A DNA stretch of 64,000 nt, taken from NCBI GenBank assembly GCA_963761305.1, contig CAVXGK010000002.1, positions 2,336,001 through 2,400,000 of the forward strand, given 5' to 3'. Under the pieces are notes generated by a model. The model was not told the DNA's origin. It did no database searches and saw only the letters and a list, made by a program, of their open reading frames with translations. Below are positions 1-64,000 of this stretch, one piece after another (within the stretch, counting starts at the first letter, position 1; each line of letters opens with the position of its first letter). The position numbers were made by a program, and so were the translations under genes. This stretch comes from an uncultured Gemmatimonadaceae bacterium. GTDB taxonomy: Bacteria > Gemmatimonadota > Gemmatimonadetes > Gemmatimonadales > Gemmatimonadaceae.

Positions 1-1
1 C

Positions 2-337
2 GTGATGTACGCCGGCGAGATCGTCGAGGAATCGCCGGTCGGCGAGCTGTTCGCCCACGCTCACCATCCGTACACCGAAGGCTTGTTGGCCGCGATGCCG
101 CGCGTCGGACAGGAGCGCGAGCGATTGGCGACGATCCCGGGCACTGTTCCACCGCCGAGCGCGTGGCCGACGGGATGTCGCTTCCACGATCGCTGCGCAT
201 ATGCCTGGGAGAGATGCTCCACCGAGCATCCGCCGCTCTATCAGATAAGCGAGCATCACGTTTCTCGCTGTCACCTCGCGGAAGAACCCGCCCGTCGCTC
301 ACAGCGCCACGAACCCGCCGCGGCGATCAAGTCGTGA
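2..337 (+). CDS. oppD: Oligopeptide/dipeptide ABC transporter ATP-binding subunit, C-terminal part (5' truncated by window)
   Basis: [17 protein letters not shown] and GCRFHDRC oligo_HPY C-terminal motifs; its TGA overlaps the GTG of the next ATPase. Confidence 0.85.
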
Positions 338-1440
338 CCGCCTCGCCCGCTGTCCACCCGTCCACCCGTCCACCTGTCCACCCGCTGTTGTCCGTCCGCA
401 ACCTCGTCAAGAATTTCCCCATCAAGAAAGGCGCATTCGGCAAGGCTGCCGGCGTCGTTCGCGCGGTGAACGACGTCTCGTTCGACGTGATGCCCGGCGA
501 AACGCTCGGGCTCGTCGGCGAATCGGGATGCGGAAAGTCGACCACGGGACGCATGATTCTTCGTCTCATCGAACCCACCGCCGGCCGCGTGGAGTTCGAC
601 GGCATCGACCTCACCGCGCTCGACGCGCGCGCGATGCGAACGATCCGGCGACGAATTCAGGTCATCTTCCAGGATCCCTTTTCGTCCCTCAATCCGCGCA
701 TGACCGTCGGCGCGATCGTGCGCGAGGGGCTCACGATCCACAAGATCGCCGAGGGCGCCGCGGCCGACACGCGCGTGCGGCAACTGCTCGACGAAGTCGG
801 GCTTCGTCCCGAGTACGTGTCGCGCTATCCGCATGAGTTTTCCGGCGGCCAGCGACAGCGCATCGGCATTGCCCGCGCGCTCGCCGTCGAGCCGAACTTC
901 ATCGTCTGCGACGAACCGGTCTCGGCGCTGGACGTATCGGTGCAGGCGCAGGTCATCAACCTGATGCAGGACCTGCAGCGCGATCGCGGCCTCGCCTACC
1001 TGTTCATCGCCCACGATCTGTCGGTCGTCGAACACATCGCCGACCGCGTCGCCGTGATGTACCTCGGCAAGATCGTCGAGCTGGCGAGCGCGGCCGATCT
1101 CTATCGCGACCCGGTGATGCCGTACACCCAGGCGCTGCTCTCGGCCGTTCCGGTTCCCGACCCCAGCGCCAAGAAGTCGCGCGTCGTGCTGACCGGCGAT
1201 GTCCCGTCGCCCGCGAACCCGCCAACCGGATGCGTGTTCCATCCTCGCTGCCAGCATCCGGCCAAGGATGCCGCGTGCAGCGAGATCGTTCCGCCCCTCG
1301 AGGAAAAGGCGCCGCAGCACTGGGCGGCGTGCATCAAACAGCCTCCCACCGGGGTAGACTGGCGAGTGCAACAGGCGGCGGGAGGAACGAAGCAGCCTTT
1401 CCGGTGGACCGGTGGACCGGTGGACCGGTCGACCGCGTAG
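334..1440 (+). CDS. oppF: Oligopeptide/dipeptide ABC transporter ATP-binding subunit
   Basis: Walker [10 protein letters not shown], signature [24 protein letters not shown]. Start placed at the GTGA overlap (334); TTG at 388 is an alternative. Confidence 0.9.
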
Positions 1441-1493
1441 CCCGTCGCCTTTCGCCGTTCCGGTCTACCGGTCTACCGGTCCACCTGTCAACC
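1401..1493. repeat. Inverted pair of octamer arrays, (GGTGGACC)n ... (GGTCYACC)n, spanning the oppF stop
   Basis: ccggtggaccggtggaccggtggaccggtcgacc at 1401-1434 and cggtctaccggtctaccggtccacctgtcaacc at 1461-1493. Confidence 0.85.
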
Positions 1494-1500
1494 TCTCCCA

Positions 1501-3063
1501 ATGACAATCATCGACGTCCGCGAACCAGACGTACCTGCGGCGCTGGGCGCGCGCCCGTCCGCGCTCGACGATCGCGCGCTCTTCGGGCATCCGCGCGGCC
1601 TCGGTCTCCTGTTTTTCACGGAGATGTGGGAGCGGTTCTCGTACTACGGCATGCGCGCGATCCTCGTGCTCTACCTGGTCAACGCGCTCAAGTGGGACAC
1701 GCCGCGCGCGGCGAATCTGTACGGCACGTACACGATGCTCGTGTACCTCACGCCGGTCATCGGCGGATTTCTCGCCGATCGGCTCATCGGCACACGACGC
1801 TCGCTCGTCATCGGCAGCCTGGTCATCGCGCTCGGCCACTTCACGCTGGCCTTCCCCGGGATGACCACGTTCTACGTCGGGCTCGGGCTCATCATCGTCG
1901 GCACCGGCTTCTTCAAGTCGAACGTGTCGACGATGGTCGGACAGATCTATCCCGAGGGCGATCGGCGTCGCGATTCCGGTTTCACGATCTTCTATGTCGG
2001 CATCAATGTCGGCGCGGCGCTCGGCCCGCTCTTCTGCGGAGGCTTCGCGCAGAACCCGCGCTTTGGCTGGCATTGGGGGTTCGCCTGCTCCGGCGTCGGC
2101 ATGCTGCTCGGACTCGTCACCTACCTGTGGGGCCGCGACAAGTACTTGCCCGGCATCGGCACGTCGCCGACGCGTACCAGGGTCACGGCTGTCTCGGCGG
2201 ACGCGGGCCCAAAAGCGAACACGACTCTCCACGGCGCGATCGGCGTCGTCCTCGGCGGCGTGCTCGGTTGGTTCCTCGGCGACGCGAGCGTGCTCGGCAT
2301 TCTGATGGGCGTCGTGATCGGCCCCGCGCTCACGATCAGCTTGCTCGGCTCGCACGGCGAAGAACGAAAACGCGTCGTCGCACTTTTCATCGTCGTGTTT
2401 TTCGTGATCTTCTTCTGGGCGGCCTACGAGCAGACCGGCAGCTCGATGAATCTCTTCGCCGACAAGAACACCAACCTCAAGGCCGGCTCATTCAACATTC
2501 CGTCGAGCTGGTTTCAGTCGGTGAATCCGTTCGACATCATCATCTTCGCGCCGCTGTTCGCGTGGATGTGGACGGTGCTCGGCAAGCGCCGCCGCGAACC
2601 GTCGACGGCGCTCAAGATGGTGCTCGGCCTCGCGCTGCTGGCAACGGGATTCCTCTTCATGGTCATCGGCGGCGAGCGCGCCGACACCGGCATTCTCGTC
2701 AGCCCGTTCTGGCTCGTCGCCGCATACACGTTCCACACGTGGGGCGAGCTCTGTCTCTCACCGGTCGGCCTGTCGTACGTGACGAAGGTCGCGCCCGTGC
2801 GATTCGCATCGCTCCTCATGGGCGTGTGGTTCCTGGCCAATGCCGCCGCGAACAAGATCGCCGGCGCCGTCGCCGCGTTCACCCCGACGCCCGGCGAGAA
2901 GCCGCAAGCGATCGCCGGTGGACTGGCGGGATTCATCCAGTCGGTGAGCGCGACGAATCACGGTTTCTACATGATCTTCGTCGTCGCGGGGTTCGCGGCC
3001 GCCGCGCTGATGCTGCTGTTCGTACCGCTCCTCAAACGCCTGACGAGCAGCGTGGCTGCGTGA
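1501..3063 (+). CDS. POT/PTR family proton-dependent peptide transporter (MFS)
   Basis: FGHPRGL, ExxERFSYYG motif (EMWERFSYYGM), GTGFFKSN, GELCLSPVGLS; many TM segments. Confidence 0.95.
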   Translation: MTIIDVREPDVPAALGARPSALDDRALFGHPRGLGLLFFTEMWERFSYYGMRAILVLYLVNALKWDTPRAANLYGTYTMLVYLTPVIGGFLADRLIGTRRSLVIGSLVIALGHFTLAFPGMTTFYVGLGLIIVGTGFFKSNVSTMVGQIYPEGDRRRDSGFTIFYVGINVGAALGPLFCGGFAQNPRFGWHWGFACSGVGMLLGLVTYLWGRDKYLPGIGTSPTRTRVTAVSADAGPKANTTLHGAIGVVLGGVLGWFLGDASVLGILMGVVIGPALTISLLGSHGEERKRVVALFIVVFFVIFFWAAYEQTGSSMNLFADKNTNLKAGSFNIPSSWFQSVNPFDIIIFAPLFAWMWTVLGKRRREPSTALKMVLGLALLATGFLFMVIGGERADTGILVSPFWLVAAYTFHTWGELCLSPVGLSYVTKVAPVRFASLLMGVWFLANAAANKIAGAVAAFTPTPGEKPQAIAGGLAGFIQSVSATNHGFYMIFVVAGFAAAALMLLFVPLLKRLTSSVAA

Positions 3064-3069
3064 TCGGTC

Positions 3070-4800
3070 TCACGGCCATCTGAACACGCTCGACGGGACG
3101 GTCTGTTCTCGCGTCGCTTGGACGTCGAACGGCTCGGGCAGAAAGAACGTCGTGAAATCCGAGCTTGAAACACGAACCTCGAATCGGTGTCCGCCGATCT
3201 CGGGGTTCAGCACATATGCGAGGTCGAGTCGCCAGATCCGCGGCGAGCGGGGCGGCGCGGAACCGAGCAGACTCACGCCGACCGACCCACGCGTTGGCGT
3301 GTTCACGCCGTAGGGAATGTCACCGGCCCACAGCCGGCCGGCGTCGGCGAAAGCGCCGACGCCGAAGTCGAACAATCCGTTCGGCCGTCCGAGAAACGAT
3401 CGCGTGTCGAGCCGCGCGACGAATCGCCGGGCGCCGGGTGTGCTCGACCCCGAAAACCCGCGCACTCCACCCACGGGATCGCTCAGCGTGAAGTTGTACG
3501 GGATGCGCTGCTGCCAGCCGCCGCTGAAGCCGAGCGAGAGCGTCGTCGTGTTGTTCACCGTGGGCTTGAAATACTGAATGGCGAGCGCGTCGGCGAGCAG
3601 GCCGTCCCACACGTTCGCCGAATTGTCGTGGCGGCCTTCGCCCTCCGCCTGGAGACGGAGCGCGTTGTTGCGCCCGATCGCGCCCACGTACAGATCGCTC
3701 GACGCGAAGATGTCGTCGTCGCGCGCGCCGAGCGCCGTGACGCTTCGGCCGAAGAGCGTACCAACCTGAAATCCGACCGGAAAGTCTTCCGTCGCCGTCA
3801 ACGCGTCGAGCCCTCTCACCTGGGTGAAGCCGATGTCGCGCACACCCCACAGCATGTTGACGCGAGCGATGCGATGGTCGACGTATCGATTGAGCAGCGC
3901 CGTGCTCGTGTCGGGCGCGAACCCGTGGTTGGTCACGAGCACCTGCGTATCGCCGGGGCGCTCGTCGTCGCCCGACAGCGAGATGCCGAAGAGACTGAGC
4001 CGTCCCGGCGGCCCGATGCGCATCACGCCACCCACCTCGAAGAAGCTCCGCACCAGCCGAATCGCGTGGTTCGAGTTGATGTCGTTCTCGAACTGCACGT
4101 AGTCGTCGAGCGTTCCGAGCTGAACGATCCACGCGAAACGTTGGATGTCGGTGTAGAACGGGTGAAATCCGCGCCCGACCCAATCGGTCCCGAGCGGGTT
4201 GCGAAACGCCTGCACGCTGAGCGTGTAGGGCCGTCCGAACATCTGGTTGTCGATGAGTCGCCCTCCGAACGCGTCGCGGAACGCGCCGCCGTCCCGCCAA
4301 TCGCCCGCGAGGTAGATGCCTTCACCATCGAGATTGGCGTCGCCGAATCGAAAGAAACGGACGAACGGGTGTCCTGGCCCGATCGCCGCATCCAGCACGA
4401 GCGAGATTTCGTCGCTCGTCTCGACGAGCAGCGTGACGCCGCCCTGATCGTCCGAGATCGCGCGCACCGAGGCATCGGCGATGAACGGCTGCGCACGCAG
4501 GATGCGCTCCGAGTCGGCGCGACGCAGTTCGTCGCATGCATCACCGCGCGAGAGGAGCAGAAATCGCGCGATGACCTCCGGGTTCGTCGTGACATGAATT
4601 GCCGAGAGGAAGCTGTGGATCAGCGGCACGTGCCGGAGAACCGCGGCCGTCGGCGCCGAGCTTCGAACCACGATGCCGTCGATGCGCTGGCCGAAACAGT
4701 GCACGAACACCGTGTCCGTCGTGGGCGTTTGCGCCCCCGCACTCGCGGCACTGCTGAGCAGCGCGACGCCGACGCAGCCGAGCAGGTGCCGAACGCTCAG
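3070..4800 (-). CDS. Predicted outer-membrane beta-barrel protein (Omp85/BamA-TamA-like, tentative)
   Basis: POTRA-like segment (ELRRADSERILRAQPFIADASV), GGVRGF and FADAGR beta-strand motifs. The frame extends upstream of the track GTG (4710) through a signal-peptide-like stretch to CTG at 4800. Confidence 0.6.
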   Translation of the reverse strand: MSVRHLLGCVGVALLSSAASAGAQTPTTDTVFVHCFGQRIDGIVVRSSAPTAAVLRHVPLIHSFLSAIHVTTNPEVIARFLLLSRGDACDELRRADSERILRAQPFIADASVRAISDDQGGVTLLVETSDEISLVLDAAIGPGHPFVRFFRFGDANLDGEGIYLAGDWRDGGAFRDAFGGRLIDNQMFGRPYTLSVQAFRNPLGTDWVGRGFHPFYTDIQRFAWIVQLGTLDDYVQFENDINSNHAIRLVRSFFEVGGVMRIGPPGRLSLFGISLSGDDERPGDTQVLVTNHGFAPDTSTALLNRYVDHRIARVNMLWGVRDIGFTQVRGLDALTATEDFPVGFQVGTLFGRSVTALGARDDDIFASSDLYVGAIGRNNALRLQAEGEGRHDNSANVWDGLLADALAIQYFKPTVNNTTTLSLGFSGGWQQRIPYNFTLSDPVGGVRGFSGSSTPGARRFVARLDTRSFLGRPNGLFDFGVGAFADAGRLWAGDIPYGVNTPTRGSVGVSLLGSAPPRSPRIWRLDLAYVLNPEIGGHRFEVRVSSSDFTTFFLPEPFDVQATREQTVPSSVFRWP

Positions 4801-4812
4801 GAGTCGAATTGC

Positions 4813-5388
4813 CTACTTCCCCATTTTTCGCTTGAGCTCATCCAGCCGGCGCGCGGCATCCGCTTCGCGGTCGGCGCGGTCGCGGTCGCGTCCGAGCGCG
4901 TCGATCTCCGAGCGAACCGACGCACCCGCGGTGTCATCGAGGCCCAGCTCAGCGTCGCTGATCGGACCGCCGGCAACTCCATCAGGGGCGCCCGCGGGGC
5001 CGCCGGCCAGAATCGACTTCAGCTCGGCGGACATCTCCGAAACCTCTCGCTCGGCCAGCGCCACCTCTGATTCCTGCGCCGCGACTTTGCGCCGAAGCAT
5101 GTCCACTCGCTGGCTGTGCATTTGTTCGTATTTCGCGCCGAGCTCCGACGTCTCGCGGTCGCCGATGCCCTCGGCCAGCTGCTTGCGCCGACGCACCGTC
5201 TCGAGCTCTCGCTCTTCGCGCGACAAACGCTCGCGCGCCTTGGCGAGCCCGTCGCGCAAATCGTCGAGGCCGACCCGCGCCTGCACGAGGGTCTCTTTCA
5301 TGCGCGACGCAACGGCGCGCCGCTCCTCGGGACGCGTCGCGCGTGCGAGCAGCTCGTCGAACGAACGCCGAAAACCGTCAAATACCAT
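4813..5388 (-). CDS. PspA/IM30-like coiled-coil protein
   Basis: Long charged coiled coil ending ARRLDELKRKMGK, typical of PspA-family C-termini; ATG at 5388. Confidence 0.6.
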   Translation of the reverse strand: MVFDGFRRSFDELLARATRPEERRAVASRMKETLVQARVGLDDLRDGLAKARERLSREERELETVRRRKQLAEGIGDRETSELGAKYEQMHSQRVDMLRRKVAAQESEVALAEREVSEMSAELKSILAGGPAGAPDGVAGGPISDAELGLDDTAGASVRSEIDALGRDRDRADREADAARRLDELKRKMGK

Positions 5389-5438
5389 CGCGGTGTTGCT
5401 CCTCGGGCCGGTTCGTGTACGATACTGGACGGGTTCAT

Positions 5439-6158
5439 ATGCCGCCATTCGTCATCGTTACCGCCACCACGGAATCTCTACGTGGACGCGCCCGCGTTCG
5501 CGTCAATGAGGCGTACACCGACGCGCTCACGTCGGTTGGACTGATTCCGCTCATCCTGCCGCCGGTCGACGCGGCGATGGCCGTCGCCGCGCTCGACGGC
5601 GTCGCCGGTCTGGTCCTGACCGGCGGCGAGGACGTGGGCGCCGAGCACTTCGGCCAGACGCCACATCCGGCGATGGGCACGCCTCATCCGGCGCGCGACG
5701 AATACGAGCTCGCTCTCGCCCACGGCGCACGCGACCACCGTTTGCCCACGCTGGCGATCTGCCGCGGCGCTCAGGTGATGAACGTCGCGCTCGGCGGCAC
5801 GCTGCTTCAGGACATTCCATCGCTGCGCCCGGCGGCCGCCAATCACGATCTCTCGACTCGCCGATCCGAGCGAGTCCACGAAGCGGCGATCGAACCCGGC
5901 ACGTCGCTCGCCAAGGTCGTGGGCGACACGACGATCACCGTGAATTCGTCGCACCATCAGGCCGTCGACAAAATCGCGCCGTCGCTCCGCGTATCCGCAA
6001 CCAGTCCCGACGGCGTGATCGAAGCGATCGAGCCGGCGAGCGGCGATTGGTGGATGATCGCCGTGCAGTGGCACCCCGAAGAGTTGACCGCGACGCCCGA
6101 GCCGTGGGACCGTCGCCTTTTCTCGGCGTTCGCCGAGGCGGTTCGAGCCGGGGACTGA
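5439..6158 (+). CDS. Peptidase C26 / gamma-glutamyl-GABA hydrolase family glutamine amidotransferase
   Basis: LVLTGGEDV, LAICRGAQ (catalytic Cys), VNSSHHQA, AVQWHPE. Confidence 0.9.
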   Translation: MPPFVIVTATTESLRGRARVRVNEAYTDALTSVGLIPLILPPVDAAMAVAALDGVAGLVLTGGEDVGAEHFGQTPHPAMGTPHPARDEYELALAHGARDHRLPTLAICRGAQVMNVALGGTLLQDIPSLRPAAANHDLSTRRSERVHEAAIEPGTSLAKVVGDTTITVNSSHHQAVDKIAPSLRVSATSPDGVIEAIEPASGDWWMIAVQWHPEELTATPEPWDRRLFSAFAEAVRAGD

Positions 6159-6179
6159 GAGCGAGACTGACGAAGCGCG

Positions 6180-6911
6180 CTACGCCAGTCGCTTCCAGCG
6201 GAACTCGTCTCTCACCTGCCGCATCAACCGCTCGGGCGAATGCACGGCGGGAAAGAAGAGCGTGTCGCTCACCGAGTTGAGCGCCGTCCGCAGCAGACCG
6301 AACCGCGCCGCCGCATTGGCAAAGAGCGCGGAGAGTCCGTGTTCTTCAGCCAACCGATGGTCGGCAGCGAGCTCGAACCCGCGGCGCCCCATCGCCTCGT
6401 AGTAATCGAGATCGGGGCCGCCGCGCGTCGAGTGGCGCTGCTCGATGAAGTCGGGGAAGATTCCGCTCAACCAGAGCGCGTAGTTGCCGAGGTGCGTTCG
6501 CACGAGGAAGCTGCGGCGCGTGTCCGGATCATTCAGATCTTCCCAGAGCGCGACGATCGCGTCGTACACCTCGTCATCCGACTCCGAGATCCGGTGCGCG
6601 CGGTCGCGCACGCCGAAACTGAGCACGACGGCGGTGACGTAGTCGGCGAGCGCGCGGTCCGATTCTCCAGCCTGCCGCAGCGATGCGCGGATCATCACGT
6701 AGGCGAAGAGCGTGAGGGACGCGTGCGCGCCGCGGGGATCACGCCTCAGCGCGGCCGACAGGCGGGGATCGTCGAGGATCACGTCGATTCCCTCGTCCGC
6801 CAGGCGCGCCTCGAGCGTCGCGAGGTCCTGTCCGGACTCGCTGGCCAGGAGCCGCGCCGCGAGCTGAGCGTCGTCGCGGGTGAGTCGGTGTCGTGTGTCG
6901 GCGAGAATCAT
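6180..6911 (-). CDS. Hypothetical protein
   Basis: 243-aa ORF with native codon style and globular-looking segments (HLGNYALWLSGIFP, DYYEAMGRRGF); no function recognised. Confidence 0.75.
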   Translation of the reverse strand: MILADTRHRLTRDDAQLAARLLASESGQDLATLEARLADEGIDVILDDPRLSAALRRDPRGAHASLTLFAYVMIRASLRQAGESDRALADYVTAVVLSFGVRDRAHRISESDDEVYDAIVALWEDLNDPDTRRSFLVRTHLGNYALWLSGIFPDFIEQRHSTRGGPDLDYYEAMGRRGFELAADHRLAEEHGLSALFANAAARFGLLRTALNSVSDTLFFPAVHSPERLMRQVRDEFRWKRLA

Positions 6912-6919
6912 TGATGCCT

Positions 6920-7169
6920 GGTGGACAGGTGGACAGGTGGACGGGTGGACAGGAACAGCCGAGCCCCCTCTAGCCCTTCTACCCCTCTAATCCCTCAAAC
7001 CGTTCAACTAGCCAGTCTCGTTCCATCCCCCTTTCAAGGACGCGCGGGTCGGACACCGGTTACCCCCTGAAACGCCTGCGCCCCGCGCGTGTATTGCACT
7101 TGGTAGATTGGATTAAGTCCTTGGGCTCGTGGTTCCCGTCCACCTGTCCACCCGTCCACCTGTCCACCT
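6920..7169. repeat. Divergent intergenic region bracketed by inverted octamer arrays
   Basis: (GGTGGACR)x4 at 6920-6951 and (GTCCACCY)x4 at 7138-7169; a degenerate CCCCTCTA repeat lies at about 6964-6996. Confidence 0.85.
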
Positions 7170-7175
7170 GCCCTC

Positions 7176-7916
7176 GTGCTGTACATCTGCATTCCCGCGT
7201 ACGACGAAGCGCAAACGGTCGGTGTGCTCCTCTGGCGCATCCGTAAGGTGTTCCAGGAGTACCCGCGCGACTACGAGATCCTCGTCTTCGACGACGGCAG
7301 CACGGATTCGACGGCCGAAGTCCTCCGTGGCTATGCCGACGTGCTCCCGCTCACGGTGCTGGGCGGATCCGAGCACCTCGGGTATGACCGCGCGCTCGAC
7401 GCGCTGTGTCGGGCCGCGGCCAACCGCACGCGCTATCCGCGGCGTGACGGACTGATCACCATGCAGGCCGATTTCACCGACCAACCCGAGCATCTCCCGG
7501 AGCTGATCAAACGGTTCGAGGGCGGCGCCGACCTCGTCGTGGCCGAACGGAAGCTACCCGGGACGGCGCCCAAAGCCGTGCGCCGTCTCGGCTGGATCGC
7601 GTCGTGGGCCGCGCGGCGCGCCGGCAAGGTGGCCGGCGTCAACGATCCGTTCGGAGCCCTGCGACTCTATCGAATCTCGCTCATTCGAGATCTGTTGAAG
7701 GACGCCGGCGACGCACCGCTCGTCCAGGGGCAAGGGTGGGCCGCCAACTTGTCCCTGCTGCATCAGGCCGCGCCACGAGCGCGGCGTGTCGAGACGGTCG
7801 AGGTGGAACCGCGCTACGACGTTCGCGCGCGCGAGACCCGCGTTCGTCCCTGGACCGACGGGCTCGCCCTGTTGCGCGCCGGACGCGGCATGCGCGTGGA
7901 GCGGCCGGCCTCGTGA
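7176..7916 (+). CDS. Glycosyltransferase family 2
   Basis: YICIPAYDEA, LVFDDGSTDST, MQADF (DxD-like). Confidence 0.85.
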   Translation: MLYICIPAYDEAQTVGVLLWRIRKVFQEYPRDYEILVFDDGSTDSTAEVLRGYADVLPLTVLGGSEHLGYDRALDALCRAAANRTRYPRRDGLITMQADFTDQPEHLPELIKRFEGGADLVVAERKLPGTAPKAVRRLGWIASWAARRAGKVAGVNDPFGALRLYRISLIRDLLKDAGDAPLVQGQGWAANLSLLHQAAPRARRVETVEVEPRYDVRARETRVRPWTDGLALLRAGRGMRVERPAS

Positions 7917-8770
7917 TTCGCCTGCCGCACGGCCCCGCGCTCCGCTCGCTGCTCATCAGCGCGGTGCTGGCCGTGCTCCCGGCGAGCGCGCAGGAATCCG
8001 GTGCGCCGCTCGTCGCGGCGCGTCCCGCCGAGGCGGCGCACGTGCCGTTCGGCGTTGGCGAGCGCATGGAGTACGACATCAGGTACAAGGGCATCCACGT
8101 CGGCACCGGCGACATGGAAGTGCTGCCGATGGACACGGTGCGCGGTCTCGACGTGTGGCATACGATCTTTCGAATGAGCGGCGGCTTTCTCTTCTACAAG
8201 GTCAACGACAAGTACGATTCGTGGCTCGACGCCCGTACGCTGGCGTCGCTTCGCTACTGGCAGGATATCGATGAGGGCTCGTACGAGCCGAAGCGGCACT
8301 ACGAGATTTTCCCGGAAAGGCGGCAGTACGTCGAGAACAACAAGGAGCCCGCGGCGAGCGTGGAGCACCCGCTCGACGACGGATCGTTCCTCTACTATCT
8401 CCGCACGGTTCCACTCCGCGTGGGGATGGACACGACGCTCAACGACTACTTCAAGGCCGAGAAGAATCCGATCCGCTTCAAGGTGCTGCGCAGGGACACG
8501 ATCGACGTGCCGGCCGGCCGATTCCCGGCGCTCGTCGTGCAGCCGATCTTCCAATCGAAGAACCTCTTCTCCGACGGCGGTCACGCCGAGGTCTGGCTTT
8601 CCGACGACACGAACCACATCATGCTGCAGATGAAGTCGAACGTGCGATTCGGTTCCCTCAGCCTCTACCTCAAATCGTACCGCCCGTCTCAGACGACGCC
8701 GGCGCCTCAGCCCGCCGCGAACAAGCCGCCGGACAACCCGCCACTACCGGCGCCCCCCGCGCAGGACTGA
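7913..8770 (+). CDS. Secreted DUF3108-like protein
   Basis: Signal peptide, PFGVGERMEY, IDVPAGRF, EVWLSDD, FGSLSLYL; GTGA overlap with the GT2 stop. Confidence 0.7.
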   Translation: MIRLPHGPALRSLLISAVLAVLPASAQESGAPLVAARPAEAAHVPFGVGERMEYDIRYKGIHVGTGDMEVLPMDTVRGLDVWHTIFRMSGGFLFYKVNDKYDSWLDARTLASLRYWQDIDEGSYEPKRHYEIFPERRQYVENNKEPAASVEHPLDDGSFLYYLRTVPLRVGMDTTLNDYFKAEKNPIRFKVLRRDTIDVPAGRFPALVVQPIFQSKNLFSDGGHAEVWLSDDTNHIMLQMKSNVRFGSLSLYLKSYRPSQTTPAPQPAANKPPDNPPLPAPPAQD

Positions 8771-9714
8771 CGCGCGAGGCGGATCTCTCCGCCATCCGCA
8801 CCATCCCGGTCGCGCGGCGTGCGAACAAGGTGAACGCCGACGAGTTCGCGCAGATCCCGCGCGACGATCGGTCGTTCAACGCCTTCCTCGCTTCGCTGCC
8901 CGACGTGCTCGTCGCGCGCGATTTCATCGCCGTCGTCGACGCGATCGTCGAGGCCGCGTGCCGCCAGCGCGGCGTCGTCGCCATGCTCGGCGGCCACATC
9001 GTGAAGACCGGCATCTCGCCGCTCCTCATCGACCTGATGCGACGACGCGTCATCACACACATCGCGATGAACGGCTCGGCGGCGATTCACGACTACGAGG
9101 TCGCGCGATTCGGCGCCACGTCGGAAGACGTCGCCGCCGGATTGCGCGACGGCACGTTCGGCATGGCCGAAGAAACCGGGCGCGAGATGAACGGCGCTTT
9201 CGTCGACGGCATGCGCGCGCAGCAGGGGATGGGCGAAGCGCTCGGCCGCGCCCTCGTCGCGCGAACGGATCTCGCGCACCCGGAGATGTCGATACTGCGC
9301 GCCGCGACCGAGCTCGGTGTTCCCGCGACGGTGCACGCCGCGCTCGGCGCCGAGATCATCCATCAACACCCGGCCGCGAGTGGCGCCGCGATCGGCGACA
9401 CGAGCCACCGCGACTTTCGCCGTCTTGCCGCGTCGCTCATCGACATCGACGACGGCGGCGTGGTGCTCAACCTCGGCAGCGCGGTGATCATGCCCGAGGT
9501 GTTTCTCAAGGCGCTCACCATCGCACGCAACCTGAACGATGGCCGCCCGCGCAGCTTCGTGTCCGCGGACTTCGACATGCAGCGCCATTATCGTCCCCGC
9601 GTAAACGTCGTACAGCGCCCGACGCTGGACAGCGGGAAAGGCTACGAGATTACCGGCCACCACGAGATCATGATTCCGCTGTTGGTGTGGGCCGTGGTAG
9701 GTCGCCTGGGGTAA
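8767..9714 (+). CDS. Conserved protein with deoxyhypusine-synthase-like features; function unknown
   Basis: MLGGHIVKTG, HIAMNGSAAIHD, NLGSAVIMPEVFLKA, ITGHHEIMIP. The frame is open upstream of GTG 8830 to a CTGA overlap at 8767. Confidence 0.7.
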   Translation: MTREADLSAIRTIPVARRANKVNADEFAQIPRDDRSFNAFLASLPDVLVARDFIAVVDAIVEAACRQRGVVAMLGGHIVKTGISPLLIDLMRRRVITHIAMNGSAAIHDYEVARFGATSEDVAAGLRDGTFGMAEETGREMNGAFVDGMRAQQGMGEALGRALVARTDLAHPEMSILRAATELGVPATVHAALGAEIIHQHPAASGAAIGDTSHRDFRRLAASLIDIDDGGVVLNLGSAVIMPEVFLKALTIARNLNDGRPRSFVSADFDMQRHYRPRVNVVQRPTLDSGKGYEITGHHEIMIPLLVWAVVGRLG

Positions 9715-9718
9715 GGCG

Positions 9719-9774
9719 GGTGGACCGGTGGACCGGTGGACCGGTGGACCGGTGGACCGGTGGACCGGTGGACC
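9719..9774 (+). repeat. (GGTGGACC)x7 perfect tandem array 4 nt after a stop codon
   Basis: Read directly from sequence. Confidence 0.95.
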
Positions 9775-9816
9775 CGATAAGACCAACGGAGTCCACGCGA
9801 GTAAGTCAGCCGGAAG

Positions 9817-9884
9817 GCTCAAGCTGAAAGCTCAAGCTGAAAGCTCAAGCTGAAAGCTCAAGCTGAAAGCTCCCAGCTTTCAGC
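9817..9884. repeat. 13-bp tandem repeat (GCTCAAGCTGAAA)x4 ending in a hairpin
   Basis: Four perfect units at 9817-9868; gctgaaagct-ccc-agctttcagc stem at 9862-9884. Confidence 0.9.
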
Positions 9885-9974
9885 CTCTGAGCCGCCGTTC
9901 GCGTTGCTCGAGGCGAGCGCTGGGAGCTTCAATCACTTTCGACGGTCGCAGTCCGCGGCGCGGTCCACCGCCCC

Positions 9975-10196
9975 TTACGGTCGACCCGACCACCGTTCTC
10001 TGAGATTTCTCGCCGTGTCCGGACTGACGATACGGATCACGAAGTAGATCGCTAAGAGAACCAAACCCACCTTGAGCGCTATGAACAACAGCGCTACGAA
10101 CAGGCCTACGGCGAGGCCGAAAATCCCGAGGATGAATCTGAGGGCGATCAGGCCCAGTACGGCGAACAGCCCGATCGAAAAGATTGTGCGGAGCAT
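9975..10196 (-). CDS. Small membrane protein (73 aa)
   Basis: MLRTIFSIGLFAVLGLIALRFILG...: two hydrophobic helices; GGAG upstream of the ATG. Confidence 0.75.
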   Translation of the reverse strand: MLRTIFSIGLFAVLGLIALRFILGIFGLAVGLFVALLFIALKVGLVLLAIYFVIRIVSPDTARNLRERWSGRP

Positions 10197-10314
10197 TGCG
10201 GAATCTCCAGAAGAACGAAGAACCAACAGGTCCTGCTCTCTACCGTACGATCTTCCTCGCCTAACTGTTTCAGACCGAGTTTTTCTACCCGTCCACCCGT
10301 CCACCCGTCCACCC

Positions 10315-11391
10315 GTGTTTGACGTCGCCATCGTCGGAAACGGCGTCATCGGCCTCTCCACCGCGCTCGAGCTCGCGCACGGCGGAGCCTCCTGCGCGCT
10401 GATCGGCCGTTCAGAACAGGGCGCGGGATCGGGCGCGGCCGCAGGTATTCTGGCACCATCGGCCGGCCAGCGCGATGCCGGGACGCGTGCTTTTTTCCGC
10501 CACAGCCTCGACCTCTTCCCCGCGTTCCTCGCGCCTCTGCGCGAGATCGACCCGGGCCTCGCAATTCTGGAGGGCTTGCTCGAGGTCGTCTCGTCTCGCT
10601 GGCAGCACCCAGATCTGGGCGACGGGTCGCGCCTCCTGAGTGAGGCCGATGTCCGTCGCAGCGAACCCGCGTTGAACGCACCGTTCGGCGCGATGCTACA
10701 TCCCCGCGACGGCGCCGTCGACAGCACGCGCCTCATGACGGCTCTGCGACAGGCGGCGGTGCGACACCCGCGGATCACGCTCGTCGCGGGCATCGGCGCA
10801 GCCGGCATCGACGTCGAGCGTTCCCCCGCGCGCGTTCTCCTGCGCGACGGCGCCCCGATTTCCGCCAACGCCGTCGTGCTCGCCGCCGGCGCATGGTCGC
10901 CCCAGATCGGCGGGTTGCCGCGGGCCGTGCCCGTCTTTCCGGTCAAAGGCCAGATGATCGCCCTCGACGCTCGCGATGTCATTTACCATCCGGTGATGAG
11001 CGATCACGTCTATCTCGTGCCGCGCGGAAGTGAGCTCGTCGTCGGCGCGACGAGCGAAGACGCGGGATTCGACACCAGCACCACCGACGAGGCCGCGCAC
11101 TCGCTGTACGCCGCGGCGATCGCGATCTGCCCTTCACTCGCAGACGCTCGCATCGCGCGCCGCTGGTCCGGCCTCCGCCCGGCGACGGCGGATCTACTCC
11201 CCATCCTCGGCCGCGACCCCGAGTACCCGTCGCTGATTTACGCGTGCGGACACTCCAGAAACGGAATCCTTCTCGCCCCCGCGACAGCCGAAGCGGTGCG
11301 CTCGATCTGCGAGGAGTCGGGGACGCTGCATCCGACGGTGGCCGGCCTCTCCATCACACGCTTCGTCGGCGCTAAACAGAGCGCCGGGTAG
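10315..11391 (+). CDS. FAD-dependent glycine/D-amino-acid oxidase (ThiO/DadA family)
   Basis: VAIVGNGVIG Rossmann motif, AAAGIL, PVKGQM, WSGLRP, GHSRNGILLAP; GTG abuts (GTCCACCC)x3 at 10291-10314. Confidence 0.88.
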   Translation: MFDVAIVGNGVIGLSTALELAHGGASCALIGRSEQGAGSGAAAGILAPSAGQRDAGTRAFFRHSLDLFPAFLAPLREIDPGLAILEGLLEVVSSRWQHPDLGDGSRLLSEADVRRSEPALNAPFGAMLHPRDGAVDSTRLMTALRQAAVRHPRITLVAGIGAAGIDVERSPARVLLRDGAPISANAVVLAAGAWSPQIGGLPRAVPVFPVKGQMIALDARDVIYHPVMSDHVYLVPRGSELVVGATSEDAGFDTSTTDEAAHSLYAAAIAICPSLADARIARRWSGLRPATADLLPILGRDPEYPSLIYACGHSRNGILLAPATAEAVRSICEESGTLHPTVAGLSITRFVGAKQSAG

Positions 11392-11847
11392 GCAAAGAGA
11401 CTCGGATCGCTCACGCTTTAGCGGCGAGCACCACCCGGTGCGTCAGCCGCCACTCCCCGATCCATCGCTCTGCACGCCGTCACGATCGCCCTGCTCGTCA
11501 TTTCCTTCGTCGCCGACGCCGGTCCGGTCGCGACATCGGTCACTCCAACGCGAAGTGACCGCCACCCACCGACAACACCGTCGCGCGCCAGGAACTCGGC
11601 GCCCCGTCGGTCGGCCGCGCCTCGTTCCAAGACCGTCGGCCCGGGGTCTGACGACGACGATCCACCGCGCCGAACTCTCGATCATCGAGGTCGCGTGCGC
11701 TCGGCGCCCACGTCCGTTCCAAATCGCGAGTGTTCGTCCGACGTCGCCACGCGTCGAGAGCGCTCCGCAGCGCGCACGCATCGCCGCGGATCGCGTTCCG
11801 GTCGCAACGCACTGACGCCACACGACACCGCGCCTCAGCACGATCGC

Positions 11848-12014
11848 CACGGATCGAAGAACGCCCGCACGGGATCGACGTTCGCCGGCACCGGATCGAA
11901 GTCCGCCGGCACCGGATCGAAGTCCGCCGGCACCGGATCGAAGTCCGCCAGCACCGGATCGAAGTCTGACAGCAACGGATCAAAGTCCGACAGCACCGGA
12001 TGGAAGTCCGACTC
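11848..12014. repeat. 21-bp tandem repeat, about 8 units, consensus CACCGGATCGAAGTCCGCCRG
   Basis: Units at 11868, 11889, 11910, 11931, 11952, 11973 and 11994, plus a degenerate unit at 11848. Confidence 0.9.
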
Positions 12015-12791
12015 CGACCGACCGCAATACGCGCGCGAACCCCACGCGTCCCGTCCTCTTCTCGCGCACCGACTCCACGACGCGCTTCGCCACTGACGCT
12101 CGAGCCACTCGCACACCGACCCGCGCCTTTGCTCGGCGAACGACGCCCCGCGCGTCCATCACCGCGTCTCCCGCTCCGCGGACAGGCGCTCGAGCAAACC
12201 TTCGCATTCCCCGGTGCTCGGCCCCATCAGCCAAGGGCAACGCGTCCTCGACCGGAACGGCGATCCATGGGGCGCCCTCAACCGGTCGCCATACCGCGCC
12301 ATTCTCGACAACGTCGCGTCGATGTTCAGCTGCGGCGCCATCAGCCAGACCACGTCCAAGCGCGTCGCGCCCTCGCGCCGGCCGAGAATCGCGTCCTCCG
12401 CAAAGTGCTCGAGCTCGACCACGTGCGACCGACCGCGCGGTCCTCGCAGCGCAGCTCCGTCAGGGCCCGGATTTCTTCGCGCGCACAGGGGCACCAAGAC
12501 GAGCAACCCGCGCGCACTCGTCGCGCGGGGCGGCGGAACGGGCGGCGACGCGTGATCGCACGTCTCGACGTTCGTCGCCGCCGACCTGTCGCCGGATTCT
12601 CTCACCATGCGTCGCGACTCAGCCGCCTTACCGGCCGCCGCCGTCGCCCCCCGCGGCGGCACGAAGCCCATTGCCCATCCCGTCCACCGTCCACCGTCGT
12701 CCACATAACTTTCAATACCATCTTGACCAGTTACCTCATTCTTCCAGACCCTAACCTGAACCCATAGATTATTCCCGCCCAACTGTTTCCG

Positions 12792-12878
12792 GGCTCCAGC
12801 TCAAGGCTCCAGCTCAAGGCTCCAGCTCAAGGCTCCAGCTCAAGGCTCCAGCTCAAGGCTCCAGCTCAAGGCTCCAGA
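12792..12878. repeat. 13-bp tandem repeat (GGCTCCAGCTCAA)x6 plus a partial unit, upstream of lipA
   Basis: Six perfect units at 12792-12869. Confidence 0.95.
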
Positions 12879-12937
12879 CCTAGCTCGACCTCCGCTACCG
12901 TCCACCCGTCCACCCGCCAACCAGGCCACCCGCTCTC

Positions 12938-13846
12938 TTGTCCGAACCACTGTACCAGATCATTGGCCGCCACCGCGCCGAACCGCTCCCCGAGCGTAAG
13001 CCCGGTTGGCTGAAGGTTCGCGCCCCGGGCGGTCCGCAGTATCTCCGCCTCAAGCACCTGATGCGCGAGCTGAACCTGCACACGGTCTGCGAAGAGGCGC
13101 ATTGCCCGAACGTCGGCGAGTGCTGGGAGCACGGCACCGCGACGTTCATGATCCTCGGCGACGTCTGCACGCGGAACTGCGCCTATTGCGCCGTCGCCCA
13201 CGGCCGGCCGCCCAAGTACGACATCGACGAGCCCGCGCGCGTCGCCGACGCTATCGGCGAGATGCAGCTGCGACACGCCGTCATCACCTCGGTCGATCGC
13301 GACGACCTTCCCGATTTCGGCGCGTACATCTTCGCCGAGACGATTCGGCAGATCAAACGGCGGCTCCCCGACTGCTCGGTCGAAGTGCTCGTGCCTGATT
13401 TTCAAGGCAACGAGGACTCGATTCGCACCGTGCTCGAGGCGGGTCCCGACATCTACAATCACAACACCGAGACGGTGCCGCGTCTCTACAAGAAGTGCCG
13501 GCCCGGCGGACGCTACGAACGCGTGATGCAGATCTTTCGCACCTCCAAGCGTCTCGCGCCCGACATCCCGACCAAGACCGGAATCATCCTCGGCATGGGT
13601 GAGGCGCTCGAGGAAGTCGAAGTCGTGATGCGCGACCTGCGCGCCGTCGACGTCGACATTCTGACACTAGGCCAGTATCTCCGCCCATCAGCCTCGCACA
13701 TTCCGATCGACCGCTACGTGACGCCGGACGAGTTCCGCCACCTACGGGAGATCGGCATGGGCATGGGATTCAAGCACGTCGAGTCCGGCCCGCTCGTTCG
13801 ATCCAGCTATCACGCCTGGGAGCAGGTACAGGCGGCAGGAGTGTGA
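12938..13846 (+). CDS. lipA: Lipoyl synthase
   Basis: CEEAHCPNVGEC and CTRNCAYC cluster motifs, C-terminal RSSY. Confidence 0.97.
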   Translation: MSEPLYQIIGRHRAEPLPERKPGWLKVRAPGGPQYLRLKHLMRELNLHTVCEEAHCPNVGECWEHGTATFMILGDVCTRNCAYCAVAHGRPPKYDIDEPARVADAIGEMQLRHAVITSVDRDDLPDFGAYIFAETIRQIKRRLPDCSVEVLVPDFQGNEDSIRTVLEAGPDIYNHNTETVPRLYKKCRPGGRYERVMQIFRTSKRLAPDIPTKTGIILGMGEALEEVEVVMRDLRAVDVDILTLGQYLRPSASHIPIDRYVTPDEFRHLREIGMGMGFKHVESGPLVRSSYHAWEQVQAAGV

Positions 13847-13894
13847 GGTCCCGTCATGCCCGGCAGCGACGTTTCCGACTTTGAGTCTTCCACA

Positions 13895-14962
13895 ATGCCC
13901 AAGAAGAAGTCTCCCCCCGAACCTTCCACGAACGGCAACGCACCGGCCTCGAGCGCCGAGCTGAACCACGAGCTTCTGCACTCGATGCTGCTTCAACGCC
14001 GCTTCGAGGAGCGCTGCGCCGAGGCGTACGCACTCGGCAAGATCGGTGGGTTCTGTCACCTGTACATCGGGCAAGAGGCGGTGAGCACCGGCGTGCTCTC
14101 GTCGCTGCGACCCGACGACTACGTGATCACGACGTACCGCGACCACGGCCAGGCGCTCGCGCGCGGGATGGCTCCGCGCACCGTGATGTCGGAGTTGTTC
14201 GGCCGCATCGACGGATGCGCGCGCGGGAAGGGCGGCTCGATGCACATGTTCGACAAGAGCCTCAACTTCCTTGGCGGGCACGGCATCGTCGGCGCGAACG
14301 TGCCGTTGGCGACCGGCGTCGCGTTCGCGATCAAGTATCGCGGCGGCGACCAGGTGTGCGCCTGCTTCATCGGCGAGTCGGTGGTGAACACCGGCGCGTT
14401 TCACGAGGCGCTCAACATGGCGGGGCTGTGGAAGCTGCCCGTCGTATACATCATCGAGAACAACCGCTACGGCATGGGCACGGCGTTGGAGCGCGCGTCG
14501 GCAATTCATGACATCTATGAACGTGGTGCCTCGTACAACATGTCCAGAGCAGTGTGCGACGGGCAGGACGTGTTCGAGGTGCGGGCCGCCGTGCAGAAGG
14601 CGATCGATCGCGCGCGCACGGAGTCCACGCCGACGCTGCTCGAGGTGCGCACCTATCGGTTCATGGGCCACTCGATGTCCGACGCCGTGAGCGGTACGTA
14701 CCGCACCAAGGCCGAGCTCGAGGAGCACATGAAGCGCGATCCGATCGTGCTGCTCCGCTCGTACATGATGGACAACGGCGAGCTGACCGACGAGGACCTT
14801 CACAAGTTGGACGACGAGCTCAAGGCTGTCGTGCAGGACGCGTGGGATTTCGCCGACAAGAGTCCCGAGCCGCCGCTCGAGGCGCTCTACGAAGACGTCT
14901 ACGTCGACACGACGAGCGACACGACCAGCGACTCCAACGCCAACGCCGACGCCGTCGCCTGA
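13895..14962 (+). CDS. pdhA: Pyruvate dehydrogenase E1 alpha
   Basis: GFCHLYIGQEA, GKGGSMH, YRFMGHSMSD; alternative ATG at 13856. Confidence 0.95.
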   Translation: MPKKKSPPEPSTNGNAPASSAELNHELLHSMLLQRRFEERCAEAYALGKIGGFCHLYIGQEAVSTGVLSSLRPDDYVITTYRDHGQALARGMAPRTVMSELFGRIDGCARGKGGSMHMFDKSLNFLGGHGIVGANVPLATGVAFAIKYRGGDQVCACFIGESVVNTGAFHEALNMAGLWKLPVVYIIENNRYGMGTALERASAIHDIYERGASYNMSRAVCDGQDVFEVRAAVQKAIDRARTESTPTLLEVRTYRFMGHSMSDAVSGTYRTKAELEEHMKRDPIVLLRSYMMDNGELTDEDLHKLDDELKAVVQDAWDFADKSPEPPLEALYEDVYVDTTSDTTSDSNANADAVA

Positions 14963-14972
14963 GTCTCACACA

Positions 14973-15953
14973 ATGCCAGTCATCACATACAGAGACGCAC
15001 TGAACGCGGCGCTTCGTGAAGAGATGCAGCGCGACGACCGGGTCTTCCTCATGGGAGAGGAAGTCGCCGTCTACCAGGGCGCGTACAAGGTCTCGAAGGG
15101 ATTGCTCCAGGAATTCGGTGAGATGCGCGTCGTCGACACGCCGATCACCGAGCTCGGATTCGCCGGCGTGGGCGTCGGCGCGGCGATGGTCGGCCTGCGT
15201 CCGATCATCGAGTTCATGACGTGGAACTTCGCCGTGCTCGCGCTCGACCAGGTGCTCAATTCCGCGGCGAAGATGCTCTATATGTCGGGCGGCCAGTTCA
15301 ACATCCCGATCGTCTTCCGCGGTCCCAACGGCGCCGCGCTGCAACTGTCGGCGCAGCACTCGCAGGCGTTCGAGTCCTGGCTCTCGCACATCCCGGGCAT
15401 CAAGGTCATCTCGCCCAGCACGCCCTACGATGCCAAGGGGTTGCTCAAGTCGGCGATTCGGGACGACAACCCGGTGTGCTTTCTCGAAGGCGAGATGCTC
15501 TACAACATCAAGGGCGAAGTGCCCGACGAGGAGTATCTGATTCCGATCGGCAAAGCGGATCTCAAGCGCGAAGGCGACCACGCGACGATCGTCGCGGCCG
15601 GCAAGATGGCGCTCGTCGCGATGCAGGCCGCCGACCAGTTGGCGAAGGACGGCATCAACGTGGACGTCCTCGATCTGCGCACCGTGCGTCCGATGGACGT
15701 CGAGGCGATCAAGGCGTCGGTGCAAAAAACCAATCGCGCCGTCGTGCTCGAGGAAGGGTGGGAGATCGCCGGCATCGGCGCGCAGGTCGTGGACTACATC
15801 CAGCGCGACTGTTTCGATTCGCTCGATGCGCCGGTGCTCCGCGTGCACCAGGCCGACGTGCCGATGCCCTACGCCAAGAATCTCGAACGCGCCGCCAAAC
15901 CCGACGCCGCCAAGACGGTCGCGGCGGTTCGCAAAGTCATGTACCTGGAGTAG
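14973..15953 (+). CDS. pdhB: Pyruvate dehydrogenase E1 beta
   Basis: GEEVAVYQGAYKVSKGL, DTPITELGF, IVFRGPNG, AQHSQ. Confidence 0.96.
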   Translation: MPVITYRDALNAALREEMQRDDRVFLMGEEVAVYQGAYKVSKGLLQEFGEMRVVDTPITELGFAGVGVGAAMVGLRPIIEFMTWNFAVLALDQVLNSAAKMLYMSGGQFNIPIVFRGPNGAALQLSAQHSQAFESWLSHIPGIKVISPSTPYDAKGLLKSAIRDDNPVCFLEGEMLYNIKGEVPDEEYLIPIGKADLKREGDHATIVAAGKMALVAMQAADQLAKDGINVDVLDLRTVRPMDVEAIKASVQKTNRAVVLEEGWEIAGIGAQVVDYIQRDCFDSLDAPVLRVHQADVPMPYAKNLERAAKPDAAKTVAAVRKVMYLE

Positions 15954-16003
15954 GCACATGCATCCCGTCCACCCGTCCACCCGTCCACCGGTCCACCCGT
16001 AAG

Positions 16004-17341
16004 ATGGCCACCAAAGTCTTCATGGAGGCGCTCTCGCCCACGATGGAAGAAGGGCGCCTCGTCAAATGGATGAAGAACGAAGGCGACGCCGTGAAGAGCG
16101 GCGACGTGCTCGCCGAAGTGGAGACGGATAAGGCGGTCATGGAACTGGTCGCGCGCGGCGACGGCGTGCTCCGTAAGCGTCTCGTGAACGAGGGCGACGC
16201 CAGGCCGGTCGGGCAGATGGTGGCGGTTATCGCGGCTCCCGACGAAAACATCGACGCGGTGGTCGCGGAGGCCGGTTCCCAACCGGCGCCCGCCACGGCG
16301 GCTGCGCCGGCCGCCACGGCCCCACAGCAAGCGCCAGCTCCTGCAGCTCCTGCCCCGCCCCCCGCCCCCGCTCCGCCTCCGGCTGCCCCTCCGCCGCCAC
16401 TGCCCCCCGTTAGTTCCGGTCCACCGGTCAACCGCTCCACCGGTCAACCGCCGCAGCCTACCAATGGTGGGCAAGTCAGGTCCTCGCCCCTCGCTCGACG
16501 TCTCGCGTCTGACCGCGGCCTCGACATCTCCGCCGTCCAGGGCTCGGGCCCCGGCGGCCGCATCATCAAGCGCGACATCGAAGCCGCCGCCGCAGCGCCG
16601 TCAGCCGGCCGTCCACCCGTCCACCCGTCCACCCGTCCACCCGAATCGGACTTCGAGGACATTGGGCTGACGCAGATCCGAAAGACGATCGCCAAGCGTC
16701 TCGCGGAATCGATCGGGCCGATCCCGACGTTCTATCTCACCGCCGACATCGACCTCACGCGCGTCACCGAGCTGCGCGCCGCGATGCTCGAGATGGGCGA
16801 CGAGTTCAAGGTCTCGGTCAACGACGTCCTCATGAAGGCCGTCGCCACCGCCCTCGCGCAGCATCCGGAAGTGAACGCGCACTGGCTCGGCGACCGCATC
16901 CGGTATCATCACCGCGTCCACCTCGGCATGGCCGTCGCCACGAACGACGGGCTGATCGTGCCGGTGATCTTCGACGCCGACCGCAAGCGCATGAGCGAGA
17001 TCTCCGCCGAAGCACGCGAGCTCGCCAAGCGCGCGCGCGAACGGAAGCTCAAGCCCGAGGAGTACACGGGCTCCACCTTCTCGATCTCGAACCTCGGCAT
17101 GTTCGGCATCGACCAGTTCACGGCGATCATCAATCCGCCGGAGGTCGGCATTCTCGCGATCGGCACCGCGCACGACGTTGTCGTCCCGACGACGGGTGGA
17201 CGGGACAGCGCGTTCGCCGTTCAGAAACGCCTGCGTCTTACGATGAGCTGCGACCACCGCGCCGTCGACGGCGCCGTCGGCGCCACGTTCCTGCAGACGC
17301 TGAGGCGGCTGATCGAGAACCCGTTGATGCTGGTGTTCTGA
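16004..17341 (+). CDS. pdhC: Dihydrolipoamide acetyltransferase E2
   Basis: Lipoyl domain (MEALSPTMEEG, VETDKA), E3-binding domain (SSPLARRLA, GSGPGGRI), catalytic DHRAVDG. Confidence 0.96.
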   Translation: MATKVFMEALSPTMEEGRLVKWMKNEGDAVKSGDVLAEVETDKAVMELVARGDGVLRKRLVNEGDARPVGQMVAVIAAPDENIDAVVAEAGSQPAPATAAAPAATAPQQAPAPAAPAPPPAPAPPPAAPPPPLPPVSSGPPVNRSTGQPPQPTNGGQVRSSPLARRLASDRGLDISAVQGSGPGGRIIKRDIEAAAAAPSAGRPPVHPSTRPPESDFEDIGLTQIRKTIAKRLAESIGPIPTFYLTADIDLTRVTELRAAMLEMGDEFKVSVNDVLMKAVATALAQHPEVNAHWLGDRIRYHHRVHLGMAVATNDGLIVPVIFDADRKRMSEISAEARELAKRARERKLKPEEYTGSTFSISNLGMFGIDQFTAIINPPEVGILAIGTAHDVVVPTTGGRDSAFAVQKRLRLTMSCDHRAVDGAVGATFLQTLRRLIENPLMLVF

Positions 17342-17371
17342 ACGCTGACGAGAAGTCTGACGTCTGATGTC

Positions 17372-17393
17372 AGAAATCTGACGTCAGATTTCT
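17372..17393. repeat. Perfect 22-bp palindrome AGAAATCTGACGTCAGATTTCT between convergent genes
   Basis: Self-reverse-complementary; embedded in TCTGAYG heptamer repeats. Confidence 0.85.
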
Positions 17394-17415
17394 CCGCTGA
17401 TCCTACCCTTCACGC

Positions 17416-18225
17416 TCATTCGGGGGGCTTCCTCGGATCCCTCGTCCACACGACGATCGCCCCGCACACGCCCTTGCCGTTCTTGTCCAGCTCCGCCGGC
17501 ACTTCCGACGTGCCCACGTAGACCTCGACCGCCTCGATGTCCTCGGCGGAGAAGTCGTCGAGCGTGCCGCTGTAGGCCATGTTGTGCACGAACATCTGGG
17601 GCACGCACGGGCGCGCTCCGTCGCCGCGCGTCATCAAAACCTGATTGCCGATCCCGCCGCGGCGCGGTACGAGTCGAACCCCGGGGACCTGACGAACGAT
17701 ATCCGTGCCCGAGCGGGCGCCCCGTCGCTCGATCTCGGCGCGGCTGATGAACGTCCCGCGATTCACTCCTTGGCGGCGCGCAAAGTCGTCGAGCCAGTGC
17801 GTCTTGTTCATCGTGTCCGACACGGCCACCGTCGGCAACGATTGCGCGGTCGGTGTGAGCGCGAACTTCGCGCGCTGCACCTTGCCCGGCTTGAGCACGG
17901 CGGTGAAGCTCGCCGACTCGAAGCCGATGCGACGCACGTTGAAGACCGACGTGCCCGGCGGGAGTCCCGCGATGCGGAACTCACCGCTGTCGCCGGTGAT
18001 CGCGTGCACCTTGTCGGATTTGTTGAGCGTGATCTCGGCGCCGGCTACGCCGGTGCCGGTGCTGTCGATGACGTGCCCGATCAACGTCGCCGGAACGGAA
18101 TCACGCCTCGTCGAATCGGCGAGCGGCGTCTGCGCAAGCACCGGCGCGCCCGCCATGATGACGGTCGCGACGAGAGCGTTGACGATGCTCCATCCGCTGC
18201 CCAAACCCAGCTTTGGGATCGCCAT
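17416..18225 (-). CDS. Secreted protein with carboxypeptidase-regulatory-like domain and TonB-plug-like C-terminus
   Basis: Signal peptide, GHVIDSTG..GAEI, RRIGF, DIEAVEVY, CGAIVVWT. Confidence 0.75.
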   Translation of the reverse strand: MAIPKLGLGSGWSIVNALVATVIMAGAPVLAQTPLADSTRRDSVPATLIGHVIDSTGTGVAGAEITLNKSDKVHAITGDSGEFRIAGLPPGTSVFNVRRIGFESASFTAVLKPGKVQRAKFALTPTAQSLPTVAVSDTMNKTHWLDDFARRQGVNRGTFISRAEIERRGARSGTDIVRQVPGVRLVPRRGGIGNQVLMTRGDGARPCVPQMFVHNMAYSGTLDDFSAEDIEAVEVYVGTSEVPAELDKNGKGVCGAIVVWTRDPRKPPE

Positions 18226-18369
18226 GGTCGTACACCTTACGCCTCGGTGAGACTGCAGGCAAGCATCACGTATCGTACCGCTGCCCCCGCGCGGCGCTGG
18301 TAGCGCCACCTTTTAGAACCCCGGTATCTTTGGTCGGCGTCACGGTTCTACCTGTCTACCTCCCCAACA

Positions 18370-19773
18370 ATGTCCACTTTTGACGTCATTTTCATCGGCG
18401 GCGGCCCGGCCGGATACACCGGCGCCATCCGATGCGCCCAACTGGGACTCTCCACCGCCGTCGTCGAGCGGGAGGCGCTTGGCGGCACCTGCGTGATCTG
18501 GGGGTGCATTCCGGCCAAAGCGCTTCTCGAGTCGGCCTCCCTCGCCAACCACGTGAAAAAGGGCGCCGAGTTCGGTGTCTCTCCCGGCGAGATCAAGCTG
18601 GACTTCGGCGTCGCCATGAAGCGGTCGCGCGCCGTGAGCCTCCAGAACTCCAAGGGCGTCGAGTTCCTCTTCAAGAAGAACAAAATCACGTGGATCAAAG
18701 GGACGGGCACATTGACGGGCAAGAACGTCGTCGCGGTCAAGACGGCCGACGGCAAGGATGAAAAGCACGACGCAAAAAAAGCCGTCATCCTCTCGACCGG
18801 TTCCCGCGTGCGCGGACTGGCCCAAATCGGGCTCGAGGTCAACAAGACGACCGTCATCTCGTCCGACGAAGCGCTCATTCTCGAGAAGGCGCCCAAGTCC
18901 ATTCTGATCGTCGGGGCCGGCGCCGTGGGCTGCGAGTTCGCCGACGTGTTCAACGCCTTCGGATCTGAAGTGACCCTATTGGACGTCATGCCGGCCATCC
19001 TCCCGCTCGAGGACGCCGATTCGTCCAAGGAAGTCGAGCGCGCCTTCAAGAAGCGCGGCATCGCCGTGCTCACCGGTGCCAAGATCTCGAATGTGAAGGC
19101 CAATAAGACGTCCGTCTCGATGACAGTTGAGTCGGGCGGCGAGAAGAAAGAGATCACGACCGACGTCGTGCTCGTCGCCGCCGGCCGCGCGCCGGTCGTC
19201 GATGGACTCGGGCTCAAGGAGGCCGGCGTCCAGCTCACCGACCGCGGCTTCATCAAGATCAACGACAAGATGGAGACGACGGCCAAGGGCATCTACGCCG
19301 TCGGCGACGTCGCCGGTCCGCCGATGCTCGCCCACAAGGGCGAGCGCGAGGGCATCGTGCTGGCTGAGCTGCTCGCCGGCAAGGGCACGCACGGCATGGA
19401 CTACGGCAACATCCCCAACGCGACCTATTGCCACCCCGAAGTCGCGTCGGTCGGGCTCACCGAGCAGCAGTGCAAGGACAAGAAGCTCGATTACAAAGTG
19501 GGCAAGTTCCCCTTCATGGCCAGCGGCCGCGCGCGCACATCGGGCGACACGGAAGGCTTCGTGAAGGTCATTCGCGACGCCAAGTACGGCGAGATCCTCG
19601 GCGCGCACATCGTCGGCGCGCACGCCACCGAATTGATCCACGAGCTCGTCGTCGCCCGCGCGAACGAGTTCACCGTCGAAGAAGTGGACCTCGCGATCCA
19701 CGCGCATCCCACGCTGTCAGAGGCGGTCGCCGAGGCGTGTTTGGATTCGCTGGGGAAGATGATTCAGGCGTGA
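18370..19773 (+). CDS. lpdA: Dihydrolipoamide dehydrogenase E3
   Basis: GGGPAGY, GGTCVIWGCIPAK redox disulfide, HAHPTLSE. Confidence 0.97.
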   Translation: MSTFDVIFIGGGPAGYTGAIRCAQLGLSTAVVEREALGGTCVIWGCIPAKALLESASLANHVKKGAEFGVSPGEIKLDFGVAMKRSRAVSLQNSKGVEFLFKKNKITWIKGTGTLTGKNVVAVKTADGKDEKHDAKKAVILSTGSRVRGLAQIGLEVNKTTVISSDEALILEKAPKSILIVGAGAVGCEFADVFNAFGSEVTLLDVMPAILPLEDADSSKEVERAFKKRGIAVLTGAKISNVKANKTSVSMTVESGGEKKEITTDVVLVAAGRAPVVDGLGLKEAGVQLTDRGFIKINDKMETTAKGIYAVGDVAGPPMLAHKGEREGIVLAELLAGKGTHGMDYGNIPNATYCHPEVASVGLTEQQCKDKKLDYKVGKFPFMASGRARTSGDTEGFVKVIRDAKYGEILGAHIVGAHATELIHELVVARANEFTVEEVDLAIHAHPTLSEAVAEACLDSLGKMIQA

Positions 19774-20627
19774 CTACCGGTGGACCGGTGGACCGGTGGA
19801 CCGGTGGACCGCTAGAGCCTGAGAGCGTCGGGGTTCCAACCCCGGCCGCGCAATTCTCGGCCTTCGGCTTGGAGCCGGAAGCCGGGAGCCAGGAGCCTGG
19901 AGCTGCGTTTCCGCCCGCGGTCCCGGTCCACCGGTCAACCGGTCAACCGGTCCACCGCCTCTTAGTCGAGCATCTCGGCCTCACCCCCTACGCCGATGCG
20001 CTCGAGTATCAGCGCGCCGTCGCCAAGGCGCGCATCAGCGGCGAGATCCCGGACGACGTCCTGCTCCTCGTCGAGCATCCGCCGGTCGTGACGCTTGGCC
20101 GCACGTCGAAGGAGCGGCATCTGCTCGCGTCGCCCGCGCAGCTGGCGGCGCGCGGCATCGAGCTGTTCGAGGTGGAGCGCGGCGGCGACGTGACGTTTCA
20201 CGGGCCGGGGCAGCTTGTCGGCTACCCGATCATCGATCTCAAGCAGCATCGCCGCGACCTGCACTGGTATCTGCGCACGCTCGAGTCGGCGCTCATCGAG
20301 GCGCTCGGCGAGTTCGGGATCCCGGCCGAGCGAAACGTCGGATTCACCGGCGTCTGGACCCAGGGGCGCAAAATCGCCTCGATCGGCGTGCACGCGCGCG
20401 ACTGGGTGACATGGCACGGCTTCGCCCTCAACGTGTCGACTGACCTCACCTACTTCGACACGATCGTCCCCTGTGGCATCGACGCCGTGACCATGACGTC
20501 GATCGCCCGGGAAACGGCGGGAAACACGGTGGACATGACGCGTGTAGAATCCGCGGTCGTCACCGCGCTCGCCGCGGCCTTTGGCCTGACTCCGCGCGCC
20601 GTCGCTCGGGTCGCGGACGTCCGCTAG
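19770..20627 (+). CDS. lipB: Lipoate-protein ligase B (octanoyltransferase) with repeat-derived N-terminal extension
   Basis: LVEHPPVVTLG, RGGDVTFHGPGQLVGYPI, KIASIG, HGFALN, IVPCG. Plausible in-frame starts are GTG 19770 (GTGA overlap with lpdA) or TTG 19869. Confidence 0.92.
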   Translation: MTTGGPVDRWTGGPLEPESVGVPTPAAQFSAFGLEPEAGSQEPGAAFPPAVPVHRSTGQPVHRLLVEHLGLTPYADALEYQRAVAKARISGEIPDDVLLLVEHPPVVTLGRTSKERHLLASPAQLAARGIELFEVERGGDVTFHGPGQLVGYPIIDLKQHRRDLHWYLRTLESALIEALGEFGIPAERNVGFTGVWTQGRKIASIGVHARDWVTWHGFALNVSTDLTYFDTIVPCGIDAVTMTSIARETAGNTVDMTRVESAVVTALAAAFGLTPRAVARVADVR

Positions 20628-20679
20628 GTTTTTGGGAAGGCCGTCCACCCGTCCACCCGTCCACCCGTCCACCCGTCCA

Positions 20680-21105
20680 ATGATCCATTCTTCCGTCAGC
20701 CGCAGGACCGTTTTCGTCGGCGCGGCGTTGGCTTCGGCCGCGCTCATCGCCGCGTGCGAGGACAAGCGAGTCAAGGAGCTCAACGCCGGCATCACCCGCG
20801 ACTCGGCCGTCACCGTGATGGCGCACGACCTCAAGCCCGGCGCGACGTCGGACTCGTTCCCGAACGTGTACACGCGTGAGCGGTTTCTCCTCGGCGGAAA
20901 GAGCGTGGAAGTGCTCTACTTCACCCCGGAGAACGACAAGGCCCGCGTGGCCGCCACCGGTCAGGAAGCGCTGAAGGTCAGGGACTCCATCCCATACAAC
21001 AGACTCACGCCGATCGTGTTCATCGACAATCGGCTGGCTGGCCGAGGATGGGCGTACTGGGACAGCATGTCGACCGCCAACAAGATCCCGGTGAAGAAGC
21101 ACTAG
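20680..21105 (+). CDS. Hypothetical lipoprotein
   Basis: Lipobox LIAAC after a basic/hydrophobic signal; ATG abuts (GTCCACCC)x4 at 20643-20679. Confidence 0.75.
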   Translation: MIHSSVSRRTVFVGAALASAALIAACEDKRVKELNAGITRDSAVTVMAHDLKPGATSDSFPNVYTRERFLLGGKSVEVLYFTPENDKARVAATGQEALKVRDSIPYNRLTPIVFIDNRLAGRGWAYWDSMSTANKIPVKKH

Positions 21106-21126
21106 CGCGAAGTCCTGCAGAGCACA

Positions 21127-21160
21127 CGGCGCCGAGGCATTTGCCTCGGCGCCGTTTTTT
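21127..21160 (+). terminator. Rho-independent terminator
   Basis: cggcgccgaggc-attt-gcctcggcgccg followed by TTTTTT. Confidence 0.85.
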
Positions 21161-21181
21161 GCGTCCACCGGTCCACTAAAT

Positions 21182-21215
21182 CGAAAGGGCCCCGTCTTTC
21201 GACGGAGCCCTTTCG
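21182..21215 (-). terminator. Hairpin terminator of the large surface lipoprotein gene
   Basis: cgaaagggccccgtc-tttc-gacggagccctttcg, 20 nt downstream of the minus-strand stop. Confidence 0.7.
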
Positions 21216-21234
21216 TACTGCTTGCACCCCAGAA

Positions 21235-24200
21235 TTACGGGGTGGTGAGGGTGATGGTCTGGATCGGCGTCTGGATCGCGTCGCCGTTCGCGTTGATGCC
21301 AATGATCACGACATCAAGCACGATCGTACCCGGGTTCGGCGGCGTCAGGTTCTGCGGACCACCGAGGTGGCTCGCAGGTGTCGCAGCCGGCGGGTTCCAG
21401 GTGAAGGCAAAGTTCCACGTGCGGTTGATACCGTTGTCCGACGTGCTCGGAGCGGATGCGACTGCATCCGTCGACGGGGCAAGGAACCACACCGCCGTCG
21501 TCGTCGGGCGATACCAGAGCTGCGTGGCGACGAACGGGTTCGTGAAGATGCCCGTTGCACCAGTCGCAACCGCCGTGAGTACCGTCGACGTCGGGTTGGC
21601 CGCCGTCACCGACGACGGGCCGTTCGAGACGTTCGCGGCGCTGGCGCTGATGGCGAAGCCGCCAGAGAAGTTCGTCCAAGCCGTAGCGCCGCCAACGAAG
21701 TTGGTGGGCTGGCTCGCAAGGACGATGTCCTTGAAGCCGACGTTGGCCGACGGATCCTGAGCGCTGACGAAGAAGTCCGTCGCGTTCGTGGTGTTGGCAA
21801 CCGTCGCCGTCGGAGCCGCCACGCCGTTGTTCACCTGGAGGTTCTTGATGAAGTTCGGCAGTGTCGGGCTGATCGGGGTCGAGTTCGTCAGAACGTTGTC
21901 GAACGCAACGCCCGGTCCCGTGGTGATGGCGTACTGATAGATACCGCTCGGGTAGGCAACTGCCGGCCACGAGGCGACGAAGTCACCCACGCCCGTAGCC
22001 GCGTTGTCCGTCACGTTCGCCGGGAGGGCGGTCGTGGCGTTACCCGTGATCGTCGGCGGAACGTCAACGTTGACGACGGTCGGGATCGAGTTGTCGCCAA
22101 GGATGGTGGCCTTGAACGCGGACGACACGTTGTTGGCCTGGTCAGAGGCGATGATCTCGGTCGTGAAGTAACCGTTCACCTGCGGAACGTTGCCGCTCGA
22201 GGGGAACGTCGAAGCGGTTGGCACACCGCCCGGCGTGTAAGGAACCGGCGAGCAGAAGCCGACCTGCGTGCCGTTGGCCGCGAAAACCGGCAATGCGTTC
22301 GTGGCAGCCTTAGCCGACGTGGCGTTGAAGCGGCCGATGACGCACGGGTTGAGCGTGCTGTTCGGCGTGGCGCTGAAGATTTCGCCCAAGCCGGCGCGAG
22401 CCGCAGCGGCAATGTTGCTCGAAACGACGTTCTCGAAGCCCGTCACGCTCGTGCTCGTGGTGAAGCCGTTCCACTCACGAACCTGGGCGACGAGGACCGT
22501 ACCCGGACCAGCGTACGTGCCGATGCCCGAGGAACCGATCGTGCCGTTGTCGATCACGTTGAAGACGTAGTTGCCCGGGGTCGCCGGGTTGTTGTACACG
22601 TTGCCCTGGGCTTCGCCGCTCACGAACGTGAGTGTCGGCGGCGTCAGGTCGACGCCGAACTTCGCCGAAGCCGGAGCCGCACCAGCCGACCACTGCGGGC
22701 AAGCACCGGTCGGGCAGACCCACGACGTATCCGCGTTGCCGAGCCGGTCGGTCGTGATCTGGCGGAGCAGGTTCGCGGTACCCGTCGCCGTCTCGGCCAG
22801 GTTCGCCGGGTTGGCAACGGTCGTGAACGTGCCGGTGTTGGACGTGCCGGTCTGGAAGAACACCGTGACCGAGTCGACGCCCGAGAAATCGCAGTTGCTC
22901 GTCGTCGTCACACCACCAACCGGAACGCAGCTCATGAACGGCGGCACGCCAGCCGCATCAAAGCCCAGACGGTCGGCGCCGCGATAGCCGGCGGCCGAGT
23001 CGCCCGCGAAGCGGAACGAAGCGTTGAGGAAGCCGTTCGGGCCGGTGTTCTGATCCGTGTTGCTCGCCAGCGTGAGCCCACCGGAGGTTGGCTTCTGCGT
23101 GTCGAGCCGGAACGGATTCGTGCCACCGCAGAAGGCTCCGCAGAACTGCGGAACGCCACCGGCGCCGGGGTTCGCCAAGTACGACGAAGCCGTCACGATG
23201 CCGAACCCGTTCGGATTCTGGAACGTGTTGCCGGAGTTGTCGACCGCGACGACGCCCACCGTGGCGTCGGAGTTCGCGTCGGTCTTGCTGTCGATGTTCA
23301 GCGGGTTCGTCGACGCCGGGTTGTTGGTGTCGAGGAAGGTCAACGACTGCGCCGCGGAGCCCACCGAGCCGTTCTTCCCCTCATACGAAATCGTCGCCGA
23401 AACCGACGAGCGATTCGGGGTGAAGAAAACAGGCAATTCGGAGATCGTCACGTCGCCGCCGTGCCAGGCGAGGCCCGTCAGCGGGTTGGTCGCTTGCTTC
23501 GTCGACGCCATGGTCCCGACGATCACGTCAGGGTTCACGAGGACCAAGGTCTCCGTGTTCGAACCAGCCGGCGTACCCTGCGCCGTGCGAGCGCGACCCT
23601 TGATCGTGCAGTTGCCGTTCTTGAACGACGGCACGCCCGTGGTCGAATTGAAGTTCGCCGTGTTGTAGCTGAGCTGAACCGGCGCGGCGGCCGCCTCGGC
23701 GGCCAGCGGGACCTTGTCGGACGAACCGAGGTTCTGGCTCGCGACGACCGTGTCCGTGCCCGAGTTGCCCGGGCCCGTGCAATTCAGGATCAGGTCGATG
23801 CCCGTGAGCGTCTGCGTGCCGGGATCAACGTTCATCGTCACGTCGATCTGGCCCATGATCGCGGCAAGGTTCGCCGGCACCGAATTACAGTTGCCGAGGA
23901 CCGAGCACGTGGTCTGGTTGACGCTCGCGACGGTAACCGTCGCATTGACCGTCGCGCCGACCGTAACGACTGCGGCGCCCGTCACCGACGGATTCGCCTT
24001 CGAGGCGGCGATGATCGTCGCCGTACCACCGGCAACTGCGGTCACGACGCCGGTCTGGTCGACGGTCGCAATCGTGGAGGACGAGGACGTCCACGTCACG
24101 GTGCGATCGGTCACGCCCGCGCCGGCATCAACCGACGCCGCAAGCGTAACCTTGTCCCCGATCTTCATCGGGATCGGGCCAGCGGGTGACACCGTAACCG

Positions 24201-24318
24201 AGTGCACCGTGCTGTCAATCGGGTTCGGCGGGACCGTCACTTTGTCGCCGCAAGCCACTGTCAGGCCCGCGTACGCAAAGACGCCCGCCACTAAAAGAGA
24301 ACGAACTACGGATGGCAT
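21235..24318 (-). CDS. Large Thr/Asn/Gly-rich surface lipoprotein with N-terminal Ig-like (Big_2) domain; S-layer candidate
   Basis: Lipobox LTVAC; VTWTSSSSTIATVDQTGVVTAVAGGTATI Big_2 pattern; 1027 aa, beta-rich; SD-like AAGGGG upstream. Confidence 0.8.
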   Translation of the reverse strand: MPSVVRSLLVAGVFAYAGLTVACGDKVTVPPNPIDSTVHSVTVSPAGPIPMKIGDKVTLAASVDAGAGVTDRTVTWTSSSSTIATVDQTGVVTAVAGGTATIIAASKANPSVTGAAVVTVGATVNATVTVASVNQTTCSVLGNCNSVPANLAAIMGQIDVTMNVDPGTQTLTGIDLILNCTGPGNSGTDTVVASQNLGSSDKVPLAAEAAAAPVQLSYNTANFNSTTGVPSFKNGNCTIKGRARTAQGTPAGSNTETLVLVNPDVIVGTMASTKQATNPLTGLAWHGGDVTISELPVFFTPNRSSVSATISYEGKNGSVGSAAQSLTFLDTNNPASTNPLNIDSKTDANSDATVGVVAVDNSGNTFQNPNGFGIVTASSYLANPGAGGVPQFCGAFCGGTNPFRLDTQKPTSGGLTLASNTDQNTGPNGFLNASFRFAGDSAAGYRGADRLGFDAAGVPPFMSCVPVGGVTTTSNCDFSGVDSVTVFFQTGTSNTGTFTTVANPANLAETATGTANLLRQITTDRLGNADTSWVCPTGACPQWSAGAAPASAKFGVDLTPPTLTFVSGEAQGNVYNNPATPGNYVFNVIDNGTIGSSGIGTYAGPGTVLVAQVREWNGFTTSTSVTGFENVVSSNIAAAARAGLGEIFSATPNSTLNPCVIGRFNATSAKAATNALPVFAANGTQVGFCSPVPYTPGGVPTASTFPSSGNVPQVNGYFTTEIIASDQANNVSSAFKATILGDNSIPTVVNVDVPPTITGNATTALPANVTDNAATGVGDFVASWPAVAYPSGIYQYAITTGPGVAFDNVLTNSTPISPTLPNFIKNLQVNNGVAAPTATVANTTNATDFFVSAQDPSANVGFKDIVLASQPTNFVGGATAWTNFSGGFAISASAANVSNGPSSVTAANPTSTVLTAVATGATGIFTNPFVATQLWYRPTTTAVWFLAPSTDAVASAPSTSDNGINRTWNFAFTWNPPAATPASHLGGPQNLTPPNPGTIVLDVVIIGINANGDAIQTPIQTITLTTP

Positions 24319-24833
24319 CTTACCCCCTTGGTAAGTGATGCGATGTGAAAACCAAGAACTTCGACTTCGCTACCCTTCGACTTCTTACATCCTCACAGCG
24401 CGCCACGCCTTCGGTGAGACGACCGCGTTCGTCCGCGACACGTCGGGGAATCGTGGCTCTTCCCCCTGGAAAATTCGCAAAACACAACACTGGCACAAAA
24501 AGAGTCAGTTCGCCAAACGACCCAAGATATGGGCGACCGTCAAGTCGGTCAAGAACGCGGTTCTCGACGACTTACCCGGCTTACCGCTCTGTTTTCTCGA
24601 ACTGTCGCCTGCACAGCCTTGCGCGCGGCCCAGAAACCAGCCAACAAAATTGACACAAAGCCACGCGAACCCCGAGGCCGAAATTGGCCCTGGTGTCGGA
24701 TTAGGACGCGGACCCTCGCCGCAGGTAACGCCGACCGTCACGCATTCCGGACTTCGCAACCAATTATTTGCTACAGCGTGACTTCCCGCACGGCGCCGCT
24801 ACCGAAACCAACCCGAAGCGATAACTTGCCGCC

Positions 24834-26951
24834 ATGCAGCCGAGCGACGTCGCCCCCACCCCCAGTCCACTCGTCTATCCCTCTCGAGAACGAAGCGTCG
24901 ACGCAACCCCACGGGACTTTACCGCGGAGCTGAACCGCGAACAGGCCGCTGCGGCCACTCATGGCTCGGGGCCCCTCCTCATCATCGCCGGGGCCGGGAC
25001 CGGAAAAACCAGGACCCTGGTGTACCGGGTCGCACACCTTATAGAACGGGGGGTTGCTCCCGAGAGGATTCTCCTCCTCACCTTCACCCGTCGCGCCGCG
25101 CACGAGATGCTCTCCCGCGCCGAGCGGCTGGTCGGGTCGGCATCAACCCGGGTGCAAGGCGGAACGTTCCACGCCACGGGGCATCGGTTGCTCCGCAAGT
25201 TCGGTCCCGAGGCGGGACTCGCCCGCGACTTCTCGATCATGGACCAGGGCGACGCCGAAGACCTCATGCAGCTCGCCCGCGGCAGCCTCGGATTCGGCAA
25301 ATCCGAAAAGCGATTCCCCAAGAAGGAAACGCTGCACTACGTCTACTCTCGGCACATCAACGCCGAGATCCCGATCGAGGCGCTGATCGAGCGCGAGTTC
25401 CCGCAGTTCCTCGAGCAGATGCCCGACATGGTGCGCGTCTACGCCGAGTACGTGAGCCGGAAATCTGAGCGCAACCTGGTCGACTACGACGACCTGCTGC
25501 TCTTCTGGGCCTTGATGCTCGAGCAGTCGCCGGCGCTCGCCGACCGCATCGCGGGGCAATACGATCACATTCTCGTCGACGAGTATCAGGACACGAACCT
25601 GCTCCAGGCGCGCATCCTCCGCGGGATGTGCCGTACTCATACGAATATCTCCGTCGTCGGCGACGACGCGCAGAGCATCTACTCGTTCCGCGGCGCCAAC
25701 TTCCGGAACATCCTGGATTTTCCGAAGCAGTTCGCGGGCACGGAGGTCGTGGCGCTCGAGCAGAACTATCGCTCGACGCAGCCGATCCTCGATACGACGA
25801 ACACGTTGATCTCACGCGCGCTCGAGCGATTCACCAAGGCGCTGTGGACGACGCGCGCCGGTTCGGAGCCGGCGTGGCTCGTCACCGCGCGCGACGAACA
25901 GCTGCAAACGCGCTTCGTCGTCGATCGGATTCTCGAATTGCACGAGGAAGGCACGCCGCTCCACGAGATGGCGGTGCTCGTGCGCGCAGCGTACATGTCG
26001 GCCGACCTCGAGATCGAGCTCACCAACCGGAACATCCCGTTCGAGAAGTGGGGCGGTCTCAAGTTCCTCGAGGCCGCGCACGTGAAGGACGTCCTCGCGT
26101 TCCTGCGCGTGCTAGACAATCCGCGCGACGAGGTGAGTTGGTACCGCATTCTCATGCTGATGCCCGGCATCGGCGACGCCACGGCCCGCGCGATCATGCA
26201 AACACTGGCCGAGCGGTCGTGGGACCCGGATGCCTTCGGGCGGTTCGACCCGCCGCCGCGCGCGCGCGACGCACATCGCGATCTCGCGGCGCTGCTCCGC
26301 ACGCTGCGTGGGGCGAAGCGCGGCGAAGGCGGGGTCGGCGAAGACATTGACGAGATCCGACAACTATATGATGGGGTTCTGGCGGAGCGTTATGATCGCT
26401 CGGAACCTCGACTGGCTGATCTCGACCAACTGCGCGTAATCGCCGCCGGCTACCCGAGCCGCGCCGCATTCCTGGCCGCGCTCGCCCTCGAGCCGCCGCA
26501 GAGCACGCAGGATCTACCGACGGGCAGCCAATCCGAGGACGACGCGCTCGTCATCAGCACCGTCCACAGCGCCAAGGGCAAAGAGTGGGACGCGGTGTTC
26601 GTGATCTGGGCGGTGGACGGCTGGTTCCCGTCGTCGCGCTCGCTCGACGACGAAGACCAGCTGGAGGAGGAACGCCGATTGATGTACGTCGCGATGACGC
26701 GCGCCAAGAATCACCTCGCGGTGACGTACCCACTCCACGTTTACGCCACGCGCCGCGGGTCCGACTATTCGATCGACCAACTCTCCCGCTTCATCGACCG
26801 CGGCGTCCGCGACAAGATGCGCCGCGTCGTGCCGCAAGATTCGTCGCCCGCCGCCGAGATGCCGCCCGAACGCACCGCCGCGCCGCCGATCGATCTCCGT
26901 GCGCTGCTCCGTGGACGCTTCGAACCGCCGAGCGGTCGGGCGCCAGCCTAG
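24834..26951 (+). CDS. UvrD/Rep/PcrA family ATP-dependent helicase
   Basis: AGAGTGKT, LVDEYQD, VGDDAQSIYSFRGA, LEQNYRS, STVHSAKGKEW, EEERRLMYVAMTRA. Confidence 0.95.
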   Translation: MQPSDVAPTPSPLVYPSRERSVDATPRDFTAELNREQAAAATHGSGPLLIIAGAGTGKTRTLVYRVAHLIERGVAPERILLLTFTRRAAHEMLSRAERLVGSASTRVQGGTFHATGHRLLRKFGPEAGLARDFSIMDQGDAEDLMQLARGSLGFGKSEKRFPKKETLHYVYSRHINAEIPIEALIEREFPQFLEQMPDMVRVYAEYVSRKSERNLVDYDDLLLFWALMLEQSPALADRIAGQYDHILVDEYQDTNLLQARILRGMCRTHTNISVVGDDAQSIYSFRGANFRNILDFPKQFAGTEVVALEQNYRSTQPILDTTNTLISRALERFTKALWTTRAGSEPAWLVTARDEQLQTRFVVDRILELHEEGTPLHEMAVLVRAAYMSADLEIELTNRNIPFEKWGGLKFLEAAHVKDVLAFLRVLDNPRDEVSWYRILMLMPGIGDATARAIMQTLAERSWDPDAFGRFDPPPRARDAHRDLAALLRTLRGAKRGEGGVGEDIDEIRQLYDGVLAERYDRSEPRLADLDQLRVIAAGYPSRAAFLAALALEPPQSTQDLPTGSQSEDDALVISTVHSAKGKEWDAVFVIWAVDGWFPSSRSLDDEDQLEEERRLMYVAMTRAKNHLAVTYPLHVYATRRGSDYSIDQLSRFIDRGVRDKMRRVVPQDSSPAAEMPPERTAAPPIDLRALLRGRFEPPSGRAPA

Positions 26952-27315
26952 CCACTACCTCCGTTAGAGAGATTTCAACACAGATGCCGCAGATTTGAAC
27001 TGCAATTGCCGCAGATCTGCGGCATTGTCTTTGAAATCTGCGGCATCTGTGTTCAATTCTCTTGGCGAACGCGGTGGCTGGATCGTCGCGTCGACAATTT
27101 TCCAAGTCTGTTAGTTCAGATGTTGCCCGGACGCTTCGAACCGCCGAGGCGTCAGGCGCCGATCTAGCCACGGACTGTGTTCAAGAAAATGCAACGCAGA
27201 TGCCGCAGATCTGAACAGCGATTCCGCAGATCTGCGGCAATTGCAGTTCACATCTGCGGCATCTGCGTTTCAATTTTCTTGACTTAAGTAGTGGCTGGAT
27301 CGCCGCGCAGACAAA
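26913..27315. repeat. Two tandem about 216-bp units, each holding a nested palindromic MITE/REPIN-like element
   Basis: Perfect 20-bp IR 26977-26996/27034-27053 around palindrome TGCCGCAGATCTGCGGCA; second IR 27181-27210/27252-27282; direct repeat ggacgcttcgaaccgccgag at 26913 and 27129. Confidence 0.85.
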
Positions 27316-27321
27316 CCTGTT

Positions 27322-28407
27322 TCATCGAACCGGCAGATTGCCTGGCTCGGGGCCGAGCCAGGTTCGAATGGAACCGAAGGGGTCGTCGGGCTTGGATTTG
27401 GCGAGGTCGATGATGCGGGAAATCGCGCGACGGAGGTCGCCGTCTTCGTGCACCCAGATGCGATCGAACAGGTCCAGATCCGTGTTGTAGATTCGGTGCG
27501 CGAGGAGTGCGGCGTTGTCGAGCCGCACGCGAGGCAGGGCCGCCGCGGGAATGGTGCGGAGCTGCGGGCCGAGCGTCGTCACCAGATCGTGTCGCGCGCG
27601 CGCATAGAGTGAGTCGCGCGCCGCAATGCGGGCCAGCGAGTCGGACGGGTGCGCGCGGAACGCCGAGTCGACGCGCGCGTAGAGCGTCGCCCAGAACTGC
27701 GCCAGCAGCTTGTCGTCCGCCCACCGCGCGTCGGCTTGATCGGCCGCCGCCGGTTCGCCGCGCGAGCGGAAGAACCACGCCGACCCGCGCGCACCGACGA
27801 AGCTGGCGAACGATTCGTTGAACACCGCTTGCCCCGACGCGTAAAACGTGTTGTGCGTCAGCTCGTGAATGACCGTGTTCGCGAGGTCGATGGTGTCGGC
27901 GCGCAACGACGTGGACAACAGTGGATCGTTGAACCAGCCGAGCGTGCTGAACGCCGGCGAGGGACGCAGGTAGACGTCGAAACCCTTGCTCGCCAAGTCG
28001 TGTTCCGCCGACTGCGCCGCGCCAAAATCGAAGAACCCCTTGTACGGCACGCGTCCGACGATCGGAAACCACCACGTGTACGGCGTGAGCCGGTCGGGGT
28101 ACGCGCCCGACAGCACGAGGACGAGCGTGTCTCGGTCGAGATGGCTATAGGTCGTGAAACTCTGGCGCGTGCGGAGATGGATCGAGTCGGCCGCAAACGC
28201 GCGCGCCGCCAGCACGAGGCGCAGCTTGGCTGCCGTTTCCGCCGGCGTCGCCGCATCGGCCACGATGGCCTCGATCGAGCGGCGCCGAGCCAGAATCCCG
28301 CCCTCCGCCCACGCCGCGCGGACGAGATACCGCCCGGTCGGCGAAAGGGCGAGCCAAGCAATCAACAGGAGAACGAGAACCGCAAGTACGCGACGGATTC
28401 GACGCAT
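27322..28407 (-). CDS. Predicted zinc aminopeptidase (DUF2265-like)
   Basis: WWFPIVGRVPYKGFF, FSTLGWFNDP, IHELTH (HExxH), FNESFA; N-terminal membrane anchor. Confidence 0.85.
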   Translation of the reverse strand: MRRIRRVLAVLVLLLIAWLALSPTGRYLVRAAWAEGGILARRRSIEAIVADAATPAETAAKLRLVLAARAFAADSIHLRTRQSFTTYSHLDRDTLVLVLSGAYPDRLTPYTWWFPIVGRVPYKGFFDFGAAQSAEHDLASKGFDVYLRPSPAFSTLGWFNDPLLSTSLRADTIDLANTVIHELTHNTFYASGQAVFNESFASFVGARGSAWFFRSRGEPAAADQADARWADDKLLAQFWATLYARVDSAFRAHPSDSLARIAARDSLYARARHDLVTTLGPQLRTIPAAALPRVRLDNAALLAHRIYNTDLDLFDRIWVHEDGDLRRAISRIIDLAKSKPDDPFGSIRTWLGPEPGNLPVR

Positions 28408-28419
28408 TGATGAACTTTA

Positions 28420-28521
28420 GGTGGACCGGTGGACCGGTGGACCGGTAGACCGGGACTGCAAACGGCGATGAACGCGGTTTCGACGCCGTTCGCGGGCGAT
28501 CCACCGGTCCACCCGTCCACC
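28420..28521. repeat. Inverted octamer-array pair in the divergent aminopeptidase/dnaE intergenic region
   Basis: (GGTGGACC)x3 plus GGTAGACC at 28420-28451; (N)RTCCACC x3 at 28498-28521. Confidence 0.85.
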
Positions 28522-28534
28522 GCTATTTTTCGCT

Positions 28535-31500
28535 ATGTCATTCGTCCACCTGCACTGCCACTCCGAATTCTCCCTCCTCGACGGCGCCAATCGGATCGAT
28601 GACCTGATCCGTCGGGCTCAGGAGTTCGAGCAGCCGGCGGTCGCCATCACCGATCACGGCAACCTCCACGCGGCCTGGGAGTTCCAGGAGCACGCCCGCG
28701 CCGCGGGAATCAAGCCGATCATCGGGATGGAGGCCTACGTCGCGCCCGGAGACCGGCGCACCCGCGGCCGGACGACCCCGACAGCCAAGCCCTACTACCA
28801 TTTGATCCTGCTCGCGCGGGACGCCGTCGGCTACAAGAACCTCGTCAAGCTCTCGTCGCTCGCGTACACGGAAGGCTTCTACTCCCGACCGCGCGTCGAC
28901 CGCGAGCTGCTGGCCAAATACAGCGAGGGGTTGATCGTCTCGTCGGCCTGTCTGGCCGGTGAGGTCGCCCAGCATCTCATGGCCGAGGACTACGGCGCGG
29001 CCCGCGAGGCGGCGAGCTGGTACGCCGAGCTGTTCAAGGATCGCTACTACCTCGAGGTGCAGGCGCACGACAGCGAGGGGCAGGCGATCCTCAACCCACG
29101 CGTTTTCGCGCTGGCCACGGAGCTCGGCCTGCCCGTCGTCGCCACCAACGACGCGCACTTCCTCAAGAGCGACGACCACGACGCGCACGACGTCCTGCTC
29201 TGCATCGGGCTCGGCAAGGATCGCAGCGATCCCGACCGGATGCGCTACGATCGCGGGCTCTACTTCAAGAGCGGGCCCGAGATGGCGAAGCAGTTCGCCG
29301 ATCGGCCCGACGTCATCGAGAACACGCTGCGCATCGCCGATCAGATCAACGTCGAGTTCGGGAAGAAGTACCACCTGCCCGCCTTCCCGCTGCCGGCCGG
29401 CGTCGCGACTGAGAACGACCTGCTGATGACGCTCGCCGTCGACGGCGCGAAGGAGCGCTACGGCGACCCGCTCCCCGCCAACGTAAGCGAACGCCTCGAC
29501 TACGAGCTAGGCGTCATTACCAAGACCGGCTACGCCGGCTACTTCCTCATCGTCGCCGACTTCATCAAGGCGGCGCGCGATCGCGGAATTCCCGTCGGAC
29601 CGGGCCGCGGTTCGGCCGCCGGGTCGCTCGTCGCCTACTCGCTGCGCATCACCGACGTCGATCCGCTCTTCTACGATCTGCTGTTCGAGCGTTTTCTCAA
29701 TCCCGAACGCATCTCGATGCCCGACGTCGACGTCGACTTCTGCTTCGAGCGCCGCGGCGAGGTGATCGAGTACGTCCGCCAGAAGTACGGCCGGGAGTCG
29801 GTCTGCCAGATCGTGACGTTCGGGACGATGAAGTCGCGCGCCGCGATCAAGGACGTCGGCCGCACGCTCGGCTTCACGCCCGCGGAAACCGATTCGCTCG
29901 CCAAGCTGATTCCCAACCAGCCGAACTTCTCGCTCACCGTCAAAGAAGCGATCGAGAAGCTCGACGACGTCGGCCGCCTCTACCGCACCGACGAGCGCTA
30001 CCGCCAGCTCCTCGACTACGCCTCGGCGCTGGAAGGACTGTCGCGACATACGGGCGTCCACGCCGCGGGCGTCGTCATCGCGCCGGGACCGGTGGACGAC
30101 TACGTGCCGATCTGCACGCAGTCCACCAAGGGCTCCGGTTCGATCGACGAAGAGCAAGTCATCGTGAGCCAGTACGACATGAACTGTCTCGAGCATGCCG
30201 GAATGCTCAAGATGGATTTCCTCGGGCTCACCACGCTCACCGTCTTGCACGATGCGCTCGTCGCGATCGAACAGCGCCACGGCTCGGCGCCCGACTTGAA
30301 CACGATTCCGATGGACGACCCGCCGGTTTATCAGATGTTGCGCGCAGGACGCACAGTCGGCGTGTTTCAATTCGAATCCCCACTCGCAACCGACCTCCTC
30401 CGAGGAATGCGCTGCGACCGGTTCGACGATCTCGTCGCGTCGAACGCGCTCATGCGACCCGGCCCGCTCGACGCCGGGATGCACCGCGTCTATCAGCGGC
30501 GCAAGCGCGGCGAGGAGCCGGTGACCTACGCGCTCCCGGAGCTCCAGCAGATCCTCGAGCCGACGTACGGCGTCATCACCTATCAGGAGCAGGTGATGCG
30601 AATCGCGCAGTTGTTGGCCGGCATCTCGCTCGCCGAAGCCGACGTGCTGCGCAAAGCGGTCGGCAAGAAGGACGCGGAGCTCATCCGCGTGGAGCTCGGC
30701 AAGTTCGTCGAGAAGTCGGTCGCGCGCGGCTACGACCGGCGGATCATCGAAGAGCTGGCGGGACAGATCGAGACGTTCGGCCGCTACGGCTTCAACAAGT
30801 CGCACTCGGTCGCGTATTCGGTGATCTCCTACCAAACCGCATGGCTCAAGGCGCACTACCCGGCCGAGTTCATGGCGGCGCTACTGTCGTCGTCGATCGG
30901 CGACACGGACAGCGTCGTGAAGTTCATCAACGAGGCGCGCGAGCTGGGAATCGAGGTGCTCGCGCCGGACGTGAACGAGTCGGGCTACAAGTTCACGGTC
31001 ATCGGCGACAAGCGAATCCGTTTCGGGCTGGGCGCCATTCGAAACGTGGGACGATCGGCGATCGATTCGATGCTCGCCGCGCGGGCCGAGAAACCTTTCA
31101 GCTCGTTCTACGACTTCTGCGAGCGTGTGGACCTCCGCCTCTGCAACAAGCGCGTGATCGAAGCGATGATCGCCTCGGGCGCGCTCGACAATCTCGGTGG
31201 CCACCGCGCGCAGTTCGCGGCGGTGCTCGACAGCGCGCTGGCCGAGGCGTCGCTCAAGCAGCAGGAAGCGGCGGTGGGACAGTTCTCGCTGCTCGGCGGC
31301 GTCGACGAGTCGGCCGGGACAGCGGCCAAGCCTCGCGTGTTGCCCAACATCGCGCCCACTCAGCGAATCCGAGCGCCTCACGAAAGAGAAGGAGATCCTC
31401 GGTTTCTATATCTCGGGGCATCCGTTGGAGCCGTTCCGCGTCGAGTGCGAGCTGTTCGCCACGCACACGGTCTCGGAGCTCGGCAAGTGGACGGACCAGC

Positions 31501-32042
31501 CGTTGGCGCTGGGCGTGGTTGTGACCGCTGTCAAGAGGCAAATCAGCAGAAAATCGGGATCTGAGTTTGCGCGGTTGACAGTCGAGGATTTTTCGGGATC
31601 TTCGGAAGTTCTGGTCTTTCCGGAAGCGTGGAGTCTTCTGGCCGACCGGGTGAAGACCGACATACCTGTTCTGCTCAAAGGCAGTTACTCGCGGCGCGAC
31701 CAGGACGCGGACAACCCGACGTTCATCGTCGAATCGCTCACGCCTTTGGTGGAGAAGCGGCTGAATGGCGAGGTGGCGGTGGCGATCGATCTCCAGCTGG
31801 GGGACACACTGACGCCGGACGTGATGCGAGACGTGCGGGTGGTGGTCGAGACGCACGCGACGGCGAACGCCTCATCGCCGCCGCTCGAAGTGCAATGGGT
31901 TGACGGAAGCGGTTCACGCGCGCGGCTCAAGTCGCGCTCGTTGAAGTTGGCGGCGTCGCAAGCCGCGTTGCGCGATCTGCGTCAGTTGCTCGGCGAAGAT
32001 CGAGTGCGGGTGGTACGAGCGGGGAACGCCGAGAGGAACTGA
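28535..32042 (+). CDS. dnaE: DNA polymerase III alpha subunit; one frameshift at about 31355-31357
   Basis: PHP motif [38 protein letters not shown]. The OB-fold tail ([14 protein letters not shown]) continues in another frame after gcgCCCactc. Confidence 0.95.
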
Positions 32043-32043
32043 C

Positions 32044-33012
32044 GTGGGAACTTCTGCAACACTGGACTTCGAAAAACCGATCGTCGAGTTGGAAAAGCAG
32101 ATCGACGAGCTGAAGCGGCTCGCCGGCGGCCAGCAACTCGACGTCAACGACGAGATCGCGCCGCTCGAGCGCAAGCTCGCCGATTTGCGCGGTGAGATTT
32201 ACAAGAACCTCACGCCGTGGCAGCGCGTGCAGGTCGCGCGGAGCGCGAAGCGGCCATTCACGCTCGACTACATCCAACACGCGTTCACCGACTTCATCGA
32301 GTTGCACGGTGACAGGGCATTTCGAGAGGATGCGGCCATCGTCGGCGGCTGGGCGCGCCTCGACGGCGAGACGGTGATGGTCATCGGCCACCAGCGCGGC
32401 CGCGATACGAAAGAGATTCTCAAGCGCAACTTCGGGATGCCGCATCCCGAGGGGTATCGCAAGGCGCTGCGGCTCATGAAGCTCGCCGAGAAGTTCTCGG
32501 TCCCTGTGATCACGTTCATCGACACGATGGGCGCGTGGGCCGGGCTCGGCGCCGAAGAACGCGGGCAGTCGGAAGCGATCGCGCGCAATCTGTTCGAGAT
32601 GAGCCGGCTCGAAGTGCCGATCATCGCCACGGTCATCGGCGAAGGCGGCTCGGGCGGCGCGCTCGCGCTCGGCGTCTCCGACCGGACGAACATGCTCGAG
32701 AACGCCGTCTACTCGGTCATCACGGTGGAAGGCTGCGCGTCCATTCTATGGAAGGACGGCAAGAGCCAGGAGCTACGCGAAAAGGCGGCGTCGGCGCTCC
32801 GAATCACGGCACAGGACCTCCAGGAATTGCGCGTCATCGACGAGATTATTCCTGAGCCGCCCGGCGGTGCGCACGCCAACCACGAGGCCGCCGCGGCGAA
32901 CGTGCACGACACGCTCGTCCGACAGCTCGAGGACCTGCGCCGGCACAAGCCGGACAAGCTCGTCCGACGGCGGCGTCAGAAGTTCATGCGCATCGGACAA
33001 TATCTGGAGTGA
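32044..33012 (+). CDS. accA: Acetyl-CoA carboxylase carboxyltransferase alpha
   Basis: [37 protein letters not shown]. Confidence 0.97.
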
Positions 33013-33037
33013 CAGGTGGACCCGTCCACCCGCATTC

Positions 33038-34270
33038 ATGTCTCACCTGATCGAAGTCGCCTTCAAGGGCAACCGAAAAGATTTCTTCCTCTGGGAGTCC
33101 GAGGATCCGCCGCCGCTCAAAGCCGCGGTGATCGTCGACGCCGACCGGGGTGAGGACCTCGGCCGCGTGCACGCGTTGGGCGAGCTCGCCGCCAAGCGAA
33201 ACGCCGGAACGCCGCACGGCTACGGCAACATGGGCACGACCAAGAAGGCGCGTCGCCTGGCGAGCAAGGACGACGAGCGTCGCGCGAGCGACCTACGGGT
33301 GCAGGACGACGACGCGCGGCGACGCGCCATGGAGCGCGTGAACGCCAACAAGCTGGCGATGAAGCTGTCCGACGCCGAATGGCAGTGGGACCGCAAGAAG
33401 CTCACGTTGTATTTCACCGCCGAAAAGCGAATCGACTTCCGCGCGCTCGTGCGCGAGCTGGCGTCGATGTTCCGCACGCGCATCGAGCTGAAGCAGATCG
33501 GCGTGCGCGACGAAGCCAAGCGTCTCGATGGCGTCGGCCGCTGCGGCCGCCAATATTGCTCGGCGTCGTGGCTCCCCGAGCTCCGTCCGGTGAACCTCGG
33601 CGTGGCGAAGGATCAGCGCTTGTCGCTCAACCCGTCGCAGATCTCCGGGGCATGCGGGCGGCTGATGTGCTGTCTGCGGTACGAACACGAGTTCTACGTG
33701 CAGAGCCGCAAGCGTTTCCCGAAGGAAGGCAGAATCGTGAAGACGAAAGTCGGCGAGGAGAAGGTCGTCGCCAACGACATCTTTCGCGAACGCGTCACGC
33801 TGCGCGGCGACGACGGCGAGCAACGCACGATTGCCTTGCTCGATTTGCGCGAAGAGGCCGAGTCAGTCGGCGCGCCGCTCCCCTTCGCGCCCGCGCCGGC
33901 GATCGTGACGCTCGACGAGCACGAGGAGGATATTGTCTTCGAGGAAGCCGTCGTAGCGGACAGGGTGGTCGTGGTGGAACCGGCCGAAGAAGGTGGACCG
34001 GTGGACGTGTGGACCGGTGAGCCGGGGGAAACCGCGGAAGAAGAAGAAGACGGTGAACCCGAGGAAACCGCTGAACCGTTCGAACCTTCCCGTGGTCCAG
34101 CCGTCAAGACGTCCACCCGTGAGGTCGGCCAGCCGGGCGAACACACACCGCCCGGGACCGACCACATCAAACGTCCCCGCCGCCGACGCGGTCGTCGCGG
34201 CGGACGACGCAACCGCCCGGGCGGAAATCGCGGTCCGTCGGACGGCACGCCACCGGCCAACAGCGATTGA
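33038..34270 (+). CDS. PSP1/RicT (YaaT) family protein with acidic/basic C-terminal tail
   Basis: LYFTAEKRIDFRALVREL, RIELKQIGVRDEAK, GRCGRQYCS, ISGACGRLMCCLRYE. Confidence 0.9.
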   Translation: MSHLIEVAFKGNRKDFFLWESEDPPPLKAAVIVDADRGEDLGRVHALGELAAKRNAGTPHGYGNMGTTKKARRLASKDDERRASDLRVQDDDARRRAMERVNANKLAMKLSDAEWQWDRKKLTLYFTAEKRIDFRALVRELASMFRTRIELKQIGVRDEAKRLDGVGRCGRQYCSASWLPELRPVNLGVAKDQRLSLNPSQISGACGRLMCCLRYEHEFYVQSRKRFPKEGRIVKTKVGEEKVVANDIFRERVTLRGDDGEQRTIALLDLREEAESVGAPLPFAPAPAIVTLDEHEEDIVFEEAVVADRVVVVEPAEEGGPVDVWTGEPGETAEEEEDGEPEETAEPFEPSRGPAVKTSTREVGQPGEHTPPGTDHIKRPRRRRGRRGGRRNRPGGNRGPSDGTPPANSD

Positions 34271-35835
34271 TGGCCAAGTTCTACCTCACGACCGCGATCG
34301 ACTACGCGAACGGCGAACCGCACATCGGCCATGCGTACGAGAAGATCGGCGCCGACACGATCGCGCGGTATCACCGCATGCGCGGCGACGACGTCTATTT
34401 CCTCACCGGACTCGACGAGCACGGCCAGAAAGTCGCGCAGGCGGCAGCCGAGCGCGGCGTGTCGCCGCAGCAGTTCGTCGACTCGATCGCCGGGCGCTTC
34501 GAGGACATGTGGCACCGGCTGTCCATTTCGTACGACCGCTTCATGCGCACGACGGGCGAGGACCACAAGCGCGGGGTCCGCGCGCTCATCAAGCGCATCC
34601 ACGATGCCTCGCCCGACGACTTTTATGAGAAGTCGTATGAAGGCTGGTACTGCGTAGGCTGCGAGCTGTTCAAGCGCGACGACGAGATCGAGAACGGCCA
34701 CTGCGTCCTGCACCCGACGCGCGAGCTGCAGTGGACCACGGAGCGCAACTGGTTCTTTCGACTCACGCGCTACGAACCGTTCCTGCGACGGTTGTTCGCC
34801 GAGCGCCCGCAGTTTCTCGAACCCGAGACGCGGCGCAACGAGATCCTGTCGCTGATCGAGCAGGGACTCGAGGACATCTCGATCACGCGATCGCGATTGT
34901 CGTGGGCGATTCCCTTCCCGCTCCAACTCTCGAACGGCGAAGAGCAAGGCACGTGGGTCTGGTTCGACGCGCTGCCGAACTATCTCACGGCCACCGGATT
35001 TCCGGAGAAGCGCTACCACGACCGCTGGCCCGCGCAGTTGCACGTCATCGGCAAGGACATCACGCGGCTGCACGCGGTCGTCTGGCCGGCGATGCTGCAG
35101 GCCGCCGAGCTGCCGCTCCCGGAGCGCGTGTGGGCGCACGGATTCGTGTTGCTCGGCGGCGAGCGGTTCAGCAAGTCCGCCGGCGTTCGCCTCGACGTCG
35201 ACGAAGCGATCAACCGATACGGTGCCGACGCGCTCCGCTATTTCCTGCTCCGCGAAGTCGCCTTCGACACCGACGGCAGCTTCTCCTTCGAGCGCTACGA
35301 CGAGCGCTACACGTCCGACCTCGCCAACTCACTCGGCAACCTGGCGAGCCGCGCGATCTCGATGGTCGAGAAGTATTGCGAAGGCGTCGTCCCACAGGGC
35401 TCGGCGATGGAGATCGACCGTGCCGACGCCGCCGATCTCGCCGAGTATCACGCGGCGCTCGACGGCAGCCGCGGCTACATGCTGCACGATGGACTCAAGC
35501 GCGTGATGTCATCCGTGGCGCGGGGCAACGAGTTCGTCCAGGCGCAGCAACCGTGGGCGCTCGCGAAAAAACCCGAGTCGCGCCCCGATCTCGATCGAGC
35601 CCTCGCCGCGATCGTCCGACAGCTGGCGCGTCACGCCATCCACCTCGCGCCGTTCATGCCGAACAAGACGCAGGAGCTGTGGATGCAGCTCGGCGGCCCG
35701 GGCCGCGTCGAAGATCAGCGTTTCGATTCCGTCGCCGCGCTCGACGTTACCGGTTGGCACGTCGCCAAGGGACCTGCCTTGTTCCCGCGACCCGAATCAC
35801 CGGGAACCGCCGCTCGGGCTGGCAACAACGATTAG
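34270..35835 (+). CDS. metG: Methionine--tRNA ligase (short form)
   Basis: YLTTAIDYANGEPHIGH, CVGCE knuckle, WFDALPNY, GKDI, RFSKS in place of KMSKS. Confidence 0.95.
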   Translation: MAKFYLTTAIDYANGEPHIGHAYEKIGADTIARYHRMRGDDVYFLTGLDEHGQKVAQAAAERGVSPQQFVDSIAGRFEDMWHRLSISYDRFMRTTGEDHKRGVRALIKRIHDASPDDFYEKSYEGWYCVGCELFKRDDEIENGHCVLHPTRELQWTTERNWFFRLTRYEPFLRRLFAERPQFLEPETRRNEILSLIEQGLEDISITRSRLSWAIPFPLQLSNGEEQGTWVWFDALPNYLTATGFPEKRYHDRWPAQLHVIGKDITRLHAVVWPAMLQAAELPLPERVWAHGFVLLGGERFSKSAGVRLDVDEAINRYGADALRYFLLREVAFDTDGSFSFERYDERYTSDLANSLGNLASRAISMVEKYCEGVVPQGSAMEIDRADAADLAEYHAALDGSRGYMLHDGLKRVMSSVARGNEFVQAQQPWALAKKPESRPDLDRALAAIVRQLARHAIHLAPFMPNKTQELWMQLGGPGRVEDQRFDSVAALDVTGWHVAKGPALFPRPESPGTAARAGNND

Positions 35836-35966
35836 TAAACGGACACAAACGGATTAGACGGACACAGACGGAAACGGCGCCTGGTCAAAAGCCGAAAAAA
35901 CTTTGTTGTTGCAGTCTCCGCGTGTGTCAGCAGTTCAATCCGTTGGTGTCCGTGTATCAATCGTTG
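35827..35966. repeat. About 140-bp inverted-repeat element built from ACGGACACA/ACGGATT units, overlapping the metG stop
   Basis: caacgatt..acggacacaaacggatt (35827-35855) pairs with aatccgttggtgtccgt..aatcgttg (35937-35966). Confidence 0.75.
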
Positions 35967-36010
35967 ATGCCAGATCCCACGACTGGCACGAAGGACGATA
36001 CAGACCTACC

Positions 36011-36598
36011 CTATGGCTTTGCCGGCGGAGGCGTCGTCGCCGGTTTCGAGAAATCAACCGTCGGCGGCCCTTGCTGAGCGTTCGCGGTCGCCGTGAAGTA
36101 CGTGCGCGGCTTGGCTCCGGTCACCTTCGCGGTGAAGACGGCCGGGAATTGCCGGATGTACGCGTTGTACTGGTTCACGGCGTTGTTGTAGTCGTTGCGC
36201 GAGACCGCGATCCGATTCTCCGTGCCAGTGAGCTCGTCCTGCAACCGGATGAAGCTCTGGTCGGCCTTCAAGTTCGGATACGCTTCGACGTTGATCATCA
36301 GCCGGCTGAGCGACGACGTGAGCTTCGCGTCCGCGTCGGCCATCGTACCGGCGTCGTGCGTTTGCAGCGCGCTCACCAGCCCGGCGCGCGCCCGCGTGAC
36401 CTCCTCGAGCGTTTCCTGCTCGTGCGTCGCGTAGCCCTTCACCGTGCTGACGAGATTCGGAATCAGATCGGCGCGGCGCTGCAGCTGCACCTCGATCTGT
36501 CCCTGCGCCGAATTGGCCTGCTCGTCGAGCCGCTGAATGGTGTTGTACCCGCACGAAGCCAGCAGGGGCAGCAGCAAAAGGGCGAGCCAGCGTTTCAT
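36011..36598 (-). CDS. lemA: LemA family lipoprotein
   Basis: LASC lipobox, LQRRADLIPNLV, EAYPNLKA, LQDELTGTENRIAV, YN..IRQFP. Confidence 0.93.
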   Translation of the reverse strand: MKRWLALLLLPLLASCGYNTIQRLDEQANSAQGQIEVQLQRRADLIPNLVSTVKGYATHEQETLEEVTRARAGLVSALQTHDAGTMADADAKLTSSLSRLMINVEAYPNLKADQSFIRLQDELTGTENRIAVSRNDYNNAVNQYNAYIRQFPAVFTAKVTGAKPRTYFTATANAQQGPPTVDFSKPATTPPPAKP

Positions 36599-36675
36599 GG
36601 TCGTGCTCCGAGAGACGAACTGTGGGTGGAAGCCTGCGCTCACACTACGTAACACGCTCGAGCCGGGTGCCAACA

Positions 36676-37395
36676 TCACCCAACCGGCTGGAAATGATCG
36701 AGATACGACACCAAGCGCTCCATGCCCCGCAGATAGCCGGCCAACACATCGCCGGCCTCGGCCGCCCGGAGCGCCGGTTCGTTTCGGATGTGCTTCACCA
36801 CGCGAACGAACGGCGCCGCGTCGAATCCGGCGCGCTGCCCCACCGCTTCGACGAGTTGAACGTTGTCCTTCGGCGGCTGCGAAGCATGCAGCCGGAGAAA
36901 CGCGCGGAAGAGGACGAGTATCGGACTCAGGCTCTCCGACAACAGCTCGAGCTCGCGATCCTGATCGTTGCCCGCGCCGAGCAGTCCCTGACGAAGACGG
37001 AGCAGCTTGCCCATCGTCTCCTGCTCGACCTGGAGACGCAGATCCCGCGGGTCGACGCGGATTCCGTCGAACGGCGGCTCGCCGTGCAGCACGCGATGCC
37101 GGTCGAGAATGTCGGCGTACTCCATCGGGAAGATGTCGGCCGAGCCGAGCCACTCTTCCCGCGTGAGAGTGAGCGGCGCGTGGTTGCCGGCGTCCACCCA
37201 CGCGCGCGACGCCGCCGACGCCGCGCGCAATCGCGACGCGTCGAGCGAGTCGACGATGACGAGCACGTTGTGATCCTGCTTCTTGGCGCCCGCCTCACCC
37301 CCCGCCGACGAGCCATACAGCACGATCGATCGAAGCGCGGTGCCGTACGCCGCGCGCAGTTGCTTCACCAGTTCGTCCAATGTCATTCGCGCCAT
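36676..37395 (-). CDS. Nucleotidyltransferase-domain protein
   Basis: SIVLYGSSAGG..DHNVLV (GS and DxN motifs), DIFPMEYADI. Confidence 0.75.
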   Translation of the reverse strand: MARMTLDELVKQLRAAYGTALRSIVLYGSSAGGEAGAKKQDHNVLVIVDSLDASRLRAASAASRAWVDAGNHAPLTLTREEWLGSADIFPMEYADILDRHRVLHGEPPFDGIRVDPRDLRLQVEQETMGKLLRLRQGLLGAGNDQDRELELLSESLSPILVLFRAFLRLHASQPPKDNVQLVEAVGQRAGFDAAPFVRVVKHIRNEPALRAAEAGDVLAGYLRGMERLVSYLDHFQPVG

Positions 37396-37398
37396 GGG

Positions 37399-38241
37399 TC
37401 ACCAAGATCCGCTGGAGCCGCCACCGCCGAAACCACCGCCACCACCGAAACCTCCGAATCCGCCACCACCACCGCCGCCGAACCCGCCGCCCCCCCAGCC
37501 ACCGCCGCCACCGCCTCCCCTCCAGCCGCCACCGCCTAAGGGCAGGAAGATCGGCAAGCACCCTCCGCCACGACGGCCTCTGGTCACCAACGATATGATG
37601 AAAAAGAGCAGGAAGAACCAGACGATCGGCGGAATGCCACCACCTGAGTTGCTGCGTCGCTGCACCGGCTGAACGTCGATTTGCGGCTGGACGTTCGGAT
37701 TGACCTGGAAGTTGAATTCGTTCGCGAAATGGGCGGCGATGCTGTCGACCATCAACAGAATGCCGGAGCCGTAATCACGATTTTTGAAATAAGGAATCGC
37801 GAGGTCGCGGAACTCGCCCGTCGTCGCGTCGGTGAGGAATCCTTCGGCGCCGAAGCCGACCTCGGTGCGAATGTGGCCTTGCCCATCGGCGCTCGTTTCC
37901 TTCGGCACCACGAGCAGAATGACGCCGGTGTTCTTCGCCGGCTGGCCGGGATTGCCCTTCTTGCCCACGGCCCACTGCCGGCCGATCTCGAGTCCCACCT
38001 CTTCGACCGGCCGCCCTTTGAGATCCGGCAGCGTGACGACGACGATCTCACCGCCCGACTTGGCCTTCACATCGTCGATGATTGCCGAGATGGCGGCGAC
38101 TTTGTCCGGAGGAATGACGTGCGCGAAGTCGTTGACGTAGCCGACCGGCGCGGGAAGCTGGAGCGCCTGCGCCTGGGCGCTCCCATGCACCACCGCGGTC
38201 AGCGAGGCGAGAATCCAGAGCGCGAGCGAGCGGATGTGCAC
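37399..38241 (-). CDS. TPM-domain membrane protein (YgcG-like)
   Basis: GYVNDFAHVI, RTEVGFGAEGFLTD, TM helix, Gly-rich tail ending GGGGSSGSW. Confidence 0.9.
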   Translation of the reverse strand: MHIRSLALWILASLTAVVHGSAQAQALQLPAPVGYVNDFAHVIPPDKVAAISAIIDDVKAKSGGEIVVVTLPDLKGRPVEEVGLEIGRQWAVGKKGNPGQPAKNTGVILLVVPKETSADGQGHIRTEVGFGAEGFLTDATTGEFRDLAIPYFKNRDYGSGILLMVDSIAAHFANEFNFQVNPNVQPQIDVQPVQRRSNSGGGIPPIVWFFLLFFIISLVTRGRRGGGCLPIFLPLGGGGWRGGGGGGGWGGGGFGGGGGGGFGGFGGGGGFGGGGSSGSW

Positions 38242-38370
38242 GGTCGAAGGCTACCCCACTCGTTCCCTTCGTGGAAGCGGCCTTGCGGCGAACGCAGGGG
38301 CAGCCCGCGCAGCGACCCAGCACGGCAACCAAGGAATTGGCGGGTCCCCTGTACGCGCGTAGATTCATAG

Positions 38371-39093
38371 ATGACAATGTCATACCGCTCACTGGGAAGA
38401 CCGAAACGCACTGCCGTCGCGCTTGCCGCGACCGCCTTTCTGGCCCTTGGCTGTTCTCGCGGCGACGCCGCCGGCGGCGGTGGCAAGTCCGCCGCTGCAC
38501 CTGCCACGACGGTGGCCTCGGCCGCCCCTGCCGCGAATCCCGCCCAGGATTCGGTCGCCGTGAAAGCAGATCGCGGCCGGATACTCGGCGACTCGGCGGC
38601 GAAGGTCTGGCTCGTCATGGCCAGCGACTTTCAGTGTCCCTTCTGCAAGCAATGGCACGACGCGTCGTTCGCCAACGTCGTCCAGAAATACGTGAAGACC
38701 GGACGCGTGCGCATGGCCTACCTCAACATGCCGCTCAGCATCCACCCGTTCGCCAAGCCGGCCGCCGAGGCGGCGATGTGCGCGTCGGCGCAGAGCAAGT
38801 TCTGGCCGATGCACGACTCGCTCTTCGCGACGCAGCGAATCTGGGAGACGCTACAGAGCCCCAGCTCGTTCTTCGACACGTTGGCGAGCCACAACCACGT
38901 CGACATGGCGAGCTGGCGGACGTGCGTGACGCAGCATCTCACGATGCCGCTCATCGACGCCGACTACGAACGCGCGCACAACGCCGGCGTCATCTCGACC
39001 CCGACGTTCATCATCGGCGCGACGAAGCTCGCCAGCGCCGATGCCGACGTCGCCGGTGCGCTCGACTCGGCGCTCGCGAAAGTCAAACCGTAG
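38371..39093 (+). CDS. DsbA-family thioredoxin-fold lipoprotein
   Basis: LALGC lipobox, SDFQCPFC, STPTF cis-Pro loop. Confidence 0.88.
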   Translation: MTMSYRSLGRPKRTAVALAATAFLALGCSRGDAAGGGGKSAAAPATTVASAAPAANPAQDSVAVKADRGRILGDSAAKVWLVMASDFQCPFCKQWHDASFANVVQKYVKTGRVRMAYLNMPLSIHPFAKPAAEAAMCASAQSKFWPMHDSLFATQRIWETLQSPSSFFDTLASHNHVDMASWRTCVTQHLTMPLIDADYERAHNAGVISTPTFIIGATKLASADADVAGALDSALAKVKP

Positions 39094-39110
39094 TCGACCG
39101 TCACCACTGC

Positions 39111-40391
39111 GTGCGCTTTCCGGTCCAGCTCGGATATCGCGCGCTGGCGCAGATCGCCCGCGGCGCGGCGCTCGTCACGCCGAACAGCAACTCGAAGGTG
39201 CTCCGCTCGCTGCGCGCGCGACGCGGTATTCGCGCGCGTTACCGGCGATGGGCTGACGCGCACCGCGACGCAAATCGTCCGCTGCTCTGGATGCACGCCC
39301 CGTCCGTCGGCGAAGGATTGCAGGCGCGTCCGATCCTCGAGCTGGCGCGCTCGCGCCGTCCGGACGTTCAGATCGCCTACACGCACTTCTCGCCGAGCGC
39401 GGCGGCATTCGCCCGCTCGCTCGACGTGGACTTCGCCGACTATTTGCCGTTCGACACGCCCGGCGACGCCCGCGCCGCGCTCGACGCGCTCCGGCCCACG
39501 GCGCTCGTCTTTTCCAAGCTCGACGTCTGGCCGATGATCACGCGCGAGGCACGCGCGCGAGGCGTTCATCTGGGCCTCGTCAGCGCCACGCTCGCCCGCG
39601 GATCGTCCCGCCGTTCGCTCGGCGCAAGCGCGTTGCTGCACGACGCCTACGCGGCGCTCGACGTCGTCGGCGCGATCGACGAAGCCGACGCGGATCGACT
39701 CGTGCAGCTCGGCGTCCGCCCGCAGACGATCGTCGTCACCGGCGACACGCGCTACGACCAGGTCTGGAGTCGTGCGCAGCGCGTGGATCGGGAGGCGCCG
39801 ATGCTGGCGCGGCTCAGAGACGCGCGACCGACGCTCGTCGCCGGCTCGACGTGGCCACCCGACGAAGCGGTGCTGCTTCCCGCGTTCGAATCGCTGCGCC
39901 GCTCCGGAATCGACGTCCGTCTCGTCATCGCACCACACGAGCCGTCCGCACAGCACGTGGCGGAGCTGATCGCGTGGGCCGAGCGTGGCTCGCTACGCGG
40001 CGCTCGGCTCGACGACGCGACGAGCGACTCGGACGTCGTCGTGGTGGATCGCGTCGGAGTGCTCGGCGATCTCTACGCCGTCGCCGACGTCGCATTCGTG
40101 GGCGGCGGCTTTCACGCGGCCGGTTTGCACTCGGTGCTGGAGCCGGCGGCTTTCGGCGCGCCGGTGTTGTTCGGTCCGCGCTTTCAGAACAGCCGCGACG
40201 CGGCGCTTCTCGCGCAGCGCCACGGCGGCGCGGCGATCGGCGATACAGCTGAAGCGGAGCGGCGGTTGCGCTTCTGGCTCACGGATCCCGGCGGGCGCCG
40301 CGAGGCCGGTGACTTTGCGCGCGCCCTGGTCCGCAGTGGTGTCGGCGCCGCCGAACGATCCTTCGCGTTGGTCGATCGGCTCCTGCGGTAA
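39111..40391 (+). CDS. kdtA: 3-deoxy-D-manno-octulosonic acid transferase
   Basis: WMHAPSVGE, YLPFD, TGDTRYD, AGSTW, VGGGF, HSVLEPA; start GTG 39111 inferred. Confidence 0.9.
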   Translation: MRFPVQLGYRALAQIARGAALVTPNSNSKVLRSLRARRGIRARYRRWADAHRDANRPLLWMHAPSVGEGLQARPILELARSRRPDVQIAYTHFSPSAAAFARSLDVDFADYLPFDTPGDARAALDALRPTALVFSKLDVWPMITREARARGVHLGLVSATLARGSSRRSLGASALLHDAYAALDVVGAIDEADADRLVQLGVRPQTIVVTGDTRYDQVWSRAQRVDREAPMLARLRDARPTLVAGSTWPPDEAVLLPAFESLRRSGIDVRLVIAPHEPSAQHVAELIAWAERGSLRGARLDDATSDSDVVVVDRVGVLGDLYAVADVAFVGGGFHAAGLHSVLEPAAFGAPVLFGPRFQNSRDAALLAQRHGGAAIGDTAEAERRLRFWLTDPGGRREAGDFARALVRSGVGAAERSFALVDRLLR

Positions 40392-40524
40392 GGCCCTACC
40401 GCCGCGCGAGCCACCATCGCACAGCGGCTAAAGTTGAACGCAGATGCGTTGGTCGACCGGCTCCCTGCGGTAAGCTCCTAACCGCCGTGCGAGCCACGAT
40501 CGCGTAACGGCTAAAGTTGAACGC
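40365..40524. repeat. Imperfect tandem duplication (period 81 bp) of the kdtA 3' end and downstream DNA
   Basis: gcgttggtcgaYcggctc...cggctaaagttgaacgc at 40365-40441 and 40446-40524. Confidence 0.85.
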
Positions 40525-40560
40525 CCTACGGCGTGGCCCACGCGGCGGTAAGCGGCCCAA

Positions 40561-40809
40561 CTACAGCGCCGAGGCGCGCTCCGTCACGACACGCACGACG
40601 TTGTCGACGACCTGCAAAAACCCGCCGTCGACGTTGAACCGGCGACCGCTGTCGCCGCCGAGGCGCAGCACGCCTTTGCCGAGGAGCGCCATCATTGGGG
40701 CGTGGCCGGTGAGGATGCCGACCTCGCCGTCGAACGCCGGGGCGACGACGGAATCCGTCGTGCCCTCGTACAGCACGGCCTCCGGCGAGATCACTGAAAC
40801 GTTCAGCAT
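40561..40809 (-). CDS. atpC: ATP synthase F1 epsilon (short, N-terminal beta domain only)
   Basis: VISPE, GEVGILTGHAP, VDGGFLQV; 82 aa. Confidence 0.92.
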   Translation of the reverse strand: MLNVSVISPEAVLYEGTTDSVVAPAFDGEVGILTGHAPMMALLGKGVLRLGGDSGRRFNVDGGFLQVVDNVVRVVTERASAL

Positions 40810-40820
40810 CGTTCTCAGCT

Positions 40821-42290
<1,470 letters not shown>

Positions 42291-42328
42291 CTAGTCGTCA
42301 GCGTCAGCAACAGGAGGCAGGAACTGCC

Positions 42329-43192
42329 TCACCCTTGGAGGGCCGCGGCCCCGCCGACGATCTCGGCGATTTCCTGCGTGATGTTGGCTTGGCGTGCTCG
42401 GTTGTACGTGCGGCCCAGGATCTTGAGCATGTCGCTGGCGTTGTCCGTCGCATTTTTCATCGCCGTGCGTTGGGCGGCGTAGAACGCGGCGGTCATCTCG
42501 ACCAGCGCGCGATACACCGAGTTGCGCACGTAGAGCGGAAGCAGCTCGCCCAGAATCGCCTGCGCGTTCGGGGCGAGGATGTAATCGCGGCGCTTGGCAT
42601 CGGTCGCCGGCGGCGTCACCGGCAACACTTGAACGGTGGCCGGCGGCGAAGACAGGACTGACTTGAAATTGGGATAAACCACATAAACAGCGTCGATCTC
42701 GCCACGCGCGAACGCGTCGGTGAGATCGTTCACCAGCTCGGCGGCATTCTGGGCCGTCGGGCGATCGCCGAGGTCCGTGCGGCTGCTCGCGACCTTGCGG
42801 CCCACGTAGCGGAAGTAGCCGAGTCCCTTGCGGCCGACGGCGTGAATGTCGACCTCGACGCCGTCGCGCTCGAGACGCGCGATCGTCGCGCGCGCTTCCT
42901 TGATCAGGTTCGCGTTGAATGCTCCGGCCAGTCCGCGGTTTGCGGTCAGCACCATCACCGCCGCGCGCTTCACCTTTGTGGGCTGGCGCAGCAGTGGAAA
43001 CTGTTCGGCGAGATCCGGCGAGTAGAGGCTCGCGATCACGTCGCGCAACGCCTGCGCATACGGACGCGCTGCGGCGACGCGATCCTGCGTCCGCTTGAGC
43101 TTGGACGTCGCCACCATCTCGAGCGTCCGCGTGATCTTCCGCGTGTTCTCGACGGACTTGATGCGACCCTTGAGCTCGCGACCCTTAGCCAT
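42329..43192 (-). CDS. atpG: ATP synthase F1 gamma
   Basis: KITRTLEMVA, RGLAGAFN, AMKNATDNA, RQANITQEIAEIVGG. Confidence 0.97.
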   Translation of the reverse strand: MAKGRELKGRIKSVENTRKITRTLEMVATSKLKRTQDRVAAARPYAQALRDVIASLYSPDLAEQFPLLRQPTKVKRAAVMVLTANRGLAGAFNANLIKEARATIARLERDGVEVDIHAVGRKGLGYFRYVGRKVASSRTDLGDRPTAQNAAELVNDLTDAFARGEIDAVYVVYPNFKSVLSSPPATVQVLPVTPPATDAKRRDYILAPNAQAILGELLPLYVRNSVYRALVEMTAAFYAAQRTAMKNATDNASDMLKILGRTYNRARQANITQEIAEIVGGAAALQG

Positions 43193-43231
43193 GGACCCGT
43201 CCGGCCGAGTGTGTCGTGGCGAACGTCTTCA

Positions 43232-44836
<1,605 letters not shown>

Positions 44837-45035
44837 ACGGAGGGATGGTAATCGAGGGGCGTGGGTGGGTGGCCTGGGGGCTTGTGAAAAATATCACAAG
44901 CAGCCGATTCGAGCAAGCACGAGTTCTCGGCCGAGGCGGAACGCGGGTGCTAAATCGCTGTTCCCCCATGAATTACGGGCGGACCGGCGGATCGGGGCCA
45001 GACCGAGGCCGGCTTCGATCGGCGTCGGAGCAAAA

Positions 45036-45135
45036 TTCAACGCAGATGCCGCGGATCATGACTGCAATGCCGCAGATCAAACCCATTGGGTCATCCGTGG
45101 GAATTGTCGTTCTGATCTGCGGCATCTGCGTTGAA
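45036..45135. repeat. Third copy of the CGCAGATGCCGCAGAT palindromic element
   Basis: ttcaacgcagatgccgcggatca (45036-45058) pairs with tgatctgcggcatctgcgttgaa (45113-45135). Confidence 0.85.
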
Positions 45136-45395
45136 CTCTTCTTGCCCGGCAATCGTAGCCGACGGGGCGCAATGGAACGATCCCGGTCCCCGGGCAGATC
45201 GGTAGACCGCGACTAAGCCGACCATCCACGCACTCGTTTGCCTGCCCTCGCACTCAAACGATGACGCAATTACTCGGAGCGGCCCCAAACTACACGCTCA
45301 CTCGTCGCCCGCGCTGGCGCGCCGCCGTCAAAGCCGTCAAGCCGTCAAGCGCCCGCTGTTCACCCGTCCACCCGTCCACCTGTCCACCCACCCCT

Positions 45396-45806
45396 ATGGC
45401 CGGCACAGTTCGCGACCTCAAAGTCTGGCAAGAAGCCGTCGCGCTTGCCGCGGAAACCGTTCGCTCGGCCCGACAATCGGCCAAACGCGAAACCAAAGTG
45501 GTCACGGACCACATCATGTTGTCCGCGTTGTCCGCCGCGGGCGCCATCGCCGACGGCTACGGCCGCTACACAGCGCCCGAACAGCGACAACTCTATCGCA
45601 CCGCCAAACGCGAGCTGCTCAAGCTCGAGACGCAACTCGCCATCGCGCGCCAAGCGGACCTCGTCTCGGCTCACACACACGCGGATCTCTCGGCGCGCAT
45701 CCAAGGAGTGAACCGCCTGCTCGGCGGCTACCTCGTGTACCTCGAGCGCCAACTGGAGGCCGCCAACCAAGCGCGTGAGTCGCCGGCCCAGCACCCACAA
45801 CAGTAG
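45396..45806 (+). CDS. Four-helix-bundle protein (23S rRNA intervening-sequence protein / bAvd-like family)
   Basis: RDLKVWQEAVAL start, AIADGYGR (cf. NIAEG), YRTAKRELLKLETQLAIA; 136 aa, all helical. Confidence 0.82.
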   Translation: MAGTVRDLKVWQEAVALAAETVRSARQSAKRETKVVTDHIMLSALSAAGAIADGYGRYTAPEQRQLYRTAKRELLKLETQLAIARQADLVSAHTHADLSARIQGVNRLLGGYLVYLERQLEAANQARESPAQHPQQ

Positions 45807-45868
45807 ATGTCCGATTTGCCTGAACCCGACGACTCCGGCACTTGCCGCTCCTCAGCCTCGGCGCCGCT

Positions 45869-46687
45869 TTAACCCCGACTCCGCCCGTGTCCTTTCACGA
45901 ACCTGTCCACCAGATCCACCGTCCGCAGTCGCGTCAGCGATGCCGCGCGCGTTCCCACGACTCGCGAGGCCGTGCTCGCCAGGTGGGACGACGAGGCGAA
46001 CCCCAGTACGTTCGCCACATCTCGCAGATCATACCCGGGGTTCTTCGCCAGCTCTGCCGCCGCGATGATGCGCACGAGGTCGATGATGCGCTTCAAGTTC
46101 GGGGCGCCGCCGGCGGCGAAAGAACGGGAGAGATGCTCTCGCGTCACCTGCAGGACTTTGGCGAGCGACGACGTGCGCACCGGCCGCCCGGCGTGCGACA
46201 CGACGAAGCGCCACGCCGACGACTGAAGCGGCGAGTCGAGTGCGAGCGGCCGAGGGGGGCGCTCGAGCGCGCGCGCGAACCGCGACGAAAAGGCGAGTGG
46301 CTGCACCATTTCACGCGCGGCGGCTTCGTCCACGCCATCGACGAGCACGTCGGCAAATTCATACGCCGCGCACTGCGCGACCGCCGGACCGTCGGCAGTT
46401 CGCAGCGCCGCCAACCCGAAGAACGGAATGCTCGGATACTCGCGCGCGAGCGACGCTACGCGCCACGTGTCCTCGTGCGCGCTCCCGATGTCGACGACCG
46501 CGGCGTCGACGAGCTCGGACTTGAACACGGCTTGAAAGTCGGCGGCGGTGCGCGTGAGCAGGACGCGCGCGCGACGTCGTGGGAACGCCGCCTTCATCAA
46601 GTTCCGCGTTCGGTCGCGTTGCGCATACACGACGATCGCCGAAAGCGGCAGTCCGCTCTGCGTCGAGTGGTCCGCATGCATGTGCAT
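45869..46687 (-). CDS. AraC-family HTH transcriptional regulator
   Basis: LAKVLQVTREHLSRSF and VANVLGFASSSHL double HTH; N-terminal alpha/beta domain. Confidence 0.8.
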   Translation of the reverse strand: MHMHADHSTQSGLPLSAIVVYAQRDRTRNLMKAAFPRRRARVLLTRTAADFQAVFKSELVDAAVVDIGSAHEDTWRVASLAREYPSIPFFGLAALRTADGPAVAQCAAYEFADVLVDGVDEAAAREMVQPLAFSSRFARALERPPRPLALDSPLQSSAWRFVVSHAGRPVRTSSLAKVLQVTREHLSRSFAAGGAPNLKRIIDLVRIIAAAELAKNPGYDLRDVANVLGFASSSHLASTASRVVGTRAASLTRLRTVDLVDRFVKGHGRSRG

Positions 46688-46698
46688 CTGTCCGGGGC

Positions 46699-47527
46699 TC
46701 AGTTTCGCCGGTCGGTGCCGGCTCGGCGGTCGAACACCGCCTGAGCCTCTTCCCGGAAACGCTCGGTCGTGTCGCGGTCCGGCCCCTCGTCACTGTCGAG
46801 ATTCGGCCTGCCTTCGATGAACTGACGCACGATCGGATCAGCGGTGTTCCTGACCTCGGCCACCGTGCCGACCTGGCGAACTCGGCCTTCGTAGAGCATG
46901 GCGATGCGGCTGCCCACCGTGTAGGCGCTCCGCATGTCGTGCGTGATGACGATGCCTGTGACGCCGAGTTTCTCGCGCATGCGGATGATGAGCTGGTCGA
47001 TCACCGCGCTGGTGACCGGATCCAGTCCTGTCGTCGGCTCGTCATAGAGGAGGTACTTGGGCCGCAAAGCGATCGCGCGCGCGATACCCACGCGTTTGCG
47101 CATGCCGCCCGACAGCTCGGCTGGGTAGCGATCGACGACCGCCGGAAGATCCACCAGCTCGAGCGCTTCCATGACCCGTTGCTGGATCTCGTCCTCCGAA
47201 AGCTCCTGCTGTTTACGCAGGCCCATCGCCACGTTCTCGCCGACAGTGAACGAGTCAAAGAGCGCGGCGAACTGAAAGACGTAGCCGATGCGCGCCCGGA
47301 GCGCGTAGAGATCACGCCGGCTGAGGTGTGGCACATCGTGAGTCGTCGACGATGACCTCGCCCGAATCGGGCTCGAGCAGGCCGACGATGTGCTTGATGG
47401 CGACGGACTTTCCGGTGCCGGAATAGCCGATGATGACCATCGTTTCACCCTCGACGATGTCGAGCGTGAAGCCTTGCAGGACGTGCTTGGGTCCGAACGA
47501 TTTATAGACGTCGACGAGACGGATCAT
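46699..47527 (-). CDS. MlaF/Ttg2A-like ABC transporter ATP-binding protein; frameshift at about 47341
   Basis: GYSGTGKS in one frame; FQFAALFDS, LSGGMRKRV and YDEPTTGLDP in the next frame. Confidence 0.85.
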
Positions 47528-47606
47528 TTCGCGTGGGTCGCCATGCGCGGCGCAGAAATGTGATCCCGACGTCGTCGCGCGGCTAGTGCAGCGCCGCGGA
47601 AAACGG

Positions 47607-47640
47607 AAAGGACCGGCGCGAGGCCGGCCCTTTCTTTGTT
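47607..47640. terminator. Hairpin downstream of the sigma factor gene
   Basis: aaaggaccggc-gcgag-gccggcccttt, flanked by A and T runs. Confidence 0.55.
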
Positions 47641-47666
47641 ATTGTATTCGAATCGCTTACGCGAAA

Positions 47667-48554
47667 CTACGCCGCGAAGCTGCCGAGCGCGCGGCCGACG
47701 TCGCCTTCGCGCAGGCGCTTGAGCGCGCGGTCGCGCAACTGGCGAACGCGCTCGCGCGTGACGCCGAGCATCGAGCCGATCTCTTCGAGGGTGTGCTCGC
47801 GTCCGCCCTCGAGGCCGAAGTACAGCCGGAGGACCTTCGCGTCGCGCGGCGGCAGGGTGCCGAGCGCCTGCTCGATCTCGTCGGTGAGGAAGCGGTTCAT
47901 GGCTTCCTCCTCGGTGTCGGGCATCTCGTCGGCGACGAAGCGCTCGATGAGCGACCGGTCGCCTTCCGGATCCATGGGCGCGTCGAGGCGGACGTCGCTC
48001 GTGTTGAGCGCCGCCAGCGACTGGACGACGTCCACCGAGAGGCCGGTGAGCTGGGACAGCTCCTCGGGGCTCGGCTCGCGGTTCAGCTTCTGCCGGAGGA
48101 TCTCCGACGCCTTGATGATTCTCGAAAGGTCGGCGGTGCGGTTGAGCGGCACGCGAACCGTTCGCCCCTGGCGGGCCAGGGCCGAGAGGATCGCCTGACG
48201 GATCCACCACACGGCGTACGAGATGAACTTGACGCCCTGGTCGGGATCGAACTTACGGGCGGCCGTGAGCAGCCCGACGTTGCCTTCACCGATGAGATCG
48301 ATGAGGGGCAGTCCCCGGTTCTGGTACTTCTTGGCGACGGAGATGACGAAGCGCAGGTTGCGCTTGACCAGCTCCTGGAGCGCGTCCTGGTCGCCGGCGC
48401 GGATTTTCTTCGCGAGGTCGATCTCCTCGGTTCCCTTGAGCAGCGGATACGTCGACACCTCGTAGAGATACTGGTCGAGGATGTCGCGTTCGGGTTCGTT
48501 CGGAGCGATCCCAGCGGGGGCCGTGCGGCGGCGTCGACGCTTGAGTTCGGTCAT
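47667..48554 (-). CDS. Sigma-70 family RNA polymerase sigma factor (RpoD/RpoS-like, no region 1.1)
   Basis: NLRFVISVAKKY, DLIGEGNVGL, KFISYAVWWIRQ, TLEEIG..VTRERVRQ. Confidence 0.93.
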   Translation of the reverse strand: MTELKRRRRRTAPAGIAPNEPERDILDQYLYEVSTYPLLKGTEEIDLAKKIRAGDQDALQELVKRNLRFVISVAKKYQNRGLPLIDLIGEGNVGLLTAARKFDPDQGVKFISYAVWWIRQAILSALARQGRTVRVPLNRTADLSRIIKASEILRQKLNREPSPEELSQLTGLSVDVVQSLAALNTSDVRLDAPMDPEGDRSLIERFVADEMPDTEEEAMNRFLTDEIEQALGTLPPRDAKVLRLYFGLEGGREHTLEEIGSMLGVTRERVRQLRDRALKRLREGDVGRALGSFAA

Positions 48555-48828
48555 GATTGCGGATTGCCCTCGCGCCCTGGGGCGCGATTGGAGTCGTATC
48601 GGTCGTTGAAGGAGCGGCGGCCCAAACCTACGATACCGCGCTACGGTCTACTATGCTGCACTGCTCTGCTGTTCCGCTGTGCTGCGGTACACAGCACGCG
48701 CGCGGCGTCTGATCCTATCGACCAGACCGACCAGACCCACTGCATTGACACTACGCGCACCCTTCGAAGCGAGTTACGAAAGGCGCTGCAAAATACCGGC
48801 CTTTCAAATTTGCGCCAGTCCCAATTCG

Positions 48829-48858
48829 TTGACACTCGCGTATACCCACGGCTATACT
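48829..48858 (+). promoter_or_regulatory. Sigma-70 promoter of the tRNA cluster
   Basis: TTGACA (48829-48834), 18-nt spacer, TATACT (48853-48858). Confidence 0.75.
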
Positions 48859-48993
48859 TGGTGGTTCCTGTTGAAAGGCTGGTGGACAGGATGACAGGTG
48901 GACGGGTGGACAGCGAGCAAGTGATCGTTTGTGTCTACGCGTCGTCAGCAGTAGCCGTTCACCCGTCGAGCCGTCCACCCGTCCACCCAAGTC

Positions 48994-49066
<73 letters not shown>

Positions 49067-49176
49067 TGGCGAGGCGAATCGAGAAGGCTTTACGCCTCGC
49101 TTGGGATCGAGCTGATAAGTTGGGACGAGGTGTGGGACGAGTGGTTGGCGAACTGTAGTTGACGTGATTCGGCATT

Positions 49177-49249
49177 GCGGGAATAGCTCAGTTGGTAGAG
49201 CACAACCTTGCCAAGGTTGGGGTCGCGGGTTCGAGTCCCGTTTCCCGCT
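49177..49249 (+). tRNA. tRNA-Gly(GCC), CCA not encoded
   Basis: GCGGGAA/TTCCCGC acceptor stem, CAACC-TTGCCAA-GGTTG anticodon arm. Confidence 0.95.
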
Positions 49250-49311
49250 CTCCACGTCGGCGGGGACTCGAGTCGTCTGAGCAATGGTCGGCTTCGGTCT
49301 CCGCGGCTTTC

Positions 49312-49385
49312 GGGCGGTTAGCTCAGTTGGTTAGAGCGCCACGTTGACATCGTGGAGGTCACAAGTTCGAGTCTTGTACCGCCCA
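49312..49385 (+). tRNA. tRNA-Val(GAC), CCA not encoded
   Basis: GGGCGGT/ACCGCCC acceptor stem, CCACG-TTGACAT-CGTGG anticodon arm. Confidence 0.95.
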
Positions 49386-49386
49386 T

Positions 49387-49460
49387 GCGCCCATAGCTCA
49401 ATTGGATAGAGCATCTGACTACGGATCAGAAGGTTGGAGGTTCGAGTCCTTCTGGGCGCG
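49387..49460 (+). tRNA. tRNA-Arg(ACG), CCA not encoded
   Basis: GCGCCCA/TGGGCGC acceptor stem, TCTGA-CTACGGA-TCAGA anticodon arm. Confidence 0.95.
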
Positions 49461-49499
49461 CTTACGGCGGTTGGCTCGCCGGCAGTTTGGAAAAGTCGG

Positions 49500-49576
49500 C
49501 GGGGCGTAGCTTAGCCCGGTAGAGCGCCTGCTTCGGGAGCAGGAGGTCGCTGGTTCGAATCCAGTCGCCCCGACCA
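49500..49576 (+). tRNA. tRNA-Pro(CGG), CCA encoded
   Basis: CGGGGCG/CGCCCCG acceptor stem then A-CCA; CCTGC-TTCGGGA-GCAGG anticodon arm. Confidence 0.95.
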
Positions 49577-49633
49577 TTCCATAAAGAAGTACAGAGAGAC
49601 TGAAAGACAGAAGTCGCGGTTCGAACGGCGAGA

Positions 49634-49665
49634 GTGGCTCGGCTGAAAATCGCCGAGCCATTTTT
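49634..49665 (+). terminator. Rho-independent terminator of the tRNA operon
   Basis: tggctcggc-tgaaaatc-gccgagcca followed by TTTTT. Confidence 0.8.
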
Positions 49666-49837
49666 CGTAGCGCGGCCCCCCCGACGATCCTCGAGGCAAC
49701 CAACCCCGTATCTCCCGGCGGGCGCTTCAACCCGGCGGAACCGTAGCGCCAGACGCCGGTACGAATTGCTGACACACCGAACTCGATCACGTGCCGACAC
49801 AAAGCCCCCTCACCACCGACGAAAACCGAGCGTGACC

Positions 49838-50437
49838 ATGAGCATGGCCCGAATCGCGACGCTTGGCGTCGCCGCCTCACTGGCCGCGTGCGCCGGCGGA
49901 TCAGCCCCGTCTCAGCAAGGCGGCGTAACGACGTCAGCTCCAGCGCCCATCTCGAAAGAGGACCGGATCGATTTCACGCGGCAACTGCGGGAGCAGCTCT
50001 CGCTCACGCCGGCGGAAATCCGGTCGCTCCAATTCTACCTCTCCAAGCCCATCACGCTGCAGCGCGAGCTGTCGTCAGGAGAGCGTCAGGTGAGCCACGG
50101 AAAGCTGGTCACCAAGGACGGCAAGCAAATCGAGGAAGTCGACGTCGTCGACGGGACGCCCGGCGTTGCGGTGAACGTCAACGACGACGGCAACACGATC
50201 GACGTCAGCTTCGAGTCGGGCACCAAGCTGCGCTTCACCGGCTACTCGTTCACCCTGCTGGCCGACGCCTGGGGCGGAAAGGATGGCTCGGGCAAAATCA
50301 CCTTCGACGGCCGCGTGTACGACGCGATCGACCACAGCTACCTGGCGCACCTCGTCATCGATCGGCAGGCCGTCTCCAAGATCGAGACCCAACGCCGAGT
50401 GCTGAAGGGAGTCCGGGTCGACACGCTGACCCGATAA
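49838..50437 (+). CDS. Hypothetical lipoprotein
   Basis: MSMARIATLGVAASLAAC lipobox; native codon style. Confidence 0.75.
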   Translation: MSMARIATLGVAASLAACAGGSAPSQQGGVTTSAPAPISKEDRIDFTRQLREQLSLTPAEIRSLQFYLSKPITLQRELSSGERQVSHGKLVTKDGKQIEEVDVVDGTPGVAVNVNDDGNTIDVSFESGTKLRFTGYSFTLLADAWGGKDGSGKITFDGRVYDAIDHSYLAHLVIDRQAVSKIETQRRVLKGVRVDTLTR

Positions 50438-50446
50438 CCGCCCCGC

Positions 50447-52039
50447 CTACGGGCGCTGCGCCGCCTTCCAGCTTCTCGGCGCCTGATCGCACCCCGGAAC
50501 GCGCATCGGCTGGCCGGTTCGCGCATCCGTCGGTGGCACTCGCCGCACACGTGAGACGAACGTCGGATCCTCCGACGCCTGGTACGCGAACATCGCCACC
50601 AGCGTCGCGTTCCGCTTCACCTCGTCGAAGTTGATCTTGTCGTAGGTGTCGCGGTTCGTGTGCCACGTGTAGTCGGTGTACGACCAGTCCGACGACGACA
50701 GGAAGAACGCCGGCGCGTCGCGGCAGTCGAACGCGTCGCTGTCGGTGCTCTCGTCATGCGCGATGCCGGGGAACATGAGCGTGACGTTCTTCGTCAGATC
50801 CGCCGGCATGCGCGACATCCAGCGGGCGAGCGCCGGCGTGGCGTCGACGAAGCCGTTGGTCTGCACCGAGTCGATCTCGCCGGTGCCGTTGTCCTGGTTG
50901 AACAGCGCCTGCAATCCCTTGATGACCTCCGGATGGTCGGCGGCGAACGCGGTCGACCCGATGTCGCCCTCCTCTTCGCCGCTCCAATGCCCGACCAGAA
51001 TGGTGCGCTTGGGATTCGGGTACGCCGTCTTCAGGATGCGCATCGCCTCGAGCATGGTGATCGTGCCGGTGCCGTTGTCCGTCGCCCCGCTCCCGGCGTC
51101 CCACGAATCGAGGTGGGCCGAGAGCATCACGTACTCGTTGGGCTTCTCCGAGCCATTCATGCGCGCGACGGTGTTGAATACCGGCGACTCATTCCCTGCG
51201 AGCGACGCCTCGGCGAGAGCGTGCACGCGCGGGTGCTGCCCGTTGGAGGCGAGGCGCGCGAGCAGGCTGTAGTCCTCGCACGACACGTCGAACGACGGTA
51301 TGAGCGACGCGCGCGCGGATTGGATCTTGTCCACGCCCCAGCCGTGCGACCACGTGTTGGACAGAAGCCCGGCCGCGCCGGCGCGCTCGAGGATCGGACC
51401 CAACACCCGCGCGTTGAGGTGCGCCGCGACGAGTCGCGCGTTCCAATCGGCCTGCACGCTGTCGCGCTGTGCGACGGCGTGATGATAGACCGCTGAGTCG
51501 GCCCAGAATCGAATGTCGGAGTCGGGACGACACGAAGGCTGCGGCATGCTCACCAGCACCAGCTTCCCTTTCACGCCGCCGAGCCACCGCACGAACCCCG
51601 CGCTGTCGCCGATCTCGCGGGCGGGCGGAACGATCACCACGTCGGCGGTCACGCCTCCGGAAGGCGTGGTGGCGCTCCACGCGTGCATCGTCGCCTCGAG
51701 CACACGTTCCCGCGGCGAAACGAGCTCGAGACCGCTCGGGCCGCGCGTCCAGTCGCGCCACGTGCCGTACTGCTCGTTCTTGGCGTCGATTCCCCACGCC
51801 TTGTAGGTCCGCAGCAGCCAGTCATTCGCGAAGCGGTTGGCCGGCGAGCCGGTGAGCCTCGGCCCGATCGAGTCCATCAACACCTGGGCGAGCTGCGGCG
51901 CATGCGAGCGTCGCATGCCCTCCTCGTAGATCTTTTGGACGATCGGGTCGCCGGTAGGATTGTCCTGCGCCAACGCGCGCGCGGGCATCGCCGCTCTTGC
52001 AACGCATGCGACGAGTGAGACAGCCAGAATTGTTCTCAT
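50447..52039 (-). CDS. M28-family secreted metallopeptidase (carboxypeptidase Q-like)
   Basis: IGPRLTGS, SAHLDSWD, GATDNGTG, WSGEEEG, WHTNRDTYD; signal peptide. Confidence 0.9.
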   Translation of the reverse strand: MRTILAVSLVACVARAAMPARALAQDNPTGDPIVQKIYEEGMRRSHAPQLAQVLMDSIGPRLTGSPANRFANDWLLRTYKAWGIDAKNEQYGTWRDWTRGPSGLELVSPRERVLEATMHAWSATTPSGGVTADVVIVPPAREIGDSAGFVRWLGGVKGKLVLVSMPQPSCRPDSDIRFWADSAVYHHAVAQRDSVQADWNARLVAAHLNARVLGPILERAGAAGLLSNTWSHGWGVDKIQSARASLIPSFDVSCEDYSLLARLASNGQHPRVHALAEASLAGNESPVFNTVARMNGSEKPNEYVMLSAHLDSWDAGSGATDNGTGTITMLEAMRILKTAYPNPKRTILVGHWSGEEEGDIGSTAFAADHPEVIKGLQALFNQDNGTGEIDSVQTNGFVDATPALARWMSRMPADLTKNVTLMFPGIAHDESTDSDAFDCRDAPAFFLSSSDWSYTDYTWHTNRDTYDKINFDEVKRNATLVAMFAYQASEDPTFVSRVRRVPPTDARTGQPMRVPGCDQAPRSWKAAQRP

Positions 52040-52083
52040 GGACGGGACGTTAGTGAGATGCCCCGGACCGACGCTAGTTGTCG

Positions 52084-53268
52084 CTAGTTGTGGTTCGGCG
52101 GCCGGCTGAGGACGAGCGTGAGCGGCACTGTGTCGGCCGGCGAGATCGTCACGGTGAGCGTCGTGTCGCGGTAGCCGTCGAGGTGCAGGCGAAGCGGGCG
52201 CGCGCCAACCGGAACAAAAAAGAGCGAGACGGTTCCGGTGCCCGTGGTCTTGGCGCTCGTGCGCGTGAGCGTGTCGATGACGTCGACGTTGGGGAGCGGA
52301 TCACCAGTCCCGCCGTCGAACACGCCGACCACGCGAAAGCGATAGCGCGGCAGCGAGTCGAGATCCGATGCAATGCTGCGGCGCGGACGGTCGGCGATCA
52401 CATAGGATCCGACGCCGTCGTCGTAGCCGATCCCATCCTTCAACACGATGAACATCGCCATGGAGTCGTGCGCCTTCCCGACCGACATGTCGAAGCAGTC
52501 GTGGTAGGTGATCTCGGCGATGTGCTCGGGTTTGATCGAGTGGAGAATCGACAGCACGGTGTCGATGTGGCTGAACTGCGGGAAGGCCGGGCGCAGCGGC
52601 GGCGGCGCGCCCGAGCGAGAAAGCCGCGGATTGGGACGAGTCGGCGGGGTCGAGATGCCGAGCGCGGGCTTGCGGCCCGCGACGTACTGCGAGTCCACCA
52701 CGGGAAGCACCACGCGCCGCCCGTTCACCCACACGTTCTCGATCCAGCCGTTGTGATCGGTCCACGGTATGGCGCAGGCTTGCGCGCCGCCGCGGCTCGT
52801 CATCATGTCGGGCCGGAGCTTGAAGACATCCGATGCGTCGAGAATCGTGCGACTGCTGTTCTCGATGTCTTCGGCGTCGAGGTGGTAGCTCTTGCGCTTG
52901 AGATCCTCTTGCGCCGTGACGTTCACCGCGGCCAGCGCGGTGACGGTGCGTGACAGCGTCACCGTCATGGTCGTGCTGTCGGCGCTCGGCGAGTTGAAGA
53001 AGCGGTAGAACGGCTGGTAGCCGATCTTCCGCGCCACGAGCTGAAGGTTCGCTTCGCCGGCCGGCACGGTGAGCCGCGCACGACCGGCGGCGTTGGTCGC
53101 CGTGTGCGCGACAACGCCAGAAATGCCCCGCACCACCGAAACGTCCGCGTCGGCCACCGGCGCGTTCGCCGAGTCAGCGACGCGAACGGCGATGACGACC
53201 GTCGGCACCGCCTGCCCAAACGCCCGCGCCGGGAGAATGGCGAGAAAACAGAGAGCAAGCACCCTCAT
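52084..53268 (-). CDS. Secreted protein with carboxypeptidase-regulatory-like domains and plug-like middle
   Basis: MRVLALCFLAILPARAFGQ signal, RKIGYQ, GDPLPNVDV. Confidence 0.7.
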   Translation of the reverse strand: MRVLALCFLAILPARAFGQAVPTVVIAVRVADSANAPVADADVSVVRGISGVVAHTATNAAGRARLTVPAGEANLQLVARKIGYQPFYRFFNSPSADSTTMTVTLSRTVTALAAVNVTAQEDLKRKSYHLDAEDIENSSRTILDASDVFKLRPDMMTSRGGAQACAIPWTDHNGWIENVWVNGRRVVLPVVDSQYVAGRKPALGISTPPTRPNPRLSRSGAPPPLRPAFPQFSHIDTVLSILHSIKPEHIAEITYHDCFDMSVGKAHDSMAMFIVLKDGIGYDDGVGSYVIADRPRRSIASDLDSLPRYRFRVVGVFDGGTGDPLPNVDVIDTLTRTSAKTTGTGTVSLFFVPVGARPLRLHLDGYRDTTLTVTISPADTVPLTLVLSRPPNHN

Positions 53269-53276
53269 CGTGCGAT

Positions 53277-56271
53277 TCACCGCTTTATCGGTCCACCGGT
53301 CCACCCGTCCACCCGTCCACCCGTCCACCCGCTTACGGTCTCCCGCCGCGCCCCACCGGGCTCCCCGCCTGCACCGCACGCCGCGCCGGGCGCGTTCGTT
53401 CCATCCTTTAGAATCTTCTGACGCGCCAGGTAGGACTCGCCGTCGGTGATCCACGACGCCGGCGGATCGCCCTTGAGGAAGTAGCCGAACCACTCGAGCT
53501 GGCGGTGCAGATAGTCGGCTTGGCTCTCCGGACGCGCGACGTTGTGGTTCTCGCCCTCGTACACGAGATACACCACCTGCTTGCCGAGCCGCCGGCCGAA
53601 GTTGTAGAGCTCTTCGCTCTGGAAGTGGTTCACGTTGCCGTCGGCGTCGCCTTCCTCGAGCAGCAGCGGCGTGTGGAGCGAATCCACCGCGTAGACGGTC
53701 GAGTTGCGGATGTACGCCTGCGGATCTTCCCACAGCGGGACCTGCATGCGCTCCTGACTCGTCTCGTAGTGGCCCGTCTCGGGAAGCCCGCTGTTGCCCG
53801 ACGTGTAGCCGTACATGCTGATCAAGTCGGTGAGCGGCGCGCCGGCGATCGACGCGGCGAACGTGCCGTGGTTGTGCACCGCATAAAACGCCGACTGATA
53901 GCCGCCCCACGAGTGTCCCATGTTGCCGACGTGCTTCGGGTCGATGTCGGCGACCTTCGCTTCGACGGCGGCGACGGCCGACGTCACGCAATCGAGCCCG
54001 GAATATCCCGGATTGCGCGCCTGAAACACGATGTCCGGCCGCAGCACGAAGTAGCCGTTCTGGCTGAACACTTCTGTGTTATAGGGATTCCGCTCGTTGG
54101 GCATCAGATACTGATGGAATCCCTGCGACAGCTTCTCATAGTAGTAGACGACCATCGGATACTTCTTGCCCGGCTCGTAGTTGGCCGGATACGTCAGCAT
54201 CATCTGGAGCTTGTCGCCGCGCTTGTTGGCGTAGTTCATCAGGACCTGCTTGCCCCACGCGTAGTCGCTCTGGAAGGCGTTCGTCGCCGACACGCGCTTC
54301 CCGTCGGCCAATGACGCACCGGCGACGTAGTAGTTCGGCGCCTCCTCGGCCGTCTGTTCCTCGAGCAGGAAGACGTCGGCGTTTTCGGCACGCCGGAGGC
54401 CGGTCACGCTCTTGTCGAGCCACACGAGCGGTTGCGCAGGCTGGCCGATCGTGAGCCGCGAGTATCCGCTCTTCTTGTTGTACTCGCCGGTCGCCGAGAG
54501 AACGAGCGGCTTCGACGCGTCGATTGTTCTTCCTTCTCCGTCGAGTTGACACGGCGTCGAGCGGGCCCCGGCCCCGCCTCGTCCTCCGCGGCCGCCGCCA
54601 CCGCCGCCGAATCCACCACCTTCGTTCACGCATCGAAAGACCGTCGAATCCTCTCGGCCGTGCGTCAGACGCGTGGCCGACGATCCATCGATCGCGATCT
54701 GCCAGAGGTCGAAGCGGTCGTTCACCAGCACCGACTTCTCACCGGTGGTGAATCCGGCGAGCCCGTACGCGCGGCGCTCCGGCACCGGATGGTCGTCCTC
54801 GGCGTTCACGAAACCGACCTTGAGCTTGCCGGTGAGATTCGTGCGCGTACCGCTCTGAAGGTCGAGCACCATCCACTGGCCGTCCTGCTGGTACGTGGCG
54901 TAGCGGCCGCTCGGGCTGAGCGTGGCGCCGTAAGGCGACTTGGTGAGGATCTTCGTGCGCTTGCCGGTGCCGACGTCGACCGAATAGACGTCGCGAACCT
55001 GGCGGCCGGACATGAACTCCTTGGCGTACGGGCCTTCGTCGCTCGCCAGAGCCACGGCGCCGTTCTCGGAGAGCTGCACCGTCTCGAGCGGATCGTCGCT
55101 CAGCCGCACGACCGACGGGCCGCCGACGTGCCAGGCGACGAGCGTGGTGCGCGAGCGATCCTGGCCGGCGCTCACTTCCTGCTGGTGGAACTCGCGGACG
55201 TCCTTCCAGTGCCACACCTGCACGCGTGCCGGCGGCAGCTCACCCGGTGCGCGGCGCTCGGCGGGAGGCGCCTTCGCTTCCCGCGGTGCGACACCGAAGA
55301 ACAGCGTGGCGCCATCGTCCGACCAGCTCGGCGCGCGATACGCGGCGACGCGGAGTCCGGCCGGGAACGAGTGATCGTTCGAGAAATCATATGTCTGTTT
55401 CGCGGCGGAGGCGCCGACGCCGTGCCAGGCCAGAACGGCGTAGGCCGTGTCGGCGAAACGCGCTGTCCGTCTTGCTGCGCAGGGCGACGAGGTCGGCGGA
55501 ATGCGACCGCCACGTGAGGCCCGTGTAGAGCGCGTCGCTGGCGTCGAGCGAACGGACGACACCAGTCTTTGTCTCGAGCACCTGGACGCCGTTCCCCGTG
55601 TGGCCGTCGACGTCGATCGTCATGGCGAGCATCGACCCGTCGTCGTTCCACGCGCTCTCGGACACGTTGCCGAACGCCAGCTCGGTGCCCGCGTCGAGGT
55701 CGCGCACGATCACGTCGGCGGCGCGTCGGCCGGCCGCCGGATAGCGGCGCAGCGCCACGTGCGAGCCGTCGCTGCTCAGCGTGTACGACTGGATGTCGTC
55801 GAGCGTGGTGAGCGTTCCCGTGCGCAGATCGACCACGCCGACCTTGTTTCGATTCGGAGCGGTGCCGCCTTCGGCTGCCGGTTCACCGCCGCCGCGACCG
55901 CCGCGACCACCGCCGCCGCCGGCGCGTCCGCGCCCGCCGCGACCGCCCGCGGTGTCGGGCGTGATCGTGTAGAGCAGCCAGCGGCTATTGCCGGTGAACT
56001 GCGGATTCGTCGCCGAGCGCGCCGTCGTTTCCTTGTCGGTACCGACCGCGCGGTAGTGAAGCTCGGTCGATCCGTTGCCGCGCCGCAGATCGAAGGCGAG
56101 CCACTTTCCGTCGGGCGACAACGCGCCGGCGCCGAGTGTCTCCCATTTCGCGTAGTCGGCGCTGGTGAGGGTCGGCTTCGCCGGAGCGTGTTGGGGGGGC
56201 TGTTGCGCGGCGAGGGGTGCCGCGAGGATCGCGGCGGCGGCGATGGTGGAGAAGCGAAGTGCGCTCGACAT
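53277..56271 (-). CDS. S9 prolyl oligopeptidase/acylaminoacyl peptidase family; frameshift at about 55457, probable true stop at 53333
   Basis: Signal peptide, SPDGKW propeller repeats, GHSWGG nucleophile, GDADGNV, GENH. Removing one G near 53352 gives the C-terminus PGGRGGRP*. Confidence 0.88.
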
Positions 56272-56385
56272 GGAACGCCTCAGTGAGAATGGCTCGGGCG
56301 ACGGGGGGCGGGGGCGATGGATTCGTTCGGATCATACGTCCCGGGCGACGCGTTGACAAATGGACTCGCGCCGGACGGGTGGCTG

Positions 56386-56422
56386 AAAAACAATCAACCC
56401 GCGGCGACCGCCGCGGGTTGAT
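56386..56422 (-). terminator. Rho-independent terminator after susD
   Basis: atcaacccgcggc-gacc-gccgcgggttgat with an A-run on the plus side (U-run on minus). Confidence 0.8.
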
Positions 56423-56444
56423 CGAAACTAGGGTCGAGCGGATG

Positions 56445-57836
56445 CTACGCGTTGCGATCGAGGCATCCGTGGAACAGCGGATTCACCTGCTCGCTGTTCG
56501 GCACCGGCAAGTTCACGTCGGTTCCGAATGAACCGCCCTTGAAGTAGCCGCCCGTCGGGAAGACGTTGTCCTGCGTCCGCTTGTACTGGTAGATCAAGCG
56601 GCGCAGGTCGGGAAGCCGTTCGCCACGTCCGAACGTCCAGAACGCCTTCTCCCGGAACAGGAGATTGGTAGCGCTGTTCTGGTCGGCGGGGGTCGCGCAG
56701 CGCCGGCAGCGCCGGGATCGCGATGTTGCCGATGCGTCGGCTTGGCCGCGCGCAGGGCGTTGAGGATCGTCATCATCCCCGGAATGTCATTCGCCTGCAG
56801 CCTGGCTTCGGCCTCGTACAGTCTGGCGTCGATTCCCGAACCGAGCACGACCGGGTCGAACTGGTTTTTGATGAGGAGGTTGAGGAACGATTGGCGTGGA
56901 CTGATCCTCCGCGCCAATGACCGGGCTGGATAGCTTGCCGCTGATCGTCGGCACGCGCGGGTCGTTCGCCGAGACGAACGGAAGCGCGTTCTTGATGACC
57001 GTCGGCGACCCGTTCACGATGTCGACGCTGTCGCCAACCGTGACGCGCGCGATGGAGTTGACGAGGCTCCAGATGCCGTTGTTCCACCGCCCGTGGCGGA
57101 GAACGTCATCGTGTACTGGAACGGTCGTCGGGACGTTCGCGGTGACCGCGGCGACGGCGCCGAAATTCCCCTTGTCCACCAGGATTCTCGCCTTCATGAT
57201 CGCCGCGAAGTTGTGGATGCCGACCGTTCCGGCGTCGGTCGCAGTCGTGAGAGCGAGCGCTGAATCGAGGTGAGCCGAAGCGCTGTCGTACACCTGCTGG
57301 GTCGTCAGCGGAGCGCCGAAGGTCTGCACACCGCTGATGGTGTGGCCGAGCGGAATGCCGTTGCAGAAGTTGTCGGCCAAGGTCATCTCGAGGTATCCCA
57401 GCTCCGCCCACAGTTCGCCGCGGAGGCCGGTGCTGTCGGGCAGGAACGTCTTCATCGCGGTGATCGCGTCGCGAACGAATCCTCGGGACTGCGTGATCGC
57501 CGGGTACAGGCCGCTGGTGATGCCGTTGGCCGGATCGATGGTGCGTTGATCGACGTCCACGCGATCGGTCAAGAAATCGGAGTTCTTGTACTCGTCGGCG
57601 AGCGTTCCGCCGTATTCCCAAACCGCCTCGGTGCCGTCGGCGTTCGTGAGCTGCTTGTAGCGGCTGAGCGCGCCGACACGAAGTGCCAGCGCCGCCGTCG
57701 GCGTGCCTACCGCCGACGGGTCGATGATGCCGGGGTTCTGCGGCTGCAGCAGCTGGTCCTTCACATTACAGCCGGTGAGCGCCACGAAGGCGAGCCCGGC
57801 GACCGCGCACAGAGCGGCGTGCGTCTTGTTCACCAT
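56445..57836 (-). pseudogene. SusD/RagB-like lipoprotein, multiply frameshifted
   Basis: LTGC lipobox, LADNFCNGIP, ARLYEAEA; C-terminus GCLDRNA*; fragments lie in different frames. Confidence 0.75.
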
Positions 57837-57855
57837 GGTTTCGTCCTCGAAAGGG

Positions 57856-60800
57856 TCAGTACTTCAGGTTGAGTCGAGCGGTGAGGTACGTCGGCTGCGG
57901 TGCGGTGTTGAACTCGTTCTGACGCTTCGGCCGCGTTCACGCCGTAGTTCGACTCGGGATCGAGACCCGGTGAACTTCGTCCACAGGTGCAGGTTCCGCG
58001 CGCCGAGCACGATCGTCGATCCCGGACCGCCGCGCACCATGTGCAGGAGCTGCGGCGGGAGCGTGTACGTGATCGACAACTCACGCCAGCGCCAGAACTG
58101 ATCGCTCACGTAGTAGCCGAGCGTCGTCTTCGTGCGTGGTGCCGTTGTATGAGGGAGCCGAGCGTTGCGGCCACGGCGCGCGCCTGCATCCACAGCGGAG
58201 CCGTCGGGATCCATGTCTTCCTGGCATCCCTGCGGCGCCGACGTGCAATCGAATCCGTTCGTTCCGTCGACAGTGTTGCCGCCGCTGCGGTAGTCGAACA
58301 GCGCCGAGATGCGGAGTCTTGCGATGGAAGAGATCGATGCCGTTCTGGATCGAGACGACGTCGCGCGGGAAATTGTAGCCCGGTGTTGAACCGCGCCGGA
58401 TCGACCGTGATTTCGGACCGCTGGATCACGCCGTCGTGGTTCGCATCGGCCCAGTGATAGGCCTTGATACCACTGCGCGTTCAGGGCGGAAGCCCTGGCG
58501 TTGCTCGGTCGTGAGGCCGGCGCCGATGATACGCTCTGACGCCCGTCGTCGGATCGATGCCCAGCTCGAGCCACTTGTTGCTGTTGTGCGACGCGCTGAG
58601 CGTGACGTCGTAGCCGAACGCCGGCGCGTCCACGAGCTGCGCGTTGGCCTGGAACTCGTGACCCCAATTGCGCGTGGAGCCAACGTTCTGGAGAAGGCTC
58701 GTGACTGGCGACGCGACCGACGCCGCGATCGGCACGCTGATCAGGGCATTCGAGGTCTTCTTGTCATAGTACGTGTAATCGAGGTGCAGCCGGCGGTTGA
58801 GCAGGTCGGTCTCGAAACCGCCCTCGAATTCCGCCGAGGTTTCCGGCTTGAGGTTCGCGTTGCCCGGGTTCGATGGCGACCAGCCCCGATTGGTCCGAGT
58901 CGCCGTCGTCGTTCCGACTTTCGACAAGCTCGTCGTGGCGGCCGAGAACGTCTGCAGCGCCGCCGTGGCGCCCGGCTGCACGCCATTCTGCGCCATACGC
59001 GCTGCGGAGGCGGAAGGAGTTCAGCCAGTCCAATTTCGGGAAGAACGACTCGTCGGACATGAGCCAGGAGACGCTGACCTTCGGATAGACGACGTGCTGG
59101 AAGTTCGAGCCGAACGCGCTGTTCTGGTCCGTGCGAACCGCGCCGGTGAGGAACAACCGATCGCGAAGAGCAGCCTGCTCCTGCACGTAGAAGCCGAGTG
59201 TCTTGACCGCCGTCGGCTCCTGCGCGCTGAAACTGACGAACCGTGGCCGTTGCGCCGAGGCTCGACGCGCCAGGCGCGAGGCCGCGACCCTGGGCGCTTT
59301 CACAGTCCGATCTCAGCGTTGGTATAGTCGCCGCCAACCGACGTCTTGAGGTTGGCCCATGGTTTGGCCTGCCATGATCGCCGTGCTGGCGAACTTTGCG
59401 CTGAGGGTTCGGAAGTTGTTGTTTGTCGTCGAACACGTTGCCGGCGGTGGACGTAGCGCCCGAGTTCGGGCACTCGTTCAAGCGGCAGATGTGGTACGTG
59501 TCGTTGATCGCGAGGTCGACGCCGACCGTGCCTTCGTTCTGCATCCACGAGAAGGGCCGCCAGTTCGCGTCCAGGCTTCCGGTCGTTCGCTGCACGTCGA
59601 CGGGCGTGTCGGTACTGCATGACCGAGCCCGGCGCGAACGAGTTGTAGTCATGGAGTGGGAAACCGGTCGGATCGGTGTAGGGCTTGTCGAGGCCGCAAC
59701 CCGGTGTTCTGGGTTCCCGCCGGACATCCCTTGTAGCCGTAGTTCGCCTGGCCGAGATAGAGGGTCGATATCAGCAGCGAGTTGTCAGGCTCGATCGAGT
59801 TGTCCGACTTGCCGAAGCCGGCGTTCGCCGTAAGGTCAAACTTGGGGCTCAGCGCCGCCGACAGGTTGGTGCGGAAGTTCAGCCGCTGCTGGTTCCGCGG
59901 GTGCAGCATGTCCGACGTCACGGGCGTGTGCAGCGAATCCTGGAAGAACCGGATGTCCTGCGCCGGCATCTGGATCGGGCCGAACTCGTTGTCGACATCC
60001 GCGCTCGTGAAGTAGCGAATTAGATCGTTGCCGCCACTGACGTTCATGCCGAACAGGCTTCCGCGACCCAACCCGATCATCGTGTTGGTGGGATCGCTGA
60101 ACGGATCGTAGTGCGTGAGGCTGTCGGAGATGCACGTGGCGCCCTGCGCGATGGAGAAGGCCGACGTCTGCATCTGCGGTAGCTGGCAGCGAATCTCCTT
60201 CGAGGGGTTCGTCGGCGTATGGCCGAAGTTGGCGTACTGGGCCTGGTAGTGGGTGCGGTCGTCGATCGTCCGCGTCTCTGCCGTCCAGTTCCAGTGGGTC
60301 GCGCCGGCGCGGCCCTTTTTCGTCGTGATGACGATGATGCCGTTTGCCGCGTTCGTTCCATATAGCGTCGCGGCCGACGGACCTTTCACGATCTCGACGT
60401 CCTCGATCTCGTTCGGGTCGAGGTTGTTGAGCAGTGAGATCGGCGTCTGGCCAGCGGATGTATTCGGGGCGGAACCGTTCGGGTTCGATACGTTGTAGCG
60501 AACGCCATCGACGTAGAATATCGGCGAATTGCTCAAGCGAGATCGACGAGATTCCGCGCACGCGAATCACCGGCGCGCCGCCGAGCACGGGGCTCGGGAG
60601 GACGCTGACGCCAGGCGCCTTCGCGACCATCAGGTCGGTGATGTTCGAGATCTCGGTCTGCTCGACTTTAGTTCCGACGTCGCCGAGCGTGGAGAGCGCG
60701 TTTCCGAGCTCCACCTTTCGCTGCTGGCCGGTCGCCGTGGTCACGACGTCCTCGAGCTGTGTGACTGCGACTTCGAGTGCGAAGTCGCTCGTCGTCGTAC

Positions 60801-61092
60801 CGCCGGCCGTAACCTCGACCGTCCGTTTGACCGACCGATAGCCGACGCGCAGCACCTGAATCTGCAGGCTGCCCAGCGGCACGTTGCGCAGAGTGTATTT
60901 ACCGTCTTCGCCGGTATTGGCGGACAAAGTGCCGCCGATCACGATGATGCGGGCGTCGACGAGAGGCCGTTCACCGTCCTTCGAGGTGACGTGTCCCGTA
61001 ACGGTGGCTCCCTGCGCGGCCAAGCGGCCACCGAGGGAAGTGAGGGCGAGCGCTGCTCCTGCGACGGCGAGCTTCCAGCGTCCCAAAGTCAT
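57856..61092 (-). pseudogene. SusC/RagA-like TonB-dependent outer-membrane receptor, multiply frameshifted
   Basis: Signal peptide, VVTTATG, IEDVEIVKGPSAATLYGTNAANGIIVITTKKG plug signature, GNANLKPETSAEFEGG; C-terminus NLKY*. Confidence 0.85.
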
Positions 61093-61519
61093 TGTCACTC
61101 CTGTGAGGAGGTCGAGCGGGGGGAACGACCTGAACAACGCAAGGCGGCCAACAAAACCGGCCCCGGTTCCGATGGCGGTGGGGCAGGTCGATGGTGAACT
61201 GCAGCTCTGATTGTTGTGTTGCCGGGGGACTGCGAGGACGGCGGTGGCGTTCAGGTGGGACTGCGGTGGACTGCGGGGGTGGACTGCCACGGCACCAACA
61301 GGTCCGAACCGGGTCGTTTCGCGGGCTTCGGATGGCGGAGACGGTACCGGCTCGACGAATCAACGTCAAGAACCACCAAGGAGAGCAAATCCGTCACATG
61401 GCAGATGTAAGCCATCTGCGGTGGTTCGGTTCCCGTCTCGCGTGGTGCTGGTGTGTTGGCTCATCACGCCGCATTTTCGCATCGTCGCACATACGAATTT
61501 TCCTTTCGAGGAGACCACG

Positions 61520-64000
61520 ATGTCCCCCCAGCGGATCGCGCGTCGCACCCGAATGCTGTTTCTACCGATGGTCTACCGATGGCTCTGCCCATCGCTCTGT
61601 TCGCCGCCGCCTCGGCCGCGGCGCAACACGCGCCCGCCGGCGCAGCGTCGTCGCTCCCGACACCCGAGTCGGTGTTCGGGTTTTCCGTCGGCGCCGACTA
61701 CAAGCTTTTCACATACGACCAATCGATCGACTACTTCCATAAGCTCGCCGCGGCGAGCAACCGGATTCGTCTGATCACCGTCGGCAAAACAGCATATGGA
61801 AAGACCTGGACGGCGGCGATCATCTCCTCGCCGGCCAACCTCGCTCGGCTCGACAAGATCCGCGAGAACAACATGCGCCTCGCGCATCCCGGCGAATCTC
61901 ACCGACGCGCAAGCGCGCGACCTCGCGCGCCAGGGACGCGCGATCGTCGACATAAGCGGCGGGCTGCACGCGTCGGAGATCGCCGGGTCGCAGCACACGC
62001 CGCAGGTCGCCTACGAACTGCTGTCGCGCGCCGGCGAGCCGGAGATGAAGACGATCCTCGACAGCGTCGTGTTCTTCCTCTGGCCGTCGATCAATCCCGA
62101 CGGACAGGACATCGTCGTGAACTGGTGCCGTGCCAACGAGCCGGATCCAGAGCACAACACCCGCGGCGTGCCGATGGAGCTGTACGAGAAATACGTCGGC
62201 CACGACAACAACCGCGATTCATACATGCTGAACGTCATCGAGTCGCGCGTCATTCAGCGCACGTGGCGCGAGTGGGAGCCGGACGTGATCTACGTGCAGC
62301 ACCAATCGTCGCCGTTTCCGACGCGCATCTGGATTCCGCCGTTCGCCGATCCGGTCGGATTCCGCGTGCCGCCGATCATGGCGCGCGAGGTGAACGCGAT
62401 CGGCACGCGCATCGCCGAGCAGCTCGACGCCAACGGAATGCCGGGCGCCGTGTCGCAGCTCGAGACGTACGACGCGTGGTACCCGGGCTACATCGACTAC
62501 ATGCCGATGTACCAGAACATCCCGGCGTGGTGGACGGAGACACAGGGCGGCGACTGCGCCAGGCCGCGCACGTCGACGGTCGCCGACCTGCCGGCCGACT
62601 ACGCCGACCTGCGCCCGACGTCGCTCTACTCGAGCCCGTGGGCCGAGGGCAAATGGGGTCTGCGCGACGCGGTGAACTATATGGTAAGCGCTGACCTCAC
62701 CACGCTCGACTACGCGGCGCGGTTCAAGTCGGAGCTGCTCTACAACCGCTATCAGGCGGCGCGAAACACGATTCAGCAATTCAAGACGAGCGCGCCGTAC
62801 GCCTACTTCATCTCGCAGGACCAGCACGACCGCGTGGCGCCCGTCGAGCTGCTGCGGCGCCTGGCGTTCATGGGCGTCCACGTGCGACAGCTGAGCAAAG
62901 ACGTTTCCTATGGAGGGGCGTCGTACCCCAAGGGAACCTGGGTCATCCCGATGGACCAGGAGTACGCGCAGCTCGTTCGAGAGCTGTTCGAGCCGCAGAA
63001 GTATCCCGAGTCGGGCTCTGACCCGACGCCGTACGACGCTGCCGGATGGACGCTTCCCTTCCAGATGGACGTCAACGTCGTCGAGGGGAAATCGCCGCTC
63101 ACCGACGACATCCGCGCCGCACTCGCGCCGCTGCATGGGACGCCGGTCGACTGGCACACCGATCCCAACGAGCCGCTCACGACAAACGCCGAGGCGGCGG
63201 GCATCGTCCCGGCACCGGGCGGTATCACGGGATCAGGCGACGCGCTGTTGCTCGATCCGGCGCAGAACAACTCGTTCAAGCTGATCAACCGCGCGCTCGC
63301 GGCCGGCGCGTCGCTGCACTTCTCGGCGGCAGCCGGTGGACAGCCGGCGCGTTACGTCGTGACCGGGCTCGACGCCTCGAAGGCGGACGCGTGGGCGAAG
63401 GAACTCTGGGTCACCGCCGAGCGAACGTCGTCGCCGCCGGCGTCGGTGAACACGGCAACTCGCATCGCGCTGTTCAAGTCGCAGCCCGGCGTGATGGACG
63501 AAGGGTGGACGGAGTGGCTCTTCGACACGTACGGCGCGAAGTACACGCTCATCACGCCCACCGATCTTCACAGCGGAAACTTGGCCAGCCGGTTCGACGC
63601 GATCGTCGTCGGATCGCAGAACGTGGGTGGTCGCGGCGGCCGCGGCGGTGGAGGTGGAGGAGGCGGCGGTGGACGCGGGGGGCGCGGCGGCGCCGCGCCG
63701 GACAGTTCGGCGGTGGAAGAGCAGCGCGCGCTCGATGAATTCGTGAAGGCGGGTGGAACCGTGGTGGCGTGGAATCAGGGCGCCTCATCGCTCGTCAACA
63801 CGCTGCGGCTTCCAGTGCGAAACGTGGTCGCCGGCCTCAGTCGAAAGGACTTCTTCACCGGCGGATCGATCATGCAGGTCATCACCGATCCGACGCATCC
63901 GGTGATGTCGGGAATGCCCGAGCACGCGGACGTGATGGTCTTCAATAGTCCCGTGTTCACGACGCTCGACGGATTCGAGGGCGCGGTGATCGCCAAATAC
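61520..64000 (+). CDS. M14-family zinc carboxypeptidase (secreted), 3' truncated by window; frame breaks at about 61572 and 61889
   Basis: GAGGAG then ATG 61520; GLHASE (HxxE), INPDG, YVGHDNNRD, HQS and PYDAAGWTLP read in the frame open from about 61890 to the window end. Confidence 0.85.

What the first reader, a model, noticed from the sequence alone, without database searches (positions are those of the whole stretch)
352..53330. Window-wide polarised octamer arrays: C-form before starts, G-form after stops
Seen: about 20 arrays of 1-7 units of GTCCACCN or its complement NGGTGGAC. On the sense strand of the adjacent gene the C-rich form ends 0-13 nt before the start at 1461 (POT), 6920 (minus gene), 7138 (GT2), 10291 (oxidase), 12900 (lipA), 15967 (pdhC), 20643, 28420 (minus gene), 28498 (dnaE), 33024 (PSP1), 45358 (four-helix bundle) and 48957 (tRNA-Ala). 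The G-rich form follows or spans stops at 1403, 9719, 19779, 33015 and, if the inferred S9 stop is right, 53291 (minus). G-then-C pairs make long hairpins. The C-form occupies the position of a Shine-Dalgarno site although the G-form is the SD-like one. Inference: this is a selected or directionally propagated repeat system (RNA-processing stems, a protein-binding code or a MITE-like element), not random slippage. It recalls cyanobacterial STRRs and REP/REPIN elements, but I do not recognise this motif as described.
Basis: partly seen in the sequence, partly recalled or inferred. Interest (0 to 1): 0.8.

Follow-up and report, generated by a model that had tools for sequence, protein, structure and literature searches.

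The report
Polarised repeats are orphan cassette arms
About 220 short runs of an 8-base repeat sit right behind stop codons or right before start codons in a fixed orientation across this genome, and the same repeat forms the mirror-image arms around a small four-helix-bundle gene that sits at different places in sister genomes, so the runs are likely the left-over arms or landing pads of a movable gene cassette.

Summary
There are 221 arrays; 102 of 177 intergenic ones abut a gene end in the stated orientation, against 29 expected. The polarity is published for Xanthomonas and Nostoc heptamers (PMC4692102), where it was read as G-quadruplexes.

The longest array and a complementary one bracket a four-helix-bundle gene (TIGR02436/PF05635). 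Eight of nine such loci here have their own inverted arms, against 4 of 834 control genes. Two sister genomes keep only the G-arm at that site; three carry the full cassette where this genome has one unit. The same gene junctions hold different repeat families in other species. The published Xanthomonas repeat likewise brackets XCC0516-like genes.

G-quadruplex, background composition and RNase III excision do not explain it. How arms spread is not shown; 149 of 221 arrays are solo, and one genome has arrays with no matching cassette found. This scan noted such cassettes and orphan arms before on other DNA. I found no paper linking them.

The parts
352..382 (+). Solo C-form array, 4 units, before oppF start
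   Evidence: G024 and G022 carry the GTCCAGC unit here, four outgroups none
1403..1493 (+). Paired G4...C4 element spanning the oppF stop and ending 7 nt before the POT start; 30-bp stem
   Evidence: (z -8.1)
6920..7168 (.). G4 and C4 arms at the two ends of a divergent intergenic region; each reads C-form before its gene
9719..9970 (+). G7 arm 4 nt after a stop, a nested 13-base repeat, and a single C unit next to the convergent stop
10291..10313 (+). Solo C3 array 1 nt before the glycine-oxidase-like gene; absent in all five sisters
12900..12914 (+). C2 array 23 nt before lipA, behind a 13-base array; absent in all five sisters
15967..15997 (+). Solo C4 array in the pdhB-pdhC gap; this junction holds five unit families across 8 of 12 genomes
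   Evidence: read by eye
16419..16641 (+). Two in-frame C4 arrays in the pdhC linkers
19779..19956 (+). Paired G4...C4 element between lpd and lipB with nested hairpins
   Evidence: z -8.0
20643..20673 (+). Solo C4 array 6 nt before an ATG
28420..28521 (.). Paired G4...C3 element in the divergent dnaE promoter region; replaces the -35 part of a promoter kept in outgroups
   Evidence: z -6.7
33015..33030 (+). One G unit plus one C unit in the accA-ricT gap; junction filled by four families in 8 of 12 genomes, 1-2 nt wide in the other four
   Evidence: read by eye
33992..34014 (+). In-frame G3 array inside ricT (PSP1)
45358..45388 (+). Solo C4 array 7 nt before the window's four-helix-bundle gene
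45396..45806 (+). Four-helix-bundle gene (PF05635) without arms of its own; conserved at this locus in the genus and treated like a host gene. The armed cassette with this octamer lies outside the window at G000:C1:1510307-1510992
48881..48987 (+). Paired G...C element between a sigma-70-type promoter and tRNA-Ala
   Evidence: z -4.3
53291..53329 (-). G5 array on the minus strand in the last codons of the S9 peptidase ORF

Best explanation
The arrays have the same unit, order and stop/start contact as the two inverted arms around a four-helix-bundle gene in this genome, and they are likely the gene-less copies, remnants or landing pads of that cassette, which is inferred to move between gene junctions. 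Shown: the cassette reads host stop, G-arm, four-helix-bundle gene, C-arm, host stop or start. It is symmetric, so on either strand the G-arm follows a stop and the C-arm precedes a start. Shown: orthologous sites are full in one genome and hold a solo arm, another family's arm or nothing in sisters. Inferred: the cassette enters tight junctions or swaps into existing arm sites by recombination between tandem units; the gene and often one arm are lost; arms change length by slippage, and both arms switch unit together by hairpin-guided correction. Inferred: selection keeps the order G then C, because an unstructured C-rich run is tolerated before a start and a structured or G-rich run after a stop. 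The enzyme that moves the element is unknown; the Avd-like pentamer is the candidate arm-binding factor.
For: The longest array (24 units) and a C4 array bracket a TIGR02436 gene. Inverted arms at 8 of 9 four-helix-bundle loci in G000, each family with its own unit, against 4 of 834 genes of similar size; 52 of 66 loci from other genomes, upstream arm G over C in 43 of 52. Orthologs at 80-84% identity carry the same arms at two other loci (G005/G017/G019; G022). Reciprocal sites: G005 and G017 have a solo G3/G4 arm where G000 has the cassette, G019 another family's arm, G011 another cassette; G000 has one unit 6 nt after the stop where three sisters have the cassette. All genomes with an armed gene of the GGTGGWAC type (3 of 3) or GCTDGAC type (3 of 3) have dispersed arrays of that unit; G000, whose site is empty, has none. 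Four of five genomes from other phyla with this octamer have it around a four-helix-bundle gene, one with a weak upstream arm. The Xanthomonas heptamer brackets XCC0516-like genes between accB and accC. GxxExxY-associated repeats show the same polarity, 21 to 1 at stops and 20 to 0 in pairs.
Against: 149 of 221 arrays have fewer than two inward partner units and are still polarised (62 G after stop; 21 C against 2 G before start), so intact pairs alone do not explain the bias. One armed gene against about 220 arrays, and that gene is frameshifted near its 3' end in this assembly. G015 (98% complete) has 176 octamer matches, but its closest gene carries GGTAGGCC arms that have not spread (4 matches, all at the cassette), and none of its 7 of 9 examined loci has octamer arms. 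No matching cassette was seen in G024 (8 of 11 loci; 61% complete), G004 or G044; 3 of 6 GGTGGWAC genomes and 2 of 5 GCTDGAC genomes have no matching cassette among the loci examined. The octamer-rich genomes are one clade (dnaE 86-89%), so they count as one gain. Across phyla the octamer flanks unrelated subclades of the protein (support values not shown), so unit and protein did not travel together. No target duplication, transposase or linked reverse transcriptase was seen. About 25 arrays lie in coding sequence, which is hard to explain by cassette loss.
Confidence: 0.6

Rival explanations
1. The arrays are host-selected translation signals made by slippage: structure behind stops (ribosome termination structure or REP-like stalling), unstructured C-rich leaders before starts. 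Four-helix-bundle genes are only decorated by them.
For: 65 of 90 G arrays near a stop begin 1-7 nt after it. Solo C arrays are unstructured. The same junctions refill in many genomes. Structure behind stops is described (PMC7518266, abstract), as is stalling by REPs within 15 nt of a stop (PMC12306157, passages).
Against: At armed four-helix-bundle genes the rule is inverted for that gene. The unit is not conserved, and junctions are empty in near relatives. Slippage gives no reason for 29 to 0 inward pairs or a peak at four units.
Confidence: 0.2
2. Each four-helix-bundle pentamer binds its own repeat on RNA or DNA, and the dispersed arrays are a regulon of binding sites.
For: Within the genus, arm unit follows protein subclade. 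The family is homologous to the DGR protein Avd (PMC10053308, passages) and forms a pentameric ring (PMC4990558, passage).
Against: The same octamer flanks unrelated subclades. The matching gene is frameshifted in this assembly and not found in G015. Flanking genes are mixed housekeeping genes, and sites turn over between sisters. Binding was not tested.
Confidence: 0.12
3. The arrays are G-quadruplex elements, as proposed for Xanthomonas GGGAATC repeats.
For: Same four-unit mode (57 of 177 intergenic arrays) and same polarity as in PMC4692102.
Against: Only 27 of 141 arrays of four or more units have four GGG tracts. Sisters hold GCTDGAC units, with at most one GG, at the same sites, in the same orientation and often four long.
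Confidence: 0.05
4. The bias is a by-product of local base composition, replication strand or assembly error.
For: Leaders are mildly C-rich (skew -0.08); raw reads were not seen.
Against: Composition predicts a G share of 0.53 after stops and 0.36 before starts; observed 88 of 111 and 2 of 32. Both forms occur along both contigs. Arrays recur at orthologous sites in other assemblies.
Confidence: 0.03

Closest known systems
Polarised heptamer repeats GGGAATC of Xanthomonas and GGGGA(C/T)T of Nostoc (Rehm et al. 2015, PMC4692102; seen: passages, section 15, supplement rows)
   Same: G-rich strand within 50 nt after stops on the sense strand and antisense before starts; four-unit mode; inverted pairs; about 190 copies; no replication-strand bias.
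   Different: Eight-base unit, mostly without GGG tracts. That paper found no link to mobile elements; its repeat 15 is the left arm of an XCC0516 cassette.
ORF-bearing intervening sequences of 23S rRNA (S23p; Coxiella, Leptospira; PMC4990558, passages)
   Same: Same protein family (PF05635) inside a loop closed by terminal inverted repeats; the G017 cassette folds that way.
   Different: Sits between protein genes; arms are tandem repeats; many gene-less copies; no RNase III found in this family.
REP/REPIN elements with RAYT transposase (family features recalled; REP position effect from PMC12306157, passages)
   Same: One gene flanked by a repeat that is also dispersed as hundreds of intergenic inverted pairs close to stops.
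   Different: No Y1 transposase found; units are 7-16-base tandem repeats, not 20-40-base palindromes; the flanked gene has no known catalytic motif.
Avd of diversity-generating retroelements (PMC10053308, passages)
   Same: Homologous pentameric four-helix-bundle protein.
   Different: No reverse transcriptase, template or variable repeat nearby; the one RT in G000 lies among IS fragments far away.
Cyanobacterial STRR repeats (name and features recalled; one search gave listings only)
   Same: Short tandem repeats dispersed in intergenic DNA.
   Different: Other units and phylum; a link to four-helix-bundle genes was not tested here for Nostoc.

Membership tests
Polarised heptamer-type repeats (PMC4692102) | G-form after stops on sense strand, C-form before starts | tested here: met
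   88 G to 23 C at stops, 17 of the 23 also obeying the rule for the other neighbour; 30 C to 2 G at starts
Polarised heptamer-type repeats (PMC4692102) | Mode of four units; inverted pairs | tested here: met
Polarised heptamer-type repeats (PMC4692102) | Four GGG tracts able to form a quadruplex | tested here: not met
   27 of 141 arrays of four or more units
23S rRNA intervening sequence with S23p | PF05635 gene between terminal inverted repeats | tested here: met
   (cassette outside the window)
23S rRNA intervening sequence with S23p | Located in 23S rRNA | tested here: not met
   flanks are protein genes
23S rRNA intervening sequence with S23p | Excised by RNase III | tested here: not met
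   PF14622 found in 0 of 41 family genomes and 0 of 5 genus genomes, in 8 of 14 controls and 5 of 5 genomes of other phyla; cleavage itself not testable
REP/REPIN-RAYT | Y1 (HUH) transposase in the genome, flanked by the repeat | tested here: not met
   PF01797: no match in G000, 93% complete
REP/REPIN-RAYT | Hundreds of intergenic inverted pairs | tested here: inconclusive
   72 of 221 arrays have two or more inward partner units against 15 outward; 149 are solo
MITE | Target-site duplication and uniform element length | tested here: not met
   none seen by eye at filled versus empty junctions; interiors vary
Diversity-generating retroelement | Adjacent reverse transcriptase with template and variable repeats | tested here: not met
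Any Rfam family | Match at gathering score | tested here: not met
   two cassette loci and the dnaE locus gave only weak microRNA hairpin matches far below threshold
Armed four-helix-bundle cassette (this scan's working class) | Protein binds or mobilises its own arms | not testable with these tools
   needs binding and mobility assays

The most novel reading that the evidence does not exclude
An undescribed class of mobile element: an Avd-like pentamer with no known catalytic site recognises its own tandem-repeat arms and, with a host enzyme, writes arms or whole cassettes into translation-termination junctions. It would be the source of the abundant 7-8-base repeats of many bacterial phyla, including the Xanthomonas and Nostoc 'quadruplex' repeats, and of the ORF-bearing rRNA intervening sequences.
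Probability: 0.3. Interest if true: 0.85.

Novelty: new variant of a known kind. Interest (0 to 1): 0.62.

Why it matters
Abundant 7-8-base tandem repeats in large bacterial genomes and the S23p/four-helix-bundle protein family both lack an explanation. Here they are tied together at single sites: full cassette, solo arm, other family's arm and empty junction occur at orthologous positions in close relatives. A published repeat family read as G-quadruplexes fits the same layout. This gives direct tests of binding, mobility and effect on translation. The arms also rewrite promoters, gene ends and protein linkers, so they are a fast source of change in core operons.

Tried and rejected
Replication-strand bias: both forms occur in most 100-kb bins, and GC skew is weak. 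Microhomology with the stop codon: the distance from stop to array shows no 8-base register, apart from cases where a variant unit itself supplies TAG. A shared promoter-like motif upstream of cassette genes: 15 intergenic hits, not specific. Preference for typical core genes: weak (median coding score 0.439 against 0.424, p 0.018). My regular expression for the GACGTCAGA family found nothing, so that family was not scored; other arm families of G000 had too few copies at gene ends to test. (array followed by ATG at 120-150 nt) was uninformative. Sequencing runs: no RNA holder listed; no read evidence was obtained. The metagenome loci could not be traced to whole genomes, so Xanthomonas was not checked genome-wide. 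No complex or structure prediction was run: a pentamer would pass by likeness to PDB 2GSC. An amino-acid-to-base code was not tested. Literature searches found no paper on this octamer or linking four-helix-bundle genes to dispersed repeats; most subscription papers and bioRxiv supplements are outside the library.
Full report
Setting. The window is G000:C2:2336001-2400000 of a 5.2-Mb, 66% GC assembly, 93% complete. The organism is probably a member of Gemmatimonadaceae. No gene caller was available, so I wrote a hexamer-based one. Its stops are reliable, its starts less so.

The window has 21 strict arrays, about eight times the genome average. The genome has 221, and the octamer is by far its most over-represented spaced repeat (158 clusters against 0.4 expected). 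Near stops 88 arrays read G-form and 23 C-form on the sense strand. Of the 23, 17 fill a short gap and obey the rule for the other neighbour. Near starts 30 read C-form and 2 G-form. Of 177 intergenic arrays, 102 have their outer end within 10 nt of a gene end; placing them at random in the same gaps gives 29 plus or minus 4, never more than 44 in 2000 trials. Of 90 G arrays near a stop, 65 start 1-7 nt after it. Background composition does not explain this. Close pairs are always G then C, 29 to 0.

The polarity is known for other units. Rehm et al. 2015 (PMC4692102; I saw passages, section 15 and supplement rows) report it for Xanthomonas GGGAATC and Nostoc GGGGA(C/T)T, with a four-unit mode and inverted pairs. 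They favour G-quadruplexes and found no link to mobile elements. Here only 27 of 141 long arrays have four GGG tracts, and sisters hold nearly G-tract-free units at the same sites.

The arrays match cassette arms. The longest array, 24 units, and a four-unit complement bracket a TIGR02436/PF05635 gene on contig 1. Eight of the nine such loci in G000 have inverted arms, with a different unit for each family; 4 of 834 control genes of 300-600 nt reach a score of 18. The ninth is the window's own gene at 45396, which is conserved in place across the genus and has no arms. Among 66 loci from other genomes, 52 have arms and 43 of these have the G-richer arm upstream. I dropped 14 of 80 loci: 7 duplicates or G000's own, 7 with no or weak profile hits. 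These loci were chosen from array-rich genomes and close kin, so they are not a random sample. The arms obey the rule for the host genes and break it for the enclosed gene, which marks that gene as cargo.

The cassette changes place and sites change state. Orthologs at 80-84% identity have the same arms at one locus in G005, G017 and G019 and at another in G022. At the first of these G000 has a 30-nt gap with one unit. At G000's own cassette site, G005 and G017 have a solo G arm right behind the stop, G019 the arm of another family, G015 another repeat and G011 a different cassette. So a solo polarised array can be the counterpart of a cassette's left arm. The direction, remnant or landing pad, is not shown. 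Read by eye in 12 genomes: pdhB-pdhC holds five unit families in 8 genomes; accA-ricT four families in 8 and a 1-2 nt gap in 4; lpd-lipB is filled in 9 or 10. At the dnaE promoter, 18 outgroup genomes have no octamer arms and mostly a plain promoter next to the start codon. The clade has inward arms, and both arms carry either one unit or its one-base variant.

Distribution. The octamer was found in 8 of 24 genus genomes and in none of 290 from other genera of the family. The rich genomes are the closest kin by dnaE, so this is one gain. Two related units give partial replicates. GGTGGWAC arrays occur in 6 of 31 genomes, including all 3 with a matching armed gene. GCTDGAC arrays occur in 5 of 31, including all 3 with a matching gene, and not in G000, whose site is empty. 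In four of five genomes of other phyla the octamer flanks a four-helix-bundle gene (30 of 38 matches fetched, 29 viewed), but these proteins fall in separate subclades. In Xanthomonas, repeat 15 of Rehm et al. lies 6 nt behind bccP and overlaps the start of XCC0516, the solved pentamer 2GSC. Of 9 metagenome loci with that repeat, 4 continue into such a gene, and the 3 long enough show the complementary arm directly before accC.

Against the reading. Most arrays are solo (149 of 221) and still polarised. G015 has many octamer arrays, but its closest gene has a different arm unit that has not spread. The G000 gene is frameshifted near its end relative to its orthologs, by decay or assembly error. 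About 25 arrays sit in coding sequence. No transposase, target duplication or linked reverse transcriptase was seen. RNase III, which excises rRNA intervening sequences (PMC4990558, passages), was not found in 41 family genomes but was found in all five genomes of other phyla, so the system does not depend on it.

Mechanism. Shown: anatomy, polarity, site states, different loci. Inferred: movement by recombination between tandem arms or by an unknown enzyme; loss of the gene and often one arm; slippage; joint change of both arms by hairpin-guided correction (a recalled mechanism); selection on order. Effects on termination or coupling are plausible from PMC7518266 (abstract) and PMC12306157 (passages) but untested.

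Earlier notes of this scan describe armed four-helix-bundle cassettes (114 findings) and orphan arms on other DNA. I had the cassette link before reading them. They are leads, not support. New here are the reciprocal full and solo sites, the link to the published Xanthomonas repeats, and the results against quadruplex and RNase III. Ten literature searches found no paper making this link.

Verdict: real; a new unit of a known polarised repeat type, with good evidence that it belongs to an armed gene cassette not found in print. Interest 0.62.

Noticed in passing
G000 and 40 family genomes: No RNase III domain (PF00636 in G000; PF14622 in all) was found in any genome searched, most at least 95% complete, while 8 of 14 controls have it. 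The family may lack RNase III.
   Followed up: partly
window 28400-28540: In outgroups dnaE has a TTGACA-like and a TATCTT-like box directly before the ATG, suggesting a leaderless mRNA; in the array clade the arms replace the -35 part and the -10 part stays.
   Followed up: partly
window 45030-45135 and 40365-40524: Gene-less palindromes; the first is of the CGCAGATG type that brackets a GxxExxY (PF13366) gene elsewhere in G000, the second is an 83-base tandem pair not examined. GxxExxY-type repeats show the same G-then-C order.
   Followed up: partly
window 19788-20627: The lipB frame is open through the C arm in this genome, so repeat units may be translated as an N-terminal extension; sisters have an ATG after the arm.
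   Followed up: partly
G005:C3, site orthologous to window 9719-9975 (L195): An IS481-like transposase fragment (family recalled from the translated motif, not tested) lies inside a long inverted repeat of another arm family.
   Followed up: no
window 9813-9872 and 12792-12877: Two 13-base tandem arrays resembling the arms of the four-helix-bundle gene at C1:796607 are nested next to octamer arrays.
   Followed up: partly
window 11850-12010 and 37417-37536: A 21-base repeat (7.7 copies) and a proline-rich coding repeat.
   Followed up: no
G000:C1:31068-31375 and C2:78539-78841: Two near-identical copies of one armed four-helix-bundle cassette at different loci, one frameshifted: a recent move or duplication.
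   Followed up: partly
G000:C1:1727483 and C2:3395885: Two unrelated host genes are each flanked by the same palindromic element, a further dispersed repeat family.
   Followed up: no
L112-L138 (Bacteroidales-type loci): Different four-helix-bundle cassettes share a GGATTAAG-like motif and a TATTAC-T-rich motif between the left arm and the start codon, possibly a promoter.
   Followed up: no
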